A stretch of DNA of 63,276 bases, filler included, from 21 parts of 21 records of this genome joined end to end with filler, not necessarily neighbours in it; one strand, 5' to 3'. Positions 1-63,276 are shown, counted from the whole stretch's first letter. Notes: generated by a model not told the origin, from the letters alone. A program made the numbers and translations.

Positions 1-266
1 CTAGACCGGTGCTGGTTAAATTCAGGGAACTACAAACTAAGCTTTCTTTTCTCAAGAATCTGAATAAGCTGAAGGGAACTGAATTTGATGTACTTAGTGT
101 TGAGCAAGATATGTCCAAGAAAGACCGCACCTCTGCAAAGCAGCTAAGGGATGAGGCAAAAACCACTCAGGAAAGTGACCCATCGGGGGACTACGTGTAC
201 CGTGTGAGGGGAAAACCAGGTTCTCAGAAAGTCGTCAAGGTAAAAAAGAACGTTCAAAAAATGTAA
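1..266 (+). CDS. C-terminal part of LINE ORF1 (CR1/L2-group non-LTR retrotransposon), 5' truncated
   Basis: RPVLVKF...LSVEQDMSKKDR...YRVRG pattern typical of CR1/L2-type ORF1 C-termini; lies directly upstream of an EN-RT ORF. Confidence 0.7.
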   Translation, partial: RPVLVKFRELQTKLSFLKNLNKLKGTEFDVLSVEQDMSKKDRTSAKQLRDEAKTTQESDPSGDYVYRVRGKPGSQKVVKVKKNVQKM

Positions 267-301
267 AGATTAATTCATACGATAGGCATACTACTGTAAA
301 T

Positions 302-2892
302 AATCTGGTTGTCCTTTATACAAATGCAGATTCATTACTAAACAAGAGGCAAGAACTTATTAGTCGTTTAAGTGCTTTCGGTGAAAATAAACCTCACATA
401 ATAGCTATCACAGAAGTGAAGCCAAAGAATTTAAGATATGCTATACAAAAATGTGAATTACAGTTACCTGGTTATGATTTATACATGTGTAATATAGATA
501 GTGAAAATGGTCGTGGTATCATTGTTTACTGTGATGAGCGTCTAAAATCATGTGAAATTAATTTAGACTGTAGTTTCAAAGAAGTGCTATGTATTGAAGT
601 TGAATTATGTGAAAATAAGGTGGCATTGTTTGGGTGCTTATACCGAAGTCCGAGCAGTAGTGGTGAAAACAACGATAGCCTTTTATGTTTATTTGAATAC
701 ATAGACTCATTACAAAAATATTCACAGAAAGTGATATGTGGTGATTTTAATTTTCCAAACATAGACTGGAATGATTGGAGTACAAAAAGTTCTGCTAATA
801 TTGACAACAGATTTAAGAATCAAGTCAGAGATATTTTTTGGACGCAGCACATATCTAGTCCAACAAGAGCTAGGGGTTCTAATAACCCTTCCTTAATTGA
901 CTTGGTACTAACAAACCAAGAAGATAATGTTGATGATTTTGTGTTCAACAGTCCTTTAGGTAAGAGTGATCACTCGGTAATTTGTTTCAACTGGGTATGC
1001 AATGTGGCTGTTCCCGAAAACAATATCAGTAACAAAGTAATACTGGAAAAGGGAGACTATGAAAAATTTAATGAAATGATGAATAGAGATTGGCAACAAG
1101 AATTTAAGGAATGTCCTAATGATCCAGAACAACAGTGGCAAATTTTTCACTCATATTTCAAACAGGCTGAAGAAGTGTGCTTACCTGTTCGGACGTTTAG
1201 GCCAAATGATGGGGGCAAATGTTTTAAGTACGCTCTTGATAGAAAATCACTGGCACTTATACGGAAGAAACATTGTGCATGGAAACGTTTTATGGAGACA
1301 AGGGATGGTGAGAAATACAAAGAATACACAAGAATTAGGAACAAGGTACGGAATATTACGCGAAGGATACATCGGAATGCAGAGAAAGCTGTTGTAAAAG
1401 ATGTAAAGAGTAACCCAAAAAAGTTTTGGAAATTTGTAAACAAGAAAACTAAGTCACGCGATAAAATATCTGATCTTGAGTACGTAAACGAGCAGGGAAG
1501 TACAGTGAAAACCAAGGACAATAGTGAAAAAGCTGATGTTTTAAATGATTATTTTGGTTCAGTCTTTACAGAGGAAAATCCCAATGGAACACCAACCGCA
1601 ACTCCAGTGGATGGTTTGAACGACTCCTTGTCAAATTTACTTATCACGGAAGACATGGTGGCTAAGAAAATTGATAACCTACAGCCAAACAAATCTCCTG
1701 GACCAGATGGTATTCACCCGTATGTACTTAAGCAAGTCAGAAATAGCATCATTTTGCCATTGACTATTATTTTTAACTCAACACTAAGGACTGGAGTACT
1801 GCCAATTTCCTGGAAGGAGGCAAATATTACCGCCATTTACAAAAGAAAGGGTCTGAAAAAGTTGTCAAGTAATTACAGACCAGTCAGCCTAACCAGTATA
1901 ATTTGTAAACTGATTGAATCATTAATTCGTGATGAAATTATTTCTTTTATGAAAAGGAATAAACTTTTTAGCAACAAACAGTATGGCTTTATCTTTGGAC
2001 GGTCCACTACTTTACAGCTACTGAAAGTCTTGGATGATTGGACACGCATTTTGGACAGTGGAGGCAGCCTTGATGTAGTATATCTTGACTTCATGAAAGC
2101 CTTTGATACAGTACCGCATAGAAGACTTATTACAAAATTAGAATCCTACAATATTCAAGGTAACATTAAGAAATGGATTGAAAACTTTTTGACAAATCGG
2201 AAGCAAAGAGTCTGTGTTAATGGAAACCTTTCAGACTGGACAAGCGTAATCAGTGGTATCCCACAAGGTTCCGTGTTGGGACCAATCTTGTTTGTAATTT
2301 TTATAAATGATATAGTAGCAAACATTAGCTCGGACATTTATCTTTTTGCGGATGATACAAAAATATACAGAGAAATCAACACATCCGAAGATCAGCTTTC
2401 ACTACAAAATGACCTAAACACTCTGGATACATGGTCTGATACATGGCTGCTGAGGTTCCATCCTCAAAAATGTAAAGTAATGCATGTTGGTAACCAGAAG
2501 GTTGAAAATATGGACTACTCTATGTACGAATATCACTCGGACAATAGTAAAACGGCAGTATCACTTGACGTTATTAATGAGCTTGTAATAAATGATCGAT
2601 ACGAAAAAGATTTAGGAGTTATGACTGACCCCAAGCTGTCGTTCGAAATTCACATCAATACAAAAATAAAGAAGGCAAACAGTATAGCTGGCATCATTCG
2701 CAGAAATTTTTCGGAACTGGACACATCAACTTTACCTATTTTATACAAAGCTTTAATACGGCCACATCTGGAGTATGCAAATTCAGCTTGGCATCCGTAT
2801 CTTAGGAAACACATTGATTCTGTAGAAGCTGTGCAAAGAAGAGTTTCAAAGTTCATCCCAACCTTGAAAAGTCTAAGTTATGAAGAAAGGCT
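302..2892 (+). CDS. LINE ORF2: APE endonuclease + reverse transcriptase (CR1-like), 3' truncated
   Basis: The frame is open upstream of the listed start (LYTNADS...IAITEV). EN motifs YRSP, GDFN, IDLVL, SDH. RT motifs KSPGPDG, NYRPVSL, DFMKAFD, GIPQGSVLGP, FADD, EKDLGV. Confidence 0.93.
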
Positions 2893-2992
2893 NNNNNNNN
2901 NNNNNNNNNNNNNNNNNNNNNNNNNNNNNNNNNNNNTTAATTAATTAANNNNNNNNNNNNNNNNNNNNNNNNNNNNNNNNNNNNNNNNNNNN
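2893..2992. other. Artificial contig-joining spacer (first of 20): 44 N + TTAATTAATTAA + 44 N
   Basis: Identical 100-bp spacers at 2893, 9215, 12591, 14695, 16921, 20059, 22307, 24561, 28264, 31605, 34978, 37421, 39627, 43004, 47329, 49850, 52093, 54454, 56638 and 59415. The palindromic 12-mer puts TAA in all six frames, so ORF ends inside the spacers are artefacts. Confidence 0.98.
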
Positions 2993-3104
2993 TTTGCCAA
3001 CACAGCTTAATAAGGATATGGGACTGTAATTACTGATTACGTGTTTGTCATCTTTTTTGTGTATAGGCGTTATAGTGTATGCGGTTATGTCGCAATTTAC
3101 AGGG

Positions 3105-3194
3105 GAGTGAACCTTTCATATAGAATCTTGAAACTGTTACTTATTGACTTCTTTAGATCACATAGGACACAAAACCACCTGTTTCCAATTTTTT
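3105..3194 (+). repeat. Left imperfect terminal inverted repeat of the Academ element
   Basis: gagtgaacctttcatatagaatct...cctgtttccaatttttt matches the reverse complement of 9125-9214 at 72/90 positions, ungapped (hand count). Confidence 0.85.
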
Positions 3195-3550
3195 CCAGCG
3201 TGGATACGCACTGAATCCAAGATGGCGGCCATTTAACACGATAATCGCTTAATCGCCAACTATATTGCAGATTTGTAATGGATATAGTCGTCCAGTATAT
3301 CGTTTTATAGGTTTTTTGGTCACTGAATTCATTGAAGTACTTATATCATCAATCACACAAAGCATAAAGTGAATAATATGAGGTATAATTGGCGCCATAT
3401 GGCATGGCACACCCATAAATACCCAATGAACGGTACACAAATATCTGGGATATAATAATTATTATGTATATTCGTTCTATTTTGTTTTGATTCTTAGACA
3501 CCATGATTCCGTTTCTAAACATGTATTTTCTTTTCTACTTGCAGGTAATA

Positions 3551-6500
3551 ATGGCATCCGAAGCGGAACCTCTTGAGAAAAGGGCACGTACCGAACTAAA
3601 TTTCAAGCTGTGCATCAAATGTCAAACTTCAAATGAAGAGCAATTAAAGGAACCCCCACAGTCCCAAAAGCAATCAACATATGACAAATTTCTAACAGCA
3701 GTTCGCTCGAGAGCGCAGTTTGGAAACACAGACTTTATTGCTCTCAACGAAAAAGTTGGACAATTGACAGCACAAGATTTATGTGACAAACATGTTGTGT
3801 GGCACCGAACGTGCTATGCTATGAGCACAAATAAAGAACATATAATACGTGATGAAAAGCGCTACAACCGCGCGTGTGCAACATCCGATGTTACTCTCCT
3901 TAGTAGCCGAACCGTGGGGAGACCAACTGCTTCATCAACACTTAGTGCTACGGACGAAGAGCCAGTGTCTAAAAAGTACACCCGATCACAGTTATCTGCA
4001 TATGACAAAACAGAATGTTTCTTCTGTCAGGGTAAAATACAAGGTCCCTTGCACGAATGTCAATCAGCAAATACTGGAAAGCAGATAAAGGACATAGTAG
4101 ACAACTCCAACAACCAAGAATGGAAGGTTAGCTATGCCTCTGTTCTATCTGACAATGATGCGCTGTCACGTGATATTCTCTACCACAAGAAGTGCATCAC
4201 CGAACAGTGGCAGTTTCTGAAGCAGGGAAATTCTGCAGACAGTGGATCATGCCCTAAGCCAGATGACAGCTGCAATACAGATGCCAGTGGGGCGACAGTA
4301 CACCACATCACGGCTGAAATTGAATTCTTTGTCGAAATAGAAGATCGCATCAACGAGGGAGAATTTATTCCAATGGATGAAGCAGAAAAGCTATACTTAT
4401 CGAAGATGGAACAATACAACATCCAGTATGTCTCGAAGTTTTCTAACACCAAGTCCGAGCGGAGGTGGCTACGACAAAATATCGAGAAAAATGTTAATCT
4501 TGTTCAGTTTACACCATTACCAAAGAAGCCTACACTGATACATTCCAAAGCTGCACAAAATGCTGCAGTTGAGGAAGCTGTCAAGAACAACACATACGAT
4601 GACATGAAGAAGTTATTTGAAGCAAGCAGAGTCCTACGCAAATTGATCCAGGAAACAAAAAAAGACCCGTGGGTTTTCACCGGAACACTCGAAAATAGTG
4701 AGCAATGCATAGTGCCACAGGAGCTCCACAGCATGGTGCTTTGGATCATGAAAGGTACAACTACAGTTAAAACTGAAGCTCGTACACAAGAGTTGAATAG
4801 ATCTGCGTCAATCATCTCTCAGCAAATAGTACAAGCCCACAAATCTAATCGGCAACTCCTGTATGACCCAAAATCACCAGTGGCTGCGTTTCGATCGACA
4901 ATTGAAACTCCTATCACACTCGGCATCTCACTGTATTGTGACCACAAATGGCGAAGCCAGAAACTGTCAAATCTACTTTCACAAGCCGGTTTGGGAGTTC
5001 CATACCGACGCGTAAAGCAGTTGGTCGCTCAAATTGCGGAAGGGGTACAGATGAACATGGAGAAGAACGATGGAAACTATTTACCACCAGGGCTTCACAA
5101 AAAACGAAGATTGCGATTCTCAATTGACAACGTTGATGCCAAGGTTGATACCTGCGATGGCAGGAATTCTTTCCATGCAACGGCAATGGCTGTGTATCAA
5201 CGGGAACCCAGCATGGATGAAACCGTGGAGGTGGTCACAGAGTATGCAACCCCCACACACAACAAATCGGCAAGATCGTTGAAGGATGTCCCCATGACTG
5301 TCGTCCCACTGATTCCGAGCAACATAACAGGTTCTCCTAAACCTTCCACGAGTCCTTCTTATCCGAACTTCAAACTGGGGATGAATGAGGAACAGCTCAG
5401 AGGACCTGCATTTGATGACCTATCATGGCTGTTGGTACGCCATTACCATCGCAATCATGTCAATCCAGTTGTTGAGCTAGCTGAACCACACGACAGCTCT
5501 GGAGATGGTGAAGTGATTCATGTGCGACACCAACCTGTCCCTGTCTGGACAGCATACAATTCACTTCTGTGTAAGTCAGCATCCAACACTGAATCTATCA
5601 AACTGGACAAAGTGCATGCTCTGCCTCTCATAAATGCACCAGCTCATGAGTGGACGACCCTCACCACAGCCCTGATTCAGCTCTCTGATCTCAACAAACT
5701 GATGGGCCGAGACAATCAGGACAATGAGCCAATACTTGTGTGGCTAGATATGGACTTGTACAAACGAGTTAGAAAACTGAGCTTCCTGGATCTACAGTTC
5801 CAAGCCAACATAATCCCAAGTCCTGGTCCTTTCCATGTAGTTCTCTGTGCCTTGCGGTGCCTTGGAGCGACTCTTGAGAGCAGCGGTTTAGATGATGCAT
5901 GGATTGAAGCCGGCCTGTACAGTAGCGTGACTGTAGTACAGATACTGAACGGAAAGCACCACAACAGAGCCTTGGATGCTCACCAGATCACTCTGCAAGT
6001 TCTATTTGATTTGTGGATCGAGGAATTTTGCGAGCAACATCCAGTGCTCCTCAACAAACTGACGTCTGCAATAGAAGATGTGAGAACTGCATGTCAAAAT
6101 GGTCTGGATATAACTCAAGCTCATCGTGAATTGGTGAACTTGGCATCCGATCTGAAGCTGGTGGAAACGCTAGAAGCATTCGACCACGAGAACGAGAAGT
6201 ACCCGATGTACCAGTGGGCTCGTATGTATATGAAACAGGTCAACAACCTACTCCACTTTATGCGAGGTACCCGCGACCATAACTGGCTCTTGTACCTTGC
6301 CTCATTGGAAAAGATGTGCATCTATTTTTTCGCATATAACAGGCATGACTATGCACAGAACATTCCCGACTACATCGCACACATGTATCACCTGGAAAGC
6401 AGCCATCCCTCGATATGGCAAGAGCTCAAGAGTGGTGACTTTGTCGTCAGTACGAACCCTGTTGCATTCACATCCATTGGACCTGATCACGCACAGGAAC

Positions 6501-8527
6501 ATGTGAACAAGATCCACAAGGGTGAAGGTGCCATTTCTGGCTTAACCACCGATCCCCAGGGTCTGCTCAAATACTGCCTCAGCTCCCCAGAACTGGCAAG
6601 GCTGGCTGGAGAAACTGAGCGTATGCTAAACATATCAGATTCTATCCCAAAGAAGCACCACCAACACTCAGCATCTAAAACTGCACGACATGAAAAGGCT
6701 GTGAGACAACTCAAGGATGTCCTAGGCAGTGCCAACCCCTTCAATGCACCAGAACATGATGATGGATCTGAAATGAAGTTGGTCAATTTCGTCACCAAGC
6801 GAATAATGCCAACGGCAGTGCAGCGTGACATATTGGATATGGAGGTACGCGGACGCACAGCACTTGCAACATATGTTGATGAGAGGGTCAATGGAGACAA
6901 GAACATGTGGGACAAAATGTCGAAGCTCAAGTATCTCACCTGGAAGGATGGATGCAAAAGTATCAGTCTGAAGGCATCCTCCGAAGTAGTCAGCTTGAAA
7001 GCAACTAACTCCCTGTTCGTTCGCTTGCTGCTTGTTGCAAAGTCCTCACGAGAACTGGATCTGCAGGACATTGTGGGAACACATGAATTTGCCCATTACA
7101 ATGCAAGCCTAATGAGGCCCGATGGTTCTCTGCTAACCACTACAAGCAAGTCCACCCTAATCCATGAACTGGAAGGAGTGGTTTCGAGGACAGAAACTTC
7201 CGAAGAATCCATGGAAGAGCCGATCATCCCACGTCAATCAGCACATGTCTTGACCAGCATCATAATAGATGGCATGGCTCTCGTGCAGGAGATGGTTGTT
7301 CAGAAGGATGATATAAAGTGTTGCCGAGACCTGTCAGGCTGTTTCATTCGAAGTGTTGACAAAAAGTCGCGAGGCTACAGTGACATATACTTATTATTCG
7401 ATAACTACACTGTTACGAACTCCATGAAGGACAGAACGAGACAGCTCCGAACAGCAGGAAGAGCACAAGACAAGGGATACAAAATCGAAGATTCCACACC
7501 TATCAAAGACTTCAAGGTAGTCCTAGGATCCAAGGAAACCAAAGCCAACCTCGTGCTATACCTTGCACAAAAAGCTGTCCAGCTGTGCAAACTGCCGATC
7601 ACTACCCACACACACAAAGGTGTTATGTCTTCACAATCGAACATGGTGAACATTACAAGTACACAGGAGGAAGCCGACACGTTACTGGTCATGTATGCAG
7701 TAGCAGTGAGTAGTTTGGGTAATACACCACATATATACTCCTCTGACACAGATGTGTTGGTGCTCGCTCTGCGCAGGGTGCCAGACCTCAACACAGAGAG
7801 TCTCATCATCATGGGCTCTGGTGATCGACGACGGAAGATTAAACTCAAACCTATCTACATAGCCATTGGCGCAGATCGTGCAGCAGCTTTGCCAGGATTC
7901 CACGCGCTCACTGGATGTGATACCACTGGCCACATCCAGGGAAAGGGAAAACCTACTTGCTTCAAATCCTTCATGAAGACTAGTGATGACGTACTACATG
8001 CACTAGCTGGGCTTGGTGTTGGTGTGTATCCATCTGCGGAGGTGTTGGCTGGTTGTGAAAAGTTTGTGTGTCAGCTCTTCAAACCTGGTTATGAATCAAC
8101 TAAAGCACTACGGTGGCATATGTTCAAGCAACTCAAGGGCAACCAGGGTGTAGAGAAACTTCCTCCAACTCAAGGATCCTTAACAGAACACATTCTGCGA
8201 GCACACATCCAAGCTAACATTTGGGTGCAGGATACAGTAGCTGTTCCGAGTCTTCTAGATCCAGTATCGTTGGGATGGAAACAACTAGATGACGGACGTT
8301 GTGTTCCTGTGACATCGAAAGTTCCACCAGTACCAGAGGCTGTCGTCGGCCTCGTGAAGTGTTCATGTATTGCCAGCAAATGCAGTGGACGGTGTTCTTG
8401 CAAGGCCAATAATCTGTCATGCACAGAACTTTGCAAGTGTGAAGGTGCTGAAGAATCATGCACTAATGTTGCAAATGAGGAGACAGAGAGTGATGATGAT
8501 GATGATGACAACGACAGTGATGACTAA
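3551..8527 (+). CDS. Academ transposase: DDE-like domain + XPG/FEN-like PIN nuclease + C-terminal Cys-rich (CXC/tesmin-like) finger
   Basis: Transposase-like motifs SIDNVD, WLDMDLY, GPFH, DHAQE. XPG-like motifs IIDG, LFD, QEEADT, DTDV, FHALTGCD. C-terminal CSC..KC..RCSC.....CTELCKC. The ATG at 3551 follows a polypyrimidine tract + CAG acceptor (ends 3544), so it is more likely than 3503. Confidence 0.82.
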   Translation: MASEAEPLEKRARTELNFKLCIKCQTSNEEQLKEPPQSQKQSTYDKFLTAVRSRAQFGNTDFIALNEKVGQLTAQDLCDKHVVWHRTCYAMSTNKEHIIRDEKRYNRACATSDVTLLSSRTVGRPTASSTLSATDEEPVSKKYTRSQLSAYDKTECFFCQGKIQGPLHECQSANTGKQIKDIVDNSNNQEWKVSYASVLSDNDALSRDILYHKKCITEQWQFLKQGNSADSGSCPKPDDSCNTDASGATVHHITAEIEFFVEIEDRINEGEFIPMDEAEKLYLSKMEQYNIQYVSKFSNTKSERRWLRQNIEKNVNLVQFTPLPKKPTLIHSKAAQNAAVEEAVKNNTYDDMKKLFEASRVLRKLIQETKKDPWVFTGTLENSEQCIVPQELHSMVLWIMKGTTTVKTEARTQELNRSASIISQQIVQAHKSNRQLLYDPKSPVAAFRSTIETPITLGISLYCDHKWRSQKLSNLLSQAGLGVPYRRVKQLVAQIAEGVQMNMEKNDGNYLPPGLHKKRRLRFSIDNVDAKVDTCDGRNSFHATAMAVYQREPSMDETVEVVTEYATPTHNKSARSLKDVPMTVVPLIPSNITGSPKPSTSPSYPNFKLGMNEEQLRGPAFDDLSWLLVRHYHRNHVNPVVELAEPHDSSGDGEVIHVRHQPVPVWTAYNSLLCKSASNTESIKLDKVHALPLINAPAHEWTTLTTALIQLSDLNKLMGRDNQDNEPILVWLDMDLYKRVRKLSFLDLQFQANIIPSPGPFHVVLCALRCLGATLESSGLDDAWIEAGLYSSVTVVQILNGKHHNRALDAHQITLQVLFDLWIEEFCEQHPVLLNKLTSAIEDVRTACQNGLDITQAHRELVNLASDLKLVETLEAFDHENEKYPMYQWARMYMKQVNNLLHFMRGTRDHNWLLYLASLEKMCIYFFAYNRHDYAQNIPDYIAHMYHLESSHPSIWQELKSGDFVVSTNPVAFTSIGPDHAQEHVNKIHKGEGAISGLTTDPQGLLKYCLSSPELARLAGETERMLNISDSIPKKHHQHSASKTARHEKAVRQLKDVLGSANPFNAPEHDDGSEMKLVNFVTKRIMPTAVQRDILDMEVRGRTALATYVDERVNGDKNMWDKMSKLKYLTWKDGCKSISLKASSEVVSLKATNSLFVRLLLVAKSSRELDLQDIVGTHEFAHYNASLMRPDGSLLTTTSKSTLIHELEGVVSRTETSEESMEEPIIPRQSAHVLTSIIIDGMALVQEMVVQKDDIKCCRDLSGCFIRSVDKKSRGYSDIYLLFDNYTVTNSMKDRTRQLRTAGRAQDKGYKIEDSTPIKDFKVVLGSKETKANLVLYLAQKAVQLCKLPITTHTHKGVMSSQSNMVNITSTQEEADTLLVMYAVAVSSLGNTPHIYSSDTDVLVLALRRVPDLNTESLIIMGSGDRRRKIKLKPIYIAIGADRAAALPGFHALTGCDTTGHIQGKGKPTCFKSFMKTSDDVLHALAGLGVGVYPSAEVLAGCEKFVCQLFKPGYESTKALRWHMFKQLKGNQGVEKLPPTQGSLTEHILRAHIQANIWVQDTVAVPSLLDPVSLGWKQLDDGRCVPVTSKVPPVPEAVVGLVKCSCIASKCSGRCSCKANNLSCTELCKCEGAEESCTNVANEETESDDDDDDNDSDD

Positions 8528-9124
8528 TAACGTGGCAGATAACTATCATCCTGATACATGTATAATTGAGCATCCAATTTGATATGTGTATGAACACCAT
8601 TTTGTTTTCCCCATGTTTGTTAGATACATAACATTCCTTGGTAAATTACCGTAACACAAGTATGTTGATGAATGGTTTGATTTTTCTGTATATGGTGGCC
8701 ACCATCTTGGACTTATTCTAGGACATTAATCAACACATTGACAACTGCTTAAAGAAGTAACATACTTGATAGAAAAGAATATATTGTAATCATAAAAATG
8801 TCCTCAGCTTATTAGTATGCATGTACGTAAATAAATGGTTCAGATATAAAAAATATTTTTCGTATTTAATATCGTATATAATATCGTATTTTTCGAAATT
8901 TGATGGACGCCATCTTGGATGTTGTCAATGGATTTGTATGAAAACCTTGAATACAGTCTATTTCTTACAACCATATGTACATACAAATATATTGTAGTAA
9001 CAAGCATGTCTATAATAAGCTTATCATTGTGCATATATTGAATACTTTGGTTCAAATATAACGATTTATTGCTTTTTCCGTATATGCTGGCGGCCATCTT
9101 GAATTTTGCCACTGGACATGAATT

Positions 9125-9214
9125 AAAAAATTGGAAACAGGTTGTTTTGTGTTCAGTGTGATCATAGAAAGTAAAAAATCACAAGTTTCCAGATTCTATA
9201 TGAACCGTTCACTA
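9125..9214 (-). repeat. Right imperfect terminal inverted repeat of the Academ element
   Basis: Reverse complement tagtgaacggttcatatagaatct... matches 3105-3194; may be clipped by the fragment end. Confidence 0.85.
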
Positions 9215-9316
9215 NNNNNNNNNNNNNNNNNNNNNNNNNNNNNNNNNNNNNNNNNNNNTTAATTAATTAANNNNNNNNNNNNNNNNNNNNNNNNNNNNNN
9301 NNNNNNNNNNNNNNCT

Positions 9317-12157
9317 ATGAAGTTGTGGATGGAGCGTGAGGACATCAAGAAGCAGTTCCTGTTTCGGCCTGGTGAGCTGCACATCGTATTCTGGGCTTTG
9401 GCTGCCTTGGGTAAATATGTGGAAGGGAGTGGTATTGACCAAGCATGGGTCGAGGCTGGACTTTACTCTCCTACAACAGTAACACAAATCCTCAATGGGA
9501 AACACATGTATCGAGCACTGGAAGCTCATACAGTTACATTGCTCGCTTTGTACAGCTTGTACTTCCGAAAGTTCCTCCAAAATCATCCAGATGAAGAAGT
9601 CTTCTTGAGAGAAACCTCCACTCGTTTGGGAGAAGCATATCAGGAAGCCATCAATCTGGACCCAGAACATGCAGAAAGCAGACATAACCTCAGTGATGCT
9701 GTTACAAAAACAATTGAAATGTTTGAATCCAGGGACATCTCCGAAAAGATCAAACAATCTGAAGGCACTCTAAACAAGATTCAGCGTTTCATCAGCAACT
9801 ACATGAAGCAGTTTGAGACCATTCTCCAATTTGTTCGAGCAACCAGACAACGAGATCTATCGCTACATATGCAGAGTCTAGAAGCACTTATAAAGTATTT
9901 CTTTGCCCACGACCATTTAAATTATGCACGCTTGCTGCCATTGTACATATCTACGATGCAAGAAACGGAAAAAGATCATCCCGAAATATGGGCAGAGTTT
10001 GTGAAGGGCAACTTCTGCGTCACCAAAGGCGTTGCTGGATTCACATCAATAGGTCCAGACCATGGGATCGAACAAGAGAATCGTGAGCTCAAAGTTGTTG
10101 GTGGGATAGTAGGAATCACGCAGAATGAAAAGTCGCTGGACAAGTACTTTCTCATCGCACCTGAACTGTCAAATTTACAACGCGAATTTGAAAAAACATA
10201 CTGCACTGGCAACAATGAGAAACGAACACAGCACCATGAACTCACAGGAGGAAAGCTTTCTCGTGTAACTCAAAATGCAGTCAATCTCAGCGCAGTATTT
10301 CATCAGCATGGAAACCCATTTGAATCTGCTGATGAGGATGAGATCTACAACCTGCTCACCAAGGCAGTGGTGAATGAAACTGCTACCAATGACATCCTTC
10401 ACCGTGACGAGATTGGTCAACAGATGTTTGAAGGTTTCGTCACTGAACGCCTGACAGAAGGAAAACTTTCTGTGTGGGACAAAATGACCAAAAAGAAACT
10501 TAGAACTTTCAAAAGCGCTAATGCATCAACAGAAATCAGAGTAGGGGACAAGGTGGTCAAGATCAAAGAAGAGCGAGCACTCTTGCAACGCTTCATCATT
10601 ATCTGCAGAAGTCGACCAGAACTTGACCTGAAGCAGTGCATTGGAACTTACGAGTTTAGTGTAGTACCACGATCCTTATTTGCTTCAGATGGGTCTCTCC
10701 TGCTAGCCTATGATAAGGCATCGATACTGCATCACCTTGAGAAACTCAGTAGTAATGTGCAACAAGCCGAAGCTGACAGAAACGAGGCAACTGAAAGTGG
10801 GCCATCTGGCAATCAAGCAACGCATGTACCACTACAAGTAGCAGCTACAACAGTAGAACATACAGATGTTGAGACAAATCAACCATCAGCATTCCGGGTA
10901 GTCATTATCGATGGAATGGCTGTGGTAAACTCGGTTACCAAGACTGACCAAATGAAGACGTGTCAAGATTTTGCAGATTCCTTTCTAGCGATAATCTGTA
11001 ACATAGCTGCAAACTATGATGAGGTCATATTGGTTTTTGACAGGTACATGAAAACATCACTCAAAGAACAGATGAGAACGAAGAGGACCAAGGGAAAGTC
11101 AACATATTACCATGTGAAGGACACCACTTTAATCCAGAATATTTCCCTGAAGGACTTTCTCTCAGACATCCGAACCAAAGCAGAGCTCACCGAGTATTTG
11201 GCTGACAAGCTTGTATGCCACAGCAGGAGCTTAAACAACAGACTGAAGAAATTTATGGTGACCTCCGGAACACAAACTCAGGGCAATGTTGACATTCCAC
11301 ACTCACTTCTCACTCACAGCCAAGAAGAGGCAGACACGTTGCTCATACTACATGCTGTAAGCGTTCCCCATGAAGCAGAGCTTGTGGTCAGTTCTCCAGA
11401 CACAGATGTCTTGTTACTACTTGTCCACATGTATCCACACTTGCCAGTTTGTACAACCTTCCTTACAGGAAAGGGCAGGCTGAAGAGAAACATTTCTGTG
11501 CAGAACATACACAACGACTTGGGACAAAAGCGTGCTTCTGCATTGTTGGGTTTTCATGCTCTGACAGGCTCCGACATGTCTGGTAGATTTGCTGGCAGAA
11601 CCAAAGACTGGTGCTTCAAGGCATTCATGTCTTGTGACGATGAGATCCTGGATGCATTAGCAATGCTAGGAAATGACAACGATCTGCCCTCTAATACATG
11701 CTCTCAGCTGGAACGCTTTGTTTGTGTGCTGTATCGATCAAAAACCCACACAAAAGTAAATGAGCTTCGCTGGTTCCTCTACGCAAATCGTGCAGCCGAA
11801 GGAGAAAACCTCCCCCCAACTTCTGGTTCACTGGACTTACATATTCGCCGTGCACACTACATAGCCATGATTTGGAGGAAAGCTAATGAAAATCACCCAC
11901 GCCTCCCTACACCTGCTGCATTTGGTTGGACATTTGACGCAGGTTCAGGTCACTTCTCTCCTGTACGATGTTCGAATCCACCAGCTCCTGAAGCAGTACT
12001 GCACCTGATAAAGTGCGGATGCAAACGTGGATGTGAAGGCAGGTGTAGTTGTCGCAAAAACAATATCCCATGTACAGAAGTTTGTGGATGTTGGGTTTTC
12101 ACTTGCAACAACAAAACAAGCCAACCATGGATAAATGAGGAGTGTGAAGACGATTGA
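9317..12157 (+). CDS. Second Academ transposase-XPG-CXC protein, 5' truncated
   Basis: PGELH, DHGIEQ, IIDG, VFD, QEEADT, DTDV, FHALTGSD, CGC...C..RCSC.....CTEVCGC; collinear with the 3551-8527 protein. Confidence 0.82.
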   Translation: MKLWMEREDIKKQFLFRPGELHIVFWALAALGKYVEGSGIDQAWVEAGLYSPTTVTQILNGKHMYRALEAHTVTLLALYSLYFRKFLQNHPDEEVFLRETSTRLGEAYQEAINLDPEHAESRHNLSDAVTKTIEMFESRDISEKIKQSEGTLNKIQRFISNYMKQFETILQFVRATRQRDLSLHMQSLEALIKYFFAHDHLNYARLLPLYISTMQETEKDHPEIWAEFVKGNFCVTKGVAGFTSIGPDHGIEQENRELKVVGGIVGITQNEKSLDKYFLIAPELSNLQREFEKTYCTGNNEKRTQHHELTGGKLSRVTQNAVNLSAVFHQHGNPFESADEDEIYNLLTKAVVNETATNDILHRDEIGQQMFEGFVTERLTEGKLSVWDKMTKKKLRTFKSANASTEIRVGDKVVKIKEERALLQRFIIICRSRPELDLKQCIGTYEFSVVPRSLFASDGSLLLAYDKASILHHLEKLSSNVQQAEADRNEATESGPSGNQATHVPLQVAATTVEHTDVETNQPSAFRVVIIDGMAVVNSVTKTDQMKTCQDFADSFLAIICNIAANYDEVILVFDRYMKTSLKEQMRTKRTKGKSTYYHVKDTTLIQNISLKDFLSDIRTKAELTEYLADKLVCHSRSLNNRLKKFMVTSGTQTQGNVDIPHSLLTHSQEEADTLLILHAVSVPHEAELVVSSPDTDVLLLLVHMYPHLPVCTTFLTGKGRLKRNISVQNIHNDLGQKRASALLGFHALTGSDMSGRFAGRTKDWCFKAFMSCDDEILDALAMLGNDNDLPSNTCSQLERFVCVLYRSKTHTKVNELRWFLYANRAAEGENLPPTSGSLDLHIRRAHYIAMIWRKANENHPRLPTPAAFGWTFDAGSGHFSPVRCSNPPAPEAVLHLIKCGCKRGCEGRCSCRKNNIPCTEVCGCWVFTCNNKTSQPWINEECEDD

Positions 12158-12690
12158 TATCCATTGCTAAAACTACACTGATAACCATGAGAACTTTTTG
12201 CATTTTGCCGTTCATAAAATGACTGAACAATAACTAATGTGGTTTCACTATAGCTATGTAAATTTGTTTATTGACTTGTTCACATAATGCATATGTATAC
12301 CATGTGAGCAAAACATTACTTAAATCAAACAGATATCTTGTTTGTACATTTATTTTCAATATCATTGTATGGATTACGGTGTCGAAATAAGTAGAAACGG
12401 CATAAACGGCATAAATAGAGTAAACAGCGGCCATTTCGAATGCCATCTTGAAATTAGGCATCTAATTCATAACTTTAGCCTACATTTGATGATTCCATTC
12501 GATTCCTTGTGTCAGAAAACCTATATTTAGATACTTTGTTTGTAATTATATCATGTGTACTATCTTTATATATCTTAAAATATATCTTTGNNNNNNNNNN
12601 NNNNNNNNNNNNNNNNNNNNNNNNNNNNNNNNNNTTAATTAATTAANNNNNNNNNNNNNNNNNNNNNNNNNNNNNNNNNNNNNNNNNNNN

Positions 12691-14267
12691 GCGACATCAT
12701 TAGAAGCAACCTGTATCACAAAACAGTCTACGCTGGTAGGCCTATTTGCGGCATCGTTAACAAACTCGATGACACCGGATATGCTGCAGTTGTTTACCGT
12801 TTTCACTAATACACTTTTATTGCGGTAAATCCTACTTGGAACAAGTTTTCTGACAATGGACGATCCCAGTATAACACAGTCTTGGTGTGTAGGCCTATTG
12901 TTTGTTGGTGGTGGTGATTTGGACACATTATTCATTATCCCTGGCGGTCGTGGGTCGGATCGATTTTTGTCACTTTTAGGTGACCGTTCGACACGTGATA
13001 CGGGCGGGAAGTCATTGTTGTAGAAATCGTTTTCGACTGCGGTTGTGGTCGAGTGGGGCACCGGATTAGCGGTGCAACAACTTTGATGATCGCTGGCGGT
13101 TTCCAGGTGATCAATTACCGTGTTAGGCGCGGTATTCTGGGGTGCTTTGTTGTTTGGTGTGAGAGGTCCAGAATTAGGTGCCGCTGAGTTAGCGGGAACT
13201 GGCGAATCGCGGAGTCTGTTGTTTGCCCAGGTCAACTGATTAACGCGGTCATTTAACGCACACAATTCCTTTTTTTGCTCACTCATTGTTTCCGACTGTG
13301 CGGTTTGAACACACCGTAGTTCCTCAACTAAACGCACAGAAGACTCGCAGTTCTTTTTGCTACACTCCAGCGCACTAAGGCGTTTCTTTAGGTGCCCGTT
13401 CTCAGAGTCAAGTCTACTACAGACATCTAATAGTTTGGCAACAGAGTCCTGTAAAATATTAACTGATTGCGTGAGTTCTTGCACCTCCTTGCTATTTTCA
13501 GCCAACGAGTTTAGTGCAGAATCCTTCACATGTTGTATAGAGTTCACACTTTCTTGTAGAGTGATGATTTGGCTCTCATCCTTGGTGAGAGCAGTTTGGC
13601 ACGCGTGCACCATACGACGCAGTTCATCATTACTAGTATGCCCTTTATTGGCTGGGCTTGACACATGCACTTTCTTCGCAGTCTTTTTCTTAACTTTTCG
13701 CGTGCTAGGCGAATCAGACGTCCCTATACTGTCAGAAGCTGCGTCATGCGTGTTAGCGACGGTAGGCATACGTGCATATTTTTTGCTCTTGCCTGCGGTT
13801 TCGGTAATCTCTGTGAAGTGCCTGCACATAGTGGCATTTACATGTTCTGCTGAAGCATCCTCAGTTTTGAAGATCGCGTCATAGCTGATTGTATCAACTT
13901 GTTTGGTGTCGGATTTCACTGAGTCATTTAGTGCCTTTGTGAGTGCAGGGTATTCAAGATCTGCCCAGATTTGGAAGTATCTTCCTTGTACTTGAACTCT
14001 TTCATTTGTGTGATATATTTTTAACACATACACAGTAGTTCTGTTGTATTGGACAGTGTATTTTTGTTCAGTCACTTTTCCTGAATTGTCATAGGATGAA
14101 GTTTGCGTGACGCATATGTTCAAGAGATCACCTAGATCGTCCAGTCTATGTTCTATAAGCTTCACCCATAGTTCAAAATATTCGGATGGCACAGTAAAAC
14201 TACACGATAGTCCTTGTGGTTTAATATCCAGACTAGGTGGCAAGCTTTTTCCATGAGATTTCGCCAT
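12691..14267 (-). CDS. LINE ORF1-like protein: N-terminal domain, coiled coil, start of an SGNH esterase domain (3' truncated)
   Basis: Heptad-rich central region; ILGSSIVR and IQVASND resemble SGNH blocks I and III seen in CR1/L2/RTE-X ORF1 esterases. Confidence 0.6.
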
Positions 14268-14479
14268 ATTGTCGCCAGTTAGACAAGATGAGTTTTGTTT
14301 GGAACTAAGTGCTCAGAGTTTGAGTTAGATGTTCTTCCATCATATAAAGTTATAGTTAACAGCAGATCCTAGCATATACGACTGTTTACTCTTACATAAT
14401 ATTGGTAATGTTCAGAAATATCCAAAACACTCTCAGACCGGAAATGTCCAATATTATTCTAGTAGTCACACACAGAATG

Positions 14480-14680
14480 ATACAGGCGCACACAAAAATA
14501 TTCGAAATTGTCAAGGCAGGCACTCGTGGAGACTTTCAAATTGTTCAGTCAGGCAAGCACTCAGAAAATATCTGCAATGTTCGAGCAGGCACTCGCAGAA
14601 ATATCCAATGTTCGGACAGGCATACGCAAAAATATCCAATGTTCGAGCATGCACTCTCAAAAATATCCAATGTTCCGAGT
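14480..14680 (+). repeat. ~31-bp degenerate tandem repeat
   Basis: Unit aatgttcgagcaggcactcgcagaaatatcc at 14576, 14607 and 14638, a partial copy at 14669, and more decayed copies from ~14480. Confidence 0.85.
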
Positions 14681-15016
14681 TCCGACTGACACACNNNNNN
14701 NNNNNNNNNNNNNNNNNNNNNNNNNNNNNNNNNNNNNNTTAATTAATTAANNNNNNNNNNNNNNNNNNNNNNNNNNNNNNNNNNNNNNNNNNNNCTTTTA
14801 TTGACCTGAAAAAAAATTACCTTCGCATTAAAATGTGGAAATTGGACAGTTTGTGCCCCACGTCACGTGTAATATTAACAGTTTGAAATAGGTAAATTTC
14901 TGTGATACCCTCTTTAATAATGAATTTCTTATACAGGGGTGGTTTTATTTTTAACGGGCGACAAAACCATTAGATGCACCAGAACCTGTCCAAGCTGAAA
15001 TTATTTTTACTTTCAG

Positions 15017-16915
15017 CTTGCTGGCCCGGAACTTATTCCACTAGCGTCAATATGTCCGAATGCTTGCCTTGCCCTACTGGACATTACCAAGACAAAGCTG
15101 GACAGGCAAAGTGTATTCCTTGCAGCGAAGGAACCTATTCAGACCTTGAAGGGCAGCAACTGTGCTTGCATTGTGACAAGGGAGAGTACCAAGACAAAAC
15201 CGGACTGTCAGAATGTAACAAGTGTACACCAGGGACATATCAGGACAACACTGGTCAAGTCGAGTGTATCCTATGTCCGGCTGGTCAATATCAAGAACAC
15301 ACTGGACGGGCAGCATGTCCCCATTGTCTGCTAGGAACCTACCAAAATCTGACGGGACAGACTCAATGTTCGGAGTGTCCGCCGGGCTCATATCAGGACA
15401 TGGGTAGCCAAGCCACGTGTAAGGAATGCAGTGCCGGGTTCTATCAGAACGAGGCGGCTTCAAACTCTTGTTTACCGTGTAATCCTGGTTATTTCTCTAC
15501 GGACGATGGCTCTGTTTTGTGCGAGGCATGCGCCGAAGGCAGCTACCAAGAAAGCAGTGGACAGACATCTTGTAATCCATGTGCTCCTGGGTCGTACCAG
15601 AACAACACGGCAGCAACAGAATGTTCACTTTGCAGCGCCGGTTACTATCAGTCAGTCAGCGGGCAAGTAGACTGTAAGGCATGCATACCTGGAACGCATC
15701 AACCGAGTGTGGGGCAACCGTTATGTTTTGAGTGCGAGGTTGGCTACTACCAGGGTGAATCTGGAAAAGAGACATGTAACCCTTGTACTTTAGGATACTA
15801 TCAGGAGCTGAAGGCTGGTACGGACTGCATGCTATGTTCAGTAGGACACTATCAGGACTGTGATGGAGGCAGTGAGTGCAAACCTTGTGATACAGGAACA
15901 TTCCAGAGTAACACAGGACAAGGCGACTGTATTCAGTGTGAGCCTGGAACATATCAAGACGTGCTAGGCCAGGATAAATGTAAGAAATGTGCTCCTGGAA
16001 CATTCCAACCTGCAAAAGGTCAAACTATATGTCGTCCAGCAGACACAGGGAACTATGTGGAAGATTCAGGTAGCACTGAGCAGACGCAATGTCCGAAAGG
16101 CTCTTACCAAAGTGAGACCGGCTCTACAGAATGCAAACTTTGTCCTATAGGAAGGTATTCACCTAGATTAGGTCTTAAAGTTTGCTTCAAAGCGAGTGAA
16201 GGCCATTATAGCGAAAAGGAAGGAAGTACAGATCAGACACCGTGTGATCCAGGCTTTTATCAGAATGCAAAGGGACATTCCTCCTGTATTGGCTGCCTTG
16301 TGGGAGCCTTCCAAGGTAGCAGCGGCCAATCAACATGTCATCCCGCCACACCAGGACATTATGTTGATGTATATAACGGGACACGAGAGCAACCTTGTAG
16401 AGTGGGTACGTACGCTGATGAAAAACAATCAACATTTTGTACTCGTTGTAATCGCGGTACCTATCAGGATGCCGAACAGCAAAAGATGTGCATCTTAGCG
16501 CCACCCGGAACATACGTTGATAGTCGCGGCAGCGAAGAGACAACGCCATGCCCCAAGGGAAAATACTCCGATAGTCCAGGGTCATCGGGATGCAACTCAT
16601 GTAAGCCAGGAACGTACCAGGACAGTACTGGACAAACGTCTTGTAAGGACGCACCACCAGGATACTTTGTATCAAGCCCAGGAGCAGAAGAAGCAGTACC
16701 ATGTACTAAGGGGACACACCAGAATAAAGCCGGATCGGCGACCTGTATGCCATGCAATGAGGGGTACTATCAAGACAGCATGGGACAGGAAGAATGTGTG
16801 GCTTGTAGACCCGGATATCATCAAAGTGCCACCGGGGCCGACTTATGCAAACAATGCAAACCGGGATACTACCAACCTTCCTATGGGGCAGCAGAATGTT
16901 TACCTTGTCCAGCCG
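15017..16915 (+). CDS. Large internal exon encoding tandem GCC2/GCC3 (ephrin-receptor-like) Cys-rich repeats of an extracellular protein
   Basis: About 35 units of C..C..G.YQ...GQ..C with a 17-aa period. Acceptor tttttactttcag ends at 15016, possible donor G|GTGAA at 16916; 1899 nt, phase 1-1. Confidence 0.7.
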
Positions 16916-17457
16916 GTGAANNNNNNNNNNNNNNNNNNNNNNNNNNNNNNNNNNNNNNNNNNNNTTAATTAATTAANNNNNNNNNNNNNNNNNNNNNNNN
17001 NNNNNNNNNNNNNNNNNNNNACGTCACAGCAATAATTTGAACTCAGTTTATTTAAAATGCTAAACGCTGGTCTAAAAATGTAGTAGGCCTAATTAACATG
17101 TTAAGCTTCAGGGGCCCAAAAGTGGTCCCCCTAAGTTGTTCGTTTGACAGCCAGTATGGTGTTAGAAAGTATGTTGGGTGGGCCCAGGACATTATAGCTT
17201 TAACCTTTTAAAGACCAACCCTACTTCCTGTTGCTGAAAAATGATAAACTTTATGTATGTTTGTCATTTGGGTGTACCTAATAAGCATATAAAATATCAA
17301 AAAAAAAAAAAAAAAGGGGGGGTATGATTTTTTGGTACGTTCCACTAGTGGAACGTTGGGCATTAATGCTGACAGAAATTCAACACACGTTACGTCCGAC
17401 ACCACTGACAAGTTTTATTTTACATAACTATTAGTTGACAATGGTAGCTTCAGACCA

Positions 17458-17952
17458 TAAAAATAAATCAGGATTCCTGTACATTCACAATATAGAGTAT
17501 CATTAGGCCATAATTAGGCCATACTTAGGCCATACTTAGGCCATAATTACTTCTACCACAGCGTAATAATCACCACTATCGCATTACTTCATTTTGTGAT
17601 ACATTGTGAAGCACGCTACTCCAAAAAAAAATAAAACAGGATTACACTAATTTCACTATATACAGAGAAATATTAGGCCATACTTAGGCCATAATATGTT
17701 GTACGACAGTGTAATATTCACCACTATCGTATTACTTCATTTTGTGATACGTTGTGAATCACGCTACTCAAAAAAAAGAAAACAGGATTACGGTACACTA
17801 ATTTCACAATACAGAGTAATATTTGGCCATAATTAGGCAATACTTAGGCCATACTTAGGCCATAATTAGGCCATAATGTATTGTACCACGGCGTAATATT
17901 CGCCACTATCGCATTACTTCATCTTGTGATACGTTGTGAAGCATGCTGCTCC
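17458..17952. repeat. Three tandem copies (~150-180 bp) of the piggyBac ORF end + 3' UTR, with a nested 11-bp ttaggccata(a/c) array
   Basis: ccactatcg(c/t)attacttcat...gtgatac.ttgtgaa recurs at ~17573, ~17721 and ~17903; the 11-mer occurs 4, 2 and 5 times in the three units. Confidence 0.88.
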
Positions 17953-19701
17953 GCGATCGTGATGGAGCCTAACATTACACTTGTTACACTTTGTTTTAGT
18001 GTTTTTCTGGCAAACCTTACACCTTCCTTGAGTGGTGACACCGCGGTTGTGGTTCACATTGTCACAGCGAACATCTGCAGGGAGAGGTACATGGTGACCT
18101 CCGGCCTGCTGAACACGAGCTGGCATGGTCTCACGTTTTACCAGGCAGATTGTGATACTGCGCAGAAATTCCAAGTGTGTCATGTACTCGGGGGAGGTCT
18201 TGGGGTGCAGAGTGGTGTGTAGCCTCCATGCCGCGACAACTGAGACATTCAAAGCATTAGTAAACAATGGAAACCACCACTTTTTACCCTTTATGTTTGG
18301 CCGGTATGCTCCTAGCAAGCGGTCCATCAAGTCCACTCCTCCCATGAACTTGTTGTATTGTGATATAACATACGGTTGAGGAACTAGTTTCGGATCCTTC
18401 TCACCTTTTATACGGCGTTTTACCTGTTGCTCTGGTTGATGCATTAGCCAGTTGCTTGCAACATTGACTATCGAGTTGTCGTTCCACTGGCAAATAAACA
18501 CGCTGCTCGTTGTTGCGAACTCGTAAGATCCTCGCACTTTTTTATCAGCACTTATCTTTTCACAGGCTTTTGCAGCCCTGTTCGCTCTTATGGTACCCGA
18601 CGCCCGCATTTTTTGTTGTGCCAAGCTTAGTAGTAGTTGATAACTTGTGAAGAAATTATCGAAAAACAAATGGTGTCGATCCGGTGATGATACCCTGGTA
18701 ATAACACCGACCATGCCGTTGATTACCTTTGATCCCAGAGGGACCACTGCCGACGATCCTGGCAATGATCTATCGCGCCCGGCATATATGTTGAGGCAAT
18801 ACGGATAGCCATCGGGTGAACACAAACCCCACAGTTTATACCCAAACCGAATGGGCTTTCCCCTGATAAACATTTTACATCCATGACGGCCGAAGTATGG
18901 TACCATTGACTCATCTATGCTGAGTTCAGAAACCCAAATGCCAAATTGCTGCAAGGTTTTATTCAGTGCCACATATAATGGAGCGACTTTGGCAAGTTTG
19001 TCATCCTCTGCCAGTTGTTGATTGTCTGCCATATGAAGATACTTTTTGATCTCCAGGTATCGGTTACGGCTTACTGACTTTGATATAAATGGTACATTCA
19101 GATCTGGTTGCGTAGACCAATAATCGCGTTCAGATGGCACGGTGTGGTAACCGGAAAAAAGGATGATGCCCAAGAACTTTCGCATATCCTGTTCATCAAC
19201 GCTGAAGCTCGGATCATTTTTCTCACGGTGCGCATACAGGTTAGTTTGAGCAGTAAGGTTACCGATCATTTCGTCACTAAACACTAACTGCCACAGTTCA
19301 AAAGGTGTTAGATTTTCCATTTCCGGGTGCGTATCACAAAGTTTTGGCAAGTCAGTAGTTGAGAAGTCTGGTTTCAGTTTTCCATTTTTCTTCCAGTTCA
19401 CAGTTTGAACACGAGAAGCCGTCGACTTTGCAGTTTTTCTAGGAACGGTCTGTTCGGGCTGTTGTTCTTCCTCATCACTTTCGTATTCTACTTCGAGTTC
19501 ACCCGCAGTTTCAGGGAAGTCATAAGCAGGATCGTCATATTCCTCTTCATCACTGGGCACATCGGCATTACCGGTGTTTGGTGGCAAAATAGTAATAGCA
19601 ACGGCATCATGTTCTTCTGCCACGTCTACTGCATCACGCAATCGAACAGCCCTTTGCACGTTAGTAGCTTTCCTCTTTCCGTAGAAGCTTCTGGTATCCA
19701 T
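17914..19701 (-). CDS. piggyBac transposase (PGBD2/3-like), intact ORF
   Basis: DDD triad SIDESM, FFDNFF, MGGVDLMD; KPIRFGYK; KKWW; C-terminal Cys/His domain CKVC...CNKC..LH....CF..YH. Confidence 0.92.
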   Translation of the reverse strand: MDTRSFYGKRKATNVQRAVRLRDAVDVAEEHDAVAITILPPNTGNADVPSDEEEYDDPAYDFPETAGELEVEYESDEEEQQPEQTVPRKTAKSTASRVQTVNWKKNGKLKPDFSTTDLPKLCDTHPEMENLTPFELWQLVFSDEMIGNLTAQTNLYAHREKNDPSFSVDEQDMRKFLGIILFSGYHTVPSERDYWSTQPDLNVPFISKSVSRNRYLEIKKYLHMADNQQLAEDDKLAKVAPLYVALNKTLQQFGIWVSELSIDESMVPYFGRHGCKMFIRGKPIRFGYKLWGLCSPDGYPYCLNIYAGRDRSLPGSSAVVPLGSKVINGMVGVITRVSSPDRHHLFFDNFFTSYQLLLSLAQQKMRASGTIRANRAAKACEKISADKKVRGSYEFATTSSVFICQWNDNSIVNVASNWLMHQPEQQVKRRIKGEKDPKLVPQPYVISQYNKFMGGVDLMDRLLGAYRPNIKGKKWWFPLFTNALNVSVVAAWRLHTTLHPKTSPEYMTHLEFLRSITICLVKRETMPARVQQAGGHHVPLPADVRCDNVNHNRGVTTQGRCKVCQKNTKTKCNKCNVRLHHDRGAACFTTYHKMK

Positions 19702-20018
19702 GTTTTCTCACACTACTAAAAAATAGAAATAATAATAATAATAATGGTACCATGGCCAAACCTTTATGCCGGTATACTAGCTACATTTAGCACAAAAGGC
19801 ATCCCTCCTTACTCATAGAGCAAGGGTAGTTGTCACACCCACTCATATAACCTTATTAGTACACTTATTCTCTAAAACGCTGACCCCTCTAAATCAACTA
19901 CTATGCAGCTTGGCCAAACAACTAATGAGGTTGACAGGTACCAACAGAGCCAAGGGGGGAGAGAGAAAGAGAGGGGAGGAAATGATCGTTACCATACTGT
20001 GTCATACTGTCGCCGTAC

Positions 20019-20058
20019 TGAGAGACAGAAAGAGAGAGATAGAGAGAGAGAGAGAGAG
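20019..20058 (+). repeat. (GA)n microsatellite at the fragment end
   Basis: Direct read: gagagacagaaagagagagatagagagagagagagagag. Confidence 0.9.
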
Positions 20059-20159
20059 NNNNNNNNNNNNNNNNNNNNNNNNNNNNNNNNNNNNNNNNNN
20101 NNTTAATTAATTAANNNNNNNNNNNNNNNNNNNNNNNNNNNNNNNNNNNNNNNNNNNNT

Positions 20160-21548
20160 GATGAGGCTAATCTAATCAATGAGCTTACTAGAAAAGAAGC
20201 GGAGCGTGATAGATTAACAGCACAGAGCAGAAAAATGCAATTAATTGTACGGATCCAGGAACTTGATTTGAACAACAGGCAAACTGCAAGCGAGAATGAC
20301 CTGCTAGTTACCATGAGCCAAGCAAATACGGTTAGGCACGTGCCAAATTTTCCAACGCAACAATACCCATCACACTTAACTAATAGTTATGGCTTAGGTA
20401 CCGACATTCCCAGCACTGTGTTTGATAGGCCCATAAATAGGCCTACGCCGAGTTCTCACCTACTTCCAAGTGGTGTACCTAACACCTATTTTACCGTGGC
20501 GAGCACACATTACATGGGGCTTAATAACTCTTCAATTAGGCCTAGCTATAACTCTGCACCTGTCTTAACAAACGTTCATTATGCAAACGGCCACAGTTCA
20601 GCACCTAATCTCGAACATAGGCCTATCACAGTTGGCGTAGGCAACTGGGATTCTACTGCAAATCTGGCCCGCCCTACTCATGTAAACATGGTTGGGAGCG
20701 CTCATAATCGCCCCACAACTACAAGTAAGGTAGTGCCTAGCATGTATTGCGATCACTCTCAGAGTCCTAGTATCTCGCTAAACACAAACTCTCACTACAC
20801 AAATGTGCTGCCGGGTGCGGGTGACCAATCTGAGCCGGAAATACCAGCGCTTCACACCATCCGAGCTAACCATGGCAATCAGGCAGATAATTGGCTAAAA
20901 GATCTCCTCCAGCATAATGTTCAATTGGGCGCAGACAATCAAGGTAATCTCAAAACTTACAAAATAAAATCAGGGTCCGAAACTACAGGTAAAGACTCGA
21001 TACAGAAAGTTATTAGGTGGCCGCACAAAGAGGTCAAAGATTTAGGAAGTTTCTCAAATATTAAGTTCAAGGAAATAAACACATTTCAGTTAGTTGCTGG
21101 TGAATTAGAGATTATATCTGATGTCAAATTTCCAGTCTCTCAGAAAGAGGTTGACGGGAGACTCTCTTTGTTAAAAGACACAATGTATTACTCCCAAATT
21201 CACGGCTTTGATCAGGCAAGAGAATACTACCGTAAGGTTTGTGTAAGAATTGAGGAAGGCAAATCAGACTGGGGCGACAATTTCGACTCTGTCGCCAAAT
21301 GGACTTTTGCCACACCCCAATACGTACACAGGCCTCATACATTATTAACGAATCAGGACAATAACCCTAGTACTAGTATCCTACCCAATAGTCCAGGTAA
21401 CATTTGTAGATTTTATAATAGTGTGCATAGATGTCGATATGAAAAGTCTGGTAAATGTCGCAAAATGCATATTTGCGCAAAGTGTGCTGAAGTCGGAAAC
21501 GTGGGATCACACTCCGCAGTTTCCAATGATTGCACTCAAAATAGTTGA
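20160..21548 (+). CDS. gag: Gag-like ORF1 of a tyrosine-recombinase (Ngaro/DIRS-group) retrotransposon, 5' truncated
   Basis: KIKSG...RWPH, FQLVAGELEII, C-terminal CRFYN...C......C...HIC..C......H.....C zinc finger; clearly homologous to 39731-40933. Confidence 0.8.
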   Translation, partial: DEANLINELTRKEAERDRLTAQSRKMQLIVRIQELDLNNRQTASENDLLVTMSQANTVRHVPNFPTQQYPSHLTNSYGLGTDIPSTVFDRPINRPTPSSHLLPSGVPNTYFTVASTHYMGLNNSSIRPSYNSAPVLTNVHYANGHSSAPNLEHRPITVGVGNWDSTANLARPTHVNMVGSAHNRPTTTSKVVPSMYCDHSQSPSISLNTNSHYTNVLPGAGDQSEPEIPALHTIRANHGNQADNWLKDLLQHNVQLGADNQGNLKTYKIKSGSETTGKDSIQKVIRWPHKEVKDLGSFSNIKFKEINTFQLVAGELEIISDVKFPVSQKEVDGRLSLLKDTMYYSQIHGFDQAREYYRKVCVRIEEGKSDWGDNFDSVAKWTFATPQYVHRPHTLLTNQDNNPSTSILPNSPGNICRFYNSVHRCRYEKSGKCRKMHICAKCAEVGNVGSHSAVSNDCTQNS

Positions 21549-22306
21549 CTACTTGTGCGTAACTCATCCACTGTAGTACCCGAATACGCCAATGGAACAA
21601 TTAATTGTATTCCCGCTCACGATTTGTCCCCTACACGTAAATTAACATACCGGTACTGCAATCGAAGCGTTAGCTTGCCCCCGCTTACTCCTGTGAATAA
21701 ATGTTCACCGAGTGAGCCAAATACTGTGCAGCCACTGTTTACGCACGCACAATTGCCACAGAGGGTCAAGCCGGCGAGACCTAAACGCACCATTGTTCCT
21801 AACACATTGCGAACAGAGAGCGCAATATTGCAAGCTAGTAGTTCACAGGCTCATGTACAATTTTCGGGACCTGCATGTAATAAACCTGATCCAACTAATT
21901 CCCACCAGTTCAGCAAAACTAGCTATGCCCTTGGTATGTTTGCTGGCCTGGTATGCTTCATAATTGCTATACTATGTGTTGCATATTCGTGCTCATCAAG
22001 CACAAATGGCAACACACTGTCACACGATTTTAGACTTATGCATAGCAAAATATACGCCTCCGGCACATACAACTATGTAAACTGTCGCATACCTCTGCAG
22101 ACAACACTGAATGTCAGGCGCTGGAAACAATTACTAACTAACTACGAAGATAAGGAAATTGTTAACTTTATTGAGTTTGGTTGGCCTATAGGATATACAT
22201 CTGAAGACCTACCAGTTTCAATATACAAAAACCACTCATCCGCCCTGCAGTTCGCGACAGATGTTGATAATTACATAGCAAAAGAGCTCCAACTTGGCGC
22301 ACTGCT
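21549..22306 (+). CDS. pol: N-terminal part of YR-retrotransposon pol (linker, hydrophobic helix, RT N-terminus), in frame with gag
   Basis: SGTYNY.NCRIPL, WKQLL, FIEFGWPIGY, NHSSA, YIAKEL.LGAL match the RT N-terminus of the pol at 40934-43003. Confidence 0.8.
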
Positions 22307-22407
22307 NNNNNNNNNNNNNNNNNNNNNNNNNNNNNNNNNNNNNNNNNNNNTTAATTAATTAANNNNNNNNNNNNNNNNNNNNNNNNNNNNNNNNNNNNNN
22401 NNNNNNT

Positions 22408-22578
22408 AATAAGTTCACTGAAGATGGAAGACCTATTTGCAATTATTGTTCTAAAGTGGGACATAAGTTTCTAGAGTGCAGGGCAAGAAAGAGGACGTTT
22501 AGAAACCAGGGTGAGAGTAGAAATCCTCCTCTATCACGTTCATCTTACAGTCAGACTAGCTCAAACGGAAGTTGGTGA
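22408..22578 (+). CDS. gag: Ty3/Gypsy gag C-terminus with CCHC zinc knuckle (not in the ORF track)
   Basis: Hand translation NKFTEDGRPICNYCSKVGHKFLECRARK...SNGSW*, in the same frame as the following pol. Confidence 0.8.
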   Translation, partial: NKFTEDGRPICNYCSKVGHKFLECRARKRTFRNQGESRNPPLSRSSYSQTSSNGSW

Positions 22579-22590
22579 AGGGATGCAGCA

Positions 22591-24560
22591 ATGAAGGCTA
22601 ATAAAGAGGCTACTGAGGTTGCCCCACCTATAGATATCACGCAAATAGAAGCTAGGCTTACTGCTCCCTTATGTTCTGTACAGATAGGTAAACAGCAAGT
22701 TAATGCTTTAGTTGATTCAGGAGCAGGAGCTACTATTATTTCTGAAGTTGTATATAGGAATATACCAAAACCGAATAAAACGAAACTACGATATTTTGAT
22801 GCAACTAATTTAGTTTCAGTTACCGGACAAAGTCTACTTGTAGTGGGTGAAAGTAATGTAAATATGAAAATAGGTAGAAAGGAGATAAAACACCCATGCA
22901 TAGTAGTGAAAAACTTGCACAGGCCTATGATATTAGGGTATGACATGATGGATAAACATAAAATGCAGTTAGATTGCCATAAAAGACTACTAAAAATCGG
23001 TACTGAACTCATACCTTTACAGGCTAAAGAGACACAGACCGAGGCCATAGTGACGGTAAAAACAGACTGTAAAATACCACCTAATAGTGAAGTACATTGT
23101 TGGGGAGTGCTTAACACTAAAGTCAGAGCTGGCAGACAGGTGCTTGTCTCCGCCATCGATATTGCTCCAGCTATATCGAACCAGCCTGGCTTTGTGATTC
23201 CTAACACTCTTAACCACACGTCGATTGTGGATGGTAAACCAGTGGTTGCTCTAACAATGATAAACACCACTGACCATCCCATGAAGGTTAAAAGAGGCCA
23301 ACCAATCTGTTATGCGGAAATGTTGGACTCAGCTGAAATACAGGGTATAAAAACAGACCCCAAAGAAGTATTAGGCATTTATGAAGTGGCATATGACACT
23401 AATACAGATAACACCAGGTCAAATGGCTCACCTGACCTAACATCACGCGAGCCGAAGGTTAACCTGGATCACGTGCATCCAAGCCAAAAGTCGCAATTGA
23501 AGGGACTAATTGGAGAATACAATGATATATTTGCAGAAAAGGACACTGAACTAGGCTGCACCAACGTGGTGGAAATGACCATTCCAACCGGAGAAGCTAG
23601 ACCTATTAAACAACGACCATACAGGGTACCATTTAACCAACGACATGTCATCGATGAACATGTCGCTGCCATGTTGGAATCGGGAGTTATCAGCCCTAGC
23701 ACTAGCGCTTGGTCAAGCCCTGTGGTACTGGTTCCGAAAAAGGACGGGACTAAGAGATTTTGTATTGACTTTCGGAAGCTCAACTCGGTAACGGAGCACG
23801 ATGCACACCCCTTACCAGTGATAGACGACATCTTGTCTAGTCTAGGTAAGGCACGTTATTTTACCATACTCGATTTACGCTCAGGATATTGGCAAGTACT
23901 TTTGGCACAAGAAGATAGGCCCAAAACAGCTTTTTGCACCTATCGGGGACTGTACGAGTTTAATGTTCTACCCTTTGGCCTTCAAGGCGGACCTGCAATT
24001 TTCCAGAGAGTCATGAACTATGTCTTGGAGGGCCTACAACATCGATGTGCCATGCCATACTTGGATGATATCGTGATATTCTCGGAATCATTCCAAGAAC
24101 ACCTACAGCACCTAGATGAAGTGTTCCATCGATTACGACAAGCTGGTCTCAAGTTGAAAGCCTCCAAATGCGAATTCTTGAAGAATGAAGTAAACTATCT
24201 AGGCCACGTCGTAACACCAGACGGTATTAAACCTGATCCTAAGAAGGTGGAGGTGATACAACAACTCCAGCCACCGAAAACGGTAAAACAAGTTAGGAGC
24301 TTTGTGGGAATGACGTCATATTACCGGAAGTTCATCAAAGATTACGCCATTATTGCCAAGCCTTTGACAAAACTTACGGGAGCCTATGTTAGATTTGAGT
24401 GGGATGAGGATGCTCAAAAAGCATTTGAGACGCTCAAAGAAAAACTAATAAGTGCTCCAATACTGGCGTACCCGGACCCGAATAAACCATACCGACTATA
24501 TACTGATGCATCCACACATGCGGTAGGAGCAGTTTTGTCTCAGGGGAGCGAGGACGGAGA
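22591..24560 (+). CDS. pol: Ty3/Gypsy pol: aspartic protease, RT, start of RNase H (3' truncated)
   Basis: ALVDSGA, ILGYD, RFCIDFRKLN, LDLRSGYWQ, LPFGL, YLDD, YLGH, LYTDAS. Confidence 0.93.
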
Positions 24561-24964
24561 NNNNNNNNNNNNNNNNNNNNNNNNNNNNNNNNNNNNNNNN
24601 NNNNTTAATTAATTAANNNNNNNNNNNNNNNNNNNNNNNNNNNNNNNNNNNNNNNNNNNNGTTTTGTTCTTATTTATATTTTTAGTTTCAATCTTAATAA
24701 AGAAGCATTTAAACCATTGTCTGCCTCCAGTACAGTTTTTTGTGACCGTCTCCCGTCGTAACATCATTGAAACTTCTGCCAGCAAAGATGTGTTGTTCCT
24801 TCAAAACAGATGACTCAACATGGACAGCAACAGACTAGCATCACTCAGAGACAGTATTATTCTGCGTGATATTATAGCCGTTCATTGTTAGCCTATGTCT
24901 TGCAGTTGTACGTTAGTGGTTTATCAGAATTGTTGAACTGTGGAAATAAAAAACAGTAGACAAA

Positions 24965-27900
24965 ATGTCTGATACTAGTGATAAAGTGAAAAATGTTAAT
25001 GTGACAGACACTGTTAATGGTATTGGTAATGTTAATTTACATACTCCAAATATTGATAATCGAAATAGTATCCAAACCCTTAGGGGTAGTAGAAAAGCAC
25101 ATGCAGGTCACCTAACACGTGCTATTGATAAAGCATATGAATTAATTGCTACCGGTAGTAGTAATGCATCCAGTAACGATGTTCAATTTATCCGTACAAA
25201 GATTACTGAACAATATGATGCAATAGATAAATGTTGTTTACAGTTAAAAGACAATTTGACAGAAGAAGCCGAATTATGTGAGCTTAAACGTTACTCAGAC
25301 GATAAGTCAGTTGAATGCCGTCGTGTGTTGATTGCATTAGATAATTATAATATGTCACTTAGGCAGGCAGGTAACGCATCACAGTTAGGTCGTCCTGGTC
25401 TTAATCAGAACGGTCAAGACGACGTCCATGCAGGCGACTCCGTTAGCCAAGTTTCGGTGAAGACAGTCAGCTCAGCAACCAAGTTGAGGATGGAAGCCGA
25501 GGAGATCCGGCTGCAGTTGCAGCAGATGGAAAGGCTGCAACAGTTAGAGAAACAACGGCTCCAAATTAAGCAGGAGGAAGATAAAATACGGATAGAGACG
25601 AAGTTGAAGATTGCTGAGCAAAGGGCTTTGCTAGCAGATCAATTGTCAGAGCACCGGTCAGTGGGTCATCGGTCAGCAAGTCCAGTGCAGTCTCTCAGTG
25701 GTCTACACTTCAGTCAAAGATCATTCCCACGACCGGTAATTCCAGTCCAGTCATCATCAAGTGATATTGAAGAAGCCCTCAAAGGTGTATCGAATGCTAT
25801 CAGGAAAGGATTCATGCTTCCCCCGGCAGTCATCTCTCCTTTTAAAGGAGACCCTATAGATTATCCACGCTTCCAATGTACTTTCGCTACAGTAGAGGGC
25901 AAGTGCGTGGACGCTCAAGAGAAGTTGAATTACTTACTACAGTACACAGAGGGCCCTGCCAGATCGCTCATCAATGACTGTGTTATGCTTAGTCCTGAGC
26001 AAGGTTTGAACAAAGCAAAGAATCTTCTGCGTGAACGTTATGGGACTCCATACATAGTTGCTCGGAGTTACCTAGACACGCTGACTACCGGACCAGAATT
26101 GAAGATTGGTGATAGCAAAGCAATCCAGGAATTTGCTGATACATTGCGTGATTGTCAGGATACATTAAACCGTATGGGATATATGTCTGATGCTAATGCA
26201 TGTGATACGCTTAGGAAGATCGTTTCTCGCTTTCCACCACAATGGAGAGGTCAATTCCTTTCATACTGCGAAAAACTTGATGATCGCACGGTTGACGAAA
26301 GTGATGGTAGTATTAACGAAGTTGCCTTTAAAGATGTTGTTTCGTTTGTAGTCAAGCGTGCTAGGTCATGTAATCATCCAGTCTTTGGTAATTTGTTTGA
26401 TAGATCACAGAATCGTAGTGACAACAGAGGTCATAGAGCGGGTGAAAGCAATCGTAGTACATATAAACCATGGGAAACGAGCCGCAGTATTCCCCGGTTT
26501 TCCGCAAATGCGTCCGAGATGTCACTTCCTGAATGCTTTTTGTGTTCAAGACCACATAGTCTTAGTGACTGTGAACAATTTACATCACAGAGTCCTAATC
26601 AACGTTTCGACATCGCGTTCAGAGAGAATTTGTGTATCAATTGCTTGATGCCGAATCATATAACAAGGAACTGTCCTAGCGTAAATCAATGCAATAAGGT
26701 TGGTTGTAAAACGCGTACTAAACATAATGTTCTGCTACATCCACTCCCACAGCGTTTTGGAGTCTCCCGTAGGTCAAACAGTGAACAGACGACCACGACT
26801 TCGACACTGTCAGATGGAGCCGGGAAGTCAGCAGTTGTACAGTCAGACGGAGCCGGGAGACCAACATCCGTACCAGTAGCATTGCAGAAATCCAGCATGC
26901 AGAATGTGCCACCTGTCAGTGATTCTAGTGAGAACTGTACTGCCACACAAGAATCAGGTGGAGCATTTATGCAGGTAGTTCCAGTCAAAGTTTGGTCAGA
27001 AGGTAGCAACCGTTCGGTGTCAACACTGGCATTGATTGACACTGCATCTACTATTTGTTTGTGCGACCAGTCACTGGTTGACCAGCTCGGAATACAGGGT
27101 GTTCCACAGGAAGTGTCTTTAGCAACTGTCTCAGGTACAGATAGAAGACAGGTACATCGAGTTAGTCTCGAAATCCGAGGTGCTCAGGAATCTGAAGTTG
27201 TTGATCTTCCGGATGTGAAAGCAGTCAATAATCTTAACATCAAATATACTCGTCGACCGTCTCGTGTTGAATTGAACCAATACAGTCACCTCAGAGATAT
27301 TCCGTTTGGTGAACATAAAGGTGAGATTCTACTGCTGATAGGGACAACAGTGCCAAAGTGTTTTGTTGCTAAAGAAATCAGCATTGGAGAAAAAGACACC
27401 ATGCCTATCGCGGTAAAGGGTCCACTGGGATGGTCTGTACTCGGTGGCTGTGGGGACATGGCAACTTCATTAGTGAATTGTACGTCAACAGTCGAAGATG
27501 TCCTGATGAAACAAGTGAAACGTTTCTGGGAACAAGATATGGAAGGAACTGTACGTGACCAGAAGGTAGGCATGTCAGTTGAGGACAGAAAGGCACTGCA
27601 GGTGATGGAGTCTTCAGCAGTATTAAAGAATGGACACTATCAGATGAAGCTTCCGTTTCGAACTGAGTGTCCAGTTCTTCCTAACAATAGATTCCAGGCT
27701 GAGCAGAGGTTCCATTCACTAGTAAAGCGCTTTGTACGTGACCCAAGCTGGTACAAGATGTACAAGGCTGCTATTCAAGAGTATCTCGACTGTGGGTATG
27801 CAGAAAAGGTTCCCAAACCGGAAATGAAGGCAAATGGTGCAGTGAAATATGGTAGAAAGTGGTATCTACCACATCATGGCGTTACACATGAAGCCAAGCC

Positions 27901-28263
27901 AGGACGTGTAAGGTCGGTCTTTGATTGCGCTGCAGAATACGATGGTACGTCACTAAATAAAACCATTCTGCAAGGCCCGGATCTGACGAGTAGATTATTC
28001 GATGTACTGCTTCGTTTCCGAGTGGAGATTGTTGCTCTTTTCGGCGACGTTAAGGCAATGTTTAGCCAGGTGAAGCTCTATTCAGAACACTGTGACTACA
28101 TGAGATTTCTTTGGTTTGAAGATGATGACATCACCAAACCTCCAGTAGACTTCCGTATGACTGTACATCCATTTGGTTGTATATCATCTCCTTCTTGTGC
28201 AGCATATGCCTTGCAGAGAACATGTAGAGACAATGCATCCAGCTATGAACCCGCGGTAATAGA
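24965..28263 (+). CDS. BEL/Pao gag-pol polyprotein (3' truncated)
   Basis: DUF1759-like FKGDPIDY...KLNYL; triple Cys/His knuckles (CFLC...H....C, CINC....H....C, C....C....H...LH); protease ALIDTAS; Pao RT motifs YLPHH, VFDCAA, GPDL, DVKAMF, HPFG. Confidence 0.92.
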
Positions 28264-28496
28264 NNNNNNNNNNNNNNNNNNNNNNNNNNNNNNNNNNNNN
28301 NNNNNNNTTAATTAATTAANNNNNNNNNNNNNNNNNNNNNNNNNNNNNNNNNNNNNNNNNNNNGCTTCCGGTGTCATGGCGTCTTCCGGTTGAGTCAAAG
28401 TGACAGCTCCCGCGAAAATTCAGAAGAGGATACAGATTATTTGGTTGTATTAATGCCAACCTGGTCTATTTTGGTTACTAAGCACATACCAACATT

Positions 28497-29474
28497 ATGA
28501 GTGAAAAAAATTCATCCAGAAAGGGTAGCATATCAAAATTAACCGACTTGGTATTGAACCCAAAAAGTCAGAAAGGAAACAAAGATGGCGGCCCCCATGA
28601 TCATGATCATGATGAAAATGATGCAGTGTCCAGTGTGCATGGTGATGTTGCTGGAAAGAAGTATACTTGCAGTATTTGTAACTTAGAAGTTAAGGATGGA
28701 CAAAGGAGCATAGAATGTGAGTGGTGTGCAAGGTGGGAACATAAAGACTGTTCTGGAATTTCTGATTCTCATTTCAAGTTAATTACCAAAGGGCCTAAGA
28801 GTATCATGTGGTTTTGCTCCCTCTGCCAGCCAAAGGTAGGAATGACACTCAAGTTCTTCAATGAGGTACGTGAAGTGCAGGCCGATCTTTGTGAGAGGGT
28901 AAAAGGTGTAGAAGGTGACGTTAAACAAGTAAAGAAGCAACTAGCCGGCATGGAGACAACCATTGATCGAACCATTGACGTTAAAGTGTGTGATGCTATC
29001 AAAGAAGAAAAAGAAAAAGAATACCGTGCAACAAATATTATAATACACAACGTACAAGAATCGGCAAGCGAGTCCCCGGAAACACGAAAAGCAGAGGATA
29101 CCGATTTTTTTACCGAAATCGTTGAGGAACTCGACCTGCAAAGTGAAGATATTGAGGCGGACAATGTAATCAGGCTAGGTAAAAAGAAGGATGGTGAAAA
29201 GAGGCCGATGAGGGTAACGCTCAAGAATACGAAGCAGAAAAATTTGTTGTTGTCTCGGGCAAAAAACTTAAGGACAACGAAAAACGACCGTTTAACCATG
29301 GTGTTTCTAACTCCAGACCTGACTCCTGCCCAGAGAGAAGAAAACCGGATACTGAGGAACAAACTAAAGGAGGAAAGAGAGAGGGGCAAAGACATGGTAA
29401 TCCGGAGAGGGAGGATCGTCCCACGGGAGGCACGTCCGCCACCAAGGGGGGCACGTCCGCCGCCACGGGATTAG
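28497..29474 (+). CDS. LINE ORF1 with PHD finger (CR1-like)
   Basis: C4HC3 PHD CSIC...CEWC..WEH..C...WFCSLC; RATNIIIHNV, RLGK, RPMRV, FLTPDLT. Confidence 0.88.
   Translation: MSEKNSSRKGSISKLTDLVLNPKSQKGNKDGGPHDHDHDENDAVSSVHGDVAGKKYTCSICNLEVKDGQRSIECEWCARWEHKDCSGISDSHFKLITKGPKSIMWFCSLCQPKVGMTLKFFNEVREVQADLCERVKGVEGDVKQVKKQLAGMETTIDRTIDVKVCDAIKEEKEKEYRATNIIIHNVQESASESPETRKAEDTDFFTEIVEELDLQSEDIEADNVIRLGKKKDGEKRPMRVTLKNTKQKNLLLSRAKNLRTTKNDRLTMVFLTPDLTPAQREENRILRNKLKEERERGKDMVIRRGRIVPREARPPPRGARPPPRD
29421..29470 (+). repeat. 21-bp GC-rich tandem repeat encoding (PR.ARPP)2 at the ORF1 C-terminus
   Basis: ccacgggaggcacgtccgcca / ccaaggggggcacgtccgccg / ccacggga. Confidence 0.8.
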
Positions 29475-29539
29475 CAGCAGCTAACCTCAAGCAGAGGAAG
29501 TCAAGTCATGTAAATACTAGTGTAGAAAAGTCTGTATAT

Positions 29540-31604
29540 ATGTTAAACTGTTACTATACGAATGCTCAGAGCATTGTAAATAAGTTAGATGAGTTCAAGG
29601 CACAAATCGAGGAGACAAAGCCCTTAGTAATTGGCGTAACGGAATCATGGTGTCATGACGGAATTAGCGATGGCGAAATTTCTATCGCCGACTATAACTT
29701 GTATCGGAAGGATCGTACAGGGCAAATGGGTGGAGGTGTACTACTGTATGTTCACAACTCACTATCATCGGCGCCATGCGACGAATTGAATGTGCTTGAT
29801 TACAACGAATCCGTTTGGAGTACTATCGACCTCGGAAACAAAGACAAACTTCTAGTTGGAGTCTGCTATCGTACCCCATCATCGAGCCAGCAGAACAACG
29901 ATAATCTCAACAAACTACTTTTGGAATCTAGGAAGGTGAGGGGAATTTCACACGAACTTACTATGGGCGATTTCAACTATGGCGATATCAACTGGAAAAC
30001 CTTTGAAGTGAATGCCAGCGAAGAACACAGTGCTACAAAATTCTTCGACACTACCCAAGACTTGTACTTGGTGCAGCACGTGGATACTGAAACACGTTTT
30101 AGAGGTCAACAGAAGTCTTGTCTGGATTTGGTCTTCACGAATGAAGAACACATGGTGGATAGTTTGTACACTACCCAACCGCTCGGTAAAAGCGACCACT
30201 TAGGTCTAGTATGGAACTACATCTGCTACTCGGAAGTAAAACAATCATTTATTAGAAGAACTTTACCCAACTACAGGAAGGCTAACTACGCGGAGATCAA
30301 CAAGAAGCTAGGCATGGTAAACTGGGAGGTCGAGTTAGCCAACAAGTCGGTTGAGGAAAGTTGGGTGATTCTTAAGGACAAATTTGATGAGTGCCAAGAG
30401 TTTATTCCTACTTTTAAGCCTCGCAAAACCAACTACCAAGCGCCATATTGGAATGATGCTCTAAGAAGCTCAGTGAAAAGGAAGTATGCACTTTTCAAGC
30501 GATATAAACAAACAGGGAGAGATATTGAGTACCAACAATATGTCGAACAGCGTAACAGAACTTGCAGACTTCTAAAGAAAGCGAGAAAGCAACACGAGAA
30601 GAGATTAATCAAGGACTTTAAAACTAACCCAAAGCCATTCTACAGCTATGTTAGAGGAAAGCAGAAGGTCAAGCAATCAGTCAGTAATCTTAAAAGGAAG
30701 GACAACACCACAACACAAAACGACGAGGAAACTGCCATCGAACTAAACGAATTCTTTAAGTCAGTCTTTGTTGAAGAAAACAGTGAGGATATTCCAGAAT
30801 TCCCAGATAGAGTAACAGCAGAGCAATGTATAGACGACATTGAATTTACAGTAGAGGAGATAGAAGGAAGACTGTCAAAACTAAACGAGAACAAAGCTGT
30901 AGGACCAGACAACATAAGTCCCAAGTTCCTCAAGGAAACGAGTCAAACGATAGCACTTCCACTGTTCATCATATTTAGAAGAACGTTAGATGACCACACC
31001 TTGCCTGACGATTGGAAGAGAGCTAACATTACGCCAATCTACAAAAAGGGAACAAAAAGCAAATCAAACAACTACAGACCGATAAGCCTCACATCACAAG
31101 TTTGCAAATTGTTCGAAACTCTAATACGGGACCATCTGATAAAACACATAAAGGCACTGAAACTACAATGCACCAATCAACATGGATTCACACGAGGCAG
31201 GTCATGCCTAACAAATTTACTGGAAACACTCGAAGATTGGTCCGAAGCATTCGACGAAGGTTACGGTATAGATGTCATATTCCTGGATTACCAGAAAGCC
31301 TTTGACACGGTGCCACATAGAAGACTTCTAGAAAAGTTGAAAGGGTACGGAATCAGGGGAAATCTTCTATATTGGATAAGCGCATTTTTAATCGGACGCA
31401 AACAACGTGTCGTAGTTAATGGAGCAACTTCAGAATGGACTGACGTTGATAGTGGCGTACCGCAAGGATCCGTACTAGGGCCACTCTTATTTCTTCTCTA
31501 CGTGAACGATATACCCGACATAGTATCCTCACAGGTTAAAATGTTTGCTGACGACACAAAATTGTATAAGAAGATTAAATCAAATTGTGACACGGAAAGC
31601 ATAC
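29540..31604 (+). CDS. LINE ORF2: APE endonuclease + RT (CR1-like), 3' truncated
   Basis: YTNAQS, VTESW, GGGV, YRTP, GDFN, LDL, SDH, AVGPD, NYRPISL, QHGF, KAFD, VPQGSVLGP, FADD. Confidence 0.93.
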
Positions 31605-32048
31605 NNNNNNNNNNNNNNNNNNNNNNNNNNNNNNNNNNNNNNNNNNNNTTAATTAATTAANNNNNNNNNNNNNNNNNNNNNNNNNNNNNNNNNNNNNNNN
31701 NNNNATGACCTTGAACTAGATGTTCATTTGTTGGCAAAAACCGATCCCCCTAAAAGTAGCCGTGAAGACGGACTTGGACTCGACTCACTCGCAGAATCAC
31801 GTAGCGGCCGACACGCTATTGGTCAGTTAAACGGTGACGTAGGAAATCCCAGGCACGTTAATGAGCATTTAAACGCTGACGTACATGTAGTGCAAACCGG
31901 CGCGGGGAACCACCGTAGTGACGTCACTGGGGATACCCGCCGTGATTCACGTGTGGATAGTGTTGTGGCAGAAACTGGAGATCCGATTGGACAGTGCGAG
32001 GCTGCCGAGTGTGCGGAGCCGCGTGGTGTTTCGTTGGTAGGGGACGAG

Positions 32049-33893
32049 ATGGGAGGTGCAGGGCCTGTTTCTATTGATTGCGCAGCTATGCTGAATGTTG
32101 ACAATGCGAAAACTGTTGCAAACGGCGTTACTAGCAAGACATACGCTACAATGGTAAAGAAGACTGATACTTCCTTTGCGCATACAGATAGATATAAAGC
32201 AGTTTACATTAGCCTAACCAGTGATGATGAAAGAACAATTCCGCTGCATGTCTATATAAACACTGTAGCAAGCAAAGTAGGCGCAGAGAATATTACTCAT
32301 ACAGCCAAAAGAGGTGGCAAACTTTTTGTTTATTTCACATCTGTTCATTCAGTAGATATTATCACAAGCTCTGGTATAACTGTGAATGATAAATTTAAAG
32401 ATGTACACCGTGCTCAGAGCATATATTCTAGTGTAATTGCCTCGGATGTTTTCCCAGATATTCCTGACTGTGCAATAACTTATATATTTGAAGATCTTGG
32501 TCTTAAAGTTCATAGAATAATACCAGTACCCTGCGGTTTCAAAGACCCCAAATTGAGACATATTATGAGCTTTCGCCGGGAAATCAAGTTTTCTGCCCCT
32601 GGGAGGGATGCATTTAGGCGTATACCACAAGATATGATAGTAAGCTATGGAGAAAATCGCAGTCATAAGATATACCTGTCAGAGCCTGGTAATCCACTCT
32701 GTTTCTTCTGCCATCAGTACGGCCATATCCAGGCTCATTGTATGGAGAAGATGCATCGAATGGAAAACAGACGCCAACACAGAAACCCTGTAAACTTGAT
32801 TCCTTTGGCCAATAAATCACCTTTGGATGACAACAGTGAACAACAACAGATATTACATGTACAGACGGGTAATAAGGAAGGCGCACCCAGCTCACCGAGA
32901 GATACTAATGCAGTTAAAAACACTATTGCGGAAATACGCCAGCTAAAAGCTAATCCTCCAAAGGTAACTACAGTTGCACGAAGCAATAGTGAAGGAAGCC
33001 TACCAAAAAAGGACAAAAGAGAAGCGAGCAAAAATGGTGCTTTCCAAAATGCCACAGCGAGTAAAAAGGGGCAAGAACAAGACGACGGTTTTACATTAGC
33101 AGGTAAAAAGAAAAGGAAAAAAGCAGGCGACAATACCAGCCTAAGCCAAAATACACAGCCAAAACACAGCTATAACTTATACAGTGTACTTGATGAAGTA
33201 ACTGCCTCTTCGGAGTCGGAAAAGTCGGGGAACCCTATAAGGAAGAAATTTTTAAAACAGGCACGAAAATTAAGGAAGCTAGGTATCAGCACGTCAAGTG
33301 AGGAAGCTAACACTAGCAAATCAGCAGACAACATGGACACTAGTTTGTCACGTGCCTTGGATTTCAATGACTCTGTGCTGAATGAACCTGATGTAGAGGC
33401 AATGGTTATAGATGAGGCCGACAAGGGTAATAATGAAAGGCAAAACGCAAAGAAAGGTAGCAGCGTTGCCATTACATCTGAATTTACTCCGAGTCAAACA
33501 GGTGCATGTAACATAGAAGAGCTACCTGACGAAGGGGAAAGAGTCAGTACACAAGATATTAACTCACTGACGGCAGAGGATGAAATGGATGGCATGCCAT
33601 TAACTAATGAGCAAATCCGTCTACTTTTGCAAGAAACAAAATACAAGAAGAGGGATGAGTGCCTACGAATTGCAAACAAGTATAGCAATGATGTCCCTGG
33701 AATATTGGAACAACTGGAGAAGATAGAATCCTGCGGAAAAATCAAACAAGTTACGGCAGTAGTGAACTCCCCAAAATATAGGGCGATCAGCCGTACACGA
33801 AAACAGATAAGCAGTCTAGGAAAGAGATTACGTGGGTCTCTAGGGCAAGAAGAGGATATTTGCTCGGCTGAGCAGAGCGGCGTCAGACCTTGA
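32049..33893 (+). CDS. L1/Tx1-clade ORF1 with CCHC zinc knuckle (frame open from 31728)
   Basis: TYATMVK; RRM-like region; LRHIMSFRR, typical of Tx1-like ORF1; CFFCHQYGHIQAHC. First in-frame ATGs at 32049 and 32088. Confidence 0.75.
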   Translation: MGGAGPVSIDCAAMLNVDNAKTVANGVTSKTYATMVKKTDTSFAHTDRYKAVYISLTSDDERTIPLHVYINTVASKVGAENITHTAKRGGKLFVYFTSVHSVDIITSSGITVNDKFKDVHRAQSIYSSVIASDVFPDIPDCAITYIFEDLGLKVHRIIPVPCGFKDPKLRHIMSFRREIKFSAPGRDAFRRIPQDMIVSYGENRSHKIYLSEPGNPLCFFCHQYGHIQAHCMEKMHRMENRRQHRNPVNLIPLANKSPLDDNSEQQQILHVQTGNKEGAPSSPRDTNAVKNTIAEIRQLKANPPKVTTVARSNSEGSLPKKDKREASKNGAFQNATASKKGQEQDDGFTLAGKKKRKKAGDNTSLSQNTQPKHSYNLYSVLDEVTASSESEKSGNPIRKKFLKQARKLRKLGISTSSEEANTSKSADNMDTSLSRALDFNDSVLNEPDVEAMVIDEADKGNNERQNAKKGSSVAITSEFTPSQTGACNIEELPDEGERVSTQDINSLTAEDEMDGMPLTNEQIRLLLQETKYKKRDECLRIANKYSNDVPGILEQLEKIESCGKIKQVTAVVNSPKYRAISRTRKQISSLGKRLRGSLGQEEDICSAEQSGVRP

Positions 33894-33960
33894 CCTGCTT
33901 AGGTAATGAAGCTCAGAAACCTACAAAGAAAATGTAGGAAAAATATAGCCAAACACCAAC

Positions 33961-34977
33961 ATGTGGACAGCATTAAGTATTAATATTAGAGGACTAAAAA
34001 GACAATCCAAGGCACAGCAATTCATCGAGTATTTGAACAACGAGAATGCTGACATAATCTTTATACAGGAAACTAATCTGATTACAGATCAAGACAAATT
34101 CTTTTGGAATAAGCAAAGATACACGTTCAACTTTTTCTCGTTGCCACATAGATTTACGGGTGTAGGCTTTGCAATAAAAAACTGTAGTAAAATATCGATT
34201 CAAACCATAGAAGAAATTGTTCCTGGCTATCTTATGCATGTCAGATTTGAAGAATCTGGTCATTTGTACGATGCCTTCAATGTCCTTATGCCCCAGAATG
34301 ATAATATTGCACAGGATGTAGCTGCAACCTTGGACACACATATAGAAGAATGCGAAAATCCAAATTTGATTCTTTGTGGCGACTGGAATGTCACATTACA
34401 ACCAAGAAAAGACAGACATAACAATAACAATGAAAGAAGGCAACGATTAAAGAATGCTGTCCACAATGTTGTTACAAAGTACAGACTCACTGACATATGG
34501 CGAGCCCAGAACCCAGATACACAAAGGTATACGTGGGAGTCTACAAGACATGGTGAGCCACTGCGAGCACGTCTTGATCGATTTTATATATCTAATACTG
34601 TTAGGCAAGCAGTATTTTCGTCCAGTATAGTATCCTGTACCCTATCTGACCATGATGCAGTGAAGATCTCAGTAAATAGCATCAAACAGAAAAATAGAGC
34701 ACCATTCTGGAAATTTAACAATTCTCTTTTGAATGACCGAACATTTTGTGCTCTGGTGACTAACTTTATTGAAGAATGGGTGGGGCGTAAAGAAGAATAT
34801 GAAGATATAAGCATCTGGTGGGATGCGTTCAAAACCCAAGTCAAGGCTCTATCTATATCCTACAGTATTGACAAAGCCAGAACAGAAAGACGGGAGATAA
34901 CAACGTTACAGAATGAAGTTAATAACCTAATGTCAACCCTGCACGAAGAGAATGACAACACAAATCATCTGGTGAAC
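33961..34977 (+). CDS. L1/Tx1-clade ORF2 APE endonuclease (3' truncated)
   Basis: SINIRGL, IQET, GVG, GDWN, DIWR, YTW, RLDRFY, SDH, FWKFNNSLL, WWD.FK. Confidence 0.9.
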
Positions 34978-35110
34978 NNNNNNNNNNNNNNNNNNNNNNN
35001 NNNNNNNNNNNNNNNNNNNNNTTAATTAATTAANNNNNNNNNNNNNNNNNNNNNNNNNNNNNNNNNNNNNNNNNNNNCAAGATGGCCGCCATTTCCATTG
35101 ACCGATAGAC

Positions 35111-37420
35111 ATGGATCCAAATGATTTGTCTTGCATATACTCAACCCTCGCGTTTGTCTGTTCCCATGCAGTCAAATACAATGCCACACCAGTCATAACA
35201 TTTGACCAACCACTGTGGTGGACGGCAAACTTGATTGTGGAGAATGAACCAGAAAGTAGCGCTTTGCACTATGTAGTAGTCCGCCTTGGAGGGTTCCACA
35301 TTGAAATGAGTTACCTTGGCTGCATAGGTCACTTGATGAGTGGATCCGGCCTGCGAAACGGCCTTGAACTGGTCTATGCCAACAATGCAGTTGGACATAT
35401 GCTATCTGGCAAAGCAGTAGCTCGAGCCGTGAGGGGACACCTGCTCACAAATGCGGCTCTCAATGCATTACTGACTGCAAGAGTACTAGACATGGACATC
35501 CCAACTGAAGACGATCGACAGGAGTCAGCGACACCAACAGTGCCACTACATGTTGCCAGTGAGACCAATGAGACCATCCCACCAGACGAAGCAATGCCGC
35601 TACATGTTGCCAGTGAGACTGATGAAACCATCCCACCAGACGAAACAATGCCGCTACATGTTCCTAGTGTATCTCGCCAGACCATCTCGCCAGATGATGA
35701 TGATATTCAAAAACTGACAGAACTGATGGGTAGTTTGTTGACCGGATCAGTAACAGTTGCCGAGGTTGAGTCAAATGAGGTGCTCATCAGGTTTGGAGAA
35801 AACTTGGACAAAGAAAAAAATACTCTTCGACCTCTGAAGACGTCTAAGCTCTGGATGCAATACCTGGACATGGTTGATCTACTACGAAACTTTATCAAAG
35901 GAGAAAGAACGGGGAACTGGGAACTCCATATGCAAAGTCTCTATGATATGTTGCCTTATTTTGCAGCAACTGGGCATAACATGTACTTGAAGTCAGTTCA
36001 CCTGTACTTACAGAAAATGTCTAAATTGCAGGAACAACACCCCCAGGTATACAAACACTTCTCAGATGGACTTCATGTCATTCGTCGCTCAGACAGGCCT
36101 TGGGCTGGTTTGTCTACAGATTTGATCATCGAACAGTGTCTGATGCGCAGTGTGAAAATGACTGGTGGGTTAACAAGAGGTAGAGGTATGACTGAAATGC
36201 AACGTCTTGTATGGGTCCTTTCAACTCCAGCATGTGCCGAGATGAACAATGCCATGCAGGAATTCACCGCCGTGCAATATACAACAAGCGAACAACACAA
36301 AGACTCCACATCAGCAAGGATGAAAAAAGACGCCACTGATACTCAAGCCATATTGCAGTACCTAGCACAAAGAAATCCTTTCTGCAATGAACCCTCATTT
36401 CGGAACATTGCCACTGGTGTACTAGCTGACTCTACAGTAACTGCATGTGACGCAAAGGAGATAGGAGAGAAAATCCAAGAAGGTATGGAGGGACAAGCAG
36501 TCAGCAGTTATTCTTTCAAGAAGAAAGATCAGGCTGTTACAATGGATGTCAAGTCAACTGTGAAGATTCGTGATGAAGAGGTGCAAGTAGATGGCCAACT
36601 CATCTTTCAGCGTCTGGTGGCTGCTGGCACAAGATGTGATGAATTATCATCTGTCTTCAGCTTTGAGCTATGCACCTACCCGCCTGCTCTTTTTCAGTCC
36701 AAATATGCCATGAGACCAGCCAACAAAGCTACCCTAGCAGATGCCTTATGGACATCAGAAGTTGCAGATTCCCCAGGACCAACTGGTGATGTGCAGTACA
36801 TTCTCGACGGAGGAGCTCTACTGCATCGTATTCCGTGGACAAAAGGTGCTACATGGGAAAGCATTTGCACTCAGTATACAAACTACGTAGCACGCAGATA
36901 TGGGAAGGCTGTGATAGTATTCGACGGCTACACAGATGACCCAAGCACCAAGGACAGCACACATTTAAGAAGAAATGGTGGTTCCATAGCATCTGATGTG
37001 CAATTCACCAGCACCATGGCACTCCAGACGAGAAAAGACGAGTTTCTTAGCAATAAGAATAACAAGCAACGTTTTATCCATATGCTCTCTCGTCGCCTAG
37101 AGCAAACAGGTTGTGATGTGCACCACGCTAAAGGGGACGCGGATCTACTCATTGTGCAAACAACCATCGCTTCTTCAGCAACACATAACACAGTCCTCAT
37201 TGGTGAAGATACAGACCTCCTCGTACTTCTGTGCCATCACTCCAGAAACACGAGCCACGACATCTTCTTCACATCTGAACAAAAGGTAAATGCACGGAAA
37301 CCACCACGTTGCTGGAACATCAGAAACACAAGATCCGTGTTGGGAGATGACGTTTGTGAAAATATCCTCTTCGTGCATGCAATACTTGGGTGCGACACAA
37401 CTTCTGGGGTGTTTGGTATC
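35111..37420 (+). CDS. Third Academ transposase-XPG fragment (both ends missing)
   Basis: ITFDQPLW, RLGGFH, DLIIEQ, ILDGG, VFDGY, GDAD, EDTD, HAILGCDT. Confidence 0.8.
35541..35700 (+). repeat. In-frame 54-bp tandem repeat (~3 copies) within the Academ ORF
   Basis: Units start at 35541, 35595 and 35649, encoding PLHVASET(N/D)ETIPPDE(A/T)M. Confidence 0.9.
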
Positions 37421-37668
37421 NNNNNNNNNNNNNNNNNNNNNNNNNNNNNNNNNNNNNNNNNNNNTTAATTAATTAANNNNNNNNNNNNNNNNNNNNNNNN
37501 NNNNNNNNNNNNNNNNNNNNCTATTTTTTTCCCCTATTTCGGACCCTGGTCACGGGTGGGCTGTGCTGAGGTCAGGGGTGTCAATTTTCATGATTTTCTC
37601 CATAAAATGGCATGACGTCATTGTTGAATGACCCCCAATTGTTTCATTTTCTAGTTTCGGTTTCGGAA

Positions 37669-39528
37669 ATGAATTCACACTCATTTTACCGGCCTCCTCA
37701 GACTACTAGGCATTTGAGGTACTTTGTCTCTCAAGCTATCCCTGATGATGGCAATGTCAGTGAAGATGAACAATTTGAAAATGATAGTGAAGAAGGTGAT
37801 ATAGATGAAGACAGGGACAGTGACCGTGATTCTTCATCCGATTCTGATTCTGAAGCAGGTGACCATGGTAACGGTGACATGGGTGAGATGGATATTGATC
37901 ATGACACTGTTGAGCAGACAATCAACAGGGTTGCTGATGGTGCTGGTGACATTCCGATAAATCAGCCAGTTGACGAAATGCCGGAATGGAGTTCGGACAA
38001 TATCCGGGGTAATAAACCATTTCCAGAATTTCAAGGCGAACATGGCCCAAGCGTCATTCTAGATGAAAATGCAAGCCCTATAGACTTTTTAGACTTGACG
38101 TTTCCATTATCTTTATGGCGCATGATACTTTCAGAGACTGTGAGATATGGAGATTCAAGGCCGACATCAAAGCTCGGTGACTTGACTTTACAAGAATTGA
38201 AAGCATTCGTTGGGATAATGCTTGCGATGGGAATACATAAACTTCCAAGAATGCGAAACTACTGGGAAGCTCACTGGGTGTTGAAGGTTCCGCAGTTTGC
38301 TCAAGTATTTCCCCGTGACCGCTTCGAAGCTATTTGGCGTGATTTGCATTGCTGCAACAATGACAATGCTTTGCCGAGAGAGCACCCCGATCACGATAAA
38401 CTATTCAAAGTGCGGAAGATAATTACAACTTTGAACAGGACATTTCAAGAATGTTTTTCGCTCGGTCAAGCTGCATCAGTCGATGAGAGCATGGTTCGGT
38501 TCAAAGGGCGTTCGTCGATGAAAATGTTCATGCCAATGAAACCCATCAAAAGGGGCTTCAAAGTGTGGGGAGTTAGTTGTCCTTGTTGTGCGTACCTGTA
38601 CAAATTTCAAGTGTACACTGGAGCTGTGATCGGTGAAACGGAAATTGGCCTCGGTCACCGAGTGGTGCGTGATTTAGCATTGCCTGAAATGTCAGGCAAG
38701 AACCACATTGTCTGTTGTGACAATTTTTTCACATGTTTGCCACTCATACGTGAATTGCGCGAAAATGACATATTTCTTGTCGGCACATTCCGTTTTCGGC
38801 TGAAAGGAATGCCGAAGGAATTTGACAAAAAATTGCCGGCCGTAAAGAAACTGGCAAGAGGACAGTCAATGTTCCGTTGTCATCCGGACAGAGAAACTGT
38901 GGCGTATGTTTGGAAGGATTCTAAACCAGTGCATGTTATGTCAAACATACACAATCCGGATACTGTTTCGCATGCAATGCGGCGGCTGAAGGATGGCACG
39001 CGGCAGGAGTTTACATGTCCAGAGGCACTTACATTTTATTCCGCGAGCATGGGTGGCGTTGACCTGCTGGATTTCAAAAAGGCGAGTTATGGATTTAACA
39101 GGAAGTCAAAGCGGTGGTGGTTTAGACTCTTCTGGCACTTTGTTGATTTGGCTGTGGTGAATGCACATATTTTGTACACTTGCAGCTACAAACACAACTG
39201 GCACCCGCCACGTAAATACGCCCCATTGGACCAGCTGCGCTTCCGATGCCAACTCATCGATCAGTTAGTGAATCATTTCACAGCTCGGAAAGAACGCGGG
39301 GCACCTGTGAACACCCCACTTGTGGCCACAATTTCTAGTGGCCATGACATGATCGATATCCGTACTGTTCGACTGGACAACAATGAACTCATGAAGTCCG
39401 GGCGCTGTCAACACTGCAGCACATATCGAATACGGAAAGAAACGCAGTTCGGTTGCCCAAAGTGCAAAGTGCGTCTCTGCCCAAACCAGTGCTGGGTAGC
39501 ATTCCATCGGGCTCTCCTCCCACAGTGA
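37669..39528 (+). CDS. piggyBac transposase (PGBD4-like), intact ORF (alternative start 37612)
   Basis: Acidic N-terminus; SVDESM, KPIKRGFK, CDNFF, MGGVDLLD, KRWW; C-terminal CQHC...CPKC...LC...CW..FH. Confidence 0.92.
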   Translation: MNSHSFYRPPQTTRHLRYFVSQAIPDDGNVSEDEQFENDSEEGDIDEDRDSDRDSSSDSDSEAGDHGNGDMGEMDIDHDTVEQTINRVADGAGDIPINQPVDEMPEWSSDNIRGNKPFPEFQGEHGPSVILDENASPIDFLDLTFPLSLWRMILSETVRYGDSRPTSKLGDLTLQELKAFVGIMLAMGIHKLPRMRNYWEAHWVLKVPQFAQVFPRDRFEAIWRDLHCCNNDNALPREHPDHDKLFKVRKIITTLNRTFQECFSLGQAASVDESMVRFKGRSSMKMFMPMKPIKRGFKVWGVSCPCCAYLYKFQVYTGAVIGETEIGLGHRVVRDLALPEMSGKNHIVCCDNFFTCLPLIRELRENDIFLVGTFRFRLKGMPKEFDKKLPAVKKLARGQSMFRCHPDRETVAYVWKDSKPVHVMSNIHNPDTVSHAMRRLKDGTRQEFTCPEALTFYSASMGGVDLLDFKKASYGFNRKSKRWWFRLFWHFVDLAVVNAHILYTCSYKHNWHPPRKYAPLDQLRFRCQLIDQLVNHFTARKERGAPVNTPLVATISSGHDMIDIRTVRLDNNELMKSGRCQHCSTYRIRKETQFGCPKCKVRLCPNQCWVAFHRALLPQ

Positions 39529-39730
39529 GGGTAAGTATAGATAAATTGTAAAATGCATGTTTACACCATTAGGCCTGTAAGAATGTGACCTGTACAGTCT
39601 GTCACCTCTACCGGTATAATAGTAAANNNNNNNNNNNNNNNNNNNNNNNNNNNNNNNNNNNNNNNNNNNNTTAATTAATTAANNNNNNNNNNNNNNNNNN
39701 NNNNNNNNNNNNNNNNNNNNNNNNNNTAAA

Positions 39731-40933
39731 ATGTCTTCCAGTAGCTTTTCTGCTGGCGTTACTTCCACGTTAGCTATGCCCCAAGACCCACTGTCTTATG
39801 CGGAACCGCTTAGACCGGTAACAAGCGCCGGGTGCTACACAAGCAATGTGCCTAGCTACACAGTTACGCCACCAGTGGATAGTACTCAACTGCAGAATAA
39901 CACGCGCCCTATGTATCAAAACCTTTATGTAAACCAACCACCGATTGTAAGATCGCTACCTTTGCCAGCATCTGTAACCTATACCATTCCTACCTGCAGT
40001 CACTCACATTTACCGGCTACTGCCACCTTAGTGCCTGACAGGCCTAGTCTATCGTCGTTAGTTAGTATGACAGGCCACTTAGCGGGTGGGTATGTGCCTG
40101 GGGCTTGTCTACAAGCGACAACTGGTCACTTGGAGCCCATTCCGTCTAACTATGCTGTTGGCACCCTTCCCGGGCCTACTGCTGCCCACGATGCGGACAT
40201 ACCATCAATGCAGGCTATTAAGGCAAAGTGTGGTAATGAAGCTGATGCTTGGCTACAGGATATTCTAAGACACAATGTCCAAGTAGGCGCCGATAGCCAA
40301 GGTAACTTTAAAACCTTCAAATTAAAATCGGGTTCAGAAACAACTGGCAAAGACCAAATTGTCAAAATTCTAAGGTGGCCTCACAAGGAGGTTAAAGATA
40401 TAGGTACTACAACTAATATGAAATTTAAAGACATTAGTATGTTTCAGTTAGTAGCTGGTGAGTTGGAAATTATTACAGATAATAAATTCCCTGTATCACA
40501 GCTGGAAATTTCCGGCAGACTAGAGCTGTTAAAAGAAACCATGTATTATTCCATGCTGCACGGGTTCGAACCTGCGCGAGAGTACTACAGAAAATCTTGT
40601 GTACGCATAGAAGAGGGCAAATCAGAGTGGGGTGATAGTTTTGACACAGTGGCCAAATGGACATTCACAACCCCGCAGCAAACACTGGGTAAAGACGTAC
40701 CAAAAGCCCGTACAAATGTTCCCGGTTATGCCAGCGGCCCTACAGCTTTGCAGAGTAACTATTCAAATACTGTATGCAAATTTTACAACAGCGTACAAAA
40801 GTGTAGGTATGAAAAGTCGGGCGACTGTAGAAAAATGCATATATGCAGTACCTGCGCCACTTCGGGAAAAGTGTCATTCCACTCGGCCTGCTCTAATGAT
40901 TGTACAAGACAACTGTTGTCACAAAATAGTTGA
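39731..40933 (+). CDS. gag: Gag-like ORF1 of a YR (Ngaro-like) retrotransposon, probably 5' truncated
   Basis: KLKSG...RWPH, FQLVAGELEII, CKFYN...C......C...HIC..C......H.....C. Confidence 0.82.
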   Translation: MSSSSFSAGVTSTLAMPQDPLSYAEPLRPVTSAGCYTSNVPSYTVTPPVDSTQLQNNTRPMYQNLYVNQPPIVRSLPLPASVTYTIPTCSHSHLPATATLVPDRPSLSSLVSMTGHLAGGYVPGACLQATTGHLEPIPSNYAVGTLPGPTAAHDADIPSMQAIKAKCGNEADAWLQDILRHNVQVGADSQGNFKTFKLKSGSETTGKDQIVKILRWPHKEVKDIGTTTNMKFKDISMFQLVAGELEIITDNKFPVSQLEISGRLELLKETMYYSMLHGFEPAREYYRKSCVRIEEGKSEWGDSFDTVAKWTFTTPQQTLGKDVPKARTNVPGYASGPTALQSNYSNTVCKFYNSVQKCRYEKSGDCRKMHICSTCATSGKVSFHSACSNDCTRQLLSQNS

Positions 40934-43003
40934 CTAAGTAAAGCACGTGTTCGGAACCCTCGGCCTTTTACGAAACCAACATGTAAACGTGGCCAGGCTA
41001 CTAATATTACACAACCTTCTTTTGTCGAAGGCTCTATGCAGCCACCAGTATTTAATCACATTCAGTTGCCACAAAGACCAAAACGCCAGACGCGCTTACG
41101 ACTTCAACCTGCACCTGCTGCTAACACCCAGTTTCAGACTGCCGCGCCTGCTTCACTGATTATGGATCAGGAAGAGAGCAGTTTGCCAGTGCCGAAATTA
41201 CCCCGCGCATCTGACATTTTAGAAAAAGTCGTATTACAGTTCCCAGGTATTGGGTGCGAAACAACGGGCCAGCGCACTAACGATTACAATTCTCAGCCTA
41301 ACTTTAGGCAGTCGTTGACGTCGTTTGCGGCACAGCTCATTGCAATATCAGTTATACTAATTTCTACGCTGTACAGTATCGGAGGCGATAGACTGCATTT
41401 GTCCGGTGCAATGTCAGTTAATGATTTACATTCGACCATATTTGGCTCAGGGTTTTATAACTTTGAACACTGCCGCATACCGCTGCACACCAACCTCCAT
41501 ATCCAGCGATGGAAGGAATTATTAATTAATTACCATGACAGGGATATAGTAAAGCACCTCGAATACGGTTGGCCTGTAGGTTACACGTTAAATGAACCGC
41601 CGGTTTCTGTGCTTAAGAATCATACTTCGTCCATAAATTACGAATATGCTGTTGACGAATACATAGCTAAAGAATTACATTTAGGCGCCCTGTGCGGACC
41701 ATTTGATAAAAATCCCTTGAACACACCTCTTAGGATATCCCCGCTGCAGACGGTTAGCAAAAAATCTAGCAGTCCTTGTTTGTTGCCGGCGAGAAGGATC
41801 GTGGTTGATTTGTCATTCCCACCCGGGAAATCTGTTAACGACGGCGTGCCTAAAGAAACTTACCTCGGGAGCTCAATTAAGCTTACTTACCCAACAGTAG
41901 ACGCATTTAGTGAACTAATAATTAGACACGGAAAAGGGTCCCTTATGTTTAAGCGCGATCTTAAGCGTGCATACAGACAATTTCGGATAGACCCGCATGA
42001 TTTACACCTTCAAGGCTTTATGTGGCGCAATAAGATTTTTATAGATTTAGCGCTAATGTTCGGGTCCCGGATGTCAGCCATGGCTTGTCAACGCATTACA
42101 AATGCAATAACTTTTATGCTCTCTCAGGCGGGCCATAGCAACGTGTTGAACTATGTCGATGATTTCTTTGGCGTGAATACACCTTATAAGGCACAAGAAG
42201 CTTACGCCAAATTGAGCGATTTACTTAATGAACTAGGCCTCGAGGAGTCTGTTGAAAAAGCGCAGCCTCCCTGCACACGCATTGAGGTGTTAGGTGTTTG
42301 GTTTGACACTATTAAAATGACACGCGAAGTTACAAAAGAAAGACTGGCCGAGTTGAAAAGTCTAACTGAAACGTGGCTGCAGAAGCGAAAAGGCACAAAA
42401 CGCGAGTTGCAAAGTTTATTAGGAAAACTGATGTTTGTATCTAACTGCGTAAGGCCATCCAGGGTATTTACTGCGAGGCTCTTGAACAAGTTGAAATCGT
42501 TAAATAGAAACTCTCATCACTTTCGATGCAATGAAGAATTCAAACGCGATATAGTTTGGTGGAACAAGTTTCTTCACCAATATAATGGTGTTTCTCTTAT
42601 CCCTGGCGAAAATTGGTCAGATCCGGATGACGTTTTTCAGAGTGATAGCTGCCTTACAGGCTGCGGTGCTGTGTATAATGACGAGGCATTTCATTGCGAA
42701 TTTCCTGAGAGTATCAGGGCTCTTGGCCTATGCATAAATTCTCTGGAGTTGCTTGCAATTATAGTTGCAATTAAACTTTGGGGCCACAAATGGCGTGGAA
42801 AGCAAATCATAATTAATTGTGACAACCAGGTGTCCGTGCATGTAATAAACTCGGGCAAGTCGAACACTACCTTCTTGCAAAAATGCGCGAGGGAAATTAT
42901 CTACTATCAATCTGTATACAATTTTGAGTTGCATGCATCTCATCTCCCCGGCTGCGAAAATCGCGCGGCCGACGCTCTCAGCAGGTATCATATTGATAAA
43001 AAA
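40934..43003 (+). CDS. pol: YR-retrotransposon pol (RT + RNase H), in frame with gag, 3' truncated
   Basis: No stop between the gag TGA and ATG 41036. RT motifs RIVVDLSFP, DLKRAYRQ, LMFG, YVDD, LGV. RNase H motifs SDSC, ELLA, CDN, N..ADALSR. Confidence 0.9.
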
Positions 43004-43199
43004 NNNNNNNNNNNNNNNNNNNNNNNNNNNNNNNNNNNNNNNNNNNNTTAATTAATTAANNNNNNNNNNNNNNNNNNNNNNNNNNNNNNNNNNNNNNNNN
43101 NNNCTGTATGTAGCTATGAAGACCGCAAACCGCCAAAACAAACGGCCAAAAGAAAGAAGATTTGTAATTTCACTGGTAATTTCGTCTTAATATTATAGT

Positions 43200-44204
43200 T
43201 CAACCCGAAAGTTTCAATATGCCTGAACGCATTTTGGTAGTAGCTGAGAAGATTGTTTCGAACGACATGTCTATATATGCTTTATAGCACTCTGACCGCC
43301 AATCCCCCAATCGTTGTATAAGATCGGCAGGAATCCCACAGTTATAGGCCCATGACGCGGCACCACGGCGGAAGGAATGACCAGTGTAAGATTCATGAAT
43401 GTCAGCCTCATGTAAACACTTCCGTAAGAATGTATTGAAAGAAGAATGCGTGATAGGCCTAAACGCAGTCCCCTCTGGTATGACAAACGCAGGCGATCTA
43501 TTATCTACGTTTATCAAAGCACACATGCGTTTAAAGGCAGCTAATGGACATAATGCAGAGCCTGTCATCTCAGGAATCGCAACGTGAACTATCCTACTGA
43601 AATACTGATTAGTTTTCGAATACTTAAATGATACCAATAACCCTGACGAACAACTATTCAAATCACCCCTAGTCAAATGCTTGGCACTGTCAAATTTCGA
43701 TTTAACCGGTGGGACCATGGACGATTTGCGGGACATCGTAAAAAAGGTTATTACAAATAAGCACCAGTAAGCTGCGTGTACAGGATCTGACATATCTAAT
43801 GTTTTAAAAATCCGCAACAGCACTTCAGGCGTGATAGGCAATGCCCTTTTCGCGTTTTTGTTCAAAATTTTACTTAAACCTCTAATGGTGAGTTCCAACT
43901 GGAAACTGTCAAAAGCCGAAATATCAGCTCCACGGATTTTGTGATAAATTTTGACGCTATTCAAATGGTTTTTAATTGTTCCTATTGCACGAACTGATCT
44001 ACTTAAAAACTGGGCGTACAGCTGTAGGGTTTCTGCTGACACTGGACAATACTGGTAGCCATAGAAAATACAAAATATGAAAAACTGTTTAATGTTGGAC
44101 CTAAAATTAGTCCAACTACCTTCGGCATAAGCAGAATCCATAGTTAACTGCAAATCACATAAGAGAGAACGTCTGAACACATCTAAAATTAGCAATAAAT
44201 GCAC
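43200..44204 (-). CDS. Tyrosine recombinase of an Ngaro/DIRS-group retrotransposon
   Basis: Catalytic set R (MSRKS), K (SKTNQ), H-x-x-R (GHSFRRG), GDW, Y (AYI); LCP motif; SAM-like N-terminal domain. Confidence 0.92.
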   Translation of the reverse strand: MHLLLILDVFRRSLLCDLQLTMDSAYAEGSWTNFRSNIKQFFIFCIFYGYQYCPVSAETLQLYAQFLSRSVRAIGTIKNHLNSVKIYHKIRGADISAFDSFQLELTIRGLSKILNKNAKRALPITPEVLLRIFKTLDMSDPVHAAYWCLFVITFFTMSRKSSMVPPVKSKFDSAKHLTRGDLNSCSSGLLVSFKYSKTNQYFSRIVHVAIPEMTGSALCPLAAFKRMCALINVDNRSPAFVIPEGTAFRPITHSSFNTFLRKCLHEADIHESYTGHSFRRGAASWAYNCGIPADLIQRLGDWRSECYKAYIDMSFETIFSATTKMRSGILKLSG

Positions 44205-44344
44205 CCACTAACTAATTAAGTTAAATATAGCCTTAAGAAGCCAGTGAGCATTAAATAACATTATGTACATTTACAGCCAGGACATTACACCTCGACCTCA
44301 AAATGGCCTTGTGCTAGTTGGGCATAAGAACATGATATGCAACT

Positions 44345-46648
44345 TTACAAAGTATGCGATATGTTAAACTTACTCTGAGTGACAAATATCTCGTTCAGAT
44401 TAAACCGCCTAGTAAGCTCAAAAAACTGAACCCTATTTTCCGCCGATTTATGCCATCTGGACAACAGGTCAGCAAGTCTATTATCCTGAGATGATACATG
44501 TTGCGCGCGAACTTCACACTCGTATAAAGCGCACAAATAATATAGCTCGCGCATCCAATCCAACAAAACCGCATTTTTAGCTTTCCCAGAATTGATTACT
44601 GTAACCACCGCCATATTATCGCATAAAATAGTGCAGCGACGGCCTTTCCAAGCGCTGGCCCATAGCTTAATGGCAATCACACACGCTATTAACTCAAGAA
44701 TCGCAATACTATAATTCATATTAAGAACACTTTCTGGAAACGTGCAATGAAAGTACTGGCCCTCACTGAACGCTCCGCACGCATCTAAACAAGCATCACT
44801 TGACATTATCTGGTCCGGCTTTGACCAATGCTCATAATTAATTATGGAAACACCATTGTAATGCTTAACATATGCAAGCCACCATACAATATCTTTTCTA
44901 AACTCAGTGTCCAAATATATCCTGTGGTGCGGTTTCTTAACGCCATTTAATTTGCATAATAATCTTGCCATAAAAAGCCTGCTTTGGCGCACACACTTAC
45001 CAACAAACATAAGTTTGCCTATCAGCACCTGAAGCTGTCGTTGCGTACACCTTTTCCTGTTAATCCAACATTCAAGAATAACACTCGCCTCTTCTATTCG
45101 CTCAGGAGTGGTGCTAGCAATCATTTGCTCAGAATTTAGTGAAATACCTAACACGACAGCTTCATGTGCTGGTAGGACATCCTTACGCTCGTTAGCAGCG
45201 AGGCCCAATTCTAATAGCAATATTTTAAGACAAGCAAATGCCTCCTGTGCCTGCTTATAGCTACTTTCGATACCCACAATGTCATCTATGTAATTTTCAC
45301 AAGTAAAACCGCGCTGCCACATAATATAACACACCGCATCTGTGATACGTTGCAAAAACATGCAAGACGAGCGCATGCCCATGGGTAGCACAACATCGAA
45401 AAATAGGTCACTACGCCAACGATAACCCAAAAGATGCACGTCTCTGGGATCTACCGGTATTTGCCTGAAACTTCGAGATAAATCAATTTTCCAAATATAG
45501 CACCCTGTACCCTTAATCACTACTATATCCACAAAATCTTGGAAAGTAGGCAAAGTTAGTTTATACCGTTGGCCCAGATAGATGTCCTTTGGAATACCGT
45601 TATTTACAGAGCGATTTGCACCGGCTGCACTCAAATCTAAAATAACGCGGCGTTTATTATCACTTTTTGGTACTGTATTTAGCGGCGAAATTACGGAATT
45701 AATAATAAACGGGTTGCTAGAAAAGGGGCCGATTACCGCGCCCTCTGTTAATTCATCTGCTATATAAGTATCCACTTCTAATGAGAAGTCGCTAGCACCC
45801 TTATAATTAGCATGACTGCTGTTTTCGGGCAAAAATTGGTAGCTGAAGCCTACCGGACAACCGAATTCCAGAAATTCGCAAATTTCATTGTCATAATATG
45901 AATACTGGTGCAATAAGGCGCGCCACCTACGTGGGTGCAATTTTGTCTGCAGAGTCTGCCGCATGCATAGATAATTAGGCTTGCCAGACCGCAAAACTGC
46001 ATTAGCTATCTCCACATAAGATTCAGGAGCTGGACTACCTAAAACTGGCAGGAATAAACCATTAGCATAAAATTCCTTGTAATTAGGGTCTTGCATAGTC
46101 TCTAGAATTTCAAAGCTAGCTCGTTTTTTTGACACAGCGGGACCGGGCCGAGGTGCATATTCCTGGCTGAAAATTACATCTGGATCATAACACTTTGTAC
46201 CACTCGTGTCACCAGGACTCACAAAATTATCACTATACAATGGTAGAACAGCACAATTAAGACTGGACTGCTTTGCAAAGTGGCAACCGCTGCTAGCAGT
46301 GAACCTGCAATCATTGATCACAAAATTATTTTCACTGCTCTTTAAATTGTAAACAAGTAATGAATTACCCATTAAAAATAATACAAACATTAAAGCATTA
46401 ATTAGAACATACAGCTTTATACAAGTAACCGCCTTATTGACCTTATTATCCATATCACAGATATTGGGCTCAGCCGTAACAGGATTAATTTGTGCACGAC
46501 TATCCGAGCTACATGTATCGGGGGCTGCGGCAACATTTTCAGAACTAGAAATTTCTATCGGCCTACAGCAACTCTTAGAGTTGCTGGGAAAACACTTTTC
46601 ATCAGTGACTTTTCTAGCATTTTGGTCTATTTTAACATCTAGGCCTAG
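44345..46648 (-). CDS. pol: YR-retrotransposon pol (RT + RNase H, no methyltransferase), in frame with gag; first ATG 46453
   Basis: FLEFGCPVGF, RVILDLS, DLSRSFRQ, LPMG, YIDD, SDAC, ELIA, CDN, NRLADLLSR; 65 open codons between the gag TGA and ATG 46453. Confidence 0.9.
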   Translation of the reverse strand, partial: LGLDVKIDQNARKVTDEKCFPSNSKSCCRPIEISSSENVAAAPDTCSSDSRAQINPVTAEPNICDMDNKVNKAVTCIKLYVLINALMFVLFLMGNSLLVYNLKSSENNFVINDCRFTASSGCHFAKQSSLNCAVLPLYSDNFVSPGDTSGTKCYDPDVIFSQEYAPRPGPAVSKKRASFEILETMQDPNYKEFYANGLFLPVLGSPAPESYVEIANAVLRSGKPNYLCMRQTLQTKLHPRRWRALLHQYSYYDNEICEFLEFGCPVGFSYQFLPENSSHANYKGASDFSLEVDTYIADELTEGAVIGPFSSNPFIINSVISPLNTVPKSDNKRRVILDLSAAGANRSVNNGIPKDIYLGQRYKLTLPTFQDFVDIVVIKGTGCYIWKIDLSRSFRQIPVDPRDVHLLGYRWRSDLFFDVVLPMGMRSSCMFLQRITDAVCYIMWQRGFTCENYIDDIVGIESSYKQAQEAFACLKILLLELGLAANERKDVLPAHEAVVLGISLNSEQMIASTTPERIEEASVILECWINRKRCTQRQLQVLIGKLMFVGKCVRQSRLFMARLLCKLNGVKKPHHRIYLDTEFRKDIVWWLAYVKHYNGVSIINYEHWSKPDQIMSSDACLDACGAFSEGQYFHCTFPESVLNMNYSIAILELIACVIAIKLWASAWKGRRCTILCDNMAVVTVINSGKAKNAVLLDWMRELYYLCALYECEVRAQHVSSQDNRLADLLSRWHKSAENRVQFFELTRRFNLNEIFVTQSKFNISHTL

Positions 46649-47326
46649 TCAACTACTGGCCTCCTTAGATAGCTTGAATGGACATAAATCAGAGGTTTCA
46701 TTATGCCAGGCCTTTTCGTGTGTATTACGGAAACACAGGCGACATATGTGCAAAACCTGACGTGAAACACCACCTATCAGCTGAGCATGACTTTTAGAAT
46801 TAACTACACACTGATTTTTTTGAAAGTTGCTGCACCAGAATACCCTTTCTTCATCATACCTTTTAAAACTTGGTTGCCTAGGCTGACTTTCCATCCGCTG
46901 TTTACCAATCGAGCCCAGCAGAATCGCATTCTCAATGTCAAGGAAATCCTCAGACCAAGTTTTTCTGCCTGTCTCAACTGCGTAAACAACGGATTTATGC
47001 AAGTCTAGCACAACCTTCCATGAATGTGTCTGTGCATAATGCATTAGCTTACCAAGATGACTAATACGAGCTTCTCTCTCAACACTAGGAATGTCAGACT
47101 GCAAAATATTCATATAACCGGACACAAATTGTGCCATGCTGAGATCAAAGTATGACACATTTTTATCTTGTAAATGTAGAAACTGGTGCGGATAATACTG
47201 TTGACATTTCACAATATCGAAACTTTTAAGAGATATACCAGATCTGAGTCTAGAAGAATTTGCATCAGGTAAACAATCACTGTTATGTTTAGAAAAATTA
47301 TCAAATAAAGGCCTACACGTACCCGG
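46649..47326 (-). CDS. gag: Gag-like ORF1 C-terminal part of a YR retrotransposon (frame open to the fragment edge)
   Basis: Upstream extension reads RLRSGISLKSFDIVKCQQYYPH, homologous to KIKSG...WPH of the other two gags; C-terminal CSNFQ...C...HICRLC.......H......CP. Confidence 0.8.
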   Translation of the reverse strand, partial: PGTCRPLFDNFSKHNSDCLPDANSSRLRSGISLKSFDIVKCQQYYPHQFLHLQDKNVSYFDLSMAQFVSGYMNILQSDIPSVEREARISHLGKLMHYAQTHSWKVVLDLHKSVVYAVETGRKTWSEDFLDIENAILLGSIGKQRMESQPRQPSFKRYDEERVFWCSNFQKNQCVVNSKSHAQLIGGVSRQVLHICRLCFRNTHEKAWHNETSDLCPFKLSKEASS

Positions 47327-47863
47327 CTNNNNNNNNNNNNNNNNNNNNNNNNNNNNNNNNNNNNNNNNNNNNTTAATTAATTAANNNNNNNNNNNNNNNN
47401 NNNNNNNNNNNNNNNNNNNNNNNNNNNNATTTATATGGCCCGAGGCGGAAATCTTTTAGTAGCGGGAAAATGATGTACTAAACCTTGGTATTCATTATAG
47501 ACCTGGTAACGAAAGTGAGGACTTTAAATTTTTATGGCCTTGCATGAGTAGGCTGGTTTGTGCGGTCTGACTAAAACCCCAGTCCAACCTCCGCTGCATG
47601 CCTATAGCTATAGCGCGTCTGTGTGAGTCAAACACAACTGGTTTATTGCCTCTATATTTGGCCTTTTATATTTACTTAGTATCTGACCTACGAATAATCC
47701 TGTATAATAGTCACATTCTTGCATAGGGAGTCGATAGGATAGGTTGTGCTAATTGTGTGCTGCGCTGCAGAAGTATATGGAATTATGAGTGCAGTGACTG
47801 AGTTTTGACTTTTCAATAGTATTTTACATTGACTGTAGGCCTACTAAAATGGATTGAGCGAAA

Positions 47864-49849
47864 ATGCCTTTCAAATGTTGTGTTCCTGGCTGTAAAGCCA
47901 ATTATGACAGCGAAATCAAAAATCAAAATGTTCTCATAACACTTCATTCTTTTCCCGATGAAAACAAAGATCAAACGTTGTATACTAAATGGTTAAGAAA
48001 GATACCACGAGATTGTTGGAAACCAACAAAAAACCATAAAGTTTGTAGTGCGCATTTCGTTGAAGAAGACTTTGTGTTAGAATCACAGGATACGTGTAAC
48101 CGAATCAAAGACAAAAATCTTCGGCGACGTCGGCTAACACACGATGCTGTACCATCACAATTTCCAAATGTGCCTAAGTATTTGTCAGATGAAGCAAAAA
48201 CTTCGAAAAAACGCTCTGCACCTTTAGCTGCATCAAGGTTAGAAAAGCAACAAAAACTACTCGATGAAACGGAAGCGTCATATTTTGCCAGTGATTTTGT
48301 TGATAGCTTGGATATTTTGAAAAGTAGGCTAGTCTCAGTAAGATTATTTGACTTCTTCCTGTATACAATAGAAGAAGGCCGGGTTGTTTTTTACGCAATT
48401 TCAGCAGATTTCAGTGAAGTGCTGTGCAACTTAATCGTTGATAATGAGCTGAAATACACTAGCCTAGTGAAAGGCATACTTGTGACAAATGATCTGTTAG
48501 ATCTTGGACAGCCAGTTAGCTCCATTACCCAACTTGAAAACATTTTAGCTCGCTTGAAACGAATCACGGAGTCTGGCCAAACGGGCGATAGTAATTATTT
48601 GGAACACGCAATTTCTGCCTTAGACAAACTTATTAGCGACACCACTGAAGATGCTTCAGTATTCAAAAGTCTAGGTATTTTTATCATAGAGCAATTACGC
48701 CTGTCAACTGTTAACAAACATGCAAGGACCTATAGTCCCGAGTTGCTAACAACAGCCTTTATATGGCAAATGTTATCACCTAACCTGTATGGAGAGTTGT
48801 GTAATCTTTTGTTTTTGCCGTCTGTCAGGACGCTGCAAAAATATTCGTCGGTTGTTTCCGTTTCGGATGGAGTTGATAGTTCTATCATAGACTATTTGCG
48901 CAAACGTACAGTAGGATTAAATAACTACGAAAGAGTTGTGCTACTTTTATTAGATGAGATATATGTAGCTCGAAAATTGGAATATTCTGGCGGAAAGGTT
49001 TATGGAGTTGTTGGTGATAATGCAGAACCAGCAAAAACTGTACTGGCATTTTTTGTGCAGTCATTGGCAGGGACGTACAAGGACACCGTTGCTTTGTACC
49101 CAACATCAACTTTGACTAAGGACGTCTTAAAAGAACAAGTGTTTGCAGTATTGAAATTGTTATCCAGCCCTGATATTAACTTGGACGTTGTTGGCACGTG
49201 TCTAGACAATCATCCAGTAAACAGGGCCTATTACAAGGTTTTGGGTGGAGGCAGGTTAACGTGCTATGTAGACAACCCAGCTGTACCTGGCAAGAAACTG
49301 TTTTTGTTGTTTGACCCAGTGCATAATATAAAAAATATTTATAATAACTTTCAGCGGAAGCGTTTGTTCACATGCCCTGCATGGCAAGGTCCGTCGTCGT
49401 CTTCAGTATCGGACACGGATTTTTGTGCAAATTTTGGCGACATATGTTCTTTGTATGACCTTGAAAGTGATAACGATGCCAAGCTTGCGCCTAAGCTAAC
49501 TAAAAGGGCTCTAAACCCTACGAACATTGAGAGAACAAATGTCAATCTGTCCATGGCTATTTTCAACGAAAGCACTGTGAACGCCTTGCAATATTATGGT
49601 TTTAATCAATGGACAGATACTGCGAAGTTTCTCCAGATTGTGTTAAAATCCTGGAATATACTGAATGTGAAGTCACCGGATAAGGGATTTCATAAGCGCT
49701 CTGTTGACATGGACCCGGTTCGGTCTGCAGAAGATGCAAAACTAAAATGGTTGGAGACGTTCGTCACATGGCTACAATTGTGGCAAGCCAAATATCCACA
49801 TAACGGCCTATCAAATGAAACCTTTATGGCAGTCACTCAAACGTGCACA
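47864..49849 (+). CDS. THAP-domain P-element-superfamily transposase (THAP9-like), 3' truncated
   Basis: THAP CCVPGC...FP...W...VCSAHF...AVPS; LPSVRTL; LLDEIY; LDNH; FDPVHNIK. Confidence 0.9.
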
Positions 49850-49949
49850 NNNNNNNNNNNNNNNNNNNNNNNNNNNNNNNNNNNNNNNNNNNNTTAATTA
49901 ATTAANNNNNNNNNNNNNNNNNNNNNNNNNNNNNNNNNNNNNNNNNNNN

Positions 49950-52009
49950 CTTTCACGGGCAGTAGCATTCCCATACTTGGTTTTTACACCAGCTCGTGTA
50001 AGAAGGGCTCTGTATGCTGACCGAAATCCTCGGGCTGTAGGATTGTTGCTAGCACCTTGGCTCTGTCTCATGGCATTAAAGAATAGCTCAAGGTGATCCT
50101 GGCTCCATCGGTAAGTGGGCACAAATTTCATTCCCTCTGCTATCAATTCTTGAGCTAATTCGATGGTACTTTTCATAGTTACTAGCAAGCCGAGCACACA
50201 CAATTTTCGTGGTGTCTTATAGACGTATGTAGGCCTATCACGCTTCTGCCATTCTAGTTTCAGAAAGAAATCCCGTGCCCTGCCAAAAAAGTTTAAAGCG
50301 TCCTGCATGTTGTGTCCTCGAAGTGGGTGTTTGTAGCCCTTGGCCCATGTGGAACGGGAATTAAGTATGTCGAATACACCATCTACCAGCCTACAAAACT
50401 CCTCTGTTGCTTCTGAGCCATCGAAATTTTCCTCTCCAATTACCCGCATAAATTTTAATGCGTCTGCTGTTGATGTACTCAATACCTGCACGGCTAAATT
50501 CACTTTCATTTTGAATTTTTCGAATTCTACATGTTTCGGAGTGAGCTTATTTGCCGCTCGGAGTCCGACTCTAGTTTGATAATTGTGCAACGCCTCTATA
50601 TAGGAAAATTTTACAGTTGTCTGTTCAACAGCTAGAAGTTTATATGCGGCTAAACAATTTCTAAGCAATTTCACCATGTGACAAGCGTCAAACATAACGA
50701 AAATCGAATACGGCAAACCTTCAACCTGGATTTTATTAACCATGTTGTGTGGATCCATGTTCAGGCCCATATGTTGCAACGTGGACTGGTTCACAAAATG
50801 TCCATCGCAGGTTAAGCACTTAACTGTTAGTCCCATATCGTGCAATCGTTTCAAGCACTCTACTAACAATGAATGAAGTAAGTCTCTGTTTATGTTTCCC
50901 ACCAAGAAATACGCTACGGGTATTTTCCACACCGAATTTATGCCTGTTACCATAAAAACTAAGGCATCCGTTGCCTCTGGGACAGCATCCCCACCTGTTC
51001 CTCCGTCACCGATGTCGACAAAGCCAAACAGTTTCTGCTCATTAACACTGTATTCTACACATTTCTTTATCTTCATTTCGTCGAACATCAAAACGCAATT
51101 TTTGTATTTCTCTGGTTCTTCTTTGACCCGTTTTGCTAAAAGGTCAAGTGCTTCTTTTGTGAACCCAGGGCACCCGTCTATTGTAGCAAGCCAAGATTGG
51201 ACAGTTCGTTCTGAAGGCAGTGGAATTTTCATTGTATTCCGTACGTAGTTGTAGGCCTTTGAGGAGTAGAAACGTAGTGTTATGGCAAACTGGCGCATCT
51301 CTGAGCTGTATTCATGACTGGATTTCACAAATGCGTTAAGATCTAGTGAGCTATACAACGATAGGAGCTGCTTTGATTGTTCATTAATCAGTCTCTCATC
51401 GTCAAGTTTCTTTAAAAGCTCATCCATTTTCACTAGTTTTCTCTTTTCACGTTTTCTAGCTGCATCTAATCTTTTCAGCAACTTTTCCTCCCTTTCCAAG
51501 GCCTCACCCAAACGTCGTTTTAGTTTTGTTGGGGATGCTGTGTAGTTATGGTCAACTCTGCTGCTCGTTTCCTGTGTTTTTACGTGACTATCCTCACTTG
51601 CAGAATTATTGCCTTGACAGTGTGACACATGACTTGTTGAAGGTGCCGATATTTGCTCCATACATAGGCCTACTGGCTTCAACGCCTTTTTAGCAGTCGT
51701 TGTATTTCGTCTTGATGAAACTGCCCTGTGCGAAAAAACTGAAGGCACAGTACCAGGGCGAAGCAATTTCTTATTGTGCCCTGTCCAAAAATCAGTTTGT
51801 TCGAAATGCTTCGAACAAAGGTGGATGCGGTTTGCTTCACTAATGAGCAAGCTGTTATTCTCATTTTGCCGATTAACACGTTGGAACCACAATTTTCGAA
51901 GATCATTTTCTCTGTCTTTGCTTGGAAATTTGTGAAAACTTATTCCTGCTTCCCTCGATGCTTTCGTGTCTCTGGTAGAACAGTTCGCAGCCCAACAATA
52001 GTATGGCAT
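49950..52009 (-). CDS. THAP-domain P-element-superfamily transposase (THAP9-like), 3' truncated
   Basis: THAP CWAANC...FHKFP...W...LCSKHF...VPSVF; MFDEM, TCDG, FDACHMVK, KMKVNLA, SQDHLELFF, NNPT. Confidence 0.92.
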
Positions 52010-52548
52010 GTTGACTATCAAACAAAACTTTTATAGGCCTATACTGGTAAAAATAATCACAGTCACATAATTTAAGCTGTTTTTAGAATATCNNNNNNNN
52101 NNNNNNNNNNNNNNNNNNNNNNNNNNNNNNNNNNNNTTAATTAATTAANNNNNNNNNNNNNNNNNNNNNNNNNNNNNNNNNNNNNNNNNNNNCCAACATC
52201 CTGTCAGCCTACCAGAATCTACAATCCACTGGATGACTTTTACCGACAACCCTACCTAACCAACATCTACCTTCTCCATGTTTTGTCGCTGATAATTCTG
52301 CAAAATCCTGACTACGGACATGATAGGACATTAATGGCTCTTCAGCACGACAAGTTTCTAATGTTGTATAAAAGCCAAGCATAAGTTAAAAAAAAAGCTG
52401 TTAGCAAGTATCTTTCATTTTTTTTTGGAACTTATATTTGGCTAATTTACACTGGAGAAACTTGTCGTGCTAAAGTGCTTTGTGTTATTCCAATAGGTGT
52501 GACAAGATAATAATTAATGAACAAGACTAATTATTATATACTGTAAGA

Positions 52549-54453
52549 ATGCCTGGTGGAAAATGTGTATTCAGCAAACGATGGCTCGATGTGCCAGGAT
52601 ATAAGGACTGGCTGAAACCTGACATAAATAACGTGCACAAAGTTATTTGTGAAACATGCGTAAAGTCTGTAGACATTTCCGTTATGGGGGAATCTGCTCT
52701 GAAGAGCCACATGGCAGGTGTAAAACACATTAAGCTGAGCACTGCGATTAAAAAACAGGGTACGGGCATAAAAACATTTTTCGGCTCAAAGAGTACATCA
52801 GTACATGCCGCAGCGAGTATACCTTCAGCAGATGCAACGAGTTCAAAAGAACTCGGCGCCAGCAGCTCGACAGTTCCCTCTACAAGCAGTAAGCAAATGT
52901 TGGTTGTAAACCTACTGGACACGAGAAAAGCAGAAGCGTTGTGGGCTTTAAAAGTGATGAAAAGTCACTACAGTTACTCTTCTTGCAATGACATTGGTGA
53001 CATTTTCAAAACAATGTTTAGTGACAGTCAAATAGCGAAATCCTTTACCTGCGGTTACACAAAGTGTGCCTACATTTGCTGCTTTGGCTTGGCGCCACAC
53101 TTTACATCTGTGTTGTTGGATCACATAAAAACCCTGATTGATTTTGTCCTGCTCTTTGATGAGAGTCTGAACTCAAAGTCACAGCAGAAACAGATGGATG
53201 TACATATTCGCATATGGCAGGGTGGACAGGTGTGCACCCGATATTATGGCTCAGAGTTCATCGGGCATGCCACTGCTGTTGATATGATGGAGCATTTCCA
53301 CAATGCAGTTTCCAACCTCAACCTACGGTACTTGTTGCAAATTGGCATGGATGGGCCCAGTGTAAATTGGAAGTTCTATGATCTAATGACAGAGGAAATG
53401 AAAACTAATTATGACAAATCGGTACTCAACATAGGAAGTTGTGGACTGCATGTCATTCATGGAGCATTCAGAGATGGAGCAAAAGCATCCACTTGGAGAC
53501 TTGATGATTTGTTTTTGTCTCTCTATAGGCTTTTCAAGAACACACCAGCACGCAGGGAAGATTTCACAAAGGTTACTGAGAGCACCGAATTTCCCATCAA
53601 ATTCTGCAGTCACCGCTGGGTTGAGAATATTCAGGTTGCCGAAAAGGTGCTTTGTGTATGGGCCAGCATTAAGATGTACTTGAAAAGTGTAGCAGAAAAG
53701 AAAGTGCCAAATCCTGGAACCCTTTCTTTTGACACAGTGAAGCAGGCCGCAGGTGACCCTCTGATAATTGCTAAGATACTGTTCTTCCTTTCTGTGGCGA
53801 GACAAGTTCAGCCATTTCTGAAGCAGTATCAGTGTGATAAACCGATGGTGCCATTTTTGACCACGGACGTGGAACGCCTCATCAGGGGCCTGCTCAAACG
53901 CTTTCTTAAACCAGACACTGTGAACACTGCCTCAGCTTATGCGCTAGGAAAAATTGAGCTTGGCACCGCCGACAAATCCCATTATCTGTCTCACCATAAA
54001 ATAGACATTGGAATTGCAGCAGAGGAAGAGCTTAGGAAGAAGCCAAAAACCGTCTCAGAATTGAAGGTCATGGATTTCCGCATGAATTGCCGAGCCTTCT
54101 TGGAACGCACAGTCGCAAAAATCTTGGAAAAGTCGCCAATAAAGTTCAGCTTGGCCAGAAACCTCGCTTGCCTCGATCCACGCCTTATGGCCAAGGAGCC
54201 AGAAACAGCTACTGCTTGTATGAAGAAGGTCCTGAAGCACATGGCCGAAGCTCGTATTATTTCAATCGCTATGTGCGATATGTTGCTGAGGGAATTCTCT
54301 GAGTTTGTTGAGACGGTCGTTCCAGCTAATAAAACCTGCTTTACTAGCTTTGATCCACACAGTGACCTAGAAAGTCGTGTTGATGTTCTTCTTTTGCAGC
54401 ATATGGGAAAGGAGCCACAGTACAGCAACTTATGGAAACATGTTGTTAGCAAG
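52549..54453 (+). CDS. hAT-like DDE transposase with N-terminal BED-like zinc finger, 3' truncated
   Basis: W...WL...CETC...MGESALKSH....KH; FDES; MDGPSVN; CGLH (CxxH); HRW. Confidence 0.75.
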
Positions 54454-54553
54454 NNNNNNNNNNNNNNNNNNNNNNNNNNNNNNNNNNNNNNNNNNNNTTA
54501 ATTAATTAANNNNNNNNNNNNNNNNNNNNNNNNNNNNNNNNNNNNNNNNNNNN

Positions 54554-56635
54554 AAAAAGGCACAGTTCGATGTGGAATGCGCCAAACAGAATGAAAACGT
54601 TGTCATATGTTGGTTGTTCAGTCGTTTGTATCTTCAAGGCATTCTTAGCCACATCAAGGTCATAGGTGACCACTACATATTGCTGTTGACATTCATCAGC
54701 ACATTTCTGTGTTATCCTCAACGTTTCTGCAACAACATCGTTGCTGGTTGGGGAGCGATCGATGTTAGGCATGTAGTGTATGATTTGCTGTGGTAAGTTA
54801 TCTGTATAAAACTTTGCATTGAATCCAACCCACATTGGTATGTTCTCTATCTCTAATGCATGAGCCGCCATCCACAACATATCAAGTTTACTAGCCCCAT
54901 ATGACATATTAGGTAGATTTCTGAAATCCGTTTTGGTGTACGTAAACGTGTCCATGCGTGGTTTCTTACAGTATGGTTCAAGCTCTTTTCTAGGCGTGGT
55001 TAATTTTCTGCGTTTTTGCCTCTTTTCTGTAGGAGTAACTTCTGCAGCAATCTCCTCTGGTCCTGACTTGGTACTGTTTTGCATTGTTTGGTAGAAAATA
55101 CCCATTGTGTCGTGAAGGCTGTCCTTGCCTGATAGTGTATGCGTTAACTCGTCGTAGTTGTCAAAAGCGAGTCCACAAGGAACACCTGCAACAGAGCCAA
55201 CTGGGCATGCTTCACCTCTTTCAATTGATGCATAACCAAGTTCGGTTTCCAGCTCTTCAACTGCTGCATAGTTAATTGAATATCCAAACTTGTTGAGCAA
55301 TGTGATGATTTTCCTGCTTCCTGTAAGAGATTTTATTGTCATACCAGTCAGAATGTGTTTTGATGGCCTTAGTGTGCCATGTTTGACGTTGAATAGGGCA
55401 TCCTGGCTCATAGCATCTGCTCTTCGTGCAACAGATTCCGACAGATTATCAACAGCGGTTCCACCCAACAGAATTTTGAAAAAGCTTTGCACGATTTCTG
55501 GTGGTGTTCCTTCTCCTTTTTTAAGATCGTCAACTGTTAGTGGATCGCTAAAGGACTCCTTCTCAACCTTTTTTAGAGCCTGTCTTAGTAACAATGCTGC
55601 CTGCATAATTTGACCTTCTTCAGATGTTTGGAAATTATACACAGCTTTAATGGTAGCATAGTCAAGGTTTGAGTTGTAGACGATCACACCTGACCGTTTG
55701 TGATCGGGCGTTTGAAGGGTAATTCGCTCCTGGAAGTGTTTTTGTAGGAGCTGTCCGAAGTATTGCGCCGTTGTCGTGCATGGTATAAATTCGAGGTCGG
55801 TGCAGATGCTACAGTAGCGGTCATAAATCGAGTGTAAAAGTTCTGGTCTTTTTTTGTTTATGACCATTTCTTCCACATAGTCAAAAATTGACTTTAGTGC
55901 GACAGAAACAACTGTGCTGTACATACCAGTACTTGCATCAGATTCTGATATCTGCGTGCCACACTTTTGTTTTAGCCGAACCATCTGTTTTATTTTATCA
56001 GCTCGGCAAGTGTGATGGATCTTAGCTTCCTTTGCAATTAGATCCACCCCGCTCACCTTCACCATTAGATCTGTCAGGTTTAACACGTTAGCGATTTCAG
56101 AAATTGTCTGTGCAGCCTGGACGGTTTGAACGCTGCCAAGATACTCCTTTGTTCCATTGGAACGGGTTTTGACATTTTTCTTGCAAAACAAGCATTCTTT
56201 TGGGAAAATACCTGACGAAGTTGTGCCCGTAGTTTCTGATACAAAATCACCCCTTAGCACCCTACGCTCTGGCTCAGTTTTCAGGTTTTTTTTCGAAGGA
56301 ATTGCTTTCGAAGGAATTGCGGTGAAGTTTTTATAACAGATGCTATGATAGCCAGATGTTTCAACCGGTTTATCTGGTAATGCATCTATTACGCTTTTAT
56401 ATTTTGACAAATGGTAGTTTGTGGTTTGCCGTCTCACGGCTGAAACCTTTAGAATTGTGTTCCACCTTTCTTCATCTAAATTAAGAAGTGGTTTGCCTTT
56501 TGCTAAGCAAACGTGAATTAAGCATTTTACAGGCTTAGGATCATCACTTAATTGTCTCTGTTCTAGTTCAACTAAATGTTCTGACAAACTGAAATCTTCT
56601 GTCGCTTCTTCAAATTGGTCAGCTTTCGATTGTTC
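54554..56635 (-). CDS. Fourth Academ transposase, N-terminal half (frame open to the fragment edge)
   Basis: YHSICY, CLFC, IHHTC, AFDNYD, LHDTMG, WVGFN, TYDLDVAK and FGAFH align with the equivalent motifs of the 3551-8527 protein. Confidence 0.78.
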
Positions 56636-56739
56636 TANNNNNNNNNNNNNNNNNNNNNNNNNNNNNNNNNNNNNNNNNNNNTTAATTAATTAANNNNNNN
56701 NNNNNNNNNNNNNNNNNNNNNNNNNNNNNNNNNNNNNCC

Positions 56740-58401
56740 AGTCTAATACAAGAGTTGTTAGATAAGAACTTCTTAGGATATAAAGTCGATCTTGACGATG
56801 CTAAAAGTTTTTACAAAAATTCACTAATGAGCAGTTGGCTTGATCGGGATTTTAATCTGTATCTGAAAGTAGCCTTTCCAGTAAAACGTCAAGATAACTT
56901 ATTCAAAACATATCAGGTGCATGCATTCAATATGCCTTTAATAACTGGAAGCGACCATACTAGCAAAATTGTAAACCTACCAATGTTCTTTGCTGTTGAC
57001 TTAGCTAATGGACGATATGCAGAATTAAGCATGCAAAACTTTGTTTTATGTAAGACACATGATCCCGGGTACTGTTTTAACTTTGTAGCATGGCGTGATA
57101 CAACGCTAAATTCATGTGTTTTGTCACTTTACAATGATAATGTAGAAGGGATAAAAGTAAATTGTGAGTTCCATGCACAGACATTTTCAACGGAAATGTT
57201 TGCCTTTCAAATTAAGCCAAATAGCATATTGATGTCTAATGTTAAAAATGTTATACTAACTTGCAATGGGTCGTCTAGGAAGGCACAGGTTTGCACAGAT
57301 GTCTGTATAGTACAAATACCTTGTGGATGCTCATTGATGTCAGAGTCGTATTACTTTGTTAGTTACTTGGAAACTTGCTATCAAAATTATACAATAGAAC
57401 ACGTGTTTAATGCAAGCCCAATTTTATACGCATTTGACGACATTTCCATGATACAAGAAATACTGACTAACATTAAGGAGCATCCATCTAACATATCAAT
57501 GTTGCCTGACCTACTAATAAGTAACAATAGTAGAGCTTTAGATAGAACGATTAACATGCAACTTCGAACAGCTACTAAACACATGCTAACCAACAAACCT
57601 GTGCGCATGCATTATAATCCTTCAAGCGATGTAGAGTCAATGTACAATTGGTTCAATATATTGAACTGTGCTATGTCAACTTTTGCTTTATTATCTGTGC
57701 TATACATGTTTTGTAACCGACATTCTTATAGTATCTTACCATACAGTTTTGTAAATAAGGCAGAAGCAGCTATTCAAGACAAAAATTTCTTGTGGAGCAA
57801 TATTGACCGTGAAATTACTGCTACTACGTCTAGTGATTTATTACTTGAACCTGAAGACCATATGTCCATAAATATTATACTTGCTTCAATGATTGTAGGA
57901 GTCGTACTGTACATAGTAATCAAAATGATCATAAATCACGTTATGCAGTATGTAAGACCAAGATGTGACATTTTTGTGGAAATTTCAAATGAATGCAGCT
58001 CTTATGAAATTGCACTGTCAAAAATTTATATGTGTCCACAAAATCTAATGTGTCATTCGTTGATTCTAGCAGATGAAAATCCTGTAAAATTAAATAACTC
58101 ATTCCCATATTGGACTTTGCAATTAACGTATTTAAAATGCAGAATATCGACGGCTGATGGCAAAACAATCGTACTACCTGGTAAAGTCAAGTTCAACGTT
58201 CTAAAGTATTGGCATGTTAAGAACATCCTAGACAGCCAAACTCTCAAATGTTCCATTGTATGCTTGCACAACGGCTTCAAAACTTACATCAGTGGACCTA
58301 TCAACAAGTGTGAAATGAGAGTCTTAACTAGTCGAACTTCAGCAATAAATACAGTAGATGAAGCTCAATGCAATTCATTGCTTGTAACTGAACAACGTTA
58401 A
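56740..58401 (+). CDS. env: Env-like membrane glycoprotein (baculovirus-F / Gypsy-env-like C-terminal half) with two predicted TM helices, 5' truncated
   Basis: Cys pattern C......YC, SC..SLY, C.F, LTC...C..VC.V.IPCGC; N-glycosylation sequons (NGS, NYT, NIS, NNS); hydrophobic runs at ~57649-57714 and ~57868-57933; followed by a PPT and TG. Confidence 0.6.
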   Translation, partial: SLIQELLDKNFLGYKVDLDDAKSFYKNSLMSSWLDRDFNLYLKVAFPVKRQDNLFKTYQVHAFNMPLITGSDHTSKIVNLPMFFAVDLANGRYAELSMQNFVLCKTHDPGYCFNFVAWRDTTLNSCVLSLYNDNVEGIKVNCEFHAQTFSTEMFAFQIKPNSILMSNVKNVILTCNGSSRKAQVCTDVCIVQIPCGCSLMSESYYFVSYLETCYQNYTIEHVFNASPILYAFDDISMIQEILTNIKEHPSNISMLPDLLISNNSRALDRTINMQLRTATKHMLTNKPVRMHYNPSSDVESMYNWFNILNCAMSTFALLSVLYMFCNRHSYSILPYSFVNKAEAAIQDKNFLWSNIDREITATTSSDLLLEPEDHMSINIILASMIVGVVLYIVIKMIINHVMQYVRPRCDIFVEISNECSSYEIALSKIYMCPQNLMCHSLILADENPVKLNNSFPYWTLQLTYLKCRISTADGKTIVLPGKVKFNVLKYWHVKNILDSQTLKCSIVCLHNGFKTYISGPINKCEMRVLTSRTSAINTVDEAQCNSLLVTEQR

Positions 58402-59252
58402 TTCTTTGGATACCGTATACATGTAGCTTAAAATATGCCATCAGCTCTAGATTAGTTTTTTTTACTCAGATATGCATAAACGTAGATATATATATTATAT
58501 GCATGTATGTACTTTATTGATGAATTTTTACTAATAATCTGTTATTTATGTCTATTTTTATGTACCGTGGAAAGAGTGATCCTCAGTGGTCAAATGTGAG
58601 ACATGGTCAATTCAGTGTGGATTACAGAACATGGAAACACCAAGCAGATTCTCGGAAATCAACTGTCAAGTCATGAGCAACAGAGTAATGGATGCAGGTC
58701 AAGTCAACAGAAGTAAAACCAAAAACAATTGACCGATGCCCATCATAAAATTTTATTGCCATAGCACATGTAGCGACAGGATGGCTATAAAAACAACCAT
58801 TTAACTAGAAAAGCTCACATAATAAAACAAAAATTTCCGATAAAAACTTCTTTATAAATTTCTTCTGATAACTTGCTAGGTGTTTTCATGATTAAATAAT
58901 GAACTTTCTCAGTCCGTAAACGTATTCTACATGCACTGATATGTACCTATTGAGTCAAATACTGTCTCACTTATGAAATATCGAATTTCTTATCCGCTTG
59001 AACGAAATTTCAATTAACTACAGTACTTGTTTGAATTATTATACTTTCTATACAGTAAATGATGTACACATTATATAATTTGAATACTTTCCATATACAC
59101 TTGATGAATTATTGTCTTCACTATGACCATGTACAAGAAATATGCCTATTCTACGATAAACATTTATTTCAATAGCCTACCTCACCTACTCAATAACATT
59201 TCAAAATCATATACATGTATGTTAGTATCTTGTTTTTAATTTAATAATTATT

Positions 59253-59414
59253 AAGGTGAGGGTGTACTAAGCGAAACATATTTATTATTCTAGTAGAAGT
59301 AGAGGCATTCATAAAACTTTTTCTTTGAATATAAATTACTTTTTAATGAACCAATCACACCACGAATTGCAACATATTTATGTTACTTAAAAAGTGTTAC
59401 TGTTTGATGACAAT
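59253..59414 (+). mobile_element. Polypurine tract and start of a 3' LTR
   Basis: aaggtgaggg (59253-59262) directly followed by TGTA (59263), after a long AT-rich 3' UTR. Confidence 0.5.
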
Positions 59415-59616
59415 NNNNNNNNNNNNNNNNNNNNNNNNNNNNNNNNNNNNNNNNNNNNTTAATTAATTAANNNNNNNNNNNNNNNNNNNNNNNNNNNNNN
59501 NNNNNNNNNNNNNNGTAGCTGTTAAGCCGTTGTTGCATAACAAGGTGACAACATAATACATGTCATTGTCTGAAAAGTCAGATGATTCAGTGATTTAAAT
59601 TTAATTTAAATTCAGA

Positions 59617-59639
59617 CATGGTGGGGTAGAATCCGGGGT
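59617..59639 (+). promoter_or_regulatory. 5' LTR end (CA) + primer-binding site of a Gypsy element
   Basis: ...attcagaCA|TGGtggggtagaatccgggg; TGG is complementary to tRNA CCA; lies 254 nt upstream of the gag ATG. Confidence 0.6.
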
Positions 59640-59872
59640 AAAATAGAGGACTTTATTTAGTAGGTCTTGAGCGACCACATAAAATCTCTTGCAGCATAGG
59701 TGTTGATTAATCAAACCTTGTCATCCAGTAAAACTCTTTTCAGAATACCTAGTAAATTTGCAAAACTCTAGTAAACTTGCAAAACTCTGAAAATCTCCTA
59801 AAATATTTTGCTATAAATCCCTAAAATAATTTGCTAAAATTCTTACCATATTCTTGGAAAAATATAATCAAC

Positions 59873-62800
59873 ATGTCTAGTACAAGGTTAACATACCTAA
59901 GGAGTCAGGTCAATGATAAAATAACCGAGTTATGTGCACTGAACAGCATTGACACAAATGTGGCAAAAACAAAAGAAGAGCGCATAACAGAGCTGGCTGC
60001 TTTGGAAAGAATGGAAGATCCGGTATGGGATGCGATCAAACAAGAACAGCCAGCACCCTCGGGGCCTAACTCGGACATGAAAGCATTATTACTGTACATG
60101 CAAGAACAAAACAGGGATCAAAATAAAGCAAATATGGATCAAAACAAAGCAAATATGGAGGAGATGGAAAGAAGACACCGGATAGATATGGATAGATTAG
60201 TTGCTATGATGCCACATAATCAACCTAGAACAGATCCACAAATTAAAAAGATTCCGGGATTCCGAAAATTAACATCAGAAGATGATATTATTTGTTATTT
60301 GGCAACATTTGAAACACTAGCTAAGGGCTGTAATATAGCTAAAGAGCTCTGGTCAGTGCACTTGTGTCCATTCTTAACAGGCAAGGCGCAAACAGCTTTC
60401 TTTTCATTAGAAGAAGGGGCGCGTAATAATTATGATACGGTGTATGCCAGCATCTTACAACACATGCAATGCACCGACGAGGCCTATAGGAACAAGTTTC
60501 AATCAGCTACCAGAAATGGAAACCAATCTTTTGTGGACTTAGCACATCAGCTAACACTGTATCTGAAGCGATGGTTAGGGGTATCAGACGCAATATGGGA
60601 TGACAAGGAGTTCAGGAGGATTCTGGAACTGATTATCACAGATAGACTAATATCAACAGTGACAGATTCAAGACTAATTTTGAAGCTTAGGGAGCTAAGG
60701 AATAAGCCACCAAATGAAATAGCCACGACTGCTGACGACTTCATGGTTGCAAGGAGCACTATCGATACAAGACAAAAGACTGGTTATCAAAACAGGAAAT
60801 TTGGAAACGGGTACGATAGTCAAAAGAAAGAGAATGGAAACAGCCATGAAGATTCAAAGAAGCAGCATAATGGTAATGGAAATGGTGAAGCATATAAGAA
60901 AAAACCTAAGCCAGATTTCAAAACAGTCTGCAGTCACTGTGGTATTTTGGGACATCTGGAAAAAGCATGTTTCAAGAAATATCCACACTTGAAGACGAAA
61001 ACACATAGTTCAGCAAATGGGAAAGCTAATGATCAGTACAAACAAAGGAATGATCAAAAACATAAAACTGAACAAGTATACTGCTGCAATCTTCGGGTAC
61101 CCTTAAATTCAAATTTTGGGTGTTCATTTAATGAAACTCGAAACAAATCTGATGAATTTGGGCGTTCAATAAATGAAGCTCAAAGGACTCAAAAACATGA
61201 TGGAGCAATAACATCTGGCGTAAAGGCACCAAACTTAGATTTCTTACCAGAAGAACTAAGAGAATCATTAGCGCATAAATTTTCTAAGTTGGCTCAAGTA
61301 AAATCAAATGTTGAAGAAGATCCTTTGGAGAATGACGTTACAACTGTAAGTCAGGACACCAATGAAATAAAGGGATCATCTGCCTTGAAGGACCACCATT
61401 CCTGTTCATACAATGAAGAAGTGAATGGTTCAGCTAGGTTAACACAAATCCAGGGGGACGCTCAGGGAAAAATTGTGGATACCAAAGATGCAAAGGTTCA
61501 AAAAGGTGTCACCGTAAATGCAGACACAGATGCAGGTGACTCAACAGAAGTTGCGGATGAAGACTTGGATAGGTCTAATGGGCAGAAGACACCTTATATA
61601 AAGGATAGTCAGGAGTCTGCATCATTGGGTGACACCTTAAAGGATCAACCAGCAACAATGGATGAGCTATTCATTCCTTTGAAGATCAACAACTTCAAGG
61701 AAACGGTATCTGCTTTCCTCGACCCAGGGGCGTCCTCTGGCCTCATTAAAAAGGAATTTGCAGAAGCGCTTAATGTCACCATGGAACCATATGTCTGTGA
61801 CTTGGAATCCTACTTCGGTGACAAATTGCCAGTGCTCCAAAAGTGTACATTGACTTTGTGGATTGGTGGTGCCAAAATTGAATATCCACTATTAGTCACG
61901 GAGGTAGGAGCCCATGACATAGTGATAGGCCGTGATTTCTGCAGACAGCAGGGATTGGTTATAGACTTCACCAGAAATGCCTTCACTTTAGCATGTCAGC
62001 CTGGGATCTACTTACCCTTTGAATCAGGGGAAGAAACTGTGCTTACAGAAATAGATGATGCAGAGATGGAAGTCCATTCGGAGTACATCATCGATAAAAT
62101 GAAACTGTCCAGGGAAGACATCAGAAAACTAAATGAGGTTATCCGGTCATTTAAAGATGTCATAAATGTGAAACCTGGGAGGACAAACATCCTTAAGCAC
62201 AGGATCATTACTACTACTGACGAACCAGTCAGAAGCGCTCCTTATCGCTTGTCACCAGCAAAGGAGAAATGCTTACGTGAGCAAATCAAGGCACTTCTGG
62301 ATGCAGGGATCATAGAAAGATCAAATTCAAACTATGCCTCGCCAGTTGTTATGGTTCCTAAAAAGCTCACCTACAGAATGACGATAGATTATCGTAAGCT
62401 AAACAAGATTACAAAAGCAGACGCTTACCCAATTCGTACCATAGATGTTATACTAGGCGCCTTATATGGGTCAATAGTGTACTCAGTGATGGATATGAAA
62501 CTTGGATACCACCAGCAAGAAATAGATTCTAGAGACAGAGAAAAGACAGCCTTTATCTGCAGTGAAGGTCTGTTCCACTACAACGTTCTTCCTCTAGGAC
62601 CGATCAATGGTCCGGCTAGCTTCTTCAGACTAATGGAGAAAATCTTACGACCGCTGCTGGGGAAATGCTGCTTCGTATATCTCGACGATATTATCGTTTT
62701 CTCGAAGAATCTAGATCAACACTTTACTGACCTAGAGCAAGTACTAGAACTTTTACGTTCTGCCGGATTGACTGTTTCTCCGGAAAAGTCACACTTTTTC

Positions 62801-63276
62801 TGTAGTAAGGTTAAATACCTCGGTCACATCATATCCAAAGACGGTGTCCAAAAGGATCCGGGGAAAATCGAGAACATTAAAACATATCCAGCACCTTCAA
62901 ACATCAAAGAACTAGAAAGGTTCCTGGGCATGGTGAACTGGTTCCACAAATTCATACCAGATTACGCAACCATAGCAGCACCATTGCACCGTTTGAAAAA
63001 GAAAGATGTAAAGTGGGCTTGGAGTGATGACTGTTCAAGAGCCTTTAATATGCTAAAGGAAATCTTAATGGATGATCTGATCAGAGGATATCCTGATGCT
63101 AGCAAACCCTTTGACGTATATACGGATGCAAGTAATACAGGCTTAGGGGCAGTACTGATCCAGAAACAGGATGCACGGGATCGTGTAATTGAATACGCCA
63201 GCCGTAGCTTGCTTCCAGCGGAAAAGAACTATGCAACCACAGAAAAGGAATGCCTTGCTATAGTGTGGGCTTTGGA
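59873..63276 (+). CDS. Ty3/Gypsy single-ORF gag-pol (SCAN-like gag, zinc knuckle, protease, RT, RNase H), running off the window end; absent from the ORF track
   Basis: Hand translation: DIICYLATFE...W...L.PFLTGKAQ...EAYRNKF; CSHCGILGHLEKAC; FLDPGAS; IDYRKLN; YLDD (62678, same frame); YTDAS; ECLAIVWAL. Confidence 0.9.
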   Translation, partial: MSSTRLTYLRSQVNDKITELCALNSIDTNVAKTKEERITELAALERMEDPVWDAIKQEQPAPSGPNSDMKALLLYMQEQNRDQNKANMDQNKANMEEMERRHRIDMDRLVAMMPHNQPRTDPQIKKIPGFRKLTSEDDIICYLATFETLAKGCNIAKELWSVHLCPFLTGKAQTAFFSLEEGARNNYDTVYASILQHMQCTDEAYRNKFQSATRNGNQSFVDLAHQLTLYLKRWLGVSDAIWDDKEFRRILELIITDRLISTVTDSRLILKLRELRNKPPNEIATTADDFMVARSTIDTRQKTGYQNRKFGNGYDSQKKENGNSHEDSKKQHNGNGNGEAYKKKPKPDFKTVCSHCGILGHLEKACFKKYPHLKTKTHSSANGKANDQYKQRNDQKHKTEQVYCCNLRVPLNSNFGCSFNETRNKSDEFGRSINEAQRTQKHDGAITSGVKAPNLDFLPEELRESLAHKFSKLAQVKSNVEEDPLENDVTTVSQDTNEIKGSSALKDHHSCSYNEEVNGSARLTQIQGDAQGKIVDTKDAKVQKGVTVNADTDAGDSTEVADEDLDRSNGQKTPYIKDSQESASLGDTLKDQPATMDELFIPLKINNFKETVSAFLDPGASSGLIKKEFAEALNVTMEPYVCDLESYFGDKLPVLQKCTLTLWIGGAKIEYPLLVTEVGAHDIVIGRDFCRQQGLVIDFTRNAFTLACQPGIYLPFESGEETVLTEIDDAEMEVHSEYIIDKMKLSREDIRKLNEVIRSFKDVINVKPGRTNILKHRIITTTDEPVRSAPYRLSPAKEKCLREQIKALLDAGIIERSNSNYASPVVMVPKKLTYRMTIDYRKLNKITKADAYPIRTIDVILGALYGSIVYSVMDMKLGYHQQEIDSRDREKTAFICSEGLFHYNVLPLGPINGPASFFRLMEKILRPLLGKCCFVYLDDIIVFSKNLDQHFTDLEQVLELLRSAGLTVSPEKSHFFCSKVKYLGHIISKDGVQKDPGKIENIKTYPAPSNIKELERFLGMVNWFHKFIPDYATIAAPLHRLKKKDVKWAWSDDCSRAFNMLKEILMDDLIRGYPDASKPFDVYTDASNTGLGAVLIQKQDARDRVIEYASRSLLPAEKNYATTEKECLAIVWAL

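Follow-up and report, generated by a model that had tools for sequence, protein, structure and literature searches.

Three Ngaro-like retrotransposons in a window of 63,276 nucleotides probably produce their reverse transcriptase/RNase H (RT/RH) as a Gag-RT/RH fusion through programmed readthrough of a UGA codon, a reading that we draw from the anatomy of the sequence. In these elements gag ends with UGA-CUA, the Beier-Grimm type II leaky context, just past a Cys/His cluster; in the mechanism that we propose, most ribosomes would stop at the UGA and yield Gag, and a minority would insert an amino acid there, cross a poorly conserved linker in frame and so reach RT/RNase H. The resulting Gag-linker-RT/RH fusion would stand in a fixed, low proportion to Gag, like gammaretroviral Gag-Pol. 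We infer from the same anatomy that readthrough occurs, that it does so with an efficiency to match, and that RT functions as part of the fusion.

The window, by which we mean the whole stretch of DNA that was analyzed, joins 21 independent contigs of 2.0–6.2 kb each with N44-TTAATTAATTAA-N44 filler between them, and the three elements are therefore separate contigs and not genomic neighbors. Their layout, taken from the filler map and from translation, is as follows.

20159..22306, + strand: contig 7, element 1, truncated at both contig ends (filler map, translation)
20160-21545, + strand: element 1 gag, followed by the stop and then by the start of pol, up to 22304 (translation)
39727..43003, + strand: contig 14, element 2, 3' end cut (filler map)
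39731 to 40930, + strand: element 2 gag from its ATG at 39731, followed by TGA at 40931-40933 and by linker and RT/RH at 40934-43003
43104..47328, − strand: contig 15, element 3, 5' end of gag cut (filler map)
46652-47326, − strand: element 3 gag, followed by TGA at 46649-46651 and by linker and RT/RH at 44348-46648, closing with TAA
43203-44207, − strand: element 3 tyrosine recombinase (YR) ORF, stop TGA-A, Phage_integrase (PF00589, 1.6e-8)

The RT/RH is of the DIRS-order type, with RVT_1 and RVT_3 found by Pfam across elements 2 and 3 (RVT_1 at 2.8e-9 and RVT_3 at 1.8e-4 in element 2; RVT_1 at 5e-9 in element 3). HMMER returned 22,819 matches at E ≤ 0.001; among the 150 listed, the best are 33–50% identical over RT/RH, and two, P0018 and P0007, run on into a YR domain. 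The first-pass annotation had spoken of three YR elements. For element 3 this is borne out by the YR ORF itself (Pfam PF00589), in the translation of which HSFRRG and a C-terminal Tyr region are visible, and elements 1 and 2, whose contigs stop short of the YR region, are assigned to the class via gag and RT homology. A methyltransferase following RNase H was not found in element 3, where pol ends a few dozen residues past LSRWH with no further Pfam domain, and the pol of two relatives described below (L003 and L001) likewise ends without one; absence of the methyltransferase is what is described as setting Ngaro apart from DIRS1 and PAT (PMC3266345). The gene order gag, RT/RH, YR, again with no methyltransferase, is that given for Ngaro/DIRS-order elements. 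The Ngaro-like placement thus appears sound as one made by architecture, not by a tree or by comparison with a named Ngaro reference. Neither an aspartic protease nor a DDE integrase was detected in P0001-P0003 (Pfam, E ≤ 0.01), whereas a gypsy contig in the same search shows RVP clearly, and YR elements have been described without a protease (PMC3783388); as Pfam shows no protease domain, the fusion would probably not be cleaved. Split direct terminal repeats (A1 ... B1 A2 B2) are a further mark of the group; the three contigs are cut within the ORFs or shortly past them, and a repeat search on contig 15 gave no more than a weak pair of 21 nt and an inverted pair lying internally.

The gag of element 1 is 64% identical to the gag core of element 2, and the figure for element 3 gag is 19%. 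A C-terminal Cys/His cluster is conserved, and in the three window elements and the relative L003 the stop lies 4–10 codons after the last Cys. An AlphaFold2 model built from a 7-row alignment has a mean pLDDT of 60.9, and a helical core spanning roughly residues 80–165 is modeled with confidence. When this model was compared with the PDB by Foldseek, 38 matches had E ≤ 10 and none had E ≤ 0.001. We accordingly use the label "Gag" on the grounds of position, the homology that links the elements, and the Cys/His cluster, not of a capsid-like fold.

The junctions, re-read letter by letter on their respective strands, lie where the first-pass annotation had placed them:

21537-21552, + strand: element 1 junction, CAA AAT AGT TGA CTA C, TGA at 21546-21548
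40922-40937, + strand: element 2 junction, CAA AAT AGT TGA CTA A, TGA at 40931-40933
46657-46643, − strand: element 3 junction, AGT AGT TGA CTA GGC, TGA at 46649-46651

The 10-mer said to be common to the three gag stops, TAGTTGACTA, has exactly three matches in the window, each at a gag stop, against an expected number of 0.09; three copies were reached in 0 of 100 shuffles. A shared 10-mer between contigs is not rare per se, as there are 11–17 maximal exact matches of at least 10 nt per contig pair with element 3; its position at the homologous stop is beyond chance. From the pooled frequencies of AGT (2.25%) and CTA (1.2%) and the share of TGA among ORF ends (∼0.45), AGT-TGA-CTA is calculated to match by chance with a probability of ∼1e-4. 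Between elements 1 and 2, the 15-mer CAAAATAGTTGACTA (CAA AAT AGT TGA CTA) is the longest exact match in any register. In the gag core of this pair, third-codon identity is only ∼0.3–0.6, of 263 identical residues, 100 have the same codon, and of the 43 aligned windows of five codons whose residues are identical, none matches at 15 of 15 nucleotides. AGT-TGA-CTA has thus been kept even though synonymous sites are near saturation, which is conservation of the nucleotides themselves, and element 3 keeps T-AGT-TGA-CTA despite its 19% gag identity. Beyond the hexamer the contexts differ, with CUA-C in element 1, CUA-A in element 2 and CUA-GGC in element 3. UGA followed by CUA, the type II hexamer, is present in three of three window elements; the relative L003 has UGA-CUC and therefore no hexamer, so that UGA-CU is all that is common to the four.

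When the TGA is read as X, pol continues in the gag frame, as claimed, in frames that are open over 20115-22358 (+), 39683-43051 (+) and 44345-47380 (−), with exactly one TGA per element and 715–1092 codons without any further stop or frameshift. Across the 21 contigs and six frames, single in-frame stops linking two long ORFs occur four times, namely, in the three elements and in one antisense pair on contig 5. These data bear on the idea that the stops reflect decay or chance, that is, nonsense mutations in dead copies of a continuous gag-pol ORF, or a coincidental 10-mer. A continuous ORF does exist in the relative P0018, the 10-mers shared with element 3 are common, as noted above, and all three contigs are cut at their ends, so that integrity can be judged only in part. 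Nevertheless, the sole in-frame stop occupies the same place in four elements, which represent at least three diverged lineages, and it is always TGA and then CT, within frames otherwise unbroken, and the low chance probability of AGT-TGA-CTA points the same way; we regard this explanation as highly improbable.

A second alternative is that the UGA is decoded in some other way, as selenocysteine, after A-to-I editing that turns UGA into UGG, or as a sense codon of the host. Selenocysteine is indeed encoded by UGA, as is Trp in some lineages, and the outcome would again be a Gag-Pol fusion. Set against this, an Rfam search at E ≤ 1 found no SECIS and no readthrough element (two sub-threshold miRNA matches only), and TGA closes four of nine other long ORF ends in the window; because TGA closes other ORFs and each element has one in-frame TGA, UGA does not act as a sense codon in general. 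That the YR ORF of element 3 ends in TGA (with A at +4) is a further reason to take TGA as a normal stop in the host. The A of a UGA, with its 5' G, is a poor context for ADAR. Taken together, we find decoding of this kind scarcely credible. Two other recoding signals were considered and set aside for the window elements: a gammaretrovirus-type (type III) signal, as the stop in the four elements is UGA with C at +4 instead of UAG with a G-rich codon and there is no shared structure, and a −1 frameshift, as pol is in frame 0 and a slippery heptamer is seen only in the distant relative L001.

The linker between the stop and RT/RH allows readthrough to be weighed against a separate start of pol. 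The features referred to are:

21549..21725, + strand: element 1 spacer, from the stop to the GTG aligned with the element 2 ATG, 59 codons, open in the gag frame only
21927..21983, + strand: element 1 hydrophobic, transmembrane-like linker segment ALGMFAGLVCFIIAILCVA, Kyte-Doolittle 19-residue mean 2.75, with ATG 21936 inside
41324..41380, + strand: element 2 hydrophobic linker segment FAAQLIAISVILISTLYSI, Kyte-Doolittle mean 2.02
46373..46429, − strand: element 3 hydrophobic linker segment VTCIKLYVLINALMFVLFL, Kyte-Doolittle mean 2.26

The element 1 spacer contains 0, 3 and 6 stops in frames 0, +1 and +2, and the probability of its being open is 0.055 by shuffling; from the stop to the first ATG, the spacers of elements 2 and 3 also lack gag-frame stops, with 1 and 3 (element 2; shuffle P = 0.163) and 4 and 13 (element 3; shuffle P = 0.015) in the other frames. 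The product of the three probabilities, for three open spacers jointly, is 1.3e-4. The linker peptides that the first-pass annotation had quoted as shared by elements 1 and 2 are found in the translations, and the first in-frame ATG of element 1 past the stop is indeed at 21936. At 63–78 codons past the stop, elements 1 and 2 have a residue identity of 0.73 and a third-position identity of 0.33, which argues for protein-level selection upstream of the first ATG of element 1. The further claim, that the linker of element 1 is translated without an AUG, is favored by the position of these conserved peptides upstream of 21936. It is weakened by where the conserved island begins: the ATG of element 2, 35 codons past the stop, aligns with a GTG in element 1, and conservation between the two resumes there, the island QPLFTHAQLPQR starting in element 1 directly after the GTG. 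Because these codons align and the island follows them, a separate start of pol at the GTG of element 1 and the ATG of element 2 is conceivable.

The TGA could accordingly be an ordinary gag terminator, with pol made separately, either from an internal ATG/GTG start or from a spliced or sub-genomic RNA, and with the in-frame layout and the context inherited without function. In addition to the aligned start codons, this explanation can call on the 34–59 codons ahead of the ATG/GTG, which in elements 1 and 2 are poorly conserved and of unequal length, and on the first ATG of elements 1 and 3, which lies at or just upstream of the hydrophobic segment and could, to judge from this position, start a signal-anchor-like pol. 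The gene models P0103 and P0096 also jump over the junction, possibly as an artefact of the predictor. Several observations speak against it: the spacers are stop-free in no frame but that of gag, the nucleotides around the stop are more conserved than those of any other five-codon window, and of the three relatives considered next, one has no Met in the first 146 pol codons read and two reach the fusion by other means. On balance, we consider separate expression of pol unlikely.

Scans gave two loci in metagenome contigs and one in genome contigs, of which only L003 and L001 span the gag/pol junction; two scans of viral contigs, where a 4-sequence alignment served for the pattern, gave no relative. 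L003, an independent relative (42% pol identity), has CAT TGA CTC at the end of gag, with pol directly in frame. Met is absent from the first 146 L003 pol codons read, conserved N-terminal pol residues included, and the first Met in the translated ORF lies within the RT domain; a 97% identical protein copy of this pol, the sole match in a word-based protein search, is called from a non-ATG start. When the L003 assembly and 54 other bacterial genomes of its order were searched, a match was found in 1 of 55, on the same L003 contig. P0018 is a single 1487-aa ORF comprising gag, RT/RH and YR that aligns in one stretch over the position of the stop (query 197-1045, 35% identity), and a Gag-Pol polypeptide therefore exists among the relatives. 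In L001, which is more distant (37% identity), pol lies in the −1 frame, and a slippery heptamer, A_AAA_AAC, read in the gag frame, is located at 5234. It precedes the stop of gag by 12 codons, falls in the alignment columns just after that of the last Cys and is followed 5 nt downstream by a stem-loop; the −1 overlap would represent a second recoding route to a Gag-Pol fusion. The in-frame stop between RT/RH and YR in L001, TAA-ATA with a nearby ATG, was considered as a leaky stop and judged to be ordinary. L001 is a circularly collapsed assembly with a 5558-nt unit and a 44-nt overlap, and a third locus, L002, is GC-rich, 24% identical and uninformative. A word-based protein search found only two gag homologs, the family being thinly represented, and among proteins of 600–1911 aa such a search found no fused form of the element 2 gag region. 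The Gag-RT/RH readthrough proposed in the first-pass annotation is the reading best supported, by the conserved stop context, the spacers open in the gag frame only, L003, P0018 and the type II match; it does not extend to every relative, as the −1 frame of L001 shows.

UGA-CUA(G) had been named as a known leaky context, and the literature agrees: UGA-CUA is the type II signal of alphaviruses, seen as UAC UGA CUA in Sindbis virus and as AGC UGA CUA in Plautia stali intestine virus (PSIV) (PMC13517186), and AQP4 and MDH1 are UGA-CUAG genes (PMC4132726). In alphavirus nsP3/nsP4 and in PSIV, as would be the case here, the polymerase is in frame after UGA-CUA and made as a minor fusion, and PSIV shares with our elements the order Ser-stop-Leu (PMC13517186). 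These are, however, RNA viruses, several of them with a boosting 3' stem-loop, and the upstream partner in the window elements is instead a Gag-like retrotransposon protein. A stimulatory 3' stem-loop is conditionally required for the UGA-CUA type II signal, and a candidate is seen here in element 3 only:

46560..46645, − strand: predicted extended stem-loop of element 3, beginning at +7 from the U of UGA

The 120-nt fold of element 3 has a predicted energy of −27.4 kcal/mol (z = −2.53; 3 of 200 shuffles equally good). Folds of the same length, compared with shuffles, gave no 3' signal in element 1 (z = 0.11), element 2 (z = 0.60) or L003 (z = 1.02), and no 3' structure common to elements 1–3 and L003 was found among these few, unalignable sequences. 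In HEK-293T cells UGA-CUA alone gives 1.5% readthrough and UGA-CUAG more, and in the vertebrate readthrough genes ∼12 nt downstream of the stop are enough for maximal readthrough without structure (PMC4132726). On published numbers, the context alone may give only ∼1–2% readthrough. The core motif is that of OPRL1, OPRK1, AQP4, MAPK10 and MDH1, and UGA-CUAGGC of element 3 is the OPRL1 9-mer; the vertebrate genes differ in being cellular and in having extensions of 13 and ∼28 residues, compared with a polymerase of ∼700–770 residues here (PMC4132726).

The closest parallels in layout are gag-pol junctions of other retroelements. In Moloney murine leukemia virus (MoMLV), gag-UAG-pol follows the same logic of one frame, one stop and Gag-Pol made by readthrough (PMC4178896), but with a type III UAG-GGA signal, an H-type pseudoknot at +12 and a fusion that is cleaved by the viral protease. 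Tca2 of Candida albicans has the same in-frame UGA between gag and pol; it differs in being an LTR element (Ty1/copia) with a proposed pseudoknot and a minor internal promoter, and its junction flank alone gave no readthrough in S. cerevisiae. As the Tca2 junction alone failed to direct readthrough, gag-UGA-pol anatomy is by itself no proof, a precedent that can be cited on the side of a separately made pol. For the gag-pol of DIRS, Ngaro, PAT and VIPER, no description of readthrough or frameshifting was found in the open literature searched. Such ORF arrangements may be mentioned by Goodwin and Poulter in 2004 and by Poulter and Butler in 2015. UGA-CUA readthrough is a known mechanism, and its use for gag-pol in these Ngaro-like elements, of which no description was found in the open literature searched, is likely real.

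More tentatively, and with somewhat less than even confidence, we suggest that an animal Ngaro-like clade makes its RT only as a Gag fusion, by recoding at one fixed site just past the Cys/His cluster, and that its lineages swap UGA-CUA(G) readthrough, an A_AAA_AAC −1 frameshift and a continuous ORF; the fusion would stay uncleaved, and the transmembrane-like helix in the window elements may hint at membrane-associated replication complexes. Were this the case, the clade would lend itself, as a natural test-bed in invertebrates, to the study of UGA-CUA readthrough that depends on context only. Little is known about the expression and packaging of RT in DIRS-order elements, and the open literature read draws separate ORFs and is silent on the translation of pol. 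If programmed UGA readthrough is used as we propose, the tendency of gene predictors to split these elements or to give them spurious introns (P0103, P0096) would be accounted for, and annotators would gain a rule, namely, to check the few codons past the Gag Cys/His cluster for TGA-CT or a slippery heptamer. UGA-CUA(G), familiar from alphaviruses, one dicistrovirus and a handful of vertebrate genes, would then reach invertebrate mobile elements, and the logic of the Gag to Gag-Pol ratio of retroviruses would extend to DIRS-order elements.

Each of the three YR (Ngaro-like) retrotransposons occupies a separate truncated contig of its own:

20159-22306, + strand, element 1
39727-43003, + strand, element 2
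43104-47328, - strand, element 3

The three gag/pol junctions fall exactly where the first-pass annotation had placed them, and when TGA is read as X, each element reads as a single open frame with exactly one TGA in it; the observation of three in-frame gag-TGA-CTA-pol junctions is confirmed. As had also been noted, the 10-mer TAGTTGACTA is common to all three (three occurrences in the window against 0.09 expected, with 0 of 100 shuffles reaching three). Searching all 21 contigs in six frames for a lone stop that joins a pair of long ORFs gave four cases: elements 1-3 and an antisense pair on contig 5. By Pfam, RVT_1 and RVT_3 are present in elements 2 and 3, whose post-stop proteins are 40% identical, and element 3 has a Phage_integrase ORF downstream (1.6e-8); the element 1 contig ends before the RT core. 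The gene order of element 3 is gag, RT/RH, YR, with no methyltransferase domain after the RNase H and neither a protease nor an integrase detected by Pfam, an architecture by which it would be placed with Ngaro rather than DIRS1/PAT, matching the published descriptions that set these groups apart. The gag proteins of the elements and their relatives are homologous in their alignment, with common blocks such as LVAGELEII and a C-terminal Cys/His cluster; identity to the element 2 gag core is 64% for element 1, 19% for element 3, 22% and 17% for the DNA relatives L003 and L001, and 25% each for the homologous proteins P0158 and P0157. An AlphaFold2 model of ORF1 (mean pLDDT 60.9) has a confident helical core, and a Foldseek comparison with the PDB gave 0 matches of any kind at E <= 0.001 among the 38 listed, lending no support to a capsid fold for ORF1.

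The 63,276-base window as a whole is no contiguous locus; it is made up of separate animal contigs, most of them transposable elements. Its 21 segments (2.0-6.2 kb each) are set apart by twenty N44-TTAATTAATTAA-N44 spacers (e.g., 2893-2992, 20059-20158, and 43004-43103), in which the 12-mer TTAATTAATTAA stands between two runs of 44 N, forming a six-frame stop linker. Inferences of neighbourhood or nesting between segments are invalid. The longest ORFs encode, by Pfam, LINE-type EN/RT, piggyBac-type and P-element/THAP-type transposases, gypsy and BEL-like elements, and one Ephrin_rec_like repeat protein. In the gypsy-like element of contig 8, an in-frame TGG TGA AGG (22576-22578, +) falls after the gag zinc knuckle (CX2CX4HX4C) and before the aspartic protease. 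An ATG follows five codons further on, and the A at +4 is no known leaky context; the site may represent a nonsense mutation, a separate start or another case of recoding. On contig 11, a 728-aa ORF with no Pfam match ends in TGA-CCT (33891-33893, +); the ORF after it, in a different frame, encodes a LINE-like endonuclease.

How much weight can the shared stop context bear? Pairs with element 3 each have 11-17 maximal exact matches of at least 10 nt, so the shared 10-mer is unremarkable by itself, and it is its position that counts. Between elements 1 and 2, synonymous sites are nearly saturated: third-position identity is ∼0.3-0.6 at residue identities as high as 70-87%, the same codon is used at 100 of 263 identical residues, and none of the 43 aligned five-codon windows of identical residues matches at all 15 nucleotides. 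CAA AAT AGT TGA CTA is nevertheless identical in the two elements; it is the longest exact match of the two contigs in any register and adjoins a 5-codon indel and fully diverged downstream sequence. Element 3 retains T AGT TGA CTA, and from pooled window frequencies (AGT 2.25%, CTA 1.2%, and TGA at ∼0.45 of ORF ends) a chance match to AGT-TGA-CTA there is calculated at ∼1e-4. Of the nine remaining long ORF ends in the window, just one has TGA with C after it (the TGA-CCT of contig 11). The 10-mer TAGT-TG-ACTA is also an imperfect palindrome with 4-nt arms (21542-21551, 40927-40936, and 46646-46655), probably incidental to AGT-TGA-CTA.

The context itself is a known one. According to a 2026 review (PMC13517186), Beier-Grimm type II signals are UGACGG or UGACUA, exemplified by Sindbis virus (UAC UGA CUA) and Plautia stali intestine virus (AGC UGA CUA), and UGACUA requires a downstream structure only conditionally. 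Loughran et al. (2014; PMC4132726) put readthrough at UGA-CUA alone at 1.5% in HEK-293T cells; UGA-CUAG is found in all four efficient genes, 12 nt downstream are enough, and the OPRL1 sequence, UGA-CUAGGC, gives about 31%. The element 3 junction has this same UGA-CUAGGC. The case of Tca2 shows that having gag, UGA and pol in this arrangement is no guarantee of context-driven readthrough. Folding of 120 nt from each stop revealed no 3' structure shared by elements 1-3 and L003 (z-scores of 0.11 for element 1, 0.60 for element 2, and 1.02 for L003). Only in element 3 was a candidate structure predicted, an extended stem-loop from +7 onwards (46560-46645, -; z -2.53, with 3 of 200 shuffles as good), which could be a lineage-specific stimulator. 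Rfam searches found no SECIS and no other relevant family. A host code in which UGA is reassigned to sense is argued against by the use of TGA as an ordinary stop elsewhere in these contigs.

To judge whether the post-stop stretch is translated, we took the spacer to begin at the stop and to extend as far as the first ATG in elements 2 and 3 and, in element 1, as far as the GTG aligned with the ATG of element 2. The spacers (59, 34, and 65 codons in elements 1, 2, and 3) contain no stops in the gag frame, compared with 3/6, 1/3, and 4/13 in the other two frames; the shuffle probabilities of an open spacer are 0.055, 0.163, and 0.015, with a product of 1.3e-4. The island QPLFTHAQLPQR / QPPVFNHIQLPQR, with a residue identity of 0.73 and a third-position identity of 0.33, points to protein-level selection. 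In element 1 this selected island lies upstream of the first ATG (21936), in line with the suggestion that the linker is translated without an AUG, but that suggestion is weakened by the GTG in element 1, which aligns with the ATG of element 2 and differs from it by one transition. A separate pol start at this aligned codon is conceivable in elements 1 and 2, the conserved island beginning immediately past it in both. Each linker, which runs from the gag stop to the conserved RT N-terminus, also holds a 19-residue segment that is strongly hydrophobic and transmembrane-like (Kyte-Doolittle mean 2.0-2.75):

21927-21983, + strand, transmembrane-like segment of element 1 (Kyte-Doolittle)
41324-41380, + strand, transmembrane-like segment of element 2 (Kyte-Doolittle)
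46373-46429, - strand, transmembrane-like segment of element 3 (Kyte-Doolittle)

The first ATG is at or just before this segment in elements 1 and 3, and such a segment could fit a separately initiated pol.

Two DNA relatives cover the junction. L003 (pol identity 42%), a eukaryote-like contig of 2862 nt from the bin of a bacterial assembly, has a gag ending in ...CPHFEH, followed by CAT TGA CTC and pol directly in frame; the linker is very short and has no transmembrane-like segment. The initial 146 pol codons read, conserved N-terminal pol residues included, lack Met, the first Met of the ORF translation being inside the RT domain, and a 97% identical copy of its pol in the protein database is called from a non-ATG start. 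No further copies were found in its own assembly or in 54 other genomes of the same order, and this eukaryotic retrotransposon in a bacterial metagenome-assembled genome is probably binning contamination. The end of the gag homologue P0158 (...CPHFGEQ) coincides with that of the L003 gag. An exhaustive HMMER search with the element 2 read-through product gave 22,819 hits at E <= 0.001; among the best 150, P0018 (an NCBI record of 1487 aa) gives one single-stretch alignment that leads from gag over the stop position to RT/RH at 35% identity, and the protein continues into a YR domain, P0007 is similar, and two public gene models, P0103 and P0096, join gag to pol while skipping the Cys/His cluster or the pol N-terminus, which looks like predictor-made introns over a gag/pol stop or frameshift.

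The other DNA relative, L001, comes from a metagenome, where its contig assembled into a circle of 5558 nt (44-nt overlap); its pol identity is 37%:

3675-5276, gag of L001
5117-5602, continuing at 3-1790, pol of L001
5234-5240, slippery site of L001

Its pol is in the -1 frame, overlapping gag by 160 nt; by the strict criterion of the first-pass annotation, an out-of-frame pol in a relative speaks against readthrough. Between 5117 and the contig end, the 162 codons read in the pol frame include no Met. A_AAA_AAC, 12 codons ahead of the gag TAG, is in register with the gag frame, a stem-loop (-21 kcal/mol, z -1.83) begins 5 nt after the heptamer, and in the gag alignment the heptamer comes just after the last-Cys column, i.e., the site of the stop in the other elements. 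L001 is a candidate for -1 programmed frameshifting in a more distant Ngaro-like YR retrotransposon, and fits the broader idea that what the family conserves is a Gag-Pol fusion product, reached by differing recoding routes.

UGA readthrough giving a Gag-RT/RH fusion is the best explanation of the three junctions and a probable one, tempered by the -1 frame of L001 and by the conceivable separate start. In the open full-text literature on YR retrotransposons or recoding that was searched, we found no description of gag-pol stop-codon readthrough or -1 frameshifting in DIRS-order elements, and an earlier mention of gag-pol recoding in these elements is possible. Stop-codon readthrough itself is a well-known mechanism; what would be new, if the reading is true, is its use by DIRS-order elements, with the animal-type UGA-CUA(G) context.
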